A stretch of 53,934 nt of DNA, counting the filler, from a bacterium (lineage in GTDB: Bacteria; UBA9089; CG2-30-40-21; SBAY01): NCBI GenBank assembly GCA_040757115.1. It is 11 parts of 11 records of this genome, joined end to end, with 100 filler letters (N's around TTAATTAATTAA, not from the genome) between each part and the next. Parts side by side here need not be neighbours in the genome. Positions count along the whole stretch, not along the records: positions 5,722 to 27,564 come from JBFLYA010000046.1; positions 27,665 to 28,676 come from JBFLYA010000459.1; positions 28,777 to 29,787 come from JBFLYA010000460.1; positions 29,888 to 30,897 come from JBFLYA010000461.1; positions 30,998 to 32,003 come from JBFLYA010000462.1; positions 32,104 to 53,934 come from JBFLYA010000047.1; 5 more parts are not named here. One strand, given 5' to 3'. The notes beneath the pieces were generated by a model, which worked only from the letters and a program-made list of their open reading frames with translations, did not search any database and was not told the DNA's origin. A program made the translations under genes and the position numbers. Position 1 is the first letter of the stretch, and each line of letters opens with the position of its first letter. This document shows, one piece after another, positions 1 to 53,934 of the stretch.

Positions 1-207
1 TTTTTGCATTTTGCATTGTAATTTTGATATTTGCATTTTGATATTTACATTAAAGTTCTTCTTGCTATCGCTCTCCCCAAAAGAGGAACCTATTTATGAA
101 AAAGCAATTAGGTTCGCTTTCCTGCTTTTTATTATTCGTGTTCATTCGTGGTTATATATTCCCTCTGTGTTCTCTGTGACTCTGTGGCTATATCCCTGAA
201 CGGTTAC
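1..207. repeat. Right part of a miniature element: (TTTGCAT/TTTGATA)n arm, TTCGTGTTCATTCGTGG and CTCTGTG motifs, ending in CCTGAACGGTTAC
   Basis: Positions 135-207 nearly match 14730-14802 and 33550-33662; the terminal CTGAACGGTTAC recurs throughout the window. Confidence 0.8.
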
Positions 208-988
208 AACTTTCTCTATTAATTTCTCTTCCTACCACCATCATATTCCAATCCTTTTCTGTCAATTCTTTTTTAATCTCAAGAAATGGATAAAATTCAA
301 CTTTCTTAAACCCTGCAACTTCAAGGAAATATTTTATCTCCTGTGGAAATATGAATCTCATTGGATGTGTTTCTAATATTTCCTTTAGCATATTTAGTTT
401 ATGCTCCTTCAAGTGCCATACCCTGAAATTGACTTTAACAATATGGTTGATAATATCAACTTCGGGTTGCGAAAATCTGAGAATCGTTTCATTTTTGTTT
501 AACTTTACTTCTTTTGTTACTGGTTTAGGCTTATCAATGAGAACTGCCGGACCGTGCCAGCAGTCAAACAAGAATAATCCGTTAGAGATGAGGCTTTCTC
601 TTGCCAATTTGCAAACATCAGCAATTGCCTTATTGGTTATTTGATAACTCATCACCGCAAACATTGAGATTACCGCATCAAATTTTTTATTCAAGGAGAT
701 ATTTGTTATATCACCTTTTATAAACTCAATATCAAGTTTTGCCTTTTTAGCTTTATTTGCCGCAACCTCAAGCATTGGTTGAGATTTATCTATGGCGGTG
801 AGATTATATCCCCTTTTTGCGAGGATAAGGGCATGTCCACCAGTGCCACAACCTAATTCAAGAATTGTTTTTGGCTGGTAATTATGTTTTTTAAAAATTG
901 CCTCTATAAAATCACACTCTTTCTCGTAATTTTTATCCTGATACAGGGCATCGTAGAGATTAGCATATTCTTCTCCAAATGGTATCAT
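188..988 (-). CDS. Class I SAM-dependent methyltransferase
   Basis: ILELGCGTGGH motif I; likely start is ATG 988 (MIPFGEEY) with GAGGTGA SD at 994-1000; the stop lies inside the downstream repeat. Confidence 0.9.
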   Translation of the reverse strand: MIPFGEEYANLYDALYQDKNYEKECDFIEAIFKKHNYQPKTILELGCGTGGHALILAKRGYNLTAIDKSQPMLEVAANKAKKAKLDIEFIKGDITNISLNKKFDAVISMFAVMSYQITNKAIADVCKLARESLISNGLFLFDCWHGPAVLIDKPKPVTKEVKLNKNETILRFSQPEVDIINHIVKVNFRVWHLKEHKLNMLKEILETHPMRFIFPQEIKYFLEVAGFKKVEFYPFLEIKKELTEKDWNMMVVGREINRESCNRSGI

Positions 989-1060
989 AAAAATCACCTC
1001 CTTAAAACATTCTACAACTTTCAAAGGAAATAATAACATAATTTTATATTTTGGTCAAGG

Positions 1061-1160
1061 NNNNNNNNNNNNNNNNNNNNNNNNNNNNNNNNNNNNNNNN
1101 NNNNTTAATTAATTAANNNNNNNNNNNNNNNNNNNNNNNNNNNNNNNNNNNNNNNNNNNN
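1061..1160. other. Artificial contig linker (N-TTAATTAATTAA-N); the same linker is at 2216, 3354, 4490, 5622, 27565, 28677, 29788, 30898 and 32004
   Basis: Identical 100-nt spacer with stops in all frames. Confidence 0.97.
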
Positions 1161-2206
1161 ATATATGCTGTAAATACAAGGTGCCAGTGTCTAATGATAC
1201 CATTAAACTTACGCATTTGATATTGGCCTAATCCTATATGTTGTTTAGAATCTCTATAGAAGGTTTCTGTTAAAACTCGCTTAAAGTAAGTCTCAAGATT
1301 CCTTTTACCAGACCAATTTAACTCACTACCAATGATAAAATCGGGTGGTTGATTAATTATGTCTTCTTCAGTTTGTTTGGCTGATATTTCTTTGTTTAGA
1401 ACCAGACTTACTGAACCAATTTTAGGAATATCTACTGTGATGGGACAAATATAATACTCCTTATCACCTATCTTGGTTGGAGAAGAATATTGATTATGAG
1501 GTACTGTCTTTGCCAGATCAGACACCGTATATTTCTTCCCATTATAGTAAATTTTCCGATTGGACTTTATGGAAAAACTAAATTTGAATCCTTTAGCTTT
1601 AATTGCCTTGATTACACTATAACAACAATACCAACTGTCTCCTATAACTACTACTTCTACTCCCTTAGGTGGAGTAAAACTCTTTATTAGTCTGATAGCT
1701 AACTCAATTTTGGTATGAAATGTTAAATTCTCCTCTTTACAAGTCTCTTCCTTGATATAAGGGAAGAATTCAAAGGGAAATACAAGATCGTCTATTATAC
1801 ATATAGCGGTAACTAAGTTATGTCCTAATACTCTCTTCCTGGAGGTAGTTGAATGATGATAACCAACTTTCTCAATATGTTTGCCTGTTTTATCAATAAC
1901 AGTGTCATCTATAACAAGATATATCCTTTTTGCCCTAAATTTTGATATGGCGATATTTACCAGTTTTCTTCTGTTTCTACGCAAAGCTCTGGTTAACCAA
2001 GGAGATTCTCTAACAAAACGGTTAAGAGAACTTTGATCTTTATTACGACCAAGTTGTTTATTAATGTCTTGAATATTTCGAGATTCTAAACAGAGAATCA
2101 ATCCTATTACATAAAAACAGAAATTCTGGAATTGAGGTTTACTAAAGTAAGGCTTAAAAATCTCTAAACACTTTAACAAAATATCTGGAATAGTAACTAT
2201 CATCAT
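1161..2206 (-). mobile_element. IS701-family-like DDE transposase, 3' end cut by contig edge
   Basis: LVIDDTVIDKTGK, GDSWY and ETFYRDSKQHIGLGQYQMR motifs typical of IS701/IS4-superfamily transposases. Confidence 0.85.
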
Positions 2207-2342
2207 ATCTATTTCNNNNNNNNNNNNNNNNNNNNNNNNNNNNNNNNNNNNNNNNNNNNTTAATTAATTAANNNNNNNNNNNNNNNNNNNNNNNNNNNNN
2301 NNNNNNNNNNNNNNNGGTTGAATGCAAAATAAAAGTGAGCAG

Positions 2343-3353
2343 CTAATTTTTAAGTAATTCTTGAATTTTTTCTTTTGATTTTGAGTTGATTTCAAATAAT
2401 AAATTTTTAATAATTTCAGATTTTTGTTCTTTCTCAAAATAAATGTAAAGTTGTTCTTCTTTAAGATTCCATTCAGCTAAAACAAAATAATTGATATAGG
2501 ATTCAGGTAAGAATACCTTTTCATTTAAGACGTCAATAAAGGCTTTATGGGTTTGTTCTTTATCCTCTTTTACCTGCCTAAGGAAATAAATCTTAGGTAC
2601 AAAGTCTCCTTCTCTTTTAGGTTTTGATTCTGGTGGTTGATAACCAGTATATCTTTGAGAGGATAGATTAAACCACTCTAATTTTTCATCAATTTCTGAT
2701 ATTGATTTAAAGTCAAATCTCTTCCAGAATTTTCTGGAGAAGACGCTGTTATTCCCTTCAATAGAGGCCTGAGAAAAAGGTCTTCTTGGGACAGAAAAGA
2801 TAGGTATAACTTGGTTTTCTAAAAGAAACTTCATTGTGCGGGAGATGTTTCTCTTCCCCGATGCTGAACCAATAGTAGCCAAAGAATTATCTATCTTTAT
2901 AAAATCTGGTTTTTCAAAGTTGTGGAAAAAGTCTTGAGAGGATTTAATAAACTCATCAGCTGTTTGACTTAAGACTCGCTTAAAATAACGGAATCTTGGC
3001 TCTTTCTTAAAGGAGAAGGCAATAAAGTTTAAGGGTTCGGTTCTTCCTGTAATATATTTTTCACCCACAAAGTCTGATTCCATGACCCTTCCTCCTAAGA
3101 GATGGTAGATGGTATATTCAGGATAGCATAGATATTTGGCTGCTCCTTTGTGTGTGTTTTCCTTTCTCTTTGTAGAGAGACCTAAATCAGCTAAGATTTG
3201 ACCAATGGTTCTTAAGGGTGGACAGATAAGATGAGGATATCTTTTCTGCCACTCTTGATTAATTGCTGTAGCTCCGAGATAAAATTGACAAGGGTCTGTT
3301 TTAAGATCATGGTAGATTGTCTTGATTCTTTTCTCATCGGCTTTTGTCCATTT
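2343..3353 (-). mobile_element. Integrase-core (IS481-like) DDE transposase, 5' end cut by contig edge
   Basis: The frame stays open from the track start (3083) back to 3353 (KWTKADEKRIK...RTIGQILADLGL); D-D-E candidates are ESDFVG / KIDN / SIEGNN. Confidence 0.65.
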
Positions 3354-3476
3354 NNNNNNNNNNNNNNNNNNNNNNNNNNNNNNNNNNNNNNNNNNNNTTA
3401 ATTAATTAANNNNNNNNNNNNNNNNNNNNNNNNNNNNNNNNNNNNNNNNNNNNCAAATAAAAGGGGGAATTAAAAA

Positions 3477-4489
3477 ATGGCTCTTACGGGTGTGCAAATA
3501 TTTAAAAAATTACCACAAACAAATTGTAAGGAATGTAACTTTCCAACCTGCCTTGCCTTTGCGATGGCATTAGCCTCGGCTAAAACCGAGATTGAGAAAT
3601 GTCCTTATGTCTCAGAGGATGTTAAATCTGAATTAGCAGAAGCCTCTGCTCCTCCAATACGCGGGGTAAAAATTGGCTCAGGTGAGACCGCAATTACGAT
3701 TGGTGAAGAAACCGTCCTTTTCCGCCATGAAAAACGGTTTGAACATCCAACCGCCTTTGGAGTTCTAATCACGGATGAAGAAAATGAAACAGAGATAACA
3801 AGGAAGATAAAGGCATTAAATGAAACGAAATATCTACGCGTTGGAGTAGAATTAAAACCCGAATTAGCCGCTTTGAAAAATACCTCTAAAAATAAAGAAA
3901 CATTTATGAAATTAGTTAATACCGCCAGAGATTCAGTCAGCGGTTGTCTGATGCTGATGAGTGAAGATGTGGAGATATTAGGAGAGGCGGCAAGATTATG
4001 TAAGGATAAAAGACCAATTCTTTATGCGGCGACATCAGATAATTATCAAAAAGTCGCACAGATTAGCAAGGAAAATAATTGTCCGATTGTTGCCAGAGGA
4101 AATGGTCTGGAAGAACTGGCGACACTCACAGATAATTTAGTCAAAACCGGGATTAAGGATATAGTCTTAGATTCAAATCCATCAACCTTAAAACAGGCTT
4201 ATGAAGACCAGATATTCACTCGCAGGCTTTCATTACTTAAAGCCTTTCGTCCCTTAGGATTTCCAACAATTGCTTTTCCTTGTGAGATGGCGGATAATCT
4301 AATGGAGGAAAGTCTAATCGGCACAGTGTTTATCTCAAAATACGCCGGGATAGTGATTTTTTCAGATATTCAACCTCACCACATGTTACCTCTTTTAGTC
4401 TATCGCTTAAATCTCTTTACCGACCCACAACGACCATTGACGATGGATGAAGGAATCTACGAATTTGGCAATCCGGATGCGAATTCTCC
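3477..4489 (+). CDS. acsC: Corrinoid iron-sulfur protein large subunit (ACDS gamma), truncated by contig end
   Basis: MALTGVQIFKKLPQTNCKECNFPTCLAFA 4Fe-4S N-terminus; EETVLFRHEKRF; FTDPQRP. Confidence 0.93.
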
Positions 4490-4594
4490 NNNNNNNNNNN
4501 NNNNNNNNNNNNNNNNNNNNNNNNNNNNNNNNNTTAATTAATTAANNNNNNNNNNNNNNNNNNNNNNNNNNNNNNNNNNNNNNNNNNNNTTTTT

Positions 4595-4663
4595 CACGCA
4601 AAGGACGCAAAGGTAATTTTTTCCCTTATTCCCCTTTGCGTTCTTTGCGTGCTTGGCGTGAAA
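4595..4663. repeat. Imperfect palindrome CACGCAAAGGACGCAAAG ... CTTTGCGTTCTTTGCGTG
   Basis: Arms are reverse complements; same style as the CGCAGAGACGCAGAG hairpins elsewhere. Confidence 0.7.
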
Positions 4664-4696
4664 CTTCCTTAAACACATACTTAAGGTAATAACTTA

Positions 4697-5530
4697 TTAC
4701 CTTGTTCCCTCATATAGCTGTTTTCTCTTTGCCTCTAACAAATCTTCTTCCAACCCTAAGAATTCTGCGGCACAGATAATCCTTTTATTTAACTTTTCGG
4801 CGATAGTTAGAGCCTCTTTTAACTTATCTCGCCATTTTAGTTTTCGGACATAATGATGGTCGATAATAAAGTCTTTTATCCTTGTTTCTTTAATAATCCT
4901 GATTATATTTGGAATGATATTTTGAAATGGAAATGTCATTGGACCATCAAAGATAACCACCTCTGGGTTTTGTTTTAAGATAAAATCAACCTGGCAGTCG
5001 AGATTTCCTCCTTCAATGTCTGATGTATGGACTAATTTAGATGAACCATCGGTAATAGACACCTCAGTCACATATCCCAATCTATCTATATTTCCATGAG
5101 GCACCGCGGCAGAGAAGGTAATTTTAGTTTTACCAAACGCAAATTCCTTGCCATCAGAATAATTTAGATTCTCAATCCCTTTAATCATCTCTAAAAATTC
5201 TGCGGCTCTTGTTTTTTGACTTTGATTTATATTTAAAGTTGGATGTTTAACGAAGATAATTTTATTGCCATAGAGTTCTGGATATGAAGGGTTATAATGG
5301 TCATAATGATAATGAGTGATAATCAGCACATCTGATTTTTTAGCATATTCTTTAATTACTTCCCAATGTTGTGCTTCTCGCTCTAATTCAATGGGATGAG
5401 GAGGAAGTCCTGATTTTATTGGGGCTAAAGATACGGCTGGGTCAATGACTATCTTTAAATCGCTGGTCTCAACATAAGTTGCCATTGACCTTGTGCCTAA
5501 AGAATCAAAGGCTAATGGAAGTATTTTCAT
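4697..5530 (-). CDS. MBL-fold metallo-hydrolase (UPF0282-like)
   Basis: THYHYDH motif; N-terminal LAFDSLGTRSMAT. Confidence 0.8.
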   Translation of the reverse strand: MKILPLAFDSLGTRSMATYVETSDLKIVIDPAVSLAPIKSGLPPHPIELEREAQHWEVIKEYAKKSDVLIITHYHYDHYNPSYPELYGNKIIFVKHPTLNINQSQKTRAAEFLEMIKGIENLNYSDGKEFAFGKTKITFSAAVPHGNIDRLGYVTEVSITDGSSKLVHTSDIEGGNLDCQVDFILKQNPEVVIFDGPMTFPFQNIIPNIIRIIKETRIKDFIIDHHYVRKLKWRDKLKEALTIAEKLNKRIICAAEFLGLEEDLLEAKRKQLYEGTR

Positions 5531-5561
5531 CGGATTATTTCCCTGTGAAATTTGACTACCC

Positions 5562-5621
5562 GTAACCGTTCAGGTGGTAATTTACCGCAGAGACGCAGAG
5601 GAACAGAGAAGATATGGAAAT
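5562..5621 (+). mobile_element. Left end of a GTAACCGTTCAG element, with the start of a GxxExxY-like ORF (ATG GAA AT..)
   Basis: Near-identical to 53565-53624; the contig breaks inside it. Confidence 0.75.
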
Positions 5622-5723
5622 NNNNNNNNNNNNNNNNNNNNNNNNNNNNNNNNNNNNNNNNNNNNTTAATTAATTAANNNNNNNNNNNNNNNNNNNNNNN
5701 NNNNNNNNNNNNNNNNNNNNNTT

Positions 5724-5879
5724 GCAGGGGAATTAGTATTTGAAAAGAGTGGAATGAATGAAATCAAATGGAACCTAAAGAATAAAGATAACGAAGATGT
5801 TGCCTCAGGTATTTATATCTATTTTTTAAAGGATGAACTCGGCTCGGTTAAGAGAGGTAAGATTGGGGTGATAAAGTAA
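5724..5879 (+). CDS. C-terminal fragment of a secreted protein with a FlgD-Ig/T9SS-CTD-like tail
   Basis: Manual translation AGELVFEKSG...WNLKNKDNEDVASGIYIYFLKDELGSVKRGKIGVIK*, similar to the tail of 19322-26395. Confidence 0.75.
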   Translation, partial: AGELVFEKSGMNEIKWNLKNKDNEDVASGIYIYFLKDELGSVKRGKIGVIK

Positions 5880-5994
5880 AGACCATAGAGCGTAACATCT
5901 CCCTGCCCTTCGTGCTCTTCGTGGTGAATAGTTACATTAAAAGTAAGTAATCGGTTAACCGGTAACTAATAACCATTCACCAATTACTAAAGTA

Positions 5995-6690
5995 ATGGAG
6001 GAAAAAGATATGAGTCTGCGGTGGAGTTTTGTTTTTACTATTATTATATTATTTTTATTGAATGTGCTAATACAGAATTCATGGGCAAAAGATAGAACTT
6101 CTTACCTGTTGGGTAAGGATGATGTCATAAAGGTTTTTGTCTGGGACCATCCAGAATTAAGTGGTGATATGGTAGTTAATCCCGCAGGTAATATCTCCTT
6201 TCTTCTATTGGGAGATGTGATGGTTGAAGGATTAACAGAAGAGGAGTTAGAAAAGATATTAACCGAAAAGTTTTCCCAGTATATAATGGCTCCCCAGGTT
6301 TCGGTCACGATAGTAGGATATAACAGTAAAAAAATTTATATTTTAGGCGAAGTAAGTAAACCGGGTGAGTATCCAATTGGCGGAACGGTTATATCGTTAC
6401 GGGAAGCTATACTCAAAGCCGGCTTACCAACTAAATCTGCGGCACTGGGACGAGTGCGAATTATCACACCACAACCGACTAAACCAATAGTTAAAATCGT
6501 AAATCTATCACTGATTTTAAATAAAGGATGTTTGAAAGAAGATATTGATTTGCAGGCAGGGGATATAGTTTATATTCCATCTAATATACCAGCTAAAATA
6601 GGTGATGGTTTAGATAAAATTGCGTCACCTATTAGTAGGATTCTTGCCTTTATAGGATTAATAGAAGGGATTAAAGGAATTGGGGAATAA
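5995..6690 (+). CDS. wza: Polysaccharide export protein (Wza/Poly_export + SLBB)
   Basis: YLLGKDDVIKVFVW, GEVSKPGEY and LQAGDIVYIP motifs; signal peptide. Confidence 0.85.
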   Translation: MEEKDMSLRWSFVFTIIILFLLNVLIQNSWAKDRTSYLLGKDDVIKVFVWDHPELSGDMVVNPAGNISFLLLGDVMVEGLTEEELEKILTEKFSQYIMAPQVSVTIVGYNSKKIYILGEVSKPGEYPIGGTVISLREAILKAGLPTKSAALGRVRIITPQPTKPIVKIVNLSLILNKGCLKEDIDLQAGDIVYIPSNIPAKIGDGLDKIASPISRILAFIGLIEGIKGIGE

Positions 6691-6699
6691 GGAGAAGAG

Positions 6700-8247
6700 A
6701 TGGATATACTTAAAGCAACACGAGTTAATATAGGTGATTATCTCCAGGTAATATTTCGTCGGAAATGGCTATTTATAATACCCTTTTTTACTATATTTCT
6801 TACGACGACAATAGGGGCTATCTTTATGCCTAAAATTTATGAATCTAAGGCTATGCTTGTGGTAGAAGAAAAGCAACTTCTTTCACCATTAGTCAGTGGT
6901 ATGGCTGTTGCACCTACTATTCAGGAACGTCTGGATATCTTAAAAGAGCAAATAACGAGTTGGTATAGGTTAGCCGAGATGGTTGAGGCATTAAAATTAT
7001 GTACCTATACCAAAGACCAGACTAAAATTAATGCCTATATTCAATCCCTTCAGAAGAGAATTAAAGTTATTTTAAAAGCAAGATTTCTTATTCAAGTATC
7101 TTTTGAAGATACAAATCCAAAAGTTGCTGAGGCAGTAGTCAACTATATTACTAAGAGTTTGGTTAAAGAAGAAATTTCTGGCCAGGAAGAAGAGGCACTT
7201 TCGGCTATTAAATTTATTGCGGATCAAGTTAAGCATTATCAAGAAAAACTTGAAGAGGCAGAGGCATCATTAAAAGACTTCAAAGAGAAAAATCTATTAG
7301 AATTGCCAGGTAGTGGTGGCTCAAACTTAGCTAAGGCAATTGGTATTAAAGATGCTCTGTTAGAAATTAGACTTGATTTACAAGAGGCTCATAAAACTAA
7401 ACAATTGCTACAAAGACAATTGGCTAGTGAAGAAAAAATTATCACTTCTAAAACAACCTCAATAAATCCTGTTATCGAAAAATTAAACGCTAAATTGATT
7501 GAACTTCAAACAGAATTGAGTGACCTTAAGGCAAAAAAATGCACAGATGAACATCCATGGGTAATAGCGTTAAAGGATAGCATTCAAAAACTTGAAGCAC
7601 GCATTGAAGATGAAAAACATTCAACAATAAGTAGTGAAGTAACAGAAGTTAATCCAACATATATGGAAATAGAGTCGAAATTACGCGATACAGAGGCATT
7701 AATTGATTCTCTGAGCGCCAGAGAAAAACAATTACAAGAATTAGCCACATCATATGAAAGCCGGGCAAGGATAGTTCCGAGTCAAGAACAAGAACTCACC
7801 CGGCTAACCAGAGATATGGGAGTGAATGAAAGTATTTATTCGATGTTATTAAATCGATTAGAAACAGCTAATATCTCTCAAAAATTAGAGAAGGCAGAAC
7901 GCGGAACAAGATTTAAAATTATAGACCCCGCAAGAGAACCTTTACACCCAATTAAACCTGATATGAATATGATGGTTTTTTTAGCATTTGTTATTGGGTC
8001 GATTTTTGGATGTGGATGTGTTTTCTTAGGCGAATATACAGACCATTCCTTCAGAAGCCTGGAAGATGCTGAATCTGTTTTAGCAGTCCCTTCTTTAGGC
8101 TCTATATCGAAAATAACTACTGTTGAGGAACTTATAAATCAGCGGGCAAAACAGAAAAGAAGAATCGTATTAGTGACAATTTTTACTCTATGTCTAGTCG
8201 GAGTGATTGTGTTTGTTGTTTTATTAACAATGAATCCTGTAAAGTAA
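6700..8247 (+). CDS. Polysaccharide co-polymerase / chain-length determinant (Wzc N-terminal part, GumC-like)
   Basis: Two TM segments flanking a long coiled coil; IIDPAREPLHPIKP motif. Confidence 0.87.
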   Translation: MDILKATRVNIGDYLQVIFRRKWLFIIPFFTIFLTTTIGAIFMPKIYESKAMLVVEEKQLLSPLVSGMAVAPTIQERLDILKEQITSWYRLAEMVEALKLCTYTKDQTKINAYIQSLQKRIKVILKARFLIQVSFEDTNPKVAEAVVNYITKSLVKEEISGQEEEALSAIKFIADQVKHYQEKLEEAEASLKDFKEKNLLELPGSGGSNLAKAIGIKDALLEIRLDLQEAHKTKQLLQRQLASEEKIITSKTTSINPVIEKLNAKLIELQTELSDLKAKKCTDEHPWVIALKDSIQKLEARIEDEKHSTISSEVTEVNPTYMEIESKLRDTEALIDSLSAREKQLQELATSYESRARIVPSQEQELTRLTRDMGVNESIYSMLLNRLETANISQKLEKAERGTRFKIIDPAREPLHPIKPDMNMMVFLAFVIGSIFGCGCVFLGEYTDHSFRSLEDAESVLAVPSLGSISKITTVEELINQRAKQKRRIVLVTIFTLCLVGVIVFVVLLTMNPVK

Positions 8248-8276
8248 GTGATAACTGGTGATTGGTAAATGGTAAT

Positions 8277-8506
8277 TATAGCAGTTATTAGTCAAATTTT
8301 ACTCAGAGTGGATAAGTAAAAAATCCCAAATCCCAAGCACCAAATTCCACATACCAAAAAGCGAATTAGAGATTAGTGAATTAGAGATTAGATTTTACTA
8401 ATTCGCTAATTCGCTTAATTCACTAATTCACTAAATGGAATTTGGAATTTGTGATTTGGAATTTCATAGCCATATCTGGGTCAAATTTCGATTAATAAGT
8501 GCTATA
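8277..8506. mobile_element. MITE-like element with TATAGCAGTTATTAGTCAAA / TTCGATTAATAAGTGCTATA ends and nested heptamer hairpins
   Basis: Terminal IRs; an inverted copy with a different core is at 47013-47234. Confidence 0.8.
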
Positions 8507-8547
8507 AATACCATTTAACCAGTGACCAACATAGAAGGAGTGCCAAA

Positions 8548-9393
8548 ATGGATGAATTAAACAAGAAATCAAAAAAGTCTAATATGGAACATCAAAAAGA
8601 TGAGTTAGAAGATAATGGAATGAGAGAGAAAAAAAGGCAGAAGATTTCTGTTCCGCCGCCTTCATTGTATGTGGCAAGTAGCAGAAAAGGTGGAGGGATA
8701 GATTCTCGAATAGTCACTTATCATGACCCTAAAGCCCCTATCGCAGAACAGTATCGCATTCTAAGAACTAATATTCAACGCCTTACGCCGGAAAATCCCC
8801 CTCGCGTCATTGCGGTTACCAGTGCTTTACATCAGGAAGGTAAGACAACTACGGCGATTAATTTAAGTGTAGTTATGGCTCAGGACCTTCATAAAAAAAT
8901 ACTTCTATGTGATTGTGACCTCCGTAAACCAATGGTGCATAAATTGATGGGAATAGATTCCAATAAAGGAATAGCCGAAATCCTTCTTTATGATGCCGAT
9001 ATTGAATCTGTATTACACACTGGTAAAGTGGAGAATTTAACCATTCTTCCTTGTGGCAAAAGACCACCTAATCCTGCAGAATTACTTGGTTCATATAAAA
9101 TGAAAGAATTGATAAATGAATTAAGAACAAAATTTGACTACATAATTATTGATACCCCACCAGTTTTAGCTATTACAGATGTTGGAATTATCGCCGATTA
9201 TATTGATGGAGTAATATTCGCTGTCCAGGCATGGAGAACACAACGAGAGGCAGTTTTAAGAAGTCAAGCACTACTCACAGCCGCACGCGCTAAAATTCTG
9301 GGATTTGTTCTGACAAATGTAGAACATTTTGTCCCAAGATATCTATATCACTATGGTTATGGTTACCAATATGGATATTATCACTACGCATAA
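8548..9393 (+). CDS. CpsD/CapB-family bacterial tyrosine kinase
   Basis: AEQYRILRTN, Walker A EGKTT, DCDLRKP, IIDTPP and a C-terminal Tyr cluster. Confidence 0.92.
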   Translation: MDELNKKSKKSNMEHQKDELEDNGMREKKRQKISVPPPSLYVASSRKGGGIDSRIVTYHDPKAPIAEQYRILRTNIQRLTPENPPRVIAVTSALHQEGKTTTAINLSVVMAQDLHKKILLCDCDLRKPMVHKLMGIDSNKGIAEILLYDADIESVLHTGKVENLTILPCGKRPPNPAELLGSYKMKELINELRTKFDYIIIDTPPVLAITDVGIIADYIDGVIFAVQAWRTQREAVLRSQALLTAARAKILGFVLTNVEHFVPRYLYHYGYGYQYGYYHYA

Positions 9394-10853
9394 AAAAGAA
9401 ATAAAGTAACTGTTACCATTATTTTAAGTGAACTTGCAAGGAATTCCAATGCCTCTTGCTTATTCTTAATTTTCTTATCAACAAATGCCTCCTCTACCTC
9501 TCTTAATAATTTACCTATCAGTGGTCCAGAGGGAAGTCCAAAATGTTCCATTATCTCACTGCCTTTAAGTATCTTTGGCGGCATAATCGTCTGTGAAGGA
9601 GAATAGAATTTATCTATCATATTATTGATTGTTTGGTAGTATTTGTGCAGGTCTTCCGGAGAAACCTTTTGTCCTAAGGTTGCATATCTATCTGCTAATG
9701 TAAGTAATAAACTACTTATCCCCTCTTGCCCCATATCTCTAAAGAATCGATGCAGAGCACGGTTAGTAATTGTTGGTGCTTGAATAAGATAGCCTGGACG
9801 CATATGATTGCGAATGATTAATCCCATCATCTTTTTTTCCTTCGTGCCCAATTTTAGCCTGCTGGCGATTTTTGAGGATATTTTAGCCCCCAATATTTCA
9901 TGACCTATGAACCTGATTTTACCCGAAATCTCTTGTGTCATTGTTTCGTATTTGCCAATATCATGGAATAATGAGATGAGCTTAAGATTAACCAATCTGT
10001 TATGTTCTTTAGTTATAGGCTCGTTTAAATATTTTCTTATTTCATTATGCCATCCGGGAAATAATCTCTCAAGGCTTGAAACTATACCTTCTAACTGAGC
10101 CAATGTCGCTATGGAATGTTCAAAGACAGATAAATGATGATAGCCGTTTTGTTTAATCTCTTTTAAAGGTATAATTTCTGGAATGATTTCTTCAAACAAT
10201 CCTAATTTATCAAAGTGGGTTATAAAAAAACTTGAATTTTTTGAAGATAATATTAAATAAATTTCATTAGTAATTCGTTCTGCACTAACATTGGAAATTA
10301 ATCCTTTTGACTTAACAATGGTCGAGCAAGTATCCTTTTCTATCTCAAATCCTAATTTGCAACACAGCCGAACCGCTCTTAACATTCGTAATGGGTCATC
10401 TTGAAATGTATTGGGAGAGATAATGCGGATAATTTTTTCTTGAAGGTCTTGGACGCCATTATTTTTATCAATAAGTTCAATATTTGCAGATGTTAAATCT
10501 ATGGCGAGGGCATTTATGGTGAAATCTCGCATCTGCAGGTCTTCAGATATATTTTCTCCTTTAAGATTATTAAAGTCTAAATTTAGTGTCTGGTTTTTTA
10601 ATTTACAGACAACTCTTGCTGTTCCTCTTTCTTTTTCTAAGAGGATGAAGGTTCCGCCTAAAACTTCAGCCACTTTTTGAGCAAAGGATAGGGCATCCCC
10701 TTTTATTGCAAAATCATAATCATTAGACTCACGATTTACGAGGAAATCTCGAATATATCCTCCGACAAGATATAGAGGGAGATTCATCTTAATAGATAAA
10801 TCTTTTATTATCGAAAGGGGAGGATTGCAGATTTTTATTTTATCTATGTTCAT
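9384..10853 (-). CDS. Class II tRNA nucleotidyltransferase with HD domain (possibly CC-adding)
   Basis: LVGGYIRD, DYD, RDFTINA, DDPLRMLRA and FHDIGK motifs. Confidence 0.88.
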   Translation of the reverse strand: MNIDKIKICNPPLSIIKDLSIKMNLPLYLVGGYIRDFLVNRESNDYDFAIKGDALSFAQKVAEVLGGTFILLEKERGTARVVCKLKNQTLNLDFNNLKGENISEDLQMRDFTINALAIDLTSANIELIDKNNGVQDLQEKIIRIISPNTFQDDPLRMLRAVRLCCKLGFEIEKDTCSTIVKSKGLISNVSAERITNEIYLILSSKNSSFFITHFDKLGLFEEIIPEIIPLKEIKQNGYHHLSVFEHSIATLAQLEGIVSSLERLFPGWHNEIRKYLNEPITKEHNRLVNLKLISLFHDIGKYETMTQEISGKIRFIGHEILGAKISSKIASRLKLGTKEKKMMGLIIRNHMRPGYLIQAPTITNRALHRFFRDMGQEGISSLLLTLADRYATLGQKVSPEDLHKYYQTINNMIDKFYSPSQTIMPPKILKGSEIMEHFGLPSGPLIGKLLREVEEAFVDKKIKNKQEALEFLASSLKIMVTVTLFLFYA

Positions 10854-10867
10854 CTTTGGTAAATGGT

Positions 10868-10919
10868 AAAAAAGAAAGGAGCAAGATGCAAATTTTACCT
10901 CTTGCTCCTCCTTTTTTTT
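10868..10919. terminator. Probable intrinsic (bidirectional) terminator
   Basis: AGGAGCAAGA/TCTTGCTCCT stem flanked by A- and T-tracts, downstream of 10942-11160. Confidence 0.6.
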
Positions 10920-10941
10920 AATTTTTTTTCGTATTCCTCAC

Positions 10942-11160
10942 TTATTCTTTTGCAGCTGGTGCTTCTTCTGCTGGTGTTTCTTCTGAACTTACTTCCTCTG
11001 CTTCTTCTGTTGCTGCTTCTTCCTCAGGTGCTGTTGCTTCCTCTTCTACCGTAGTAGCTGGTGGAGCCTCTTCTTTTGCTGGTGGTGCACAACTTGACAG
11101 AATTGTAACGACTCCTACTACCAGGCAGAATGACATTATCAATCTCATTATCTGCATCAA
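10942..11160 (-). CDS. Small acidic Ala/Glu-rich lipoprotein
   Basis: Hydrophobic signal ending LSSC; low-complexity tail; AAGGAGGTG SD upstream. Confidence 0.7.
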   Translation of the reverse strand: MMQIMRLIMSFCLVVGVVTILSSCAPPAKEEAPPATTVEEEATAPEEEAATEEAEEVSSEETPAEEAPAAKE

Positions 11161-11294
11161 TTTATCCTTTCACCTCCTTTTCTAAGGCTGCCTTAGAAAA
11201 ATAGCCTTTTTTTATTTTTATCTCCCACTGATTGATTTATGGTTTCTCTTAAGATATTTTCCCTTCACAAATCCACAGGTTGGGTCTGACCTTA

Positions 11295-11441
11295 ATTATA
11301 CAGAAAATAATAAATTTGTCAAGTGAAATTTTATAACTTTTTTATTAAAATATTCATAACGGTATAATTAGCAATGAGTTAAGACAGCCTAAAATATTTT
11401 TATTCATTTTACTTGACTTTTTATGGATTGGTTAGTATAAT
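11295..11441. promoter_or_regulatory. Divergent sigma70-type promoters
   Basis: Plus strand TTGACT(11413)-17-TATAAT(11436); minus strand TTGACA(11322)-16-TATAAT(11300). Confidence 0.7.
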
Positions 11442-11459
11442 GAAGCGTGGAAAAGTAAT

Positions 11460-12338
11460 ATGATTCCAAAAGAGGTTTTAAAAAGGGTCAAAAAGATTGA
11501 GATTAGAACTCGTAATTTAGTCAGTGAAATGTTTGCGGGCGAGTATCACTCTGTATTTAAAGGTAGAGGGATAGAATTTACTGAAGTGCGCGAATACCAA
11601 TTTGGAGATGATATTAGAAATATTGATTGGAATGTAACGGCAAAAATGACTCATCCTTATGTAAAAAAATACCGTGAGGAAAGAGAATTAACAGTTATAC
11701 TCGTCATAGATGCAAGTTCCTCAAATAAATTTGGGACAGTCGCACAAATGAAAAGCGAGATAGGTATAGAAATAAGTGCATTGCTGGCATTTTCTGCTAT
11801 AAAAAATAATGACCGAGTAGGATTAATCATCTTTACGGATAAAGTTGAGAAGTTTGTTCCACCTAAAAAGGGTAAAAAACATGTTCTGCGTGTGTTAAGA
11901 GAACTTTTATATTTTAAACCATCAGCAACCAGAACAGATATTAATTGTGCCTTAGAATATTTAAGTCATATCATCAGAAAAAAAGCAGTCGTATTCTTAA
12001 TCTCAGATTTTTTAGCTAAAGATTACGCAACATCATTAAAGATTGCTAATAAACGACATGATGTTATCGCGATTAATATTATTGACCCACGAGAAATAGA
12101 ATTGCCAGATGTGGGATTTATAGAACTAAAAGATGCAGAAACACAAGAAGATGTTTTAATTGATACATCTGATATATCATTTCGTAATACTTTCCGTGAA
12201 TTGAATCTTAAAAAACAAAATCAACTTAATAAATTATTTGGCGGGATTGGCGTAGATTCAATTGATATTTGGACAAATAAATCCTATGTAGAACCACTTA
12301 TGAACTTTTTTATCAAACGAGCAAAAAGGTTTAGGTAA
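11460..12338 (+). CDS. DUF58 (vWA-like, MoxR-associated) protein
   Basis: KGRGIEFTEVREYQFGDDIRNIDWNVTA and LISDF motifs. Confidence 0.9.
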   Translation: MIPKEVLKRVKKIEIRTRNLVSEMFAGEYHSVFKGRGIEFTEVREYQFGDDIRNIDWNVTAKMTHPYVKKYREERELTVILVIDASSSNKFGTVAQMKSEIGIEISALLAFSAIKNNDRVGLIIFTDKVEKFVPPKKGKKHVLRVLRELLYFKPSATRTDINCALEYLSHIIRKKAVVFLISDFLAKDYATSLKIANKRHDVIAINIIDPREIELPDVGFIELKDAETQEDVLIDTSDISFRNTFRELNLKKQNQLNKLFGGIGVDSIDIWTNKSYVEPLMNFFIKRAKRFR

Positions 12339-12372
12339 GTTAATTTGTAAAGGTTCAGTTATCAGTTTTTTC

Positions 12373-12605
12373 GTAACCGTTCACAGCAAGATGCCACAGA
12401 GACGCAGAGAAAAAATTAAAATCTATTCACCAGAGACAGAAATTTCCTTTTTTTGTGCATTTTGGGTCTTTCGTTATTTATTAATCTTTTAATACTTACT
12501 TTTGACTAACTGTTTTTAAGCCTTTTTAAACACCGAAAAACGCGAAAAACAGGGAAAAAAGATATTTGCCTCTCTGTTTCTCTGCGTCTGTGCGGTAAAG
12601 GATTA
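12373..12605. mobile_element. GTAACCGTTCA-family element with eroded right end
   Basis: Left end plus CACAGAGACGCAGAG / CTCTGCGTCTGTGCG arms. Confidence 0.65.
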
Positions 12606-12620
12606 TGGAGGTGAAAAGTT

Positions 12621-12818
12621 ATGTTAGGACCAATTGGACTGCCAGAATTAGGGGTTATTTTAGTGATAGTGTTGGTTATTTTTGGCGCAGGGAAATTACC
12701 TCAGGTAGGTAAAAGCCTGGGGAAAGGGATTAAAGAATTTCAATCGGCAATTAAAGGTAGTGATGAAGAAAGTAATGAGAACAAAAAAGGCGAGATTAAA
12801 GAAAAAACAGGAGAATAA
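12621..12818 (+). CDS. tatA: Twin-arginine translocase TatA
   Basis: [21 protein letters not shown]. Confidence 0.92.
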
Positions 12819-12826
12819 GGATGCAG

Positions 12827-12911
12827 GTAACGAGCCAGCCATAGATGCACACAGACTCTCCTGTGTTATTTATCCATGCTGACCCGTGTTAATCAGTGGC
12901 TGAATAGTTAC
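12827..12911. mobile_element. Short GTAAC...GCTGAATAGTTAC element
   Basis: Right half is the reverse complement of 26424-26450. Confidence 0.65.
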
Positions 12912-12924
12912 CCTCACTTTCTCT

Positions 12925-13069
12925 TATAGTAAGTATTAACCAAAAGTTCACATTAGTATTGTTGATAGTTGATGGTTGATAGTCTATGAAACTATCAACT
13001 ATAAACTATCAACCATCAACCCTGTTGCTATATCTGTTCTATGAGAAATTTTCGTTAATAACTACTATA
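12925..13069. mobile_element. MITE-like element TATAGTAAGTATTAACC...GTTAATAACTACTATA with a (GTTGATR)n/(AACTATM)n hairpin
   Basis: Near-identical copies at 38174-38318 and 52046-52246. Confidence 0.88.
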
Positions 13070-13086
13070 TCTGTGAGGTGATAGGG

Positions 13087-13296
13087 ATGTTTGGAATTGG
13101 TATGTCAGAATTGATTATTATTCTTATAATTGCTCTTATTGTTTTTGGTCCTAAAAGGATGCCGGAAATGGGTAAGGCTCTGGGACGGGCAATGAAAGAA
13201 TTCAGAAAGGCAACACAAGAATTAAAAGAAGAATTACAATTTAATGAATCTGGAGGGCATTTAGAGAAAGAAAAAACTAAAGAATTACTCGGTTAA
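13087..13296 (+). CDS. tatA: Second TatA/TatB-family subunit
   Basis: MFGIGMSELIIILIIALIVFGPKRMPEMGKALG. Confidence 0.85.
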   Translation: MFGIGMSELIIILIIALIVFGPKRMPEMGKALGRAMKEFRKATQELKEELQFNESGGHLEKEKTKELLG

Positions 13297-13355
13297 GAGG
13301 AGATTCACGGTTAATCTCAAAACCTTGAACCCTGTGAACCCAATTAACTCCTTTT

Positions 13356-13658
13356 TAGGGTTCTGCAAAATAGGATTTGGGGGAGACAACAAATAAATAT
13401 CAAATATTAAATATCAAAATGCAAAATTACAAATCAAATTTCAAAAAGGAAATAGCAGGGTTTCTCAAAGAGTTGGAGGAATTTGGTAATATCTTTGCTT
13501 CAAGTATTTTAACGCTGAAAGGAAAGAGATAATTTTACATTTTGATATGTAATTTTTATATTTGCTTTTTGCATTTTGCTCTTTGGAGGAAATTGATAAA
13601 AATAGAGGTTTTAAATACCCGCTTAAAAACTACAATTTCCTATTTTTGCAGAACTCTA
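13356..13658. mobile_element. MITE with TAGGGTTCTGCAAAA / TTTTGCAGAACTCTA ends and a 10-bp flanking direct repeat AACTCCTTTT
   Basis: Direct repeats at 13346-13355 and 13659-13668. Confidence 0.85.
13419..13532 (+). pseudogene. In-frame internally deleted four-helix-bundle (TIGR02436-like) gene remnant
   Basis: Manual translation MQNYKSNFKKEIAGFLKELEEFGNIFASSILTLKGKR*; N- and C-termini resemble that family. Confidence 0.6.
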
Positions 13659-13666
13659 AACTCCTT

Positions 13667-14137
13667 TTAAAATATATCCTTTGGATTTAAATTTTTAAGT
13701 TCCTCTTTAAATCTTCTCATTTCCTCATCATCAATAGGATGTTGGGGCATAGAAATGGTGCTTATCACATGGTCTGTAACAAAAATAGGTGAATCGGTTC
13801 TTAAAGCTAATGCAATTGCATCACTTGGCCGAGAATCTACCTCAACTAAATTGTTCCCATAATTAATAAATACTTTAGCAAAATAAGTGTTATTACAAAG
13901 TGCCGTAATTACTATTTTATCGACCTCTCCACCCATAGTTTCAATAACTGATTTCAATAAATCATGGGTTAGTGGTCGTGGTGGAAGTATTCCTTCTAAT
14001 GCAAAAAGTATTGCCTGTGCCTCAAATATACCCACCCAAATTGGAAGTGCTTTTTGCCCATCCTCATTTTTCAAAATAATAATAGGCATATTATTATTAT
14101 CAACCGCTATTCCTACTACCTTCATTTGTTCTATCAC
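13667..14137 (-). CDS. Bifunctional nuclease domain protein (DUF151)
   Basis: LPIWVGIFEAQAI, PRPLTHDLL and DSRPSDAIALALR motifs. Confidence 0.92.
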   Translation of the reverse strand: MIEQMKVVGIAVDNNNMPIIILKNEDGQKALPIWVGIFEAQAILFALEGILPPRPLTHDLLKSVIETMGGEVDKIVITALCNNTYFAKVFINYGNNLVEVDSRPSDAIALALRTDSPIFVTDHVISTISMPQHPIDDEEMRRFKEELKNLNPKDIF

Positions 14138-14316
14138 TTTTTATTCCCTCCATTTCTTTAAAAAATTTATTAGTTAATTATAGATTACCTTATTTTTTGC
14201 AAAAAGTCAACAGAAATTTTTGGTAGTGTGTAATGGGGCAGTGGGGGAGCGTTCACAATTTGGGACTTGTGGTTAGTTTATAGATTTTTCAAGGGGATTT
14301 TGCCATTTTAAAATTC

Positions 14317-14802
14317 GTAAGCGTTCAGCCACACAGACACAGAGTTCACAGAGAATTAAGGAAAGTAGCCACAAATGGATACGAATTAACCTCTGACATC
14401 CCATAAATGTAGTGCGAAGCTTTAAGTTCGCCTTTTGGCTTGCCAGAAGCGAATCTAACGCCTCGCAGTACAAATCTTTGTAAGCGTTCAGGTGGTGTAA
14501 GAAAAGGAGATATGGAGATAAAGGAGATAAGGGGATATATTTAGGAGTTTTTGGTGAAAGGATTAGGGTTAGGAAGCTGGTTTGGTTTAGGGGTTATAAA
14601 AGTTAGTCTTTTTGCATAACCATTTTGCCCAATTATCCAGGAAATTTATAATCTCCACATCTCCCCAATCCCCTTATCTTCCTTCTTACACTTCTAATGT
14701 ATAACCTGAACGGTTACAAATCTTTATTGTATTTGTGTTCATTCGTGGTTATATATTTCCTCTGTGTTCTCTGTGACTCTGTGGCTATATCCTGACGATT
14801 AC
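14317..14802. mobile_element. Outer GTAAGCGTTCAG element carrying a nested element
   Basis: Ends GTAAGCGTTCAG / CCTGACGATTAC; right part matches 135-207. Confidence 0.75.
14480..14717. mobile_element. Nested GTAAGCGTTCAGG...CCTGAACGGTTAC element with 8-bp TSD AAATCTTT
   Basis: Direct repeats at 14472-14479 and 14718-14725. Confidence 0.88.
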
Positions 14803-14853
14803 CAAAAAATCATTTGCATTTTAAGCATGAATGTGATATACTAAAAATGAATT

Positions 14854-15657
14854 ATGGATACGAAATCTTTATTACAATTAATATCTCTATTCTTCACCCC
14901 CTGTAAAGGGGCTTCTAAACTTCCAAAAGGATACAAGGAAATTAAAGTCAAAACCCCAGATGGGATTAAAATTGCCTTTAATGAATTAAATAGCGGGAAA
15001 AATAAGGTCATTATTATCTGCCATGGGATTAATGAATACAAAGATTCTCCTGTATTTACCAGTATCAGCAGGGAATTTGAGGAGGAATATGATGTCATTA
15101 ATATGGATTTGCGAGGGCATGGGAGAAGTGGGGGTAAATGCACCTTAACGGCATTAGAACCTTATGATTTAAAAGCAGTAGTGGATTATGCCCGCAAAAC
15201 CCATGAAAAGGTGGGTGTGATTGGCTTTTCTCTCGGTGCAGGCACAGCTATTTTGGAAACTGCTGACTATAAAAATATTGATTCTCTTATTCTAATTAGT
15301 TCATTTACAGGGATTTTAAAGGGAAATTTCAGATTCTGGGAAAAGGAGGCATTTAATAGTGTAAAAAGACATTTCAATGATTGTTACAAAAGGGCTAAAA
15401 TCGGAAATGTATTTTTACCCAAAAACGACCCGATAGATGTTATTGATAAAATCTCGCCAATACCCATCCTCTTTTTACACGGAACAGAAGATTGGGTATT
15501 TGATGTTTCTCATAGCCAAAAGCTTTATGAAAAGGCTAAAGAACCCAAAAAACTAATTATCTTTGAAAATGCCGCCCATGCGGAAGACTTATATACAAAA
15601 TTCCCGAAAGAATTCAGAAATATCTGTCTTGAATGGTTTAAGGAAACAATGAAATGA
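14854..15657 (+). CDS. Alpha/beta hydrolase
   Basis: HG, DLRGHGRS, GFSLGA nucleophile elbow, HGTED and AAH motifs; TTGCAT(14814)-17-TATACT promoter upstream. Confidence 0.9.
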   Translation: MDTKSLLQLISLFFTPCKGASKLPKGYKEIKVKTPDGIKIAFNELNSGKNKVIIICHGINEYKDSPVFTSISREFEEEYDVINMDLRGHGRSGGKCTLTALEPYDLKAVVDYARKTHEKVGVIGFSLGAGTAILETADYKNIDSLILISSFTGILKGNFRFWEKEAFNSVKRHFNDCYKRAKIGNVFLPKNDPIDVIDKISPIPILFLHGTEDWVFDVSHSQKLYEKAKEPKKLIIFENAAHAEDLYTKFPKEFRNICLEWFKETMK

Positions 15658-16355
15658 CATTAATACAACTTGGCTTTACATTATTTATGTATCTCCTGGG
15701 AACGGTGTTTGTGGGAATATGTTTATTGCCGGGACTATCTCTTACTTTTATTATCTGGCAAAACTCATCCGGATTAATCCTTCCCTTAAGGATATTAAGT
15801 ATTTCCCTATCGTTAGCCGCCACCTATTTTATCTACGGAATTACTCTAATCTTTGTCATTGGGCTTTGTCGAGTCATATTTAGATTAAAGTTAAAGGAAG
15901 GCGAATATCCTTATTTCTCCATTGGGGCAATGAAATGGGCATTTACCAATGCCTTTGTCTTACTGGTCAATGTTACCTTTATGGACTTTATGATGCTGAC
16001 ACCGTTAAATATCCTGTTTTATCGAATGATGGGGGCGAAGATAGGGAATAGGGTGCAAATCAACTCCAAAAAATTGGCAGATGTCTCCCTCATAGAAATA
16101 GGCGATGATACGGTCATCGGAGGAGATGCTGTCTTGATTTGTCATGTGGCAGAAAGGGGAAGATTAAAACTTAAACCTGTGAAAATCGGAAGTAAGGTAA
16201 CGGTAGGATTAAATTCTATCATCTTGCCTGGTGTAGAAATTGGGGATTCGTCAATCATAGATATTTGCTCAGTCATCCGTAAAAATGAAAAACTACCTCC
16301 AAAAACAGTTTTTAGCAGTATATCTGCTAAAAATATACGGCAAAAAGAAAAGTGA
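15654..16355 (+). CDS. Membrane-anchored hexapeptide-repeat (LbH) acyltransferase-like protein
   Basis: N-terminal TM helices; GAKIGNRVQI, IEIGDDTVIG and VKIGSKVTVG repeats; ATGA overlap with the upstream gene. Confidence 0.75.
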   Translation: MTLIQLGFTLFMYLLGTVFVGICLLPGLSLTFIIWQNSSGLILPLRILSISLSLAATYFIYGITLIFVIGLCRVIFRLKLKEGEYPYFSIGAMKWAFTNAFVLLVNVTFMDFMMLTPLNILFYRMMGAKIGNRVQINSKKLADVSLIEIGDDTVIGGDAVLICHVAERGRLKLKPVKIGSKVTVGLNSIILPGVEIGDSSIIDICSVIRKNEKLPPKTVFSSISAKNIRQKEK

Positions 16356-16367
16356 TTAGTTTATTAA

Positions 16368-16860
16368 AGGGACTCGGGGCTCGGGACTCGGGACTCGGGG
16401 CTCGGGACTCGGGAATAAAAGAATCCCCTAACCCCGGAAGTGTGAGTGTCAATGAAGAAAGGTTTCAATTCCTTAACTGACACTGACACTTATTTTCAGG
16501 AGAACGGTCATGAACCATTAGTTCACAAATGAAGATGAGAATAGTAGGTAGGAGATAGAAGGTAGGAGGTAAGGAGATAAGCGTGAGGAGTGGTGTTTTC
16601 TTTACTTTCTACTTTCTACTCTCTACTTTCTTATTTTCAGGAGAATAGTAGGTAGGAGATAGAAGGTGGAAGATGGGGAGATAAGCGTGAGGAATGATGT
16701 TTTCTTTACTTTCTACTTTCTACTCTCTACTTTCTTATTTTCAGGAGAATAGTAGGTAGGAGATAGAAGGTGGAAGATGGGGAGATAAGCGTGAGGAGTG
16801 GTGTTTTCTTTACTTTCTACTTTCTACTCTCTACTCTCTACTTTCTTATTTTCAGGAGAA
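16368..16860. repeat. Composite repeat block: (GGGACTC)n, an ATTTTCAGGAGAA unit (16492-16542), and three tandem 104-111-bp units from 16537, 16641 and 16745
   Basis: Direct tandem repetition; reverse-complement copies at 35761-36003 and 48870-49098. Confidence 0.88.
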
Positions 16861-16865
16861 GTAGA

Positions 16866-18509
16866 ATGCTCAAAGGGTTAAATAGTATTGAAGATATAAT
16901 AGATACTCTGAAGAAATATGGTGAAAAAATAGCCCTTCAGATAAAAGGAGATACAGGGTTTCATAGTTTATCATATCTTGAACTAAATAATAGAAGTTTT
17001 GATGTTTCATCGACATTGATTAAATCAGGGGTTGAAAAAGGAGACAGAATTGCAATCCTTTCTGAAAATAGACCCGAATGGGCAATTGCCTTCTTTGGCA
17101 TTATCTTTTCCGGGGCAATCGTTGTGCCGCTCGACATCAAACTAAAAGAAAAAGAATTGACTTACATCCTCAATAATTGTGAGGCAGAATATATCTTCGC
17201 CTCTGCCAGATTTATTGACCTCATCAAAACTCTAAAAACTAAAATTAGAATGGTCATATCCCTGGATGAAAAGATAGGGGAAGATATTCTTTCTTTAAAA
17301 GAGTTAAAGTCTGTTGAAGGAGAACTTAAACACCGTGCCATAGAACTAAACGATACTGCGGTAATTATTTACACCTCAGGGACTACCGGCAATCCTAAAG
17401 GTGTAGAACTGACTTATCAGAATCTTTTTTTTCAAATTTCCTCCTTTGGTAAAATGCTCAAATATGGAGCTAAGGATAATTTCCTCTCTATTTTGCCATT
17501 AAATCATGCCTATGAACTTATCTGTGGATTTTTAGGACCACTTCACGGTGGCTCATCCATTACCTATCTGCGGAGTTTAAAACCTGCAGAAATCATCTCG
17601 ACTATGAAACAAACCCAGACCACAATTATGATTGTTGTGCCTTTGATATTACAGATGTTTTACAAAAATGTGATGAAAGAGATTGAAAAATCCCCAATCC
17701 ATATTAAAAAATCATTTGAGATGATTTTAGTGCTGTCAAAATATTTAGGGAAATGGAATACCATCAGATACCTGCTTTTTAAAAAGGTTCATTTGGGATT
17801 TGGTGGTAGGTTACGGTGTTTTATTAGTGGTGGTGCACCACTTGACCCACAAATAGCCACGAATTTCCAATTAATGGGCATACCTGTGCTTCAAGGTTAT
17901 GGACTTAGTGAAACCTCACCTGTAACCTCAGCTAATACATTTAAGGAAAATCGCCCTGGCTCTGTTGGAAAACCTTTACCAGAAGTAAATGTAAAAATTA
18001 GTGATGAAGGAGAAATACTTATTCAGGGACCCCATTTAATGAAGGGATACTTCAAAGACTCTGCCCTGACACAAGAAGCAATAAGAGATGGTTGGTTTCA
18101 TACCGGAGATATAGGTGAGATTGATAAGGATGGATTTTTATACATTAAAGGCAGGCTAAAAAATCTTATCGTAACCGCTGGCGGTAAGAAAATTCACCCG
18201 GAAGAAGTTGAAGAAGAAATCTTAAAAAGCCCCTGTATCAAAGAGATATGTGTTATCGGAAAACCAGGCAGGAAAGGTGGAGAAGAGGTTTATGCGGTGG
18301 TTGTGCCTGATTATGACTATTTTAAAGAAAAAGATGAGGAAGGGATAAAAAAACTCGTTGAGAAGGAGATAAAAAAATATTGTTCGATCTTAGCCGATTA
18401 TAAGCGGATCGTGGATTTTGAGATATGGAAAGGAGAGTTACCTAAAACTTCGACAAGAAAGGTGAAAAGAAAAGAGATATTGGAAAGGATTCAGCAGGGA
18501 CAAAGATGA
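16866..18509 (+). CDS. Long-chain fatty-acid--CoA ligase (AMP-binding)
   Basis: YTSGTTGNPKG, GYGLSETSP and FHTGDIG motifs; the true start is likely ATG 16866, since the track's N-terminus is translated repeat. Confidence 0.9.
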   Translation: MLKGLNSIEDIIDTLKKYGEKIALQIKGDTGFHSLSYLELNNRSFDVSSTLIKSGVEKGDRIAILSENRPEWAIAFFGIIFSGAIVVPLDIKLKEKELTYILNNCEAEYIFASARFIDLIKTLKTKIRMVISLDEKIGEDILSLKELKSVEGELKHRAIELNDTAVIIYTSGTTGNPKGVELTYQNLFFQISSFGKMLKYGAKDNFLSILPLNHAYELICGFLGPLHGGSSITYLRSLKPAEIISTMKQTQTTIMIVVPLILQMFYKNVMKEIEKSPIHIKKSFEMILVLSKYLGKWNTIRYLLFKKVHLGFGGRLRCFISGGAPLDPQIATNFQLMGIPVLQGYGLSETSPVTSANTFKENRPGSVGKPLPEVNVKISDEGEILIQGPHLMKGYFKDSALTQEAIRDGWFHTGDIGEIDKDGFLYIKGRLKNLIVTAGGKKIHPEEVEEEILKSPCIKEICVIGKPGRKGGEEVYAVVVPDYDYFKEKDEEGIKKLVEKEIKKYCSILADYKRIVDFEIWKGELPKTSTRKVKRKEILERIQQGQR

Positions 18510-18544
18510 AATAAAGAGTCAAAACATTCAGGAAGCGATTTCCT

Positions 18545-18715
18545 ATCACTATAAAAATCAACAATATACTCCCCAATAGGCTTTTGTCTCATAAACTGAT
18601 AGCCATTCATCTTTCTGCTTCTCAAATACTTCCAAAGCAATACTTCCGATAAAACCCCTTGCTTTCTAAGTTCTCTGGCGTAAGTTTTCAATTTCGGATT
18701 GTAATGAATCTTCAT
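18545..18715 (-). pseudogene. Truncated DUF559 (Vsr-like endonuclease) gene
   Basis: YNPKLKTYARELRKQGVLSEVLLWKYLR...FMRQKPIGEYIVDFY, after which similarity ends. Confidence 0.8.
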
Positions 18716-18808
18716 ACTTACAACCCCCTAACCCCCTTTATATACTTACAACCCCCTAACCCCCTTTATATACTTACAACCCCCTAACCCCCTTTATTAA
18801 GGGGGAAT
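18714..18808. repeat. 3 x 28-bp tandem ATACTTACAACCCCCTAACCCCCTTTAT plus CCCCCTTTATTAAGGGGG hairpin
   Basis: Same motif at 31898-31929 and, inverted, at 49201-49270. Confidence 0.85.
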
Positions 18809-18849
18809 ATCTGTCCTCCACCTCTAATCTTTTCTATATTTGGGTGAGG

Positions 18850-19085
18850 GAATTTCGTGAAGCCCTATTCTATCTGTGTTAATCCGTGTCCATCAGTGGT
18901 TGAATGAGGACATCAGTTTTAAGTTTTGAGTTGTAGATTTGACTTTTGACATTTGAGTTTTGAGTTAATATTGTCCAGTTTGATGGGCAAGGCTGAACGG
19001 TTACCTTTTATGTGCTCTAATTTATTTCTATGTCTTCTCTGCGAACTCTTGCGTCTCTGCGGTAAAGGACTACCTGAACGGTTAC
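18850..19085. mobile_element. Stacked element fragments (AATTTCGTGAAGCCCTA end, TTTTGAG heptamers, two CTGAACGGTTAC ends)
   Basis: Recurring termini; 19016-19040 matches 49457-49481. Confidence 0.7.
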
Positions 19086-19092
19086 GAATTAT

Positions 19093-19276
19093 CGACCTGT
19101 GCGGTTAAATGTAAAATGGATAATGTAAAATGAGAAATGTAAAATGAAAATGTATAACTGAAAGGTAATGAGTCTTGCGAAGTCCTAAAATTTCCCATTT
19201 TTCATTTCCTATTTTACATTTTACATTTATTTTTCCTTTGCGTCTCTGCGATGAATTAGTCTAATCGCACAGGTGG
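19093..19276. mobile_element. CGACCTGTGCGGTTA...TAATCGCACAGGT MITE with (AAAATGT)n/(TTTACAT)n arms
   Basis: Near-identical copy at 43099-43268. Confidence 0.88.
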
Positions 19277-19284
19277 AATTTTAT

Positions 19285-19313
19285 TTGACATCTATTTCTA
19301 TATTTGATATAAT
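19285..19313 (+). promoter_or_regulatory. Consensus sigma70 promoter
   Basis: TTGACA-17-TATAAT, 8 nt before ATG 19322. Confidence 0.8.
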
Positions 19314-19321
19314 CTTATTTA

Positions 19322-22300
19322 ATGAAACGAGTAGTGATTATTCTGGCAATATTACTTCTATTGGCGAAGGAATCCACTGCCTCGTTAAGTGATTTCCTTA
19401 ATCCTGGGAGTGCGACTCAAATCAGTGGCACAGTCACATCAATTATTGATGGAGATACCATTAAGGTTGAAATGTCTGGCACGGAAACTACGGTTCGATT
19501 ATTAAGTATTGACACTCCAGAACTTATGGATGAGCCTTTTGCTCAAACCGCAAAAGATTTTGCCTCTCAAACATTATCAACTCAACCCATCCAATTATTT
19601 TATTCTAAAAACCCCACTCAACAATGGGATGACTATGGTAGATTGTTAGCGGTTGTGGTTAAGGATGACGAGATATTCAATCTTAAACTCCTTGAACAAG
19701 GGTTAGCTGTTCGGATGTTTATCTTTAACGATATTATCAAATTCCCTGCCTGGGAAGATGTAGAAATCTGGGCAAGACAACAGGGATTAAATATCTGGTC
19801 AAATATTAATCAGAAAGGAATATTTATCAATGAAATTAACCCGAATCCTGCTGGAACAGATACAGATGCAGAATTTGTCGAATTATATAATAATACTGCA
19901 ACTGCGGTGGATGTAAGTAATTGGGCATTTATCTCTATCTATAATGAATTTATTATCCCTGCTGGAACAACTATTCCTGCAAATGGATATTTAATCATTG
20001 CCCGGACTGATACCGCCAGTTTTAAACAAATATACACAACCACACCACCATCTACGATTATTATCGATGCTGGAGATAATTTAATCCTGCGAAATAGTTA
20101 TATTCCTGAAGAAGACCTGCTCATTCATCTTAAGGCAGATGATAAATCTTATCAAGATTCCCTGACCTACAATTTGGAGTGGGATAATGGTGATGCAAAC
20201 GACACAGGAAGAACCCTTGAGCGAAAAAGCCTTTCTCTTACCAATGTTGGCGATAGCGAAGTAGGTGGTGTGGATGATTTGAACTGGGATGCAAGTCTTA
20301 ATTTAAAAGGCAGTCCTGGAGAATCTAACATCCGTGATGAATTAGATGTGGCAAGCTGGATTATCACCTGCCAGCGGACTACGGGGGCTATCTGCACCGA
20401 TGATTTTCAAACAAAAATCATCCCTTATAAGGCAAATATTGCGGCGATGGGACTACTTGAAAAAGGCGGCTATGAAGGAATAGTCAAAAAGTGGATAGAA
20501 TGGTTTTTCGCACACCTTGAGTGGGGAACAATATATGATTATTTAGTGCAAAGTGACACTGAAATATCCATCTATCCAGCTGAAGCAGAGGATAGAAATC
20601 TTGTCACCTTCTTTTCTCTATTAAAAAAATATTATCAGGCAACTTTCGATGTTGATTTCTTAAAAAATTATCAAAGCCAACTTAATGAGATGGGAATATG
20701 GTTGCTTTTTGTGCTTCAAGACTTCAATGATTATTTAATATGGACAAATACAAATAATGGTGGGGAGCGAAAATTATTGATAAATAATGCAGAATCCTAT
20801 CACGGGTTAAAAGATTTAGCCAGCCTTTATTTTGACCTTGATTTTGATGATAATCTTACTCAGCGTGATCTTTTTAATAGCGGAGCAGAATCTATAAAAC
20901 AAGCCATAAATACAGAATTATGGAACGCTAATTCGTATTATTGGGAAAAAGATAATTTAGGGAATAAAACAGCGTGTAATTGGGCGACCGTTTATCCAGA
21001 TGCCGTTTCACAACTACATACCATCTTGAATAATGTTAATCTACCAGAGGATTCCATAAGTGGGGGACTTTATCAAACCTTTAGCCATTTCCCACCTGAT
21101 ACAGATTTTTATGCTGAAGTTAGTTATGCGGCAAGTTTAATGGCAGATACAACCAATACCGAATTATATCAAGATTCCATTATGGCTAATGTCATCAATC
21201 AAGGTTATCCTTCACCATGGGATGTTGAGGATGCCGGCTTTTATCTGCTTGCGGAAAATAGACTTGCAGAGGTTGAGGAGATTCAACCACTTATCAATCA
21301 ACCTCAAGAACTTTGCCAGAATTTTATAGATTCGAGGATGCTGATTCCCTGGGGAGGTATCCAGGCACAATTTATGAATACTGCCCAACCAAGCCAGACA
21401 GACGGTGTCAATCATGAAGTCCCTTCAGAGGCAACCAGTCAAGCACTACTTTATGCCGCCGCTACCAATGATAAGGCATTTTTTGATGAACAATTTGAGA
21501 TTTTAATAGATAATCATCTCTCCCCAAAAGATGTTTTAGTCTGGAAATTGAAACCAAATAGTGAATGGTGGGAAAATAATGGTGGTAGTTACGCTAATGC
21601 AGCCATTGATGACCTGCGGGCTATTCGAGGATTACTTTTAGCCTATGATAACTTTGGAGATGAAAATTATTTAAATTATGCCAGATTACTTGCCGCTGGA
21701 CTAAAAAGCCATAATATCGAAGGAAATGAATTGCGGGATTATTTCGCCTGGAATGATGGTCTGGAAAACATTAGTCAGGATGTTGTTTTAAGTTATATTG
21801 ACCTTGCCACGATAAAAAGATTAACTGAGTTTGATACTGGCTGGGAAACAATCCTTCAGACTAACAAAAATATTATGCTTGGTGGGACGACCACCTCAGG
21901 TTTATTTTACCACAAATACACTTCAAACCAAAACCAATATTATGGGATGGAAAACAGTTTTATTAATATGATTCATTCGGCGTGGACTGCGGAGAATTTA
22001 GCCCGCTACTGGAAGATTACCGCAGACCAGGAATGTAGAACCGCCTCGACAAAATTCCTGGATTTTGCCAAAAACGAGTATAATACTTATGGAAAAATTT
22101 ATGGGCAATATGATATTAATACCGGAATACACAGTGTTGAATATGAAGATATTGCTGTTTATTCAATTATCGCCAGATTAGCCTTTATACTTGGTGATTT
22201 TGAATTTGCCAGCACATTAAAAAAAAATAAAATCCTGAATTATCAAAATAAAGAGATAAAAAGTCAAACCGTAGGTTGTTTTGGATTTGATTGGACAAAT

Positions 22301-25300
22301 CCTTATGCCTTTGTCTGTCTTGAGGCTTTATTAGCCCTTTTTGAATTAGAGGCGAAAGAAGAATATCTTATTCGGGGTAAAGTTGTTAGTTTTTCAAATA
22401 AAACGCCGATTGAAGGTGTTCTGATGACACTTTCTGGCACTACCTTTGATATATTTACTACGGGTGCAAATGGTTATTATGAATTTAAAGGCACACCAGG
22501 GGGAACTTATACCATTACTCCATCTAAAACCGAATATGTATTTTATCCAAGAACAATTAAACCTTTAAATACTCATTATGATAATTTTGATTTTGAAGGT
22601 TATTGTGGCAAGATTACCTCTGTTTCACCTGTTGCCGGGACAATAGGAATTCCTATCACGATTACTGGTGAAGGATTTACAGAGGAGGAAATTCGAATAA
22701 GTTTTGGGGGCGTTATTACGGTGATGATGATTAAATCCAGTCCTCTGGGAACATTTACGGCGATTTTTACTGCTCCTGCCCAGCCCTCCGCAACGATAAC
22801 GATTACGGCGTATGGAAGTATTTCAACAATGGTTGGGATTAATTATTTCTTCCTCAAGGCGTTACACCATTTTACCATAGGCACAATTACCTCACAAATA
22901 GCCGGGAAAGGTTTTGAGATTTTTATCAGTAGCCTCGATGCCCACAATGACATTTTTGAATATAGTGGCACGGCGACATTGACAGATGACTCGATGACCA
23001 TCTTTCCTTCTGAAACAACACCTTTTAGTGCAGGTAATTGGAGTAGCAATGTGCTGATTACTAAAGTCGGCACAACCACGATTAAGGTTTTAGCTGAAAA
23101 TAAAACAGGCATAAGCAATTCTTTTCTTGTTAGCCCGGCACCAATAAATAAATTAGTTTTTGTTACATCCACTCAGACTATTACCGCGGGCAGTTCCACT
23201 GCCTTCATTCTTTTTCAGACACAGGATGAATTTGGTAATCCATCACCGACTCAAGCTGATGTCCAGATTCAACTTTTGAGTTCGAGTTTAAAGGGTCAAT
23301 TCTCTCTGACCAAATCTCCCTGGCTACCTACAAATACTATCACACTTGCCTCAGGAACCGATACAGGTGGATTTTATTATTTAGATACATTGGTTGGAAC
23401 ACATACGATTATAGTCAAAGATGGAGTCTGGGTAGCTGGGACTCAATCTGTCATTGTTAATCCTGCGGTGATTGACCATTTTACATTTCAGACCATCACC
23501 ACACAAACCGCAGGTCAAGAATTTCAGATTCAAATTCAAGCCGTAGATGTTTTTGAGAATCTTGTTAATTTTAACGGAACGGTTAGTTTGACGGACACAT
23601 TCCCCGGGATAGCGACATTTACCGCCGGTATCTCGCAGGCATCTGTGACGATAACAAAAGCAGGGACGACTTCCATATTTGCTTTATTTGAGAGTAAGTC
23701 TGGCACCAGTAATCCTTTTTGGGTAAATCCAGCTGAATTTTCTCAGTTGACCATTGGCACGATTACCTCACAAATCGCCGGTCAGCCATTTACGATTAAA
23801 ATAACGGCTCTGGATGTCTATGGGAATATAGCCACATACAGTCAAACTGCGGATTTAAAGGCAGAAACTACCTCCCAAATTACCTTTACTCAAGGTATCT
23901 ACGAAGGCACGCTAACCATAACAAAAGCAGGCACAACCACTGTTTACTGTTCGGGGTTCATTAATTACTTTATCTCCGGTACAAGTAATCAATTCTTTGT
24001 TAGACCAGCTGTCTTAGACCACTTTGCCTTCGGGACTATCTCCTCTCAACAGGCAGGGATTGAATTTGAGATTGAGATTACAGCCTTTGATGCCTACAAA
24101 AACATTGCTACTTACACGGGTATTGCCTATCTAAATATTTTACCCTATCAAACTAATCCTTTTACCAATGGATTTTGGAAAGGAACCGTGACGACAACTA
24201 AATCAGGCACAACAACGATTATTGCCTTTATTGACAATAAACAGGGCACAAGTAATGATTTCTGGGTTAGCCCGGCAGATTTAGACCATTTCTCCTTTGC
24301 CACGATTACCGACCAGATTGCAGGACAGGGATTTGGAATTACCATTATTGCCAGGGATATTTATGAGAACATCACCAATTATAATGATAAAGTTAAATTA
24401 CAGGATATTTCAAATACCCTTATAGGCACATTAACCGATAATTTTAAACAAGGTTTATGGCAAGGGACGGTGAGTATAACCAGAGCAGGCACTACCTGTA
24501 TTTTTGCTACCTCAAATGGTAAGAACGGAACAAGTAATACCTTTTCTGTTAACCCGGATGCCCTCAATAAAATCGTCATTAGCCCACCGGAGAAGGTATT
24601 AGGGATAGAAGATGAATGTCAGTTTAATGCCTCTGGATTTGATAAATATGAGAATGAGATACTCGGATTAGATTACACCTGGCAGACAATAATTGGCAAT
24701 GTTAATCCTTCGGTAGGCAGATGGACATTATTTAAAGCTGGAATTATACTCACTACCGGAACATTAACCGCAAGTTACGGGCCAATTATTGGCTATGCCA
24801 CGATTACTGTGGAAAGTGGCACCTTAAGTTATATAATCATTACGCCGTCAATAACCACAATGGTTGTTGGAGAAAGTAAAATATTTTTCGCTACCGGCTA
24901 TGACAAATATGAAAATGAGCAGGTAATCGAAGGGGGGTTTTGGGAAATAGAGAATGGAATAGGTAATATTTCTCCATCTATGGGCACATGGACAAAATTT
25001 ACTGCAGGTTTAAAAGCCGGTTGTGGCAGGTTAAAATACCAGTTAAATCAAGTATTAGCCTTTGCGACTATTACTATTTTACCAGGCACACATACCTGTT
25101 TTCAAATTGGCACTATTTCTTCTCCACAAATCGCCGGTGTGCCATTTGCCGCCACAATTACTGCCCAGGATGCCTACGGAAATATTATTGATTATACCGG
25201 AAGTGTGATTTTGACCATTTCTTCTGGCAAAATATCTCCGAATGCAGTTAATCTTACCTATGGGATATGGACAGGGACAATAACTTTGCTAAACTCGGCA

Positions 25301-26395
25301 GAAAATGTATTTCTCACGGTTCGAGATACAGTGAAAGGCACAAGTAATCTTTTTAGTGTTCAAGCCAATGTTTTTGACCACCTTAAAATAAGTGAGATTG
25401 GTCTGTCGCAATTGATTAATTCTCAAATTCCTATTGTCATCACTGCGGAAGATGTTTATGGAAATATCAACACAGATTTTAATGGGACTTTTAGCCTGAC
25501 AGATGATACGGGCACGATTGAGCCTGATGAAGGCTCTTGTATTTCAGGCAAATGGGCAGGTTCAGTAACTATCTCAAAGGCAAAACCTAATATCAGAATT
25601 ACCGTTATTTCTTCAAATAAGACCGGGATAAGTAATCTATTTACTACCCTCATCGATAATGATTTAAACATAACTCTTGTAGAGGAGAATACATCTATTG
25701 AGATACCGAGAGGGATTTTGCCAACAGATTTTTACATCGTTATTGATAAAGAACCTGAGGAAGAAGCAATGGAGATAAATATAGCCAATTCATTGTTATC
25801 CCATGACCCTACAGTGAAGGGGATAGCAGATTCATTACGGTTATTTCAGCCATATAATAAAGATAATAAGCCGATAGAAGTGGGGACTGATTCTTTTATT
25901 TTGATTTCCCTGCCTTATTTAGATGAAAATCAAGATGAGTTTGTTGATGTGCCTGATGCAAAAATACCTGAGATGTCACTTAAAATATATAAATTAGAGA
26001 CGGCAAGTCCTATCCGTTGGATAGAAGTCGAAGGTTGTTCGACAGTTCATCCTTATAAAAATATTGTTAGTGCCTATGTGCCGCGATTTGGTATCTATAT
26101 GTTACTTGGACAGATTATCCCTGAAAATCTTAATCTCATTGTTGTCTATCCCAATCCGTTCAAACCTATTCGTGGGGATAGGGAAATTATATTCGATGGT
26201 TTGCCTGTAAATACCTATATCAGAATATATGACATCTCTGGAAGTTTGATAAAGGAAATTCACGATGCCTCAACCAGTTATCCCTGGGATGTAAAAGATG
26301 CTTATGGACGGGATGTTCCCAGCGGTATCTATATTTATCTCATCACCAATGATAAAGGGATGAAAAAAACAGGCAAGATAGCGATTATCAGATGA
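19322..26395 (+). CDS. Giant secreted protein: thermonuclease (SNase) + lamin-tail domain + two probable (alpha/alpha)-barrel glycosidase-like domains + Ig-like repeats + FlgD/T9SS-CTD-like tail
   Basis: IDGDTI, VRLLSIDTPE and DDYGRLLA (SNase); FINEINPNP..AEFVELYN (LTD); SEATSQALLY and NAAIDDLRAI (GH8-like); repeated TITxQxAG/GTSNxF units; VYPNPF...SGIYIY...GKIAIIR tail. Confidence 0.8.
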   Translation: MKRVVIILAILLLLAKESTASLSDFLNPGSATQISGTVTSIIDGDTIKVEMSGTETTVRLLSIDTPELMDEPFAQTAKDFASQTLSTQPIQLFYSKNPTQQWDDYGRLLAVVVKDDEIFNLKLLEQGLAVRMFIFNDIIKFPAWEDVEIWARQQGLNIWSNINQKGIFINEINPNPAGTDTDAEFVELYNNTATAVDVSNWAFISIYNEFIIPAGTTIPANGYLIIARTDTASFKQIYTTTPPSTIIIDAGDNLILRNSYIPEEDLLIHLKADDKSYQDSLTYNLEWDNGDANDTGRTLERKSLSLTNVGDSEVGGVDDLNWDASLNLKGSPGESNIRDELDVASWIITCQRTTGAICTDDFQTKIIPYKANIAAMGLLEKGGYEGIVKKWIEWFFAHLEWGTIYDYLVQSDTEISIYPAEAEDRNLVTFFSLLKKYYQATFDVDFLKNYQSQLNEMGIWLLFVLQDFNDYLIWTNTNNGGERKLLINNAESYHGLKDLASLYFDLDFDDNLTQRDLFNSGAESIKQAINTELWNANSYYWEKDNLGNKTACNWATVYPDAVSQLHTILNNVNLPEDSISGGLYQTFSHFPPDTDFYAEVSYAASLMADTTNTELYQDSIMANVINQGYPSPWDVEDAGFYLLAENRLAEVEEIQPLINQPQELCQNFIDSRMLIPWGGIQAQFMNTAQPSQTDGVNHEVPSEATSQALLYAAATNDKAFFDEQFEILIDNHLSPKDVLVWKLKPNSEWWENNGGSYANAAIDDLRAIRGLLLAYDNFGDENYLNYARLLAAGLKSHNIEGNELRDYFAWNDGLENISQDVVLSYIDLATIKRLTEFDTGWETILQTNKNIMLGGTTTSGLFYHKYTSNQNQYYGMENSFINMIHSAWTAENLARYWKITADQECRTASTKFLDFAKNEYNTYGKIYGQYDINTGIHSVEYEDIAVYSIIARLAFILGDFEFASTLKKNKILNYQNKEIKSQTVGCFGFDWTNPYAFVCLEALLALFELEAKEEYLIRGKVVSFSNKTPIEGVLMTLSGTTFDIFTTGANGYYEFKGTPGGTYTITPSKTEYVFYPRTIKPLNTHYDNFDFEGYCGKITSVSPVAGTIGIPITITGEGFTEEEIRISFGGVITVMMIKSSPLGTFTAIFTAPAQPSATITITAYGSISTMVGINYFFLKALHHFTIGTITSQIAGKGFEIFISSLDAHNDIFEYSGTATLTDDSMTIFPSETTPFSAGNWSSNVLITKVGTTTIKVLAENKTGISNSFLVSPAPINKLVFVTSTQTITAGSSTAFILFQTQDEFGNPSPTQADVQIQLLSSSLKGQFSLTKSPWLPTNTITLASGTDTGGFYYLDTLVGTHTIIVKDGVWVAGTQSVIVNPAVIDHFTFQTITTQTAGQEFQIQIQAVDVFENLVNFNGTVSLTDTFPGIATFTAGISQASVTITKAGTTSIFALFESKSGTSNPFWVNPAEFSQLTIGTITSQIAGQPFTIKITALDVYGNIATYSQTADLKAETTSQITFTQGIYEGTLTITKAGTTTVYCSGFINYFISGTSNQFFVRPAVLDHFAFGTISSQQAGIEFEIEITAFDAYKNIATYTGIAYLNILPYQTNPFTNGFWKGTVTTTKSGTTTIIAFIDNKQGTSNDFWVSPADLDHFSFATITDQIAGQGFGITIIARDIYENITNYNDKVKLQDISNTLIGTLTDNFKQGLWQGTVSITRAGTTCIFATSNGKNGTSNTFSVNPDALNKIVISPPEKVLGIEDECQFNASGFDKYENEILGLDYTWQTIIGNVNPSVGRWTLFKAGIILTTGTLTASYGPIIGYATITVESGTLSYIIITPSITTMVVGESKIFFATGYDKYENEQVIEGGFWEIENGIGNISPSMGTWTKFTAGLKAGCGRLKYQLNQVLAFATITILPGTHTCFQIGTISSPQIAGVPFAATITAQDAYGNIIDYTGSVILTISSGKISPNAVNLTYGIWTGTITLLNSAENVFLTVRDTVKGTSNLFSVQANVFDHLKISEIGLSQLINSQIPIVITAEDVYGNINTDFNGTFSLTDDTGTIEPDEGSCISGKWAGSVTISKAKPNIRITVISSNKTGISNLFTTLIDNDLNITLVEENTSIEIPRGILPTDFYIVIDKEPEEEAMEINIANSLLSHDPTVKGIADSLRLFQPYNKDNKPIEVGTDSFILISLPYLDENQDEFVDVPDAKIPEMSLKIYKLETASPIRWIEVEGCSTVHPYKNIVSAYVPRFGIYMLLGQIIPENLNLIVVYPNPFKPIRGDREIIFDGLPVNTYIRIYDISGSLIKEIHDASTSYPWDVKDAYGRDVPSGIYIYLITNDKGMKKTGKIAIIR

Positions 26396-26423
26396 AGTCA
26401 TAGTGTCGTGTTGAGCAAATTCG

Positions 26424-26600
26424 GTAACTATTCAGCCACTGATTAACACGGATTAGCACGGATGAATAGCAGAGGGCAGAAGGCAGAGGGCAGAGGACAA
26501 CAGGAGAAAAACCCTTCAGCCTAATTACGGACACGGAAAACGGACACGATTTACGAATTTTCAGTGTTTCATCCGTGTCCATCTGTGGCTGAATAGTTGC
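26424..26600. mobile_element. GTAACTATTCAGCC...GGCTGAATAGTTGC element with a (GGCAGAR)n insert
   Basis: Terminal IRs; right half similar to 33680-33756. Confidence 0.8.
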
Positions 26601-26769
26601 CTTAAATCTTATCTGTAATCTTTCTCCATCATCCTTCTTTTTACTGAATAGTTACATTTTAAATTAAAGTGCCCATTCCTCCTTTCCTTTTGCGGGGTAG
26701 TCTTAACATCTTCCTCGTGTTTTCCTTTCTTACAACTCGCTTTATTTCCCTCTGCAAATTTCTTACCTT

Positions 26770-27105
26770 TCATCTCTCAAAAATTCTCCTTACCACATCA
26801 TATATCATTTTTATTTCTTCAATATCTCTTTTTCGCAGGAAAGCACTGATTTTACTAATGAGCTGTTCCTCCTTAATATTCTTTTCTGCTGCCCCAGAAA
26901 AAGAAAAAAGCTCTTTAATCTCAACCTTTAAGGCAGAAGCAATTTTTTCAAGTCCTTCTAGAGAAGGAGCCCGTTGACCTCTTTCTATTAGTCCAATAAA
27001 GTTATCACTAAAGTCAGTGAGTTCAGCAAGTTTAGATTGACTCATATTCATTTGTTTCCTTAATTCAAAAATTCTTAACCCAAGTTGTCTTTTAATATAA
27101 CTCAT
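26770..27105 (-). CDS. XRE-family HTH transcriptional regulator
   Basis: LRKQMNMSQSKLAE...IERGQRAPSLEGLEKIASAL. Confidence 0.9.
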   Translation of the reverse strand: MSYIKRQLGLRIFELRKQMNMSQSKLAELTDFSDNFIGLIERGQRAPSLEGLEKIASALKVEIKELFSFSGAAEKNIKEEQLISKISAFLRKRDIEEIKMIYDVVRRIFER

Positions 27106-27437
27106 CAGTTTGTCTCCACCTTGTTTGTTATAGTATATGATATTTTTTAAAAAAATAATACAAACTGAGAGCGTTGCAAATAAGATTGGGATTTAATGCA
27201 GGTTTTATTTAGTAATGGAGAGATAGAACTTGCCAAAGTAGGAAAAGAGATATAAAATTGGAACTTGACATCAAAGGAGGGTGTAGAATTAGGGAGTTAT
27301 GGATTTGGTAGTAGCGTGAGAGGGCCTAATGTTTTGGATAAAATAAGTCGATAAAGATAACAGAAGTAAGTCTAAATTCTTTAGGAGGGGAGTAATGAAT
27401 ACAAAAGAGGACTTCTGTTATCAGGGTATTTCATTTC

Positions 27438-27564
27438 TGTCAATGGCAATTGAAAACTGAGCCATTTTTGGCAATTGAAAATTGACCCAGGGGGCTCCAA
27501 TAATCCATCAAATTTGGCAATGAAAATTGACCCACCCCCAAACGCATTTGTGTTACGAAATTTC
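27438..27564. mobile_element. IS21-family terminal region interrupting an ORF that starts at ATG 27395
   Basis: TGTCAA terminus followed by three GGCAATTGAAAAYTGASCC-type repeats. Confidence 0.75.
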
Positions 27565-27664
27565 NNNNNNNNNNNNNNNNNNNNNNNNNNNNNNNNNNNN
27601 NNNNNNNNTTAATTAATTAANNNNNNNNNNNNNNNNNNNNNNNNNNNNNNNNNNNNNNNNNNNN

Positions 27665-27948
27665 ATATGGAGATAAGATAATAGAAATAGATTGAAATTT
27701 ATAGAAATAGGTAGAAATTGATTGTGGAAAACAACAAATTTCTATAAATTTCTATTAGTTTCTACTAATTTCAATTTTTTTAATAATATCTTCCTATCTT
27801 CTTAATCTCCACATCTCCTTTTGTTACACCACCTGAACGCTTACGAAAATTGAGCATAGAGATTAGAGATTGGAGATTAGAGATTAGCAAGAGTGCAGGT
27901 TCTAATTCACTAATTCTCTAATCTCTAATTAACTATTTTTCAGGAGAA
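27665..27948. mobile_element. Right part of a ...CCTGAACGCTTAC element plus a (GAGATTA)n/(CTAATTC)n hairpin ending TTTTCAGGAGAA
   Basis: 27723-27844 is near-identical to 30998-31119. Confidence 0.8.
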
Positions 27949-27952
27949 GGAC

Positions 27953-28672
27953 TTGCATAATTTAAAAGATGAGATAGAACATGGCAAACGAATCTCAGAT
28001 AAAGCAGAATTTATCTGGGGGCAGGCAACTAAAGCTGGCCAGTTAAGGGTAGAACGCAGAAGTTATCTCTTAACATCATTAGCAGAAATTAATACGGCTG
28101 AAAAAACCCTTGAATTAGGCTGTGGCACTGGTGAATATACATCAAGATTATCACCATCTTCAAAAAAGATAATTGCCATTGATATTTCATTACCATTAAT
28201 CCAGCAGGCAAAACAAAAATTACCAGATGTCAATTTTATCATTGCCGATGCTGAGAATTTACCATTTAAAGAAGGTATTTTTGAGGCGGTCGTTGGGAAT
28301 GCCGTTTTACACCATCTTAATTTAGACAAGGCATTAGAAGAGATGAAACGGGTCTTAAAACCAGGTGGTAAAATCGCCTTTACTGAACCAAATATGCTTA
28401 ATCCACAAAATCTCGTTGTCAAGAATATAAAATTCATCAAAAAATTAGTGGGTGAATCGCCTGATGAACAAGCATTCTTCAGATGGCAAATATCACGAAT
28501 CTTGATAAATAAAGGATTTAATGATGTCGTGGCAAGACCGTTTGACTTTTTACATCCAGTTACGCCGACACCATTGATTTCGCTTGTGAATATTGTGGGT
28601 AAGTTATGCGAAAAGATGCCCATAATCAAGGAGATTGCCGGCTCGCTGATGATAAAAGGAAATAAGCAGTAG
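27953..28672 (+). CDS. Class I SAM-dependent methyltransferase
   Basis: LELGCGTG, ADAENLPF and RVLKPGG motifs. Confidence 0.88.
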   Translation: MHNLKDEIEHGKRISDKAEFIWGQATKAGQLRVERRSYLLTSLAEINTAEKTLELGCGTGEYTSRLSPSSKKIIAIDISLPLIQQAKQKLPDVNFIIADAENLPFKEGIFEAVVGNAVLHHLNLDKALEEMKRVLKPGGKIAFTEPNMLNPQNLVVKNIKFIKKLVGESPDEQAFFRWQISRILINKGFNDVVARPFDFLHPVTPTPLISLVNIVGKLCEKMPIIKEIAGSLMIKGNKQ

Positions 28673-28776
28673 TTGGNNNNNNNNNNNNNNNNNNNNNNNN
28701 NNNNNNNNNNNNNNNNNNNNTTAATTAATTAANNNNNNNNNNNNNNNNNNNNNNNNNNNNNNNNNNNNNNNNNNNN

Positions 28777-29315
28777 TTAATGTGGGTGGATCAGGAGGGC
28801 TACTTGGTCCATTAGTAAAATTCCATTCCGAAGACCATGAACTCCAGCCTAATGAATTACCTGCCTTCACTCGCCACCAGTACTGAGTGCCATTATCCGG
28901 AAAGCCAGTTATGTTTACTCCTATATAATTTCCAATAGTTTTATCAAACACAAGTTTAGTAAATCCGCTGTCTAATGATACCTGTAACCAATAATTATTT
29001 GCTCTGGGGGAAGGATTCCATCTGAATTGAACTACAGTTCCAGGAGCATTAGAACCATTTGGAGGAGAGCTTAATGTGGGTGGATCAGGAGGGCTACTTG
29101 GTCCATTAGTAAAATTCCATTCCGAAGACCATGAACTCCAGCCTAATGAATTACCTGCCTTCACTCGCCACCAGTACTGAGTGCCATTATCCGGAAAACC
29201 AGTTATGTCTACTCCTATATAATTTCCAATAGCTGACGATTTCACTTGCTATTGTTGATAACCCTATATTATTTAGTAGCAATGCTACAGCAATTATAGA
29301 TAAAATCTTTTTCAT
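28777..29315 (-). pseudogene. Secreted Fn3-like repeat protein, frameshifted or internally deleted, cut by contig edge
   Basis: Signal-peptide ORF from ATG 29315 (MKKILSIIAVALLLNN) is out of frame with 98-aa repeats (YWWRVKAGNSLGWSSWS; DNA period 294 bp). Confidence 0.6.
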
Positions 29316-29355
29316 TTACTCTCTTCCCCTTTATTTTGAGAGTAGCAAAAATTTT

Positions 29356-29657
29356 CAACCTGTGAAATAGGTCGAATTTTTTTGTAAGCTGATTAAACAG
29401 ATTACATTTTTTTATTGTAAGCGGATTGAACGGATTGAGCGGAAAAAAATAAAAAAATCTGCTCAATCTGCTAAATCCGCTTACTATTAAATCCCCTTAC
29501 TATTAAAAATTTGTCGCACGGATTAAACGGATTTATTTATTTTTTCCCATTTTTTTCCGCTTAATCCGCTTACTCACTTAATCTCCCTATCTCCTTTTCG
29601 GACACCAAGTAGAGTGGTATAATTTTGTTTTCCCAGGTCGACCTATTTCACAGGTCG
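29356..29657. mobile_element. CGACCTGTGAAATAGGTCG-family MITE with (GCGGATTRA)n arms and 7-bp TSD AAATTTT
   Basis: Direct repeats at 29349-29355 and 29658-29664; inverted copy at 29925-30240. Confidence 0.85.
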
Positions 29658-29736
29658 AAATTTTTTCTTTACATTTATCTACAAAATATGGTATAATAAA
29701 TTCCGAACTTTGGAACTTAACGGATGGAGGTGAATT

Positions 29737-29787
29737 ATGTGCAGAATTATAGCCATTGCTAATCAAAAAGGTGGTTGTGGAAAAACG
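29737..29787 (+). CDS. ParA/Soj-family ATPase, N-terminal fragment
   Basis: MCRIIAIANQKGGCGKT; GGAGGTG SD; TTTACA-18-TATAAT promoter at 29668-29697. Confidence 0.8.
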
Positions 29788-29924
29788 NNNNNNNNNNNNN
29801 NNNNNNNNNNNNNNNNNNNNNNNNNNNNNNNTTAATTAATTAANNNNNNNNNNNNNNNNNNNNNNNNNNNNNNNNNNNNNNNNNNNNCCGACCCTTACTT
29901 ATACCCACACAGGTCGAAACTTTT

Positions 29925-30240
29925 CGACCTGTGAAATGAAAGAAATGAAATAGGTCGACCTGGGAAAACAAAATTATACCACACTACTTGGTGTAAGAAA
30001 AGGAGATAGGGAAATTAAGTGAGTAAGCGGATTAAGCGGAAAAAATGGGAAAAAATAAATAAATCCGTTTAATCCGTGTGACAAATTTTTAATAGTAAGG
30101 GGATTTAATAGTAAGCGGATTTAGCAGATTGAGCGGATTTTTTTTATTTTTTTCCGCTCAATCCGTTCAATCCGCTTACAATAAAAAATGTAATCTGTTT
30201 AATCAGCTTACAAAAAAAATTCGACCTATTTCACAGGTCG
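29925..30240. mobile_element. Second copy of the CGACCTGTGAAAT MITE, 7-bp TSD AACTTTT
   Basis: Direct repeats at 29918-29924 and 30241-30247. Confidence 0.85.
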
Positions 30241-30315
30241 AACTTTTTGTTGACACATCCTCAATTCCGTGGTAAAATATTTCGTAAATAACCCAAAGAG
30301 GAGGTAATATCCAAA

Positions 30316-30897
30316 ATGGCAAAAAAACAGATACCGGTCAGTAAAATAACCCTCCTGCTCCTGATAGGGGCTATGGCTATGTCCTGTCCAGCCCCATCCC
30401 TGGCAGCACCATCTCTTCCTGATTCGCCCATCATCGAGATAGACACAGGCGGGCATAAGGCAAAAATCAATGATATTTTCTTCACCAATGACGGTAAATA
30501 TCTTGTATCTGCCTCTGATGACAAGACCGTGCGGGTATGGGATATACATACCGGCAAGACCGTCCGCATCATTCGCGGGCAGATTGGGCAAGGACATGAG
30601 GGTAAAATATATGCTGCCGCCCTATCGCCGGATAATAGATGGCTGTCCATGGGCGGATGGTTTACAGGGATGCCTGAAGAAAGGGATGCAATCCGCCTCA
30701 TCGATTTCAGCACAGGCAAGGTTAAACAACTGCTCAAGGGACACAGCAATGTTATTCTGGGGCTTGCCTTCTCATTTGATAGCAGGCTCCTGATTTCATC
30801 CAGCGCTGATACCACCGCCCGGATATGGGAGATAAAAACCGGCCAGTGCCTGCATACCTTGAAAGGACACAGCCAGTTTATCTATGCCGCTGCCTTT
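30316..30897 (+). CDS. Secreted WD40-repeat protein, truncated by contig end
   Basis: GH...SASDDKTVRVWD repeats; signal peptide; TTGACA(30250)-17-TAAAAT promoter. Confidence 0.88.
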
Positions 30898-31157
30898 NNN
30901 NNNNNNNNNNNNNNNNNNNNNNNNNNNNNNNNNNNNNNNNNTTAATTAATTAANNNNNNNNNNNNNNNNNNNNNNNNNNNNNNNNNNNNNNNNNNNNTGT
31001 GGAAAACAACAAATTTCCATAAATTTCTATTAGTTTCTATTAATTTCAATTTTTTTAATAATATCTCCCTATCTCCTTAATCTCCACATCTCCTTTTGTT
31101 ACACCACCTGAACGCTTACCAGAACTCTAAGAAGTTGAAAAAAATAGGAGGTTTTAG

Positions 31158-31760
31158 ATGCTTAAGATATTTTTAAATGGTGTATTTAATGAAAATCCTA
31201 TATTTAGATTAGCCTTAGCCTTATGCCCTTCTTTAGCCGTGTCTAATACGGCATTTAATGGATTGGGAATGGGTTTATGTGTTTTATTTGTGATTACTTC
31301 GTCAAATGTTATTGTCTCATTAGCCCGAAATGTTATTCACCATAAAATTAGAGTGCCGGCATATTTAACGATAATTGCTGTTCTGGTAACTTTAGTTGAA
31401 TCTTTCCTTCATGCCTATCTGCCGGCATTATATGCTTCCTTAGGTATGTTTATTGCCTTAATTGTTGTCTTTGCTATTATTTTAGCCCGAGCTGAGGTAT
31501 TTGCCTCTAAAAATCCGGTTGGAAAATCATTTCTGGATGGTCTGGGGATGGGAACAGGTTTTACCCTGGCAATGGTCGTGTTAGGAGTTATTCGTGAAAT
31601 TCTTGGTTCAGGGTCTATCTTTGGATATGATGTTATGGGACATAACTTTAAACCAGTATTGATGATGCTTTTCTCTCCCGGGGCATTTTTATTGGTCGGA
31701 CTATTAATGGGATTTTTTAATTGGTATGAGCGAAGGTTTACTCTACAGTGTAAAAAATAA
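31158..31760 (+). CDS. rnfE: Rnf electron transport complex subunit E
   Basis: ENPIFRLALALCPSLAV, ARAEVFASKN, REILGSG and PGAF motifs. Confidence 0.88.
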   Translation: MLKIFLNGVFNENPIFRLALALCPSLAVSNTAFNGLGMGLCVLFVITSSNVIVSLARNVIHHKIRVPAYLTIIAVLVTLVESFLHAYLPALYASLGMFIALIVVFAIILARAEVFASKNPVGKSFLDGLGMGTGFTLAMVVLGVIREILGSGSIFGYDVMGHNFKPVLMMLFSPGAFLLVGLLMGFFNWYERRFTLQCKK

Positions 31761-31761
31761 A

Positions 31762-32003
31762 AGGATTCGGGATTGGGGATTCGGGACTCGGGCTTCGGGA
31801 ATAAAAGAATCCCCGAACCCCGAAATCCGAATCCCGATTTTCAGGGGAAACGGACATGAGCCAGGGCTCACAAAGAGCAATGAAAATGGGAGAAGGACAA
31901 CCCCCTAACCCCCTTTATTAAGGGGGAATATGTGTTCTAAACCAGAGGATACGAGTCTGTGGATACTATACTAATTCGCTAATCTCTAATTCACTAATTC
32001 GCT
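31762..32003. repeat. Composite repeat block (GGGATTC hairpin, ATTTTCA...TGAAAAT unit, CCCCCTAA motif, CTAATTC heptamers)
   Basis: Each module recurs elsewhere in the window. Confidence 0.8.
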
Positions 32004-32103
32004 NNNNNNNNNNNNNNNNNNNNNNNNNNNNNNNNNNNNNNNNNNNNTTAATTAATTAANNNNNNNNNNNNNNNNNNNNNNNNNNNNNNNNNNNNNNNNN
32101 NNN

Positions 32104-32173
32104 CCCTGCGTTGCAGTTGACGGCGGGGGACTGTGCGGTGGTCAGAGTTTTGTGGTCTCTCAAAGTTTTGTCT
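32104..32173 (+). mobile_element. Truncated attC copy
   Basis: 70 bp identical to 32302-32371. Confidence 0.7.
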
Positions 32174-32295
32174 CGGTCAGGTCAGGGGTCACATCTTGAA
32201 TTGTGAATTAAGAAAAAAGGATATTTTAGGATCAACCGTGAATGAATAATTCGGTGAGGCAGAGGAAAAGGAAAAGACAGCGAATCAGGGCTTTT

Positions 32296-32427
32296 GTCTA
32301 ACCCTGCGTTGCAGTTGACGGCGGGGGACTGTGCGGTGGTCAGAGTTTTGTGGTCTCTCAAAGTTTTGTCTTGCTATCAAACTTTTGTGGTAATTCTCCC
32401 CGCCGCACCTGAACTTTGTCGTTAGGT
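32296..32427 (+). mobile_element. Integron attC site
   Basis: R'' GTCTAAC ... R' GTTAGGT; inner arms GCAGTTGACGGCGGGG / CCCCGCCGCACCTGAAC. Confidence 0.85.
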
Positions 32428-32452
32428 GGAGGATTGCAACTGGAGGTGTTCA

Positions 32453-32899
32453 GTGTCCAATACGCCTGCATTGCTTGTTACTAAAGATGCCGTTAAGCGT
32501 GATTCAGCACTCCAAACGGGGTCCCGCGGTGCCCGCAAACTGCTGGTCACCGATCTTTACGCTGCAAAGGAACGTGAATCAACAAGTGTCGAATGGTTGC
32601 CGCCAACTGAAGGCGAGAAGTGCCCTGTGCAGGTAATGGTTGATGCAGAGGTTGCGGTCTTCAATCAACGTGCAACTCAAGATCGCCACTACCACAAAAG
32701 AGGCACAGAAATTTACATGGTTCTTGAAGGCACAATGGTCATAAATGTTGGTGAACACGACTATTTGGTGTCGCATGGTGATATGATTGTGGTGAATCCC
32801 AATGCGATTCACGAGGTAAAACCCGAAGAAACTGAATTTCTTTGTTGTGTTGTTACGCTGAATTGCGGTGGTGCTTCGGATAAATTTGTTGTCACCTAA
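32453..32899 (+). CDS. Cupin-domain protein (integron cassette gene)
   Basis: HYHKRGTEIYMVLEG and GDMIVVNPNAIH motifs; GGAGG SD before GTG 32453; stop overlaps the attC R'' box. Confidence 0.85.
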   Translation: MSNTPALLVTKDAVKRDSALQTGSRGARKLLVTDLYAAKERESTSVEWLPPTEGEKCPVQVMVDAEVAVFNQRATQDRHYHKRGTEIYMVLEGTMVINVGEHDYLVSHGDMIVVNPNAIHEVKPEETEFLCCVVTLNCGGASDKFVVT

Positions 32900-33022
32900 C
32901 AAGCCGTTGCAGTTGACGGCGGGAATCTGTGGTTTTATGAATGTTTTTGGGGGTGTGGCAGGTTTTGGTGTATTGGACGTTTTTCGGCAAATCCCCGCCG
33001 CAACTGAACTTGGTCGTTATAC
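32894..33022 (+). mobile_element. Integron attC site
   Basis: R'' ACCTAAC ... R' GTTATAC; arms GCAGTTGACGGCGGG / CCCGCCGCAACTGAAC. Confidence 0.88.
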
Positions 33023-33087
33023 CTTGCCTACGCAGGGGAAAGGAGGAACATAAAGCAATATCGTAGCTCACCAATAGAAAAGTTAAA

Positions 33088-33756
33088 TAGGGCTTCACGA
33101 AATTAAATAAAGTGATTCAGTTCTCCAAACAGTTAGAGCTCCTACGGAGCTAAAAGAGATGTCCTATAAAAAGACAAAATTCAGCAGGGTAGAGTTACTC
33201 TGTTTGGAGAGAGAGAGCTTTCACGAAATTCAGAGGTTTAAAAAATTGCGACCTGTATGGTTAGAAATTACAAGCAATGCAACCGTTTCGGTGTAAAGAA
33301 GGGGAATAAGGAGATAAAGAAGGATATGGAGATGGAAAAATATCAAGAAAATTTACTTGTTGAGGCAGTAATTTAATGTATCATACCGTAATCTCCCTAT
33401 CCCCCTATCTCTCTATCTCCTTTTCTTACATCAACTAACGCTTGCGGATAATTCTCGAACTGCTAACCGTACAGGTCGAAAATTTTACCTATTACTTAAA
33501 ATTTGGGAAGTTAGAGATTAACACTAACTATCTCTTTTTGTTATTCAGGTGCATTCGTGTTCACCCCGTTAGATAGTAAAATATCTCACGGGGGTCATTC
33601 AAGATTATATATTCTCTCTGTGTTCTCTGTGACTCTGTGGCTATATATCCCTCAACGGTTACAATTTTCAGCCCTCAACCTTGAGCCTAATTACGGACCC
33701 GGATACTGGAGACGATTTACGAATTTTCAGTGTTTCATCTGTGGCTGAATAGTTAT
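33088..33756. mobile_element. Stack of miniature elements, including CGACCTGTATGGTTAG...CTAACCGTACAGGTCG (33249-33478) with a nested GCAACCGTT...AACGCTTGC element
   Basis: Recurring termini and hairpins (GAGCTCCTACGGAGCT; CCCCGTTAGA...TCTCACGGGG). Confidence 0.75.
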
Positions 33757-33761
33757 GTTTT

Positions 33762-34475
33762 TTATTTTTTAATTCCCAGCCAGAGGCAAAATAGAGGTTT
33801 TAGAATTCGCCACCAATCCCTGAAAGGTACCATCTTGGTCGTTCCTTTTTGGGGATATATTTTAGTCACCGGGACTTCTTTCCATTTATAACCACATTTA
33901 ATCACTTTGTAATAAAGATATGGTTCCAATTCATAACTATTGAGCCAATCCTGCCAGAGGTTTATTCGTTTGTCATTAAACAGGCTTGTCTTAAATGCTC
34001 GAAATCCATTGGTGCTTTCAGTTAATCTGGCTCCGACCAGAATGGAGAAAATTAGTGGATGAAGTTTCGTTGCCAGAATTCTATAAAAAGGCATATTACC
34101 GTAATAGCCACCTTTTAAAAATCGCGACCCCTGAATAAAATCATATCCTTCATTTATTATTGGGTCTATTAGCCTTGATATTTCTTGAGGATTATCCTTA
34201 TCATTTCCTGCCATAATCACAATTATATCATATTTATTTTCTATAGCATAATCAATGGCTGTTCTTATCCCTGCCCCTACCCCCTTTCGTTCTTTATGAG
34301 TTATCACGACTGCCTCTTCTGATTCTGCTTCCTTTCTGGTATTATCTGTTGAATAATCATCGACAACTAATATTAAATCAACCAGATTCTTTGGAATCTT
34401 TTTAACTACATTTCCAATTTTTCCTTCTTCATTAAAGGCAATTGGTGATGCTATAATCTTTAATTTATCCTTCAT
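33762..34475 (-). CDS. Glycosyltransferase family 2 (DPM-synthase-like)
   Basis: PIAFNEE, VVDDYSTDNT, GSRF and TNGFRAF motifs. Confidence 0.9.
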   Translation of the reverse strand: MKDKLKIIASPIAFNEEGKIGNVVKKIPKNLVDLILVVDDYSTDNTRKEAESEEAVVITHKERKGVGAGIRTAIDYAIENKYDIIVIMAGNDKDNPQEISRLIDPIINEGYDFIQGSRFLKGGYYGNMPFYRILATKLHPLIFSILVGARLTESTNGFRAFKTSLFNDKRINLWQDWLNSYELEPYLYYKVIKCGYKWKEVPVTKIYPQKGTTKMVPFRDWWRILKPLFCLWLGIKK

Positions 34476-34493
34476 AATAAATTTCCTCCTTTC

Positions 34494-35594
34494 TTACTGT
34501 CCAAACTCCTTTATGGAATTTACCACCATCTCTATTTGTTCCACAGTCAACTCAGGAAACATTGGTAGAGATAGAATCTCATTTGCATATTTTTCAGTAA
34601 TAGGAAATGTGCCTATTTTATATTCTAAATCTTCATAAGCCTTCTGAAGATGAATAGGTATAGGATAGTGAATACCTACAGAAATGCCTTTATCTGCGAG
34701 GTATTTTTGTAATTCATCTCTTTGTTTTGTTCTGATAACATAGAGATGATAGATATGTTTAGCATACGGAGCTTTTGTGGGTGTAATCACCTCTGTGCCA
34801 CCAAGCAATTCGGAATACTTCTGGGCATGCTGAATTCTCAGGTTATTCCATTTTTCAAGGTATTTCAGTTTAACCCGAAGAATAGCGGCTTGCATTGTAT
34901 CCAACCGACTATTAAATCCCTTGAATAGGTGATGATATTTGACCTTCTGTCCATAATCTCTAAGCATTTTTACTTTTTCAGCCAACTGTGCATTATTTGT
35001 TACTACCAGACCTCCATCACCATAAGCACCTAAGTTTTTACCCGGGTAAAAACTAAAGGCACCAATATCACCTATCGCACCTACTTTTCTTCCCTTATAT
35101 TCGGCTAAATGTGCCTGGCAGGCATCTTCAATAATCCAGAGATTGTATTTTTTAGCAAGATTAGTCAAACCATCCATATCTACCGGCTGTCCATACAAAT
35201 GAACTGGCATAATAGCCTTTGTTCTGCGTGTAATACATTCTTCAATCTTTGATAAATCTATGTTGTAGGTCAAAGAGTCTATATCGACAAGAACAGGTTT
35301 TGCTCCCGCCTGTGATACCGCTAATGGAGTAGCAATAAAGGTATTAGCCGGGAGAATCACTTCATCTCCTTTCTCTATGCCACATGCCAATAGGGCTAAA
35401 TGCAAGGCATCTGTGCCTGAAGCGACACCAATGCCATATTTAGCCTCACACAAACAAGCAAATTCTTCCTCAAAGAGTTTTACCTCCTCTCCTAAAATAA
35501 AATTAGCCTGCTCCATTACCCTTATTACGGCCTCTTTAACCTCTTGTTCAATTGATTGATACTGGGATTTAAGGTCAACAAACGGTATCTTCAT
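34494..35594 (-). CDS. DegT/DnrJ/EryC1/StrS sugar aminotransferase
   Basis: SGTDAL, EDACQAH and [15 protein letters not shown] motifs; start MKIPFVDL at 35594. Confidence 0.93.
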
Positions 35595-35599
35595 AATTT

Positions 35600-36102
35600 C
35601 TCCTAAAAATCGGGACTCGGGACTCGGGGTTCGGGACTCGGGAAGGCTGGTAGCCGCAGGCTTCAACCTGATTTCACCTGAACCATTAAACCATCAAACC
35701 ATCAAACCCATTTTCATCTTTCTTTGTGCCCACTCCCTGTGGGCATGAGCGTTTCTCCTGAAAATAGGAAGTAGAGAGTAGAAAGTAGAGAGTAGAAAGT
35801 AAAGAAAACATTACTCCTCACGCCTATCTCCTTACCTTCCACCTTCTATTTCCTACCACTATTTTCATCCTCCTTTGTGTCCACCCTGTGGACAGGGCCG
35901 TTTCTCCTGAAAATAGGAAGTAGAGAGTAGAAAGTAGAAAGTAAAGAAAATACCACTCCTCACGCTTATCTCCCTATCTCCCACCTTCTATCTCCTACCT
36001 ACTATTTTCATCGTCATTTGTGCCCTGCAGGGGCATAAACGTTTCTCCTATAAATTGAAGGAACCTTCGGGGTCAGACCTTGAAAACACAAGGTCTGACC
36101 CC
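35600..36102. repeat. Composite repeat array: three ATTTTCA...TGAAAAT units (35710, 35861, 36004) alternating with GTAGARA hairpins, plus a GGGGTCAGACC/GGTCTGACCCC palindrome
   Basis: Direct inspection. Confidence 0.85.
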
Positions 36103-36112
36103 ATTAATTGAC

Positions 36113-37089
36113 TTATGGCGTAAAATTGAAAGATTTGATGTCACTGATTAGATGGTCACCCGTAATGTAATCTAAAAACCTGCCGCCTACCTCATAATTC
36201 CCTGCTGGTTCACTACCACTAAAGGTGTAGCCAGAAATAAGAGAAACTGATGTATTCAGGTTAGCAGGTAAGGTGACAGAATAGAGATTAATTAGGCTTA
36301 TTAAGGTGTTATCCGGGAATTTCACCCAACATTTAGCATCTACTTTAACTTCCTCACTACCATTAGTTACGGTAGCGGTAGCATATAATTTATCGTTAGT
36401 CGTAAAGGTAGTATCATTTAAGGTGATGTTGATGTTGATATTTGGTCCCTCTGATGCTAACCGAATAAGATAGACATTATAGTTGCCTGCGCCGTAGGAC
36501 TCGGTAAATCCTGCGATGATATATCCGCCATCTGTGGTCTGCTGCACGGAATTGCCCATATCACCATTACTTCCGCCGTAAGTCTTAGCCCAGAGCTGAT
36601 TACCACTGCTATCTGTCTTGATAAGATAGACATCATTGGAGCCTGCACCGTAGGAGTTGGTCCATCCTGCGATGATATATCCGCCATCTGTGGTCTGCTG
36701 CACGGAATTGCCCATATCACCATTACTTCCGCCGTAAGTCTTAGCCCAGAGCTGATTACCACTGCTATCTGTCTTGATAAGATAGACATCNNNNNNNNNN
36801 NNNNNNNNNNNNNNNNNNNNNNNNNNNNNNNNNNNNNNNNNNNNNNNNNNNNNNNNNNNNNNNNNNNNNNNNNNNNNNNNNNNNNNNNNNATCCTGCGAT
36901 GATATATCCGCCATCTGTGGTCTGCTGCACGGAATAGCCCCTATCATCAGAACTTCCGCCGTAAGTCTTCTCCCAGAGTGTGTCTGGCTGAGATAGAGCA
37001 GGTGAATTAACTCCCAGGCATATCAGGATAGCTAATCCAAATTCAACCCACACTCTCTTTACTATTTCAACATAATTTATGTTTCTCAT
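36113..37089 (-). CDS. Secreted protein with 50-aa QQTTDGGYIIAG beta-propeller-like repeats and an Ig-like C-terminus; split by the N gap
   Basis: Signal peptide; 150-bp DNA repeats on both sides of gap 36791-36890. Confidence 0.75.
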
Positions 37090-37427
37090 AGCAATTTATC
37101 TCCTTTTTTGATTTTGGAATTTAGGCTTTAGCCTTTCACCCCCACTTTTTAAATTGGGAAATGGGAAATGAGAAGCAGGGAATTTTCTTTATTTACTTCC
37201 TATTTCACATTTCTTACTTCCTATTCCTGACCTGTCCTGAATCAAGTTCATGACCAGGAGAGGTTTTATCCGAGAGGCTTCTACCTTTTATGTCATAACA
37301 ATCACATCCTTGACCCTTCGGGGTCAGACATTGTGAACCTTCGGGGTCGGACATTGAAAACAGAATTTATTCTGTAACTCTTCAGTCACAGATGAACACG
37401 GATGAAAATGTAGAAGTGAAAAGTTAA

Positions 37428-37602
37428 AACGGAATTTCCCCTCTATTTAAATGCAAAAATTTAGCATAACCATTTGCTTTTCAATAAGATATAGCGATAT
37501 CTCTTTTTTTTAATTCCTATCTACAATTGAAAGGGGGATTTAATCCCTAATCCTTTATGATTAAACAATAACATCTTAATTAAATTTTGTCAAGCAGTTT
37601 TT
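37428..37602 (-). promoter_or_regulatory. Promoter plus conserved leader, copy 1
   Basis: TTGACA-17-TATTGT; highly similar to 42829-43003. Confidence 0.65.
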
Positions 37603-37640
37603 AAAAATAATGTAACTATTCACCACAGAGAATAATATGA

Positions 37641-38066
37641 TAAAGTGTCATGTTGCCCTGCAAAAGATTTTCTGGATAAGATATTAATTGTAACTGGTAA
37701 CTTATTCTTTTGAGACGCCTCGGTCCGTGAAAGAGTAATACTCGAGCAGAGAAAGAGACTCAAAGAATCAAAACGAAAGAATCAATGAGTGTGAACCTGC
37801 TGTTTTATAAAAAGTCAGGTTGCCATGTATAACAGAAAGTTACGGTTACCTTTTATATCTATCAAAGAACGAAAGGAGGAACAAGATTCATTTTCGTAAC
37901 CTGACATATCTTTAAGGACTTTTATTAAGGTTTTCTCTTTTCTCCAAAGGGGTTAACCACAGAAGTTGTCAATTTAACCCCTTTGCCTCTGCTTTAGAGA
38001 AAACCCGTGCTTAAGGAGTTTTTACAACCCTTAATTGAAAAAAATTAAAAAAAACTTGACACTTTA
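37641..38066. mobile_element. ORF-less structured segment bounded by TAAAGTGTCA / TGACACTTTA
   Basis: 10-bp IR; long internal hairpin at 37929-38005. Confidence 0.45.
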
Positions 38067-38173
38067 CATAACAGACCCGGAGAATGATTTTAGAAAAAGC
38101 ACTGACAGAGCAAATAATTAGGGCAGTAATATAGCAGTTATTATTCAAAATTTTACTTATAAATGCCGATAAG

Positions 38174-38318
38174 TATAGTAAGTATTAACCAAAACTTCAC
38201 ATTAGTATTGTTGATAGTTGATGGTTGATAGTCTATGAAACTATCAACTATAAACTATCAACTATAAACCCTGTTGCTATATCTGTTCTATGAGAAATTT
38301 TCGTTAATAATTACTATA
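38174..38318. mobile_element. TATAGTAAGTATTAACC MITE copy, next to a truncated TATAGCAGTTATTA end at 38130
   Basis: Matches 12925-13069. Confidence 0.88.
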
Positions 38319-38338
38319 TAATTTCGTGAAACCTTATA

Positions 38339-38980
38339 TTATTCAATCTGCTTTGTGATAAAGGGCAGAGATGATATATTATCTATAATGAAATCAGGAC
38401 ATAACGACTCCAACAATTCTCTGTTTCTGATTCCACTCAAAACAGCAATAGTTTTAATATTTAATTCTTTGCCCCCTAATATATCAACTTCTGTATCTCC
38501 CACAATAATAGAAGAAACCGGAATAAACTCCGGATAATTTTCTAATAATCTTTTTTTGGTATAAAGAGAACCTTCGTTATCTTTTTCGGTCAGAATAGCT
38601 TTAAAAAAATCGAGTATCTCAAAATCTCGAAGTTCGTCTATCAAGTTCTCATAAGAATTTCTAAGGGTAATTAAGAAAAGGGAATGGTTATTATAAAGGG
38701 TTTTCAGAACATCTGGCACCCAGGGCCACATAATATCGTATTTTAGAAATTCAGGCGTTTCAATCAACTGTTTCCATCGGTGAGCAGATATTTCTTGAGT
38801 TAGTTCTACTCCACTTTCCTTGAAAATTTCTTCGCTTGGCACACGATTTTTCTTCCTCTCCCAATATGTATCTTTTGGCAGAATATTAGGTGCCGTTTTC
38901 CCTAAAATATATCGATAAACCGCATAATACTTTTCAGATACATCAAGTATAGGACCATCAAGGTCTATATAAATATCCAA
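38339..38980 (-). CDS. HAD-family hydrolase
   Basis: DLDGP motif I; IVGDTEVD motif IV. Confidence 0.88.
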   Translation of the reverse strand: MDIYIDLDGPILDVSEKYYAVYRYILGKTAPNILPKDTYWERKKNRVPSEEIFKESGVELTQEISAHRWKQLIETPEFLKYDIMWPWVPDVLKTLYNNHSLFLITLRNSYENLIDELRDFEILDFFKAILTEKDNEGSLYTKKRLLENYPEFIPVSSIIVGDTEVDILGGKELNIKTIAVLSGIRNRELLESLCPDFIIDNISSLPFITKQIE

Positions 38981-38992
38981 TTTTATTCCCCA

Positions 38993-40084
38993 CTATTTCT
39001 GGAGATTATGTCTCCTTTTTTCTAATTCTTCTTTATATAGCCTTATAGTTTTTTCATCTGTTAGGACAGGAAGAAAATCCATACCTCTAATCCAGGCAAG
39101 TCCTGGGGTTAAGGGGTTTATTTTCTTTGGGATAAAAGAAGAAACATCTTCATCAAAAGCTAACTTTACAAAAATATAAGGCATATTTAGCCCACAAGAA
39201 GTGAAGAAATAATGCGTGGTAAAGAATCGACCAATATTGATTTCTGTAGGATTAGGAATACCATCTTTATCGTAGGTTAAATCAACTGAAAAGATTCCAT
39301 TTGGGTGGTTATCAACGGCCATTATGGTTTTTAAGGCTATTTCGTCCACAATCGGGTCAGAAACAGTTATTCCTGTTCCTGTAATTCCTGTAACACCAGA
39401 AGGGGCTCTATTACCCAGTTCCCAATACAGTCTTTTTCTACCCTGACCCACAATTAGTTCTCCATTTTTCCACAGAGACATCCAGGTAATGGAATCTGGT
39501 TTCAGGCATTCAGCCGCGGTAAAACTACCCCAACCATTACAGAAATCTATCCATGCCCTGGCGACATTGTAATTTTCTGCACGGAAACTTCCCATTCCAC
39601 CACCAGGGCTGAATGTCGCTCTAACCCAAACTGGAGTGCCAAATTTATCAACTGCGATTTTAAGGTCATCTTCGTTATTTATCCTCATTGTCTCTGGAAC
39701 TTTAAGTCCAGCTTCTTTCCACTTAAGATAAGAAGCGAATTTATCCTGACATAATTCTATGGTTTTATGCTCTGGCAAAAATACCCTGAGTTTATACTCA
39801 TCCCGGAGTTCCTTTCTTATCTTCGAGATAGCATAAATTTCCTGGTCTGGCTGTGAATAAATCAGCGCAGGTTTTGTTTCCTGAATAATCTCCTTTAAGA
39901 TAGGAAGATAATCATTATGAGTCGGATGGGGAACTAAATACTTTTCATTAGTTTCAGCCCGATGTAAGGAATATTCATTACAATCAACACCGATAAGATA
40001 GAAATTTTCACTGGAGACTCTCAGTGACCTGACAAAATTTGTGGAGGGTGTTCCCCCAGCACCAGTAATCAAAATTCTTTTCAT
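38993..40084 (-). CDS. ATP-grasp carboxylate--amine ligase
   Basis: ILITGAGG, CQDKF and TEINIGRF motifs. Confidence 0.8.
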   Translation of the reverse strand: MKRILITGAGGTPSTNFVRSLRVSSENFYLIGVDCNEYSLHRAETNEKYLVPHPTHNDYLPILKEIIQETKPALIYSQPDQEIYAISKIRKELRDEYKLRVFLPEHKTIELCQDKFASYLKWKEAGLKVPETMRINNEDDLKIAVDKFGTPVWVRATFSPGGGMGSFRAENYNVARAWIDFCNGWGSFTAAECLKPDSITWMSLWKNGELIVGQGRKRLYWELGNRAPSGVTGITGTGITVSDPIVDEIALKTIMAVDNHPNGIFSVDLTYDKDGIPNPTEINIGRFFTTHYFFTSCGLNMPYIFVKLAFDEDVSSFIPKKINPLTPGLAWIRGMDFLPVLTDEKTIRLYKEELEKRRHNLQK

Positions 40085-40107
40085 TTCTCCTCCTTATTTT
40101 TGCACAA

Positions 40108-40410
40108 GTAATGTCAAAAGTTTCAGTTTGATTTTTTCCCTAACTACTTGTATTTTTAATGAGTTTTAAGATACGGTTTTCTCTCTTTATAGCAGTAGGT
40201 CCTAAATAAATATTGCAGGACCTACCACCCTATGCTCTGAGAGAAAACCCCTACTCATAGAGACTCATCACAACTCTACGGTAGGTTAAAAGAGCAAAAC
40301 GGTAGATGATACTGGATCTATCGCTTAAAAAGAGAAAACCTCTCTTTAAAACTCATCATCTACCCTTTCATATTCATATTCTTAATCTTTCATATCCTAT
40401 TTGACACTAC
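40108..40410. mobile_element. ORF-less structured element bounded by GTAATGTCAAA / TTTGACACTAC
   Basis: 11-bp IR with one mismatch; several internal stems. Confidence 0.6.
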
Positions 40411-40447
40411 CATTAAGTATCATTTTTCTCTTTTTATTTAGTCCTTG

Positions 40448-41596
40448 TTATAAAAGACTTTTTCCTTTTTTAGGTTCTCTTGAATAATCCTTTATATCTC
40501 CAATCATTTCAAGCACATCATAAATATTATCTATTTTACCACCCATAATTATGGAAAAGTTCTTTATCCCGTAATCTTTCCTGAACAATATTGGTCTTCC
40601 ATCGTCTATTTCGTTCTTTATTAAAACAGTTTTAACCTCATATAGAGAATTTACGTATCGAACTCCCTTCATTAATGGAAGATATCTCTCTGCATCCTTG
40701 ACCATAAACGGAAAATGTGATTCCAAATTCACTTTCTTAAGATGAGCATGGCCGTCAATAAAATTATCAATGTCCTGCCAACTATAATGCGGTGTATATC
40801 TTACATGATGGAAAGAGTGCATATTTAATGAGGGGTATGGCATAATTGAAAAGAAAGGGCCATCCATAATTGTTATTCCAACATATTTAAGCTCCTCCGG
40901 CATCTCTAACAAGGGCATTTCTGTAACTTCATGCTTTAAAGGTAGTAAAGGAAGATAAGAATTGTGCAATAATTTATTAATTTGGGAATAGGTGCAATTA
41001 AAAACTTTTCTTGCTTGTAATTTAATATTGTTTTTTGTCAGAGATAAAATAATTTCATCATTCCCAACTTGTTCTACTTTGTCAACTTCCTCATTGTACC
41101 AAACAGTGATGCCAGCTTTTACAAGCCTTTGTTTTAAAATCTGTCGAAGCTTAGCGGCATCGAATGCTACCTCTTGAACAGAAAATACCTCTTCAATATT
41201 ATCCATATTAAAAAGTCTCCGCATTTTATCAGGGGCAATTTTGATTGGGGCTCCAATCCTTTTATATATTTCACTAAACTGATAGGCGTTAACTTTTGAC
41301 CATTTTCTGGCAATTGCATATATTTTTTCAAATTCATCATAAATACATCCCTTGAAATCCAGGATAAATCTCGGGAAATTTTTGAAGGACCTAATTGCAG
41401 TCAGCAGACTTCTTGGATAATGATATCCCCCATGAACCCTTGCTTGATTGATTGCCGACGCCCTCAATAAGAGATCAGGCTCTTTCTCAATAATAAGCGT
41501 GTTGGCACAAAAATTTCGGATAATGAGAGCGGTGCAACATCCATAAAATCCACCGCCGATAATAACCGCATCAAACTTTTTCAGATTAAATGACAT
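40448..41596 (-). CDS. FAD-dependent oxidoreductase (DAO-like)
   Basis: IIGGGFYG and ASAINQARVHGGYHYPRS motifs. Confidence 0.85.
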   Translation of the reverse strand: MSFNLKKFDAVIIGGGFYGCCTALIIRNFCANTLIIEKEPDLLLRASAINQARVHGGYHYPRSLLTAIRSFKNFPRFILDFKGCIYDEFEKIYAIARKWSKVNAYQFSEIYKRIGAPIKIAPDKMRRLFNMDNIEEVFSVQEVAFDAAKLRQILKQRLVKAGITVWYNEEVDKVEQVGNDEIILSLTKNNIKLQARKVFNCTYSQINKLLHNSYLPLLPLKHEVTEMPLLEMPEELKYVGITIMDGPFFSIMPYPSLNMHSFHHVRYTPHYSWQDIDNFIDGHAHLKKVNLESHFPFMVKDAERYLPLMKGVRYVNSLYEVKTVLIKNEIDDGRPILFRKDYGIKNFSIIMGGKIDNIYDVLEMIGDIKDYSREPKKGKSLL

Positions 41597-42560
41597 TTTT
41601 TCTATCAATATTCTCGGGAAACACTGAACTATTAGCTTCATCTGCCAAGAAATATATATCTCCCTTTTTAGTCTCTCTTAAAATACGGGCAACATATTCC
41701 CCTATAATCGCTAATATCAGAAACAGCAGGAAAAACATCGTAGCATTTACAAGTTGGGTTGAAATCCATCCTTGTGGAATGTATTTTTGGAAGAATACAA
41801 AACCCGTCAAGACGTAGAGAATTACAAACAAATTCATCATGCTTGCCAATAAGCCAATAAACGAAGCTATTCTTATTAATTTTTCGGAATTTGAAACAAT
41901 AACTTCTATTGCAAAGGCAAAGGCTTTAAAGTAATCTTCTTTCCTTTGATGACCAGAGCGGTTTATCCTTATATATGGTATGGTGGCGTGGCTAAAACCG
42001 ATTTCTAATAACAAATACTTAATATATCTACTTCTATCCTTAATCCTAACAATTGAGTTCACTGCCCTTCTACTCAAAACGATAAATTTCGAAAACCTGG
42101 GATTTACATTATAACCGGTCAAGAATTTACTTGCTTTAAAAAATGCCCAAGAAAATAATTTGTCTATAAAGGTTTTATCTCTCTCATCACTTTTTTCTGC
42201 AATTACAACATCATAACCGGATATTGACTTATCTATCAATTGCGGAATTAAAGACGGCGGGTCATAATTAACATCCATCAATACAATAAAATCCCCTATA
42301 CAATTATTTAATGCAGCTAAATATGTAACCTCATCATCATACTGTTTAGATAAAATTATCAACCTGATATTTTTTATTTCTTTCAGTATTTCCTTCACTC
42401 TTGAAACAGAGGCGTCCGTAGAGCCATTATCAATTAAAACTAATTCATAATTTGCATACGAGCTTTTAAGAACCTCTATCGTGTCTTTAATGTAAGATTC
42501 TATTATCTCAGCATTGTTATTGATGACCGTTGCTACTGAAATTAAGTTGTCTATATTCAT
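41586..42560 (-). CDS. GT2 polyprenol-phosphate glycosyltransferase-like protein (GtrB/ArnC type)
   Basis: LIDNGSTD; two C-terminal TM helices; IIGEYVARI. Confidence 0.82.
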   Translation of the reverse strand: MNIDNLISVATVINNNAEIIESYIKDTIEVLKSSYANYELVLIDNGSTDASVSRVKEILKEIKNIRLIILSKQYDDEVTYLAALNNCIGDFIVLMDVNYDPPSLIPQLIDKSISGYDVVIAEKSDERDKTFIDKLFSWAFFKASKFLTGYNVNPRFSKFIVLSRRAVNSIVRIKDRSRYIKYLLLEIGFSHATIPYIRINRSGHQRKEDYFKAFAFAIEVIVSNSEKLIRIASFIGLLASMMNLFVILYVLTGFVFFQKYIPQGWISTQLVNATMFFLLFLILAIIGEYVARILRETKKGDIYFLADEANSSVFPENIDRKNVI

Positions 42561-42828
42561 AATACTCTCTCTCCCCACAATAACATATTGTCAAATTTAC
42601 TGATACTCGATGTTCAAGTTTTTTAATGAAGATAAAAGAGATGTAACGAAATTTAGCCTCGTAGAGGACTCTTAAACAGATTAAACGGATTTTTCTTTTT
42701 GTAAGCAAATTGAACGGATTAAACGGATTTTTTTTATTTTTTTTCCGCTAAATCCGCTTACTAACAATATTCCTCCTTCCGCTTACCATAGACGGAGTTA
42801 AAAAACATTTTTTGCAATTCAATTCTAC

Positions 42829-43003
42829 AACGGAACTTCCCTTCTATTTAAAGGCAAAAATTTAGCATAACCATTTGATTTTCAATAAGATATAGCGATA
42901 TCTCTTGTTTCTGATTCCTATCTACAATTGAAAGGGGGATTTAATTTCTCATCCCTTATGATTATATAATAGCATATTAATTAAATTTTATCAAGCATTT
43001 TTT
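42829..43003 (-). promoter_or_regulatory. Promoter plus conserved leader, copy 2
   Basis: TTGATA-17-TATTAT; highly similar to 37428-37602. Confidence 0.65.
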
Positions 43004-43098
43004 TACTAATACTCGTATGCATACTTTCAAAGTCTCTTTTTATAGACTCTTTTTGAGGGGAAGTTTCGTTTAAACCTATTTCACAGGTCGAAATTTTT

Positions 43099-43268
43099 CG
43101 ACCTGTGCGGTTAGATGTAAAATGGATAATGTAAAATGAAAATGTATAACTGAAAGGTAATGAGTCTTGCGAAGTACTAAAATTTCCCATTTTTCATTTC
43201 CTATTTTACATTTTACATTTATTTTTCCTTTGCGTCTCTGCGATGAATTAGTCTAATCGCACAGGTCG
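43099..43268. mobile_element. CGACCTGTGCGG MITE with 8-bp TSD AAATTTTT
   Basis: Direct repeats at 43091-43098 and 43269-43276; abuts another CACAGGTCG end. Confidence 0.9.
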
Positions 43269-43348
43269 AAATTTTTTGACCTATCTGTAACTATTGATAT
43301 TTATTGATGTTGTAGAACTTTCGATTTATCAGTTACTACAAATTACAC

Positions 43349-44839
43349 TTAACCTATTTTTTTAAGTTCATATCTCTTTATCTTCCCTGATTTTGTTTTT
43401 GGTAGGGAAGGGATAAACTCTATATAACTGGGAACTTTATAATATGGGAGATTTTCTTTGCAAAAGCGTAATATCTCCTTTTTCGTCGTCTGAGCATCAT
43501 CAGTCAAGACGATAAATGCTTTAATCACTTCACTTAAAATTGGGTCAGGCACACCTATGACGCCACATTCCATAACATCCTTATGTTTAACCAGAATATC
43601 CTCAATCTCCTGGGGGCTAACGCGAAAAGCCCCGGTCTTTATCATATCCGATTTTCGACCAACCATATAAATATAACCCTCTTCATCAACAGTGGCTAAA
43701 TCACCTGTATGTAACCCATCTTCCTTCAAAACCTTTTTAGTCTCTTGAGATTGTCTCCAGTATCCCTTCATTATATTTTTACCTCTGGCAATAATCTCAC
43801 CTACTTCTCCTAACTGGACTTCCTGACCCTGTTTATTTTTAACCTTTAACTCTACCCGAGGGATACCTTTCCCAAGAGAACCAAGTTTTGAAATTAATTT
43901 ATCTGGCTCAAGATAAGATAATCTTGCACAAGCCTCTGTTTGACCATACATAATATAAATTTCTACCTTAGGTAAAATCTCTTTTAATCGTAAGATATTC
44001 TCTTTTGGCAACGCACCTCCGGCACAGGTAATATATCTCAAGTCTGGAAACTGTAAGTTGCGGATATTCGACTTATGAAGAAGTAAGGCATAAGATGATG
44101 GGACGCCTGAAAATCCAGTTACTTTCTCTTTAATCATTAATTCCAGCACTTTGTTTAAAAAGACAAATTGTGTGGATATAACAAGTTTCCCCCCAACCTT
44201 TATATGGGTCAAAAGTAATGAATTCCCATAAGAGTAATAAAATGGTAAGATGACCATTAGACTGTCTTCTTTAGTCAATTTTAAATACTCAATAATGGAA
44301 TTGGTGTTATCAATCAAATTCAAATGAGTGAGTATGATACCTTTTGGCTTACCGGTAGTGCCAGAGGTATAGATTATTTGAGCGATGTCATTTTCATTTA
44401 TTATTACTTTTGAATCCCGAAAGATATATTCTTGCTCTAAAATCTCTTTTAATGCCTTTTCTTCTATGATTAAAAAATCTAAATTGTTAATTCTGGAGAG
44501 ATATTGAAGGCAGGTTTTATTTGTAATAACACATTTTGGTTCTACATCTTTTAATAACCCTTCTAACTCCAATGATGTCGTATCTGTATTTAATGCGACA
44601 ACAATAGCCCCAATCTTTAGAATAGCAAAATATGAGATGACATAATTAATAGAATTATTGAGTAAAATAACGACCCGTTCGCCTTTTTTTACCCCTTGTT
44701 TTTCTAAAATAAAGGCTAACTTTAAAACCAAATTATAAAGTTGATTATAGGTAATTCTATTATTCTCATAGACTATTGCTATATTTTCTGGATATTTAGT
44801 TGCACTATCTTCAAGAAAAAAATATGCATTTATGATCAA
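43349..44839 (-). CDS. Class I adenylate-forming enzyme (acyl-CoA ligase-like)
   Basis: YTSGTTGKPKG, YGQTEA, TGD and PKTKSGKI motifs. Confidence 0.9.
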   Translation of the reverse strand: MIINAYFFLEDSATKYPENIAIVYENNRITYNQLYNLVLKLAFILEKQGVKKGERVVILLNNSINYVISYFAILKIGAIVVALNTDTTSLELEGLLKDVEPKCVITNKTCLQYLSRINNLDFLIIEEKALKEILEQEYIFRDSKVIINENDIAQIIYTSGTTGKPKGIILTHLNLIDNTNSIIEYLKLTKEDSLMVILPFYYSYGNSLLLTHIKVGGKLVISTQFVFLNKVLELMIKEKVTGFSGVPSSYALLLHKSNIRNLQFPDLRYITCAGGALPKENILRLKEILPKVEIYIMYGQTEACARLSYLEPDKLISKLGSLGKGIPRVELKVKNKQGQEVQLGEVGEIIARGKNIMKGYWRQSQETKKVLKEDGLHTGDLATVDEEGYIYMVGRKSDMIKTGAFRVSPQEIEDILVKHKDVMECGVIGVPDPILSEVIKAFIVLTDDAQTTKKEILRFCKENLPYYKVPSYIEFIPSLPKTKSGKIKRYELKKIG

Positions 44840-45846
44840 GGTCTGCCCTCAATTCCCAATTTGAAATACCCGGGATTTACCTTTTTTAACTCTCTTTTTG
44901 TATATAATTTTTTATAGGTAATGATGTTTGTCTTTTGTAAAATTGAAGAGATTATTTCTTCACATTCCTGTTTTGTCCTGGCGTGAATCATTGCAAAGAG
45001 ATTATATTCCCACTCAGGAGAGGTTGTTCGCTCATAGCAATGCGTTACTTGAGGATATTGACTTAGAATTGTCGCCACTTTTAAGATATTTTCAGGCTCT
45101 ACTTTTAAAACAACCATAACATTTTCTTTAATTCCTATTTTATAATGGTCAAGCACCGCCCGAACTCTTTTTATAATCCCTGATTTTCTATACGATTCTA
45201 TCTTCTCCAATAGTTTTTTTTCGCTAATTCCTATCTTCCTGGCAATAGATTGATAAGGTTTATTGACCAGTGGAAGACTAACTTGTAATTCTTTAAGTAT
45301 TAGCCAATCAATTTCATTAAGGGAAACAGGTTTTTTCTTTTTTGGTGGTTGAAATTCATCTTCTTCAAATTGTAGCGGGGTCGCTGTATCTATTTGGAAA
45401 ATAGCCCTTATTTTAAATTTATTTATCCGCTCAAGGTTCAAGAGCTGGTTAATTTTTGTTTCTGATTTTATGCGGGTGATAATTTTTTCAATCTCTTTAT
45501 TTGAGCGTGCAATTAAAGTGAACCAGAGATTGTATTCATCATCTCGTTCGTAATTATGGGTAATTTCTGGGTATTTGTCGATTATTTTAGCCACTTTCTC
45601 TATTTTTTCTTCTGGAACTTTCATTGCCACCAGTGTTCCCACATAACCTAATTTACCTGTATCAAATAATGGGCTAATTCTACGGATAACACCCTGTTTT
45701 TTTAATGCCTTAATTCGATTTAATATTTCATCTCTGGGAATGTGTAGATTAAAAGATAAGGTTTTAAATGGCTCCGGGCAGATAGGGAAATTATGTTGGA
45801 TAGAGTTTAATATCTTTATCTCTAACGAGGTTAAAGAATTGGTCAT
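44836..45846 (-). CDS. Fused siroheme decarboxylase AhbA-AhbB (NirDL-like, double Lrp/AsnC fold)
   Basis: Two modules with THNYER..YNLWFT and THCYER..WEYNLFAMIH. Confidence 0.8.
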   Translation of the reverse strand: MTNSLTSLEIKILNSIQHNFPICPEPFKTLSFNLHIPRDEILNRIKALKKQGVIRRISPLFDTGKLGYVGTLVAMKVPEEKIEKVAKIIDKYPEITHNYERDDEYNLWFTLIARSNKEIEKIITRIKSETKINQLLNLERINKFKIRAIFQIDTATPLQFEEDEFQPPKKKKPVSLNEIDWLILKELQVSLPLVNKPYQSIARKIGISEKKLLEKIESYRKSGIIKRVRAVLDHYKIGIKENVMVVLKVEPENILKVATILSQYPQVTHCYERTTSPEWEYNLFAMIHARTKQECEEIISSILQKTNIITYKKLYTKRELKKVNPGYFKLGIEGRP

Positions 45847-45850
45847 TTTA

Positions 45851-46306
45851 TCATTCCTTTTTCTCTACCGCAGGTGTTTTCCAACTAACAATATCTTCTC
45901 CTTCTTTTTCGCCGCCCTCTTTTCCATCAGCACCATAAGATATAAGGTCATAGCCATCAGGATTTTGTTCACCTGGGGATATGTAGACATACGGATTTCC
46001 CCAGGGGTCTAATGGAATCTCCTTTTTAAGATAAGGTCCATCCCAATTTTTAGGTAAAGGCGAGATAATTGGTTCTTCTCGCAATGCTTTTAATCCTTGT
46101 TCTGTGGTTGGATACTGGCCATTATCCAGACGGTAGCTATCTAATCCAACACCAAATATCTCTATCTGAGCTTGTGCCCCAATGCGTTTTGCTTTAGCTA
46201 CCTTCTTGAATACCGTTGGAAATACAAAAGCGGCAATGATAGAAATTATCAAAATAACGACCATTAATTCCATTAAGGTAAATCCTTTTTCTTGCTTCAT
46301 TCTCAA
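45851..46306 (-). CDS. gspG: Type II secretion major pseudopilin
   Basis: GFTLMELMVV, YPTTEQGL, DPWGNPYVY and SYGADGKEGG motifs. Confidence 0.92.
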   Translation of the reverse strand: MRMKQEKGFTLMELMVVILIISIIAAFVFPTVFKKVAKAKRIGAQAQIEIFGVGLDSYRLDNGQYPTTEQGLKALREEPIISPLPKNWDGPYLKKEIPLDPWGNPYVYISPGEQNPDGYDLISYGADGKEGGEKEGEDIVSWKTPAVEKKE

Positions 46307-46376
46307 TCGCTCCTTTTGTTGGTAACTGGTAATTGGCGATTGGTTACCAATTACTTGCTTTTAATTTCGTGAAATT

Positions 46377-46868
46377 CTATAATAAGTTTAAAGACCTTAA
46401 CACGGTGGCCATTTTGGGTTCTTTAAGGGCATACTTCCTTAATGCCTCTAAAATAATATTCTCCCTCTCTTCTAATCTTTCCTCTAATTGTTTTGTTTTT
46501 GATATTACCGGGGCGATAGCTGTTCTTCTGTCCCATAAAATAAAGCCCGTTAAGGCTATCATCCCGCAGAGTAATGTGAGAATTCCCCCTAACAAGGTAT
46601 GGGTCAATCCCAATAAATCATCTATGCGTTTATTTAGGTTTGAGTCTAAATCATCTATGCGTTTATTTAGACTTGACTCTAAATCATCTACACGAGTATT
46701 TAATGCTTTTTGCCCTTCTTCAAGCTTCACTACCCTTATGGTTAACTCATCTATTTTCCCCTCAATTTTATTTAGTTTTTCTATAATTTTATCTTCGGCA
46801 AAGGTATATGTAGTATTAAAGGCGATAAAGAAAAGAATAAAAAACCATATTTTAGTTTTTGTAATCAT
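46377..46868 (-). CDS. Coiled-coil membrane protein of unknown function with 11-aa repeats
   Basis: Signal peptide; DDLESSLNKRI-DDLDSNLNKRI; TM segment followed by WDRRTA. Confidence 0.7.
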   Translation of the reverse strand: MITKTKIWFFILFFIAFNTTYTFAEDKIIEKLNKIEGKIDELTIRVVKLEEGQKALNTRVDDLESSLNKRIDDLDSNLNKRIDDLLGLTHTLLGGILTLLCGMIALTGFILWDRRTAIAPVISKTKQLEERLEERENIILEALRKYALKEPKMATVLRSLNLL

Positions 46869-47012
46869 ATTTTTTTACCCCCCATAATCAATATAACATA
46901 TTAACCTTTCTCTGTCAACTATTTTCTTTGGTAATCCAGTCAGTAATTCTCATTTTGAAAAGGTGTAAGAAGGTTTTTGAATAAAAAGCTGTTTCACTTC
47001 ATCTGGGGTAAA

Positions 47013-47234
47013 TATAGCACTTATTAATCGAAATTTGACATAGATAGGGTTCTGAAATTCCAAATCACAAATTCCAAATTCCAAATAAATTCAAATAACC
47101 AAAATTCAAAACATTACCCCCATAGTTTGTATTTAGGATTTGAAATTTGGTGCTTATTTGAGATTTGGTGCTTGGGATTTGGGATTTTTTTACTTATCCA
47201 CTCTGAGTAAAGTTTTTGACTAATAACTGCTATA
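47013..47234. mobile_element. Inverted copy of the 8277-8506 MITE
   Basis: Same ends, different (AAATYCC)n core. Confidence 0.82.
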
Positions 47235-47246
47235 GTTATCAGCACT

Positions 47247-48800
47247 CTAATACGGTACCAGATGAACCTCTTTTGAACCGACAGGCAGACATAGGTTTAT
47301 CAACCAGTTTGGGTTTTTTCGGTATCGGCTGTGAATTCGTTCATCATAATTAAGGGTAATGGTATTGCGATAGATTAATGCCTCGTCTTTAGAGACTATA
47401 GCACCGTTAAAATGCACCCCATTTCCTAATCTACCCGCACAGGCATGATTGGTATAAATGATAGATTCAATCTTATTGATGTGATTTGTGGCAATATCAC
47501 CAAATTCATCCGTATTAGGAGGTAATCTATCAAAATCAGTAATTGGCACTTGCGTTTGAACATCCGACCAGTTATACATATCGTCAAATATTCCATCTCC
47601 ATCAAGGTCTTCGGTTTTTGATTGAAAGATACCATCATTTTCGGTTGGGTCTGTCCAATAGCCTCCATCTGGGTGTTCCGGGTCATTTATCCAGACATTA
47701 GTATCTGGTATGCCATCTGCTCCTACATCCTCACAACCCATATCAAATAGCCAGTAATTAGAATACCATTTATCATTTCCATAATATCCAAAATAAGGGT
47801 CTTTGGTATAATCACCAATAATCACATTTTCGCGTGCGGCTAAACCGAGAATATCTTTATCTTTATTTGCCTCAACCCACTGGTCAACGACCGCTGCGTC
47901 ATCCGAGGCTGGTCGAGGAGAGGAAGGGGTATTTTTATAATCTATGTCTGCGGCAATGTAAATATTTCTACCCGCATAAATAGTTCCCGTCCCTTGAACC
48001 GTGCCTTTGACGATAACATCACCCCGAATAACAACAGGTCCTTTTATCTCAATGGGATTAGAAGGAGTGCCTTCAAGAATAATATTTCCTGATTCACCTG
48101 CTTCATCCCCAAAAACCTTATCAATCACTATTTCATCCCCTATTTTAATAGAACTATTTTTTTCAAAGGCTAAATTTTCATAGAAGTCAATTGCTTGTAA
48201 ATTAGGCATTTCTAATTTCTCTACCCCTTCATACACATTGTAATCCTGTCCGCCAGGTGTTTTCCATGTGCCTCGAATCTCACCAGAGGCATAGACATCA
48301 CCAACTACTGTTGGGTCATATTTAAAATCAAAATCACCATTTGAGCGAATATCACCATTAGCCGTGATGCCACTTCCATAAAACCAGCCCCAATTGTTGA
48401 GAAAATAAACATAGTCAAAAACATAGGAAGGTGGGTAAAGGACAACAACAGCGGCAGAACAAACTGTAACAGACGCCTTTTCTATCCCTAACACTCTGGC
48501 AAATACCGTAGTTATTTCCTTTGACACCTTTATTGTAATCGTTCCATTATCAATTATTTGAATATCCTCACTGGTAATCTGGAAGCCATTAGCCTCGACC
48601 AATCTAATTGCCTCTGTTGTTGCTGAACCAGGGGCATCAGGGAGTTGCCAGGCACCAGCTAAAGCGCCGGCATCTAAGGCATTTTGCAATTGTGTCTGGA
48701 AAAGATAAACTCGCCCAACATCAACCGCTAATGCCGCTACTCCTAAAAAAACCATCATAAATAAAGAGACAAATATGACAACCTGTCCTCGTTCTCTCAT
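47247..48800 (-). CDS. Tad/TadG-like pilus-associated protein with a large C-terminal domain
   Basis: ERGQVVIF, ALAVDVG and LQNALDAGALAGA motifs; Asp-rich DLDGDG motif; start MRERG at 48800. Confidence 0.78.
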   Translation of the reverse strand: MRERGQVVIFVSLFMMVFLGVAALAVDVGRVYLFQTQLQNALDAGALAGAWQLPDAPGSATTEAIRLVEANGFQITSEDIQIIDNGTITIKVSKEITTVFARVLGIEKASVTVCSAAVVVLYPPSYVFDYVYFLNNWGWFYGSGITANGDIRSNGDFDFKYDPTVVGDVYASGEIRGTWKTPGGQDYNVYEGVEKLEMPNLQAIDFYENLAFEKNSSIKIGDEIVIDKVFGDEAGESGNIILEGTPSNPIEIKGPVVIRGDVIVKGTVQGTGTIYAGRNIYIAADIDYKNTPSSPRPASDDAAVVDQWVEANKDKDILGLAARENVIIGDYTKDPYFGYYGNDKWYSNYWLFDMGCEDVGADGIPDTNVWINDPEHPDGGYWTDPTENDGIFQSKTEDLDGDGIFDDMYNWSDVQTQVPITDFDRLPPNTDEFGDIATNHINKIESIIYTNHACAGRLGNGVHFNGAIVSKDEALIYRNTITLNYDERIHSRYRKNPNWLINLCLPVGSKEVHLVPY

Positions 48801-48867
48801 TTTTCCACCCTCCTGATAAGTGTTCTTAATTATTTCCCGCAAGATTTTACCACAAATTATCGCTGAT

Positions 48868-49523
48868 GTTCTCCTGAAAATAGAGAGTAGAGAGTAGAGA
48901 GTAGAAAGTAGAAAGTAAAGAAAACATCACTTCTCACGCTTATCTCCCTATCTCCCACCTTCTATCTCCTATCTACTATTTTCATCTTCATTTGTGAACT
49001 AACGATTCATGACCGTTTCTCCTGAAAATAGGAAGTAGAAAGTAGAGAGTAGAAAGTAAAGAAAGATAAGCCTCTTCTTTCTCTCTCTACCCTCTACTAT
49101 TTTCATCCTCCTTTGTGTCCACCCTGTGGACATGAGCGTTTCCCCTGAAAATAGACTACAGACCATAGACTATAGACCACGGAACCGATGAAAAGCAAGT
49201 TTATTCCCCCTTAACAAAGGGGGTTAGGGGGTTATTATTCCCCCTTAACAAAGGGGGTTAGGGGGTTGTTGTATTCCTCTCTTGAGAGAGGAAAATCTAC
49301 TTACGATATGCAACAATTCCCTCTCTGATTTTCATCAGGGCAAGTTTTTGACTACAGCAACATTAAAATTGATTAACAAATCTGATTTGCCTGCTGAACA
49401 TTCGGCAAGCAGGTTCTATGTATTTCAATGGCTGCACCAATAATCTTTTCTGTTATCTAATTTATTTCTATGTCTTCTCTGTTCCTCTGCGTCTCTGCGG
49501 TGAATTATTATCTGAACGGTTAC
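48868..49523. mobile_element. Stacked repeats and a GTAACCGTTCAG element (end at 49523) carrying a deleted GxxExxY remnant
   Basis: Modules shared with 16492-16860, 35710-36050 and 53565-53803. Confidence 0.8.
49343..49471 (-). pseudogene. Internally deleted GxxExxY-family gene remnant
   Basis: Reads IEIN*ITEKIIGAAIEIHRT, then LLINFNVAVVKN in another frame. Confidence 0.7.
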
Positions 49524-49948
49524 GGCAATTTTTCTATCCGCATCGTCGAAGTAGCAGTCATCTTTAATCCCATCATCTTAATCTTTTTACTAAAAACTGG
49601 GATGTAGATAGAAACCTTATAAGGGATAGCAACGGATATGTCTCCTCCTACCTCGCGTTCTGCGTCAGTTGGGGGAGAAATATTAATTTCCTCATCTAAA
49701 ATTTCGCCAGTTAAAAAGTAGGTTTTAACTAACTGAGAGTCGGCACTGGTAGTAATTTCATCTCGTATCTCTTGAGTTTCTTTACCAAGTGCGCCTGCTC
49801 TTGCGTATTCACGAGTAATCTGGGTAACAATTAAATAATTATGAAATACAAGACTAATTTCTATAATGAAGATAGTAATTATTAATAAAAGTGGCAGAAG
49901 TAGAGCAAATTCAACCGTTGATTGCCCTTTTTGGCTTTCTTTATTCAT
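49520..49948 (-). CDS. tadE: TadE-family pilin-like protein
   Basis: KGQSTVEFALLLP and TREYARAG motifs. Confidence 0.85.
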   Translation of the reverse strand: MNKESQKGQSTVEFALLLPLLLIITIFIIEISLVFHNYLIVTQITREYARAGALGKETQEIRDEITTSADSQLVKTYFLTGEILDEEINISPPTDAEREVGGDISVAIPYKVSIYIPVFSKKIKMMGLKMTATSTMRIEKLP

Positions 49949-49949
49949 T

Positions 49950-51953
49950 TTATCTGATGACCTCCAACACCTTTAAGAAAGCGGCTACTATCTCCGGGTC
50001 AAATTGGCTACCCGCATTTTTCTTTAATTCTTTAATTGCCTCATCTTTAGACTTTGCCTTTCTATATGGTCTATCCGAAGTCATGGCATCATAAGCATCT
50101 GCGACGGCAATTATTCGTGCTCCTAATGGAATCTTATCCATTAATAGTCCTGACGGATAACCACTTCCATCATATCGTTCGTGGTGATGTTTGATAATTG
50201 GGATTCCTCTTTTTAAAAATCCTAATGGCTTAATGATATTTACCGATGTCGTTGGATGCAATTTTATTTCATCCCATTCTTCTTGAGTTAATGCCTCTGA
50301 TTTAGATAGGATATAATCGCGAATGCCAATTTTACCAATATCGTGCAATTGGCAGGCATAGCGTATCAGTTCCTGCTCATCTTGTGGTAAGTTTAATTTC
50401 TTCGCTATCAGCATTGCATACTGAGCCACTCTCTCGGAATGACCTTTAGTATAATAATCTTTTGCCTCAATCGTCCCAACCAGAGCCCCCATCGCTCCGA
50501 TGTAGAGTGCCTGTAGATTTTTATTTAACTTAATGATTTCGTCTAATTTTTGATTCAACTCAACATTCTTTTTAGTCAGGGTATTAAGCAAATGTTTGTT
50601 CTTAAGTTCCAATCGTTGTTTTTCCAGACCTCTTTTAATTATCACACTTACTTTTTCCATCTCAAGTGGTTTTTCTAAATAGTCATAAGCATCATACCGC
50701 AATGACTCAATTGCCGCTTCCATAGAGGAGTAACCCGTAATTATAATTACGACCGTATCTGCATATTTCGCTTTAATTTCCTTTAACACCTCTAATCCAC
50801 TCATATCCGGCAATTTTATATCTAAAAGCACTAAATTAAATGATTTTTTCTTCATTTGTGCCAGAGCAGAATCTCCTGAATGGGCAATTGTTACCAGGTA
50901 ACCCCATCTTTCTAAAAAATTGGAGAAGATGGAGCATATTCCCTGGTCATCATCAACTAATAAAATATTTTCTTTTTCTAACAACAAAGACTCTGCTTTA
51001 GAATTATCCTTTTCTTCTCCCATTCTTTTATCCACGATATAATTTGAGCCAATGAAGGTTTTAGCATATTCTTTTAATTCTGCCCCTATAGTTGATACCT
51101 GGGCTAAATGTGTCAAATTCCGTTGTTTATTCGTGACTACGCCGATGGAAATACTCATAATAGGAAATTCTTCTTTTTCCCCTTTGCGATTAAAGCCTAA
51201 AATGTAACCTCTTTCTTTATCTTCTGCTGAATATAAATCAGGGATTGCGGCATCAAATTCTTTAATAATTTCCTGGCAGATAATCTCAATTCTGTCTGGA
51301 TGACTAATAACGATAAAATCGTCTCCACCGATATGTCCGATAAAATCTTTTTCAGTTCCGACCTTCTGAACTGCATTTATAATTACCTTTGCGGTCAGTT
51401 TTATTGCCTCATCTCCTTTAGCAAAACCATAATGGTCATTAAACGCCTTAAAATTATCCACATCTAAAAAGCCAATAGCAAAAAGGTTCTTGCTCTTAAT
51501 ACAATTATTTATTTCCTCTCGAATACTATTATTTCCAGGGAGTTTACTAAGTGGATTGGAATCAATTCCTAAATAGGTGCGGTAGATAATACTTTCAAGG
51601 ATAGCGATAAGTTCTTCTAAATCAAATGGTTTGACGATATATTCATCAATCCCCATCCTCCAGCCGGCAATTTCATCTTCTATGGTAGATTTGGAACTCA
51701 AGATAATTATTGGTAAGTGTTTATGAACAGGGCTTTTTCTTATTTTCTTACAAACCTCATAACCACTCATCTCTGGCATTAAAATATCAAGGATAATCAG
51801 ATGCGGAAGTCTCTCTTCTAATCTCTCTAATGCTTCCTTCCCGCTTTGAGCCGTAGTAACTTCATAACCTTTTACTTCTAACAGATTTCTAATCACTTCT
51901 AATATTTCCCATTCATCATCTACAACCAGGATATGTGTTTTTTCTTCCATCAT
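49950..51953 (-). CDS. REC-GGDEF-REC-HD-GYP c-di-GMP signalling protein
   Basis: Two receiver domains; GGDDF; HDIGK and HHERYDGSGYP. Confidence 0.9.
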   Translation of the reverse strand: MMEEKTHILVVDDEWEILEVIRNLLEVKGYEVTTAQSGKEALERLEERLPHLIILDILMPEMSGYEVCKKIRKSPVHKHLPIIILSSKSTIEDEIAGWRMGIDEYIVKPFDLEELIAILESIIYRTYLGIDSNPLSKLPGNNSIREEINNCIKSKNLFAIGFLDVDNFKAFNDHYGFAKGDEAIKLTAKVIINAVQKVGTEKDFIGHIGGDDFIVISHPDRIEIICQEIIKEFDAAIPDLYSAEDKERGYILGFNRKGEKEEFPIMSISIGVVTNKQRNLTHLAQVSTIGAELKEYAKTFIGSNYIVDKRMGEEKDNSKAESLLLEKENILLVDDDQGICSIFSNFLERWGYLVTIAHSGDSALAQMKKKSFNLVLLDIKLPDMSGLEVLKEIKAKYADTVVIIITGYSSMEAAIESLRYDAYDYLEKPLEMEKVSVIIKRGLEKQRLELKNKHLLNTLTKKNVELNQKLDEIIKLNKNLQALYIGAMGALVGTIEAKDYYTKGHSERVAQYAMLIAKKLNLPQDEQELIRYACQLHDIGKIGIRDYILSKSEALTQEEWDEIKLHPTTSVNIIKPLGFLKRGIPIIKHHHERYDGSGYPSGLLMDKIPLGARIIAVADAYDAMTSDRPYRKAKSKDEAIKELKKNAGSQFDPEIVAAFLKVLEVIR

Positions 51954-51960
51954 ATCTTTA

Positions 51961-52026
51961 ATTATACTCTAATATTTTATATTTGTCAAATAAATTCTTG
52001 ACTAATGGGTTTATTTTGAGTATACT
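51961..52026. promoter_or_regulatory. Back-to-back sigma70 promoters
   Basis: Minus strand TTGACA(51989)-17-TATAAT(51966); plus strand TTGACT(51998)-17-TATACT(52021). Confidence 0.75.
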
Positions 52027-52045
52027 TTATAGGTAACTGGTAATT

Positions 52046-52246
52046 TATAGTAAGTATTAACCAAAAGTTCACATTAGTATTGTTGATGGTTGATAGTTGA
52101 TGGTTGATGGTTGATAGTCTATGAAACTATAAACTATCAACTATAAACTATAAACTATCAACTATCAACTATAAACTATAAACTATCAACTATCAACCCT
52201 GTTGCTATATCTGTTCTATGAGAAAATTTCGTTAATAACTACTATA
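52046..52246. mobile_element. TATAGTAAGTATTAACC MITE copy with expanded heptamer arms, in the hisD 5' region
   Basis: 201 bp versus 145 bp for the other copies, a difference of 8 heptamers. Confidence 0.88.
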
Positions 52247-52262
52247 ATTAACCACAACCACT

Positions 52263-53555
52263 ATGACACAAAAAGGAGATTGCAAAATGGAAATACTTAG
52301 ATTTGAAGAAGATAACGAAAGGATTAAAAAAGTTCTTGAGCGGTCTAACATCAATCTCATTGATGAAGGAATAAAACAAAAGGTAGAAGAGATTGTTTGT
52401 GAGGTGCGGAATTCAGGTGATACCGCATTATTAAAATATACAGCGTTGTTTGATGGAGTAAAATTAGATGATTTAAAGGTTAGCCCGGATGAATTTTTAG
52501 TGGATAATGAATTTCTGCAGAATCTTGAATTGGCGGCGACAAACATTACCAACTTCCATAAACATCAATCCTTTAATTCCTGGACAGTTTCAAGGGAAGA
52601 TGGTGTGATTTTAGGACAATGCTATCGACCAATGGAAATAGTTGGGATTTATGTTCCGGGTGGTCGGGCACCGTATGTTTCAACGGTGTTAATGACGGCT
52701 ATCCCGGCTAAAGTGGCAGGGGTAAAAAAGATTATTCTTTGCACACCTCCTGACAAAAATGGCAAGATTAATCCTTATATTTTGGCGGCAAGTAAGTTAG
52801 CCCGGGTAGATGAGATTTATAAAGTTGGCGGAGCACAGGCAATTGCCGCATTAGCCTTTGGCACTGCCACTATTCCTAAAGTTGACAAGATTGTTGGACC
52901 GGGGAATATCTATGTTACTCTGGCAAAAAAAATAGTCTTTGGTGAGGTAGATATTGATATGGTGGCAGGACCAACTGAGGTAGTAGTTATTGCTGATGCA
53001 CAGGCTAATCCAGAATTTATCGCCGCTGATTTACTCTCGCAGGCAGAACATGACCCACTCTCATTAGCGGTTCTTCTTACTACCTCTTCAGATTTAGCCA
53101 ATCTTGTTTTAAATAAGGTTGAATCACAGTCAAAATTACTTTCTCATCAGGAAACACTCAAACACTCCCTTGATAATTTAACCATTATTATCACCCAAAC
53201 CTTACAGGAGGCGATTAACATATCCAACCAATTTGCCCCAGAACATTTAGAACTACATATTAAAAATCCGATGGAAATATTAGGGAATATTGAACATGCC
53301 GGGGCAATATTTCTTGGTGAATATTCACCCGAATCTGTGGGTGATTATTTTGCTGGACCAAGTCATGTTTTGCCAACCTGTAAATCCGCACGGTTCTTTT
53401 CACCACTTGGCGTAGAAGACTTTTTAAAACGCTCAAGTATCATCTCTTACACGAAACAGGCATTGCTTAAATACGGACAGGAGATTATTAATCTGGCTAA
53501 TTTAGAGGGTTTCGACGGTCATGCCAATGCGGTTAAGGTAAGATTAGAAAAGTGA
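52263..53555 (+). CDS. hisD: Histidinol dehydrogenase
   Basis: YVPGG, GPGNIYV, IDMVAGPTE, SQAEHD, APEHL and GDYFAGPSHVLPT motifs; true start may be ATG 52287-52289 region (MEILRF). Confidence 0.95.
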   Translation: MTQKGDCKMEILRFEEDNERIKKVLERSNINLIDEGIKQKVEEIVCEVRNSGDTALLKYTALFDGVKLDDLKVSPDEFLVDNEFLQNLELAATNITNFHKHQSFNSWTVSREDGVILGQCYRPMEIVGIYVPGGRAPYVSTVLMTAIPAKVAGVKKIILCTPPDKNGKINPYILAASKLARVDEIYKVGGAQAIAALAFGTATIPKVDKIVGPGNIYVTLAKKIVFGEVDIDMVAGPTEVVVIADAQANPEFIAADLLSQAEHDPLSLAVLLTTSSDLANLVLNKVESQSKLLSHQETLKHSLDNLTIIITQTLQEAINISNQFAPEHLELHIKNPMEILGNIEHAGAIFLGEYSPESVGDYFAGPSHVLPTCKSARFFSPLGVEDFLKRSSIISYTKQALLKYGQEIINLANLEGFDGHANAVKVRLEK

Positions 53556-53564
53556 AGAAAGTGA

Positions 53565-53803
53565 GCAACCGTTCAGGTGGTAATTTACCGCAGAGACGCA
53601 GAGGAACAGAGAAGACATGGAAATAAATCAGATAACAGAAAAGATTATTGAGGTAATCTTTGTAATACATAGGACATCAAAACCTTGCACTGATGAAAAT
53701 CAGGGATGGAATTGTTGCCTCTCCTAAATAGATTTTCCCCTCTTGAGAGGGGTTAGAGGTGTGTTTTTCTCTGCGTCTCTGTGTCTCTGCGGTGAAGAGT
53801 TAC
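53565..53803. mobile_element. GCAACCGTTCAGG...GGTGAAGAGTTAC element with a GxxExxY N-terminal remnant (53617-53727)
   Basis: Terminal IRs; translation MEINQITEKIIEVIFVIHRT. Confidence 0.78.
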
Positions 53804-53811
53804 TCAGCAAT

Positions 53812-53934
53812 TCTCGGTGAATTTTTAGAGACTGAATTCACCTATGTTTAGGAGAGATAGAAAAAAATATTTTTCGTAAAGATTTTGAGAGGAAAATAAG
53901 GAATAATGAGTCTCTATCTAATTTTTCACCGAGA
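53812..53934. repeat. Segment bounded by TCTCGGTGAA / TTCACCGAGA
   Basis: 10-bp IR; the window ends at the right arm. Confidence 0.5.

Follow-up and report, generated by a model that had tools for sequence, protein, structure and literature searches.

The window analysed here, a stretch of 53,934 nucleotides from an uncultivated groundwater bacterium, has intergenic DNA that is dense in hairpins and recurrent end motifs. It consists of concatenated contigs with ten N44-TTAATTAATTAA-N44 joints and one 100-N gap. Five of the joints lie at 27565..32103, so that 27665-32003 represents four distinct contigs, each ~1 kb long, between which adjacency is artificial; five further joints lie at 1061-5721. 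Since the contigs are joined in this way, some reported hairpins cross artificial joints, and the long hairpin pairing 29443-29555 with 30040-30152 was rejected because its two sides are copies of the same element located on separate contigs. The genome-wide figures were obtained not from the window's own genome but from G001, a MAG of 770 contigs that is 97% identical to the window. The G001 sample comprised 40 stretches, of which the first 20 were chosen for matching window repeats and are thus biased.

Hairpins with tandem-repeat arms were confirmed in the spacers of the window. A total of 23 arm pairs scoring at least 34 were detected across 23 intergenic regions with a combined length of 10,587 bases, compared with 2 after shuffling, and 41% of these bases recur at least three times in the 283-kb G001 sample. 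The arms are tandem repeats with a unit of 7-9 nt. The element at 8277-8506 folds at -79.9 kcal/mol (z = -10.3). The hairpins showed no match to Rfam families.

The TATAG-ended (IS630-type) MITE at 8277..8506 has outer arms of AAATCCC/GGAATTT repeats and holds in its loop a second hairpin with GAATTAGAG arms (8363-8434); at least 15 copies with 88-97% identity were found in G001. Further TATAG-ended MITEs lie at 12925..13069, between two tatA genes and with GTTGATA/CTATCAA heptamer arms; at 38130..38318, where a solo TATAG end is followed by a MITE with GTTGATA arms; at 47013..47234, with a core formed by the two arms of a four-helix-bundle cassette, the gene being absent (20 matches in the G001 sample); and at 52046..52246, with long GTTGATG/CTATAAA arms of 11 units. 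CGACC-ended MITEs were located at 19093..19276 (AAATGTA/CATTTTA arms; at least 10 G001 copies with 94-97% identity), 33249..33478 (GGAGATA/ATCTCCC arms) and 43099..43268. A GTAAC-ended (IS66-type) element at 12373..12605 has CGCAGAG-type arms and 18 matches in the G001 sample, and its right terminus is truncated immediately 5' of the tatA ribosome-binding site. The outer GTAAGC-ended element at 14317..14802, with CACAGAG arms at 14327-14353 and 14760-14786, carries in its loop an inner GTAAGC-ended (IS66-type) MITE at 14480..14717; in nine G001 contigs the outer ends enclose a TATAG MITE instead (cluster of 13 elements). The right end of the inner MITE is similar to that of the gene-bearing cassette L126. 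Two tracts are composed of tandem units. The 104-bp hairpin units at 16492..16860 (+), each between direct ATTTTCAGGAGAA, extend over 399 bases in the window and 210 in G001, and the last copy provides the ribosome-binding site of an AMP-binding gene. The 142-bp units at 35710..36025 (-), upstream of a DegT-family gene, each combine a small ATTTTCA...TGAAAAT hairpin module with a purine-rich-arm hairpin.

Remnants of all three small-gene families that had been predicted were found in the window. The TAGGGTTCTGCAAAA-ended element at 13356..13658 has arms at 13387-13429 and 13530-13571, and its loop contains a C-terminal remnant of a four-helix-bundle (TIGR02436) gene at 13455..13532 (+). This remnant matches the C-terminal 22 residues of a four-helix-bundle protein from G001 with a score of 50, compared with 26.5 +/- 3.5 for shuffles, and the score was reached by 1 of 300 shuffles. 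An internally deleted GxxExxY gene at 49376-49471 (-; E 2e-5) lies inside the GTAAC-ended element 49292..49523 (-), which has CGCAGAG arms and 22 matches in the G001 sample. An N-terminal GxxExxY remnant at 53617-53715 (+; E 2e-3) lies inside a degenerate GTAAC-ended element at 53565..53806 (+), with arms at 53584-53613 and 53767-53796. The DUF559 remnant at 18500-18604 (-) matches a G001 DUF559 copy by tblastn (E 2.9e-5), but AACCCCCT repeat units (18714-18797) adjoin it on one side only. G001 contains three partial DUF559 copies, one of them bracketed, and the case for DUF559 as a third cargo is weak. Cassettes that undergo internal deletions end up as gene remnants or as hairpins without a gene.

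The original prediction named at least five IS-like end families. Recurrent motifs were indeed far above chance: allowing one mismatch, GTAASCGTTCAS occurs in the window at 13 sites (0.32 expected), TATAGYARTTATTA at 12 (0.26 expected) and CGACCTGTRYGG at 6 (0.15 expected), and none of 100 shuffles reached these counts. The GTAAC ends, supposed to exceed 15, numbered 13 by the strict pattern, and TAGRGTTCTGCAAAA forms a single inverted pair at 13356 and 13658. The fifth family, ATTTTCA...TGAAAAT, is not an IS end; among the 31 copies of TTTTCAGGAG in 626 kb, none has an inverted partner within 450 nt, and 11 are directly 5' of an ORF start. Exact target duplications were verified for AAATCTTT (8 bp) around 14480-14717, AACTCCTTTT (10 bp) around 13356-13658 and AAATTTTT (8 bp) around 43099-43268. 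A perfect 8-bp duplication flanks 37 of 63 GTAAC elements, and a perfect 9- or 10-bp duplication flanks none of the 63; CGACC ends have 8-bp and TAGGG ends 10-bp duplications. Filled and empty sites were compared: the elements 13356..13658 and 14480..14717 are both missing from G001 contig C757, each leaving one copy of its target site. At one orthologous locus in the relative G002, a precise empty site was not found, and other elements fill the spacer. Exact GTAASCGTTCAGG sites number 579 in G001, against 0 for the reversed control, and the motif was recovered from 22 of 24 genomes within the phylum but from none of 5 outgroup genomes. The GTAAC, TATAG, CGACC and TAGGG ends are real transposon termini that moved recently, and a wide variety of cassette cores lies between them.

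The GTAASCGTTCA ends are IS66-type. A full-length IS66 copy of 1505 bp, with inverted GTAACCGTTCACA ends matching at 13 of 13 positions and a 476-aa IS66-family ORF, was found without target duplication in G011, another genome of the same order; G001 has fragments only. IS66 inverted repeats begin with GTAAGCG and 8-bp duplications are made, according to a published description (PMC11946415). The TATAG ends are IS630-type with a TA target, and in G016 and G019 they lie ~20 nt past the C-termini of IS630-type transposases. A full-length IS630 partner for the TATAG ends was looked for and not found.

The intact genes were analysed in G001. TIGR04256 (GxxExxY) gave 75 matches, 17 of full length, and TIGR02436 gave 38, of which 16 were taken as full length without stops. 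In all 33 intact genes tested, the flanking inverted repeat exceeded the maximum of its own 20 shuffles, as had been anticipated for these two families. A flank score of at least 33 was obtained for 15 of 17 GxxExxY and 14 of 16 four-helix-bundle genes, compared with 6 of 109 control ORFs (at least 200 aa), and an ORF-wide screen (723 ORFs, 572 kb) yielded 12 bracketed loci, 7 of them GxxExxY or four-helix-bundle genes. Each cassette consists of a very small gene flanked by inverted arms of 7-9 nt tandem units; its product is a GxxExxY PD-(D/E)XK nuclease, a four-helix-bundle '23S IVS' protein or, in rare cases, a DUF559 protein. The arm sequence varies between cassettes, but the two arms within one cassette remain complementary. 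Homology between paralogous cassettes runs from arm to arm and stops at the arms; arms and gene duplicate as one unit. The dN/dS values of 0.03-0.26 (7 scorable pairs) indicate purifying selection on the cassette genes, and G24, E27, Y30, D67, E77 and K79 are invariant in 21 of 21 GxxExxY proteins. Cassettes lie in the sense orientation within short spacers of co-directional genes: 25 of 29 upstream ORFs and 24 of 26 downstream ORFs run in the same direction as the cassette gene, at distances of mostly 23-170 nt. Most homologues in other phyla are arranged likewise: 12 of 20 four-helix-bundle genes had flank scores of at least 33, and the flanks of 12 of 18 GxxExxY genes exceeded their own shuffles, several with CACRRAG-type units. 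These results support the hairpin with its small gene as a real and distinct module. An empty site for a naked cassette was looked for and not found.

Wrapping by transposon ends proved to be optional, because a recognised IS-like end pair was present on both sides of only 7 of the 33 intact cassettes; two more had one end only. Cassettes are therefore captured by IS transposases only occasionally and must also spread by other means, which restricts the prediction of a module spread by these enzymes. GTAAC ends flank three GxxExxY cassettes and one four-helix-bundle cassette on both sides, and CTTATC ends flank one and two, respectively; since each enclosed both gene families, the ends are interchangeable. 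Different cores under the same ends were readily observed, the 61 GTAAC-ended elements in 626 kb falling into 11 core clusters. As for one core under different ends, the proposed match between the element at 14480 and 29990 is a 19-nt identity (from 14494) in one arm only. On the other hand, the arms of 47013, under TATAG ends, match the G001 four-helix-bundle cassette L158, which lies within CTTATC-type ends, at 89% over 57 nt (E 2e-15) and 88% over 34 nt, so that one cassette type occurs with two kinds of ends.

The cassettes share the stem, the tandem heptamers and the four-helix-bundle ORF with ORF-bearing 23S rRNA intervening sequences (PMC4990558). There, the terminal repeats pair as a 28-bp stem whose loop contains the S23p ORF, tandem GACAGAT heptamers stand immediately upstream of the ORF, and the sequence is excised by RNase III, with the 5' site at the first repeat (PMC4990558). 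The layout is the same, so the class is not wholly undescribed, contrary to the original prediction. We consider it probable that two layers of selfish DNA, hairpin cassettes and non-autonomous transposons (MITEs), are present, one nested in the other. A cassette would be transcribed by read-through from the host gene, and in the transcript its two arms would base-pair to give a long stem open to cleavage by RNase III, by analogy with the 23S rRNA intervening sequences; the cassette could thus be expressed or excised without disabling the host transcript. In the fold of the cassette L123, the 5' arm pairs with the 3' arm. The wobble bias is weak: on the sense strand, G:U pairs exceed A:C mismatches overall (109 vs 68, p = 0.0025), a result carried by the four-helix-bundle set of other phyla (41 vs 12), and the counts in G001 alone are 50 vs 42. 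GxxExxY arms are similar (CACRRAG-type) in several phyla, which RNase III does not need, and a sequence-specific reader may therefore exist. Cassettes or their remains may come to lie between two MITE ends, probably via insertion into the palindromic MITE loop, and a low-copy transposase acting in trans would multiply the composite to hundreds of copies.

It is rather unlikely that the cassettes are instead autonomous DNA elements, in which the tandem units of the arms would be multiple binding sites of the encoded protein and the RNA stem incidental. The GxxExxY nuclease, of the size of a Holliday-junction resolvase, would cut hairpin or cruciform DNA, and repair would copy the gene into gene-less hairpins with matching arms. 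The invariant catalytic D...ExK residues and the purifying selection agree with this, as do the recurrence of CACRRAG-type units around GxxExxY genes of distant phyla, the common arms of closely related genes and the abundance of gene-less same-arm hairpins, one of them in G002. The GxxExxY structure model is confident (pLDDT 95.6), and its fold weakly resembles those of Cas4, lambda exonuclease and Hjc resolvases, but no match has an E below 2e-3. However, four-helix-bundle cassettes have the same layout with no nuclease and very diverse arms, the remnants retain both gene ends, which demonstrates decay by deletion and not colonisation, and sense co-orientation with neighbours (49 of 55) is not expected of a purely DNA-level mechanism. 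Also in favour of autonomous elements, 4 of 6 testable G001 Y1-transposase genes are likewise bracketed by inverted, often tandem, REP-like repeats, and proteins of this kind act on their flanking repeats. The same bracketing speaks for the reading that the hairpins are REPIN-like repeats moved by Y1 (RAYT or IS200-like) transposases, not by IS66/IS630 or cassette genes, as do the nine Y1_Tnp matches of G001, one of them 377 bp downstream of a four-helix-bundle cassette. We judge this highly improbable: the Y1-adjacent repeats are units of 16-30 nt, unlike the cassette arms seen here, and Y1 transposition is not known to duplicate its target, whereas exact 8-bp duplications flank 37 of 63 GTAAC elements.

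The hairpins might also be primarily host elements (terminators, mRNA stabilisers, quadruplex or ribosome-binding-site switches), whose loops genes and MITEs prefer. Loop insertions do exist (14480 in 14317-14802, 8363-8434 in 8277-8506, TATAG MITEs in CACAGAG hairpins), and 11 of the 31 TTTTCAGGAG motifs at hairpin edges serve as ribosome-binding sites. Heptamer repeats between aligned ORFs in Xanthomonas and Nostoc are described as quadruplex-forming host repeats (PMC4692102). Such a role as the primary one is improbable, because arms and gene duplicate jointly to new loci, 97%-identical genomes carry different hairpins at corresponding positions, the hairpins at the one locus compared with the relative are wholly different, copies run to hundreds with target duplications, and Rfam offers no family. 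An artefact of assembly or contig joining might be suspected from the concatenated window with its ten synthetic joints and from the Logan contigs of the source run, which break at every repeat, but it is hardly conceivable: copies of these elements with 88-97% identity lie on many contigs of the separate genome G001, 22 of 24 genomes from the phylum contain them, word depth reaches ~139,000 over the repeats versus ~300 in unique DNA, and unique contigs enter the elements from either side by 30-47 nt. Taken together, the earlier observation is partly confirmed and its interpretation partly supported. What is new here is the documented nesting of cassettes inside IS66 and IS630 MITEs.

Genome-wide figures were taken from G001, a related MAG of 4.7 Mb in 770 contigs that shows 97% identity to the window and was used as its proxy. 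In this genome, the GxxExxY family (TIGR04256) gave 75 matches, 17 of which were full length and scored 123–159 bits at a cut-off of 35, and the four-helix-bundle family (TIGR02436) gave 38 matches above the cut-off, including 16 full-length genes without stops. All of these intact genes (33/33) were located between inverted arms of tandem units, as had been predicted for intact members of the two families; each arm pair outscored all 20 of its own shuffles. We call a gene with its two arms a cassette. The distance between the cassette gene and the start of its arms ranges from a few nt to about 170 nt, and arm scores of at least 33 were obtained for 29 of the 33 cassettes, as compared with 6 of 109 control ORFs. 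An unbiased screen of 723 ORFs, each 70 aa or longer, detected 12 bracketed loci, and 7 of them carried a GxxExxY or four-helix-bundle gene.

The arm units vary by cassette (CGCAGAG, CACAAAG, CACAGAT, GGAGAAA, GTCGTAA, GAGTTTAGG, AAATTCC and more), but the arms within one cassette match each other. Close paralogues have common arms, and the homology between loci ends at the outer arm edge, indicating that the duplicating unit is the arms plus the gene, with a length of 450–640 bp. The dN/dS values among cassette paralogues were 0.03–0.26 for the seven scorable pairs. The GxxExxY motif and the catalytic D...ExK residues were invariant in 21 proteins (G24, E27, Y30, D67, E77 and K79). The structure of the GxxExxY protein was predicted confidently, with a pLDDT of 95.6; in Foldseek, Cas4, lambda exonuclease and Hjc were weak matches only (E value of 2e-3 or weaker), and no match to solved structures was obtained by sequence. 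A four-helix-bundle cassette protein of G001 matched the Xanthomonas S23p structure 2gsc with an E value of 5e-16. The third cargo of the original prediction, DUF559, was marginal, with three partial copies in G001, one of them bracketed. Rpn-like putative transposases were as a rule unbracketed in G001. Separately, an 80-aa HypA-like ORF at 282–524 (minus strand) of the sampled G001 locus L023 lies between inverted (GTCTGACAG)n-type arms; it may be another kind of cargo or may have inserted there by chance.

The cassettes of G001 lie in sense between co-directional protein-coding genes, and their spacers are mostly filled by the arms. They share the orientation of the ORF upstream in 25 of 29 cases, and that of the ORF downstream in 24 of 26. 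The same layout was found in genomes labelled Ignavibacteriaceae, Bacteroidetes, Saprospiraceae and Scalindua. In other phyla, 12 of 20 tested four-helix-bundle genes had an arm score of at least 33, and the arms of 12 of 18 GxxExxY genes beat their own shuffles, several of them with the same CACRRAG-type units.

No intact cassette gene was found within the window. Remnants of all three small-gene families were recovered where the original prediction had placed them: GxxExxY at 49376–49471 (minus strand) and 53617–53715 (plus strand), DUF559 at 18500–18604 (minus strand), and the C-terminus of a four-helix-bundle gene at 13455–13532. Intermediate stages of decay were found in G001, for example an element that retains the first and last parts of a gene of the type in cassette L126, with an inner deletion.

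The window is rich in repeats and hairpins. TRF reported 144 rows, with periods mostly of 7–10. The intergenic DNA of the two long contigs consists of 23 regions, amounting to 10,587 of 43,674 bases, and in these regions 23 inverted arm pairs scored at least 34, as compared with 2 after shuffling. Of the intergenic bases, 41% recurred three or more times in a G001 sample of 283 kb. The end motifs of three families were present in the window far above expectation (GTAAC, 13 vs 0.32; TATAG, 12 vs 0.26; CGACC, 6 vs 0.15). DNA of the source run, compared with the window at 12300–19320, gave depth and junctions but no molecule ends. Against a word depth of about 300 in unique DNA, this run reached up to about 139,000 over the repeats, which indicates that the repeats are present in the reads and were not made by the assembler; since the run probably represents the original sample itself, this does not constitute independent support. 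A scan of the window at Rfam gathering thresholds gave no matches, and no rRNA.

The window is divided by ten identical N44-TTAATTAATTAA-N44 spacers, within 1061–5721 and 27565–32103, and by one 100-N run (36791–36890). The spacers, from their regular form, are presumably contig-joining linkers. In order, the window comprises five contigs of about 1 kb each, one of 21.8 kb (5722–27564), four more of about 1 kb (27665–32003), and one of at least 21.8 kb from 32104 to the end; the nine contigs of about 1 kb are mostly repeat. Because the window consists of joined contigs, pairing across a joint is not a real structure, and a 113-nt inverted repeat (29443–29555 with 30040–30152) was rejected for this reason. 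The G+C content of the genome is about 35%, and the housekeeping genes in the window include those for polysaccharide export, a CCA-adding enzyme, two tatA, Rnf and a Tad pilus, among others. The sequence originates from a groundwater metagenome, and the runs found to contain the stretch 12300–19320 were all DNA runs, at the contig level, from one groundwater study, with no RNA run among them. The phylum of G001 is small; 24 of its species are represented by genomes in the collection. A MAG with an 82%-identical DUF58 protein aligned at the DNA level within that gene only, and carries heptamer hairpins of a similar kind, but fewer.

Several arrangements in the window were observed in their own right. 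A 104-bp hairpin unit at 16537–16839 occurs in about three tandem copies, each bounded by ATTTTCAGGAGAA; the counterpart in G001 is about 190 bases shorter, showing that the copy number varies between genomes of 97% identity. Modules of the form ATTTTCAGGAGAA...hairpin...GATGAAAAT at 35710–36060 (minus strand) and 16492–16545 (plus strand) carry, in some copies, a ribosome-binding site followed by an ORF of 3–10 codons. Arrays of the GGGACTC heptamer lie on opposite strands at 16369–16414 and 35610–35643. Two small tatA-type genes (12620–12817 and 13087–13296, plus strand) are separated by a TATAG MITE at 12925–13069, and the element upstream of the first of them stops exactly at the ribosome-binding site of that gene. 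The ORF at 19322–26395 (plus strand) encodes a 2357-aa protein with staphylococcal-nuclease, lamin-tail and carboxypeptidase-regulatory-like domains and a weak C-terminal match to a T9SS sorting domain; the protein is probably a giant nuclease that is secreted or surface-bound. A broken ORF at 36113–37089 (minus strand) matches a DUF5122 beta-propeller, contains a tandem repeat of 156 bp (36465–36790) and the 100-N gap, and is probably a mis-assembled repeat protein.

The terminal sequences were analysed in a 626-kb sample consisting of the window and 40 stretches of G001; the first 20 of these stretches were picked for matching window repeats, and the densities are therefore biased upward. 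The GTAAC-ended elements, mostly about 150–560 bp in length with no transposase gene inside, are MITEs of the IS66 family, as judged from ends in common with an IS66 copy, an 8-bp duplication, presence/absence and copy number. The partner is a 1505-bp element in G011, a genome of the same order (locus L280, 1339–2843), which has inverted GTAACCGTTCACA ends matching at 13 of 13 positions and encloses an ORF for a 476-aa IS66-family transposase (PF03050). An element of the window at 12373 starts with the same 13 nt (GTAACCGTTCACA), and in G001 the IS66-family transposase was found as fragments only. A perfect 8-bp duplication was present at 37 of 63 GTAAC elements, and none had one of 9 or 10 bp. 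According to the available text of PMC11946415, the inverted repeats of the IS66 family begin with GTAAGCG and the target duplication is 8 bp. Two elements of the window, at 13356–13658 and 14480–14717, are precisely absent from G001, where one copy of AACTCCTTTT and one copy of AAATCTTT, respectively, are left. Exact GTAASCGTTCAGG sites numbered 579 throughout G001, as compared with 0 for the reversed control, and 22 of the 24 phylum genomes contained the motif, as compared with 0 of 5 genomes of other phyla.

The TATAG-ended elements are read as putative IS630-type MITEs. No duplication past the terminal TA was detected in the 626-kb sample, and all 24 elements had TA at each end, although it is part of the search motif. 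IS630 elements target TA. The TATAG terminus of about 27 nt follows the C-termini of IS630-type (DDE_3) transposase remnants in two genomes of the phylum, G016 and G019. A full-length insertion sequence was traced for the GTAAC ends, namely the IS66 copy in G011; for the TATAG ends, neither a full-length IS630-type partner nor an empty site was found. Two of three CGACC elements had an 8-bp duplication, and the sole TAGGG element had one of 10 bp. The fifth of the predicted end families, ATTTTCA...TGAAAAT, is not an end. Its motif, TTTTCAGGAG, occurred 31 times in 626 kb; 11 copies immediately precede the start of an ORF, and 0 of 31 have an inverted partner at a distance of up to 450 nt. The motif borders hairpin units as direct copies and is a source of ribosome-binding sites.

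Other candidate partners of the MITEs were rejected. The IS66 fragments on the G001 contigs C698 and C113 were without exact MITE ends, and the ends of the IS630-like contig C696 differ from TATAG (TAAGCTGTT...). The Rpn/TIGR01784 putative transposases gave 25 matches in G001 (loci L194–L213), many of them at contig ends; homology among the copies ends at the ORF, and one of eight testable copies was bracketed, by two MITE copies. Several copies have long (KGME)n-like low-complexity tails, and the copies are diverged paralogues that have no common ends.

Seven of the 33 intact cassettes had a recognised end pair on both sides, and two others had one CTTATC end. The GTAAC ends enclose three GxxExxY genes and one four-helix-bundle gene, and the CTTATC-type ends enclose one and two, respectively, so that both shell types hold both cargo types. 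Because the remaining cassettes are without a recognised end pair, the transposon shell is optional. The 61 GTAAC elements analysed fell into 11 core clusters, with sizes of 20, 13, 12 and 9 plus seven singletons. It had been claimed that the same core occurs under different ends; the example originally offered amounts to a 19-nt match, and a stronger case is the TATAG MITE at 47013 (also 8277), the core of which is the arms of a four-helix-bundle cassette that is found, together with its gene, inside CTTATC ends in G001. The nesting of elements in one another is common: the MITE at 14480 lies in the loop of the element at 14317–14802, and nine G001 contigs have a TATAG MITE in its place within the same outer ends. 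Whereas the cassette tier is pan-bacterial, the GTAAC shell was found in this phylum alone among the genomes tested, as would be expected if a vehicle specific to the lineage had acquired a widespread passenger.

The whole system is a real composite of known kinds around a widespread cassette. The closest described thing to the cassettes is the ORF-bearing IVS of 23S rRNA from Coxiella, Leptospira, Xanthomonas and Brucella. In the available text of PMC4990558, the terminal repeats of the IVS form a 28-bp stem and RNase III excises the element; GACAGAT tandem heptamers, in numbers that differ among strains, lie just 5′ of the ORF; and the loop carries an S23p four-helix-bundle ORF, often decaying, the element being viewed as selfish and of obscure origin. 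All 33 intact cassettes likewise have inverted repeats able to form a long stem around an ORF, and the S23p/four-helix-bundle ORF is shared by the four-helix-bundle cassettes but not by the GxxExxY cassettes. Unlike the IVS, the cassettes lie between protein-coding ORFs and not in a 23S rRNA helix, occur in dozens per genome, carry GxxExxY nuclease genes too, and are in some cases inside transposon ends. Cutting by RNase III, a feature of the IVS, is hypothetical for the cassettes.

As in the IS66 family and its MITEs, the inverted repeats of the shell begin with GTAAGCG or GTAACCG and the duplication is 8 bp, but the cores are unrelated hairpin cassettes of 11 types and not deletion products of a transposase gene; the full-length copy in G011 differs from IS66 in its single-ORF form. 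The TATAG elements resemble IS630/Tc1-mariner-type MITEs in beginning and ending with TA with no further duplication, but their cores are hairpin cassettes or the arms of these. In the REP/REPIN-RAYT system, a small gene is bracketed by an inverted short repeat that is also gene-less and dispersed. The cassette genes are similarly placed between inverted short repeats that also occur gene-less and dispersed, but they encode a PD-(D/E)XK nuclease or a four-helix bundle and no Y1 transposase, the arm sequence is particular to the individual cassette, and a genome contains many copies of the genes instead of one. The Y1-transposase genes of G001 are bracketed by repeats of their own, different from the cassette arms. 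At four loci of G001 (L316, L315, L146 and L314), Y1 (RAYT/IS200-like) genes are bracketed by inverted REP-like repeats, some of them in tandem; GGTAATCTGGGGACAC, for instance, stands about five times on the upstream side. A four-helix-bundle cassette is located 377 bp upstream of one Y1-transposase gene. Tandem 7-nt units between aligned ORFs are described as quadruplex-forming in Xanthomonas and Nostoc (GGGNATC type; PMC4692102), and dispersed heptamer repeats of cyanobacteria and Beggiatoaceae (STRR, TAACTGA) are likewise 7-nt tandem units (PMC4679880). The GGGACTC arrays of the window resemble the G-rich GGGNATC-type repeats. In the available text of these papers, the heptamer repeats are direct arrays with structural or regulatory roles and no link to flanked small genes or transposon ends.

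The cassettes are probably transcribed by read-through, and in the RNA their arms would pair into a stem open to processing. The predicted fold of L123, a cassette of G001, contains a long-range stem from arm to arm; the wobble-pair bias of the arms, a test for selection at the RNA level, was significant outside G001 only. The MITE tier works in the usual manner of MITEs: a low-copy transposase would work in trans on the short ends, with any content between them. A sequence-specific role of the GxxExxY nuclease at the DNA level is possible, because similar units surround GxxExxY genes in distant phyla and because the Y1-transposase genes of G001 itself are bracketed in a REP-like manner. A reading that goes further, and that we consider rather improbable as a whole, is that IS66- and IS630-type transposases scatter gene-less hairpins as landing pads, at which the cassette proteins re-install genes. 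The cassette proteins would recognise the arms of tandem units as hairpin or cruciform DNA and cut it, and the gene would be re-installed by repair with the repeat arms as register-tolerant homology; GxxExxY, as a minimal PD-(D/E)XK enzyme, is junction-resolvase-like in size. If this homing were true, the GxxExxY and four-helix-bundle families, the heptamer repeats and the rRNA IVS would be one ancient pan-bacterial homing system.

In the literature, supplements aside, we found nothing linking GxxExxY genes or non-rRNA four-helix-bundle genes to tandem-repeat arms or MITEs. The papers found on GxxExxY mention it in passing, with the function of PDDEXK_3/PF13366/TIGR04256 given as 'unknown'; those on the TIGR02436/PF05635/S23/IVS protein yielded nothing on flanking repeats outside rRNA; and no description of the cassette layout was among the matches listed for heptanucleotide, hairpin or MITE repeats. 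Against the view that the system had not been formally described, the cassette layout itself matches the ORF-bearing 23S rRNA IVS. New from the window are two end families mapped to IS66 and, putatively, to IS630, empty sites at the strain level, and one cassette type under different ends.

GxxExxY and the four-helix-bundle '23S IVS' are two very large bacterial protein families of unknown function, and short heptamer repeats in intergenic DNA are an old unexplained feature of several phyla. The nesting of cassettes and transposons explains the 24% non-coding DNA of the two long contigs, much of which is repeated hairpins. For annotation, such spacers are to be read as mobile DNA and not as regulatory RNA. 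Testable substrates are provided in the nuclease with its own flanking repeats, and in the IS66-family transposase with its MITE. The window and its sister genome unite the GxxExxY genes, the four-helix-bundle genes and the heptamer repeats as one cassette design, which is under selection, decays into hairpins and can ride in ordinary transposons.
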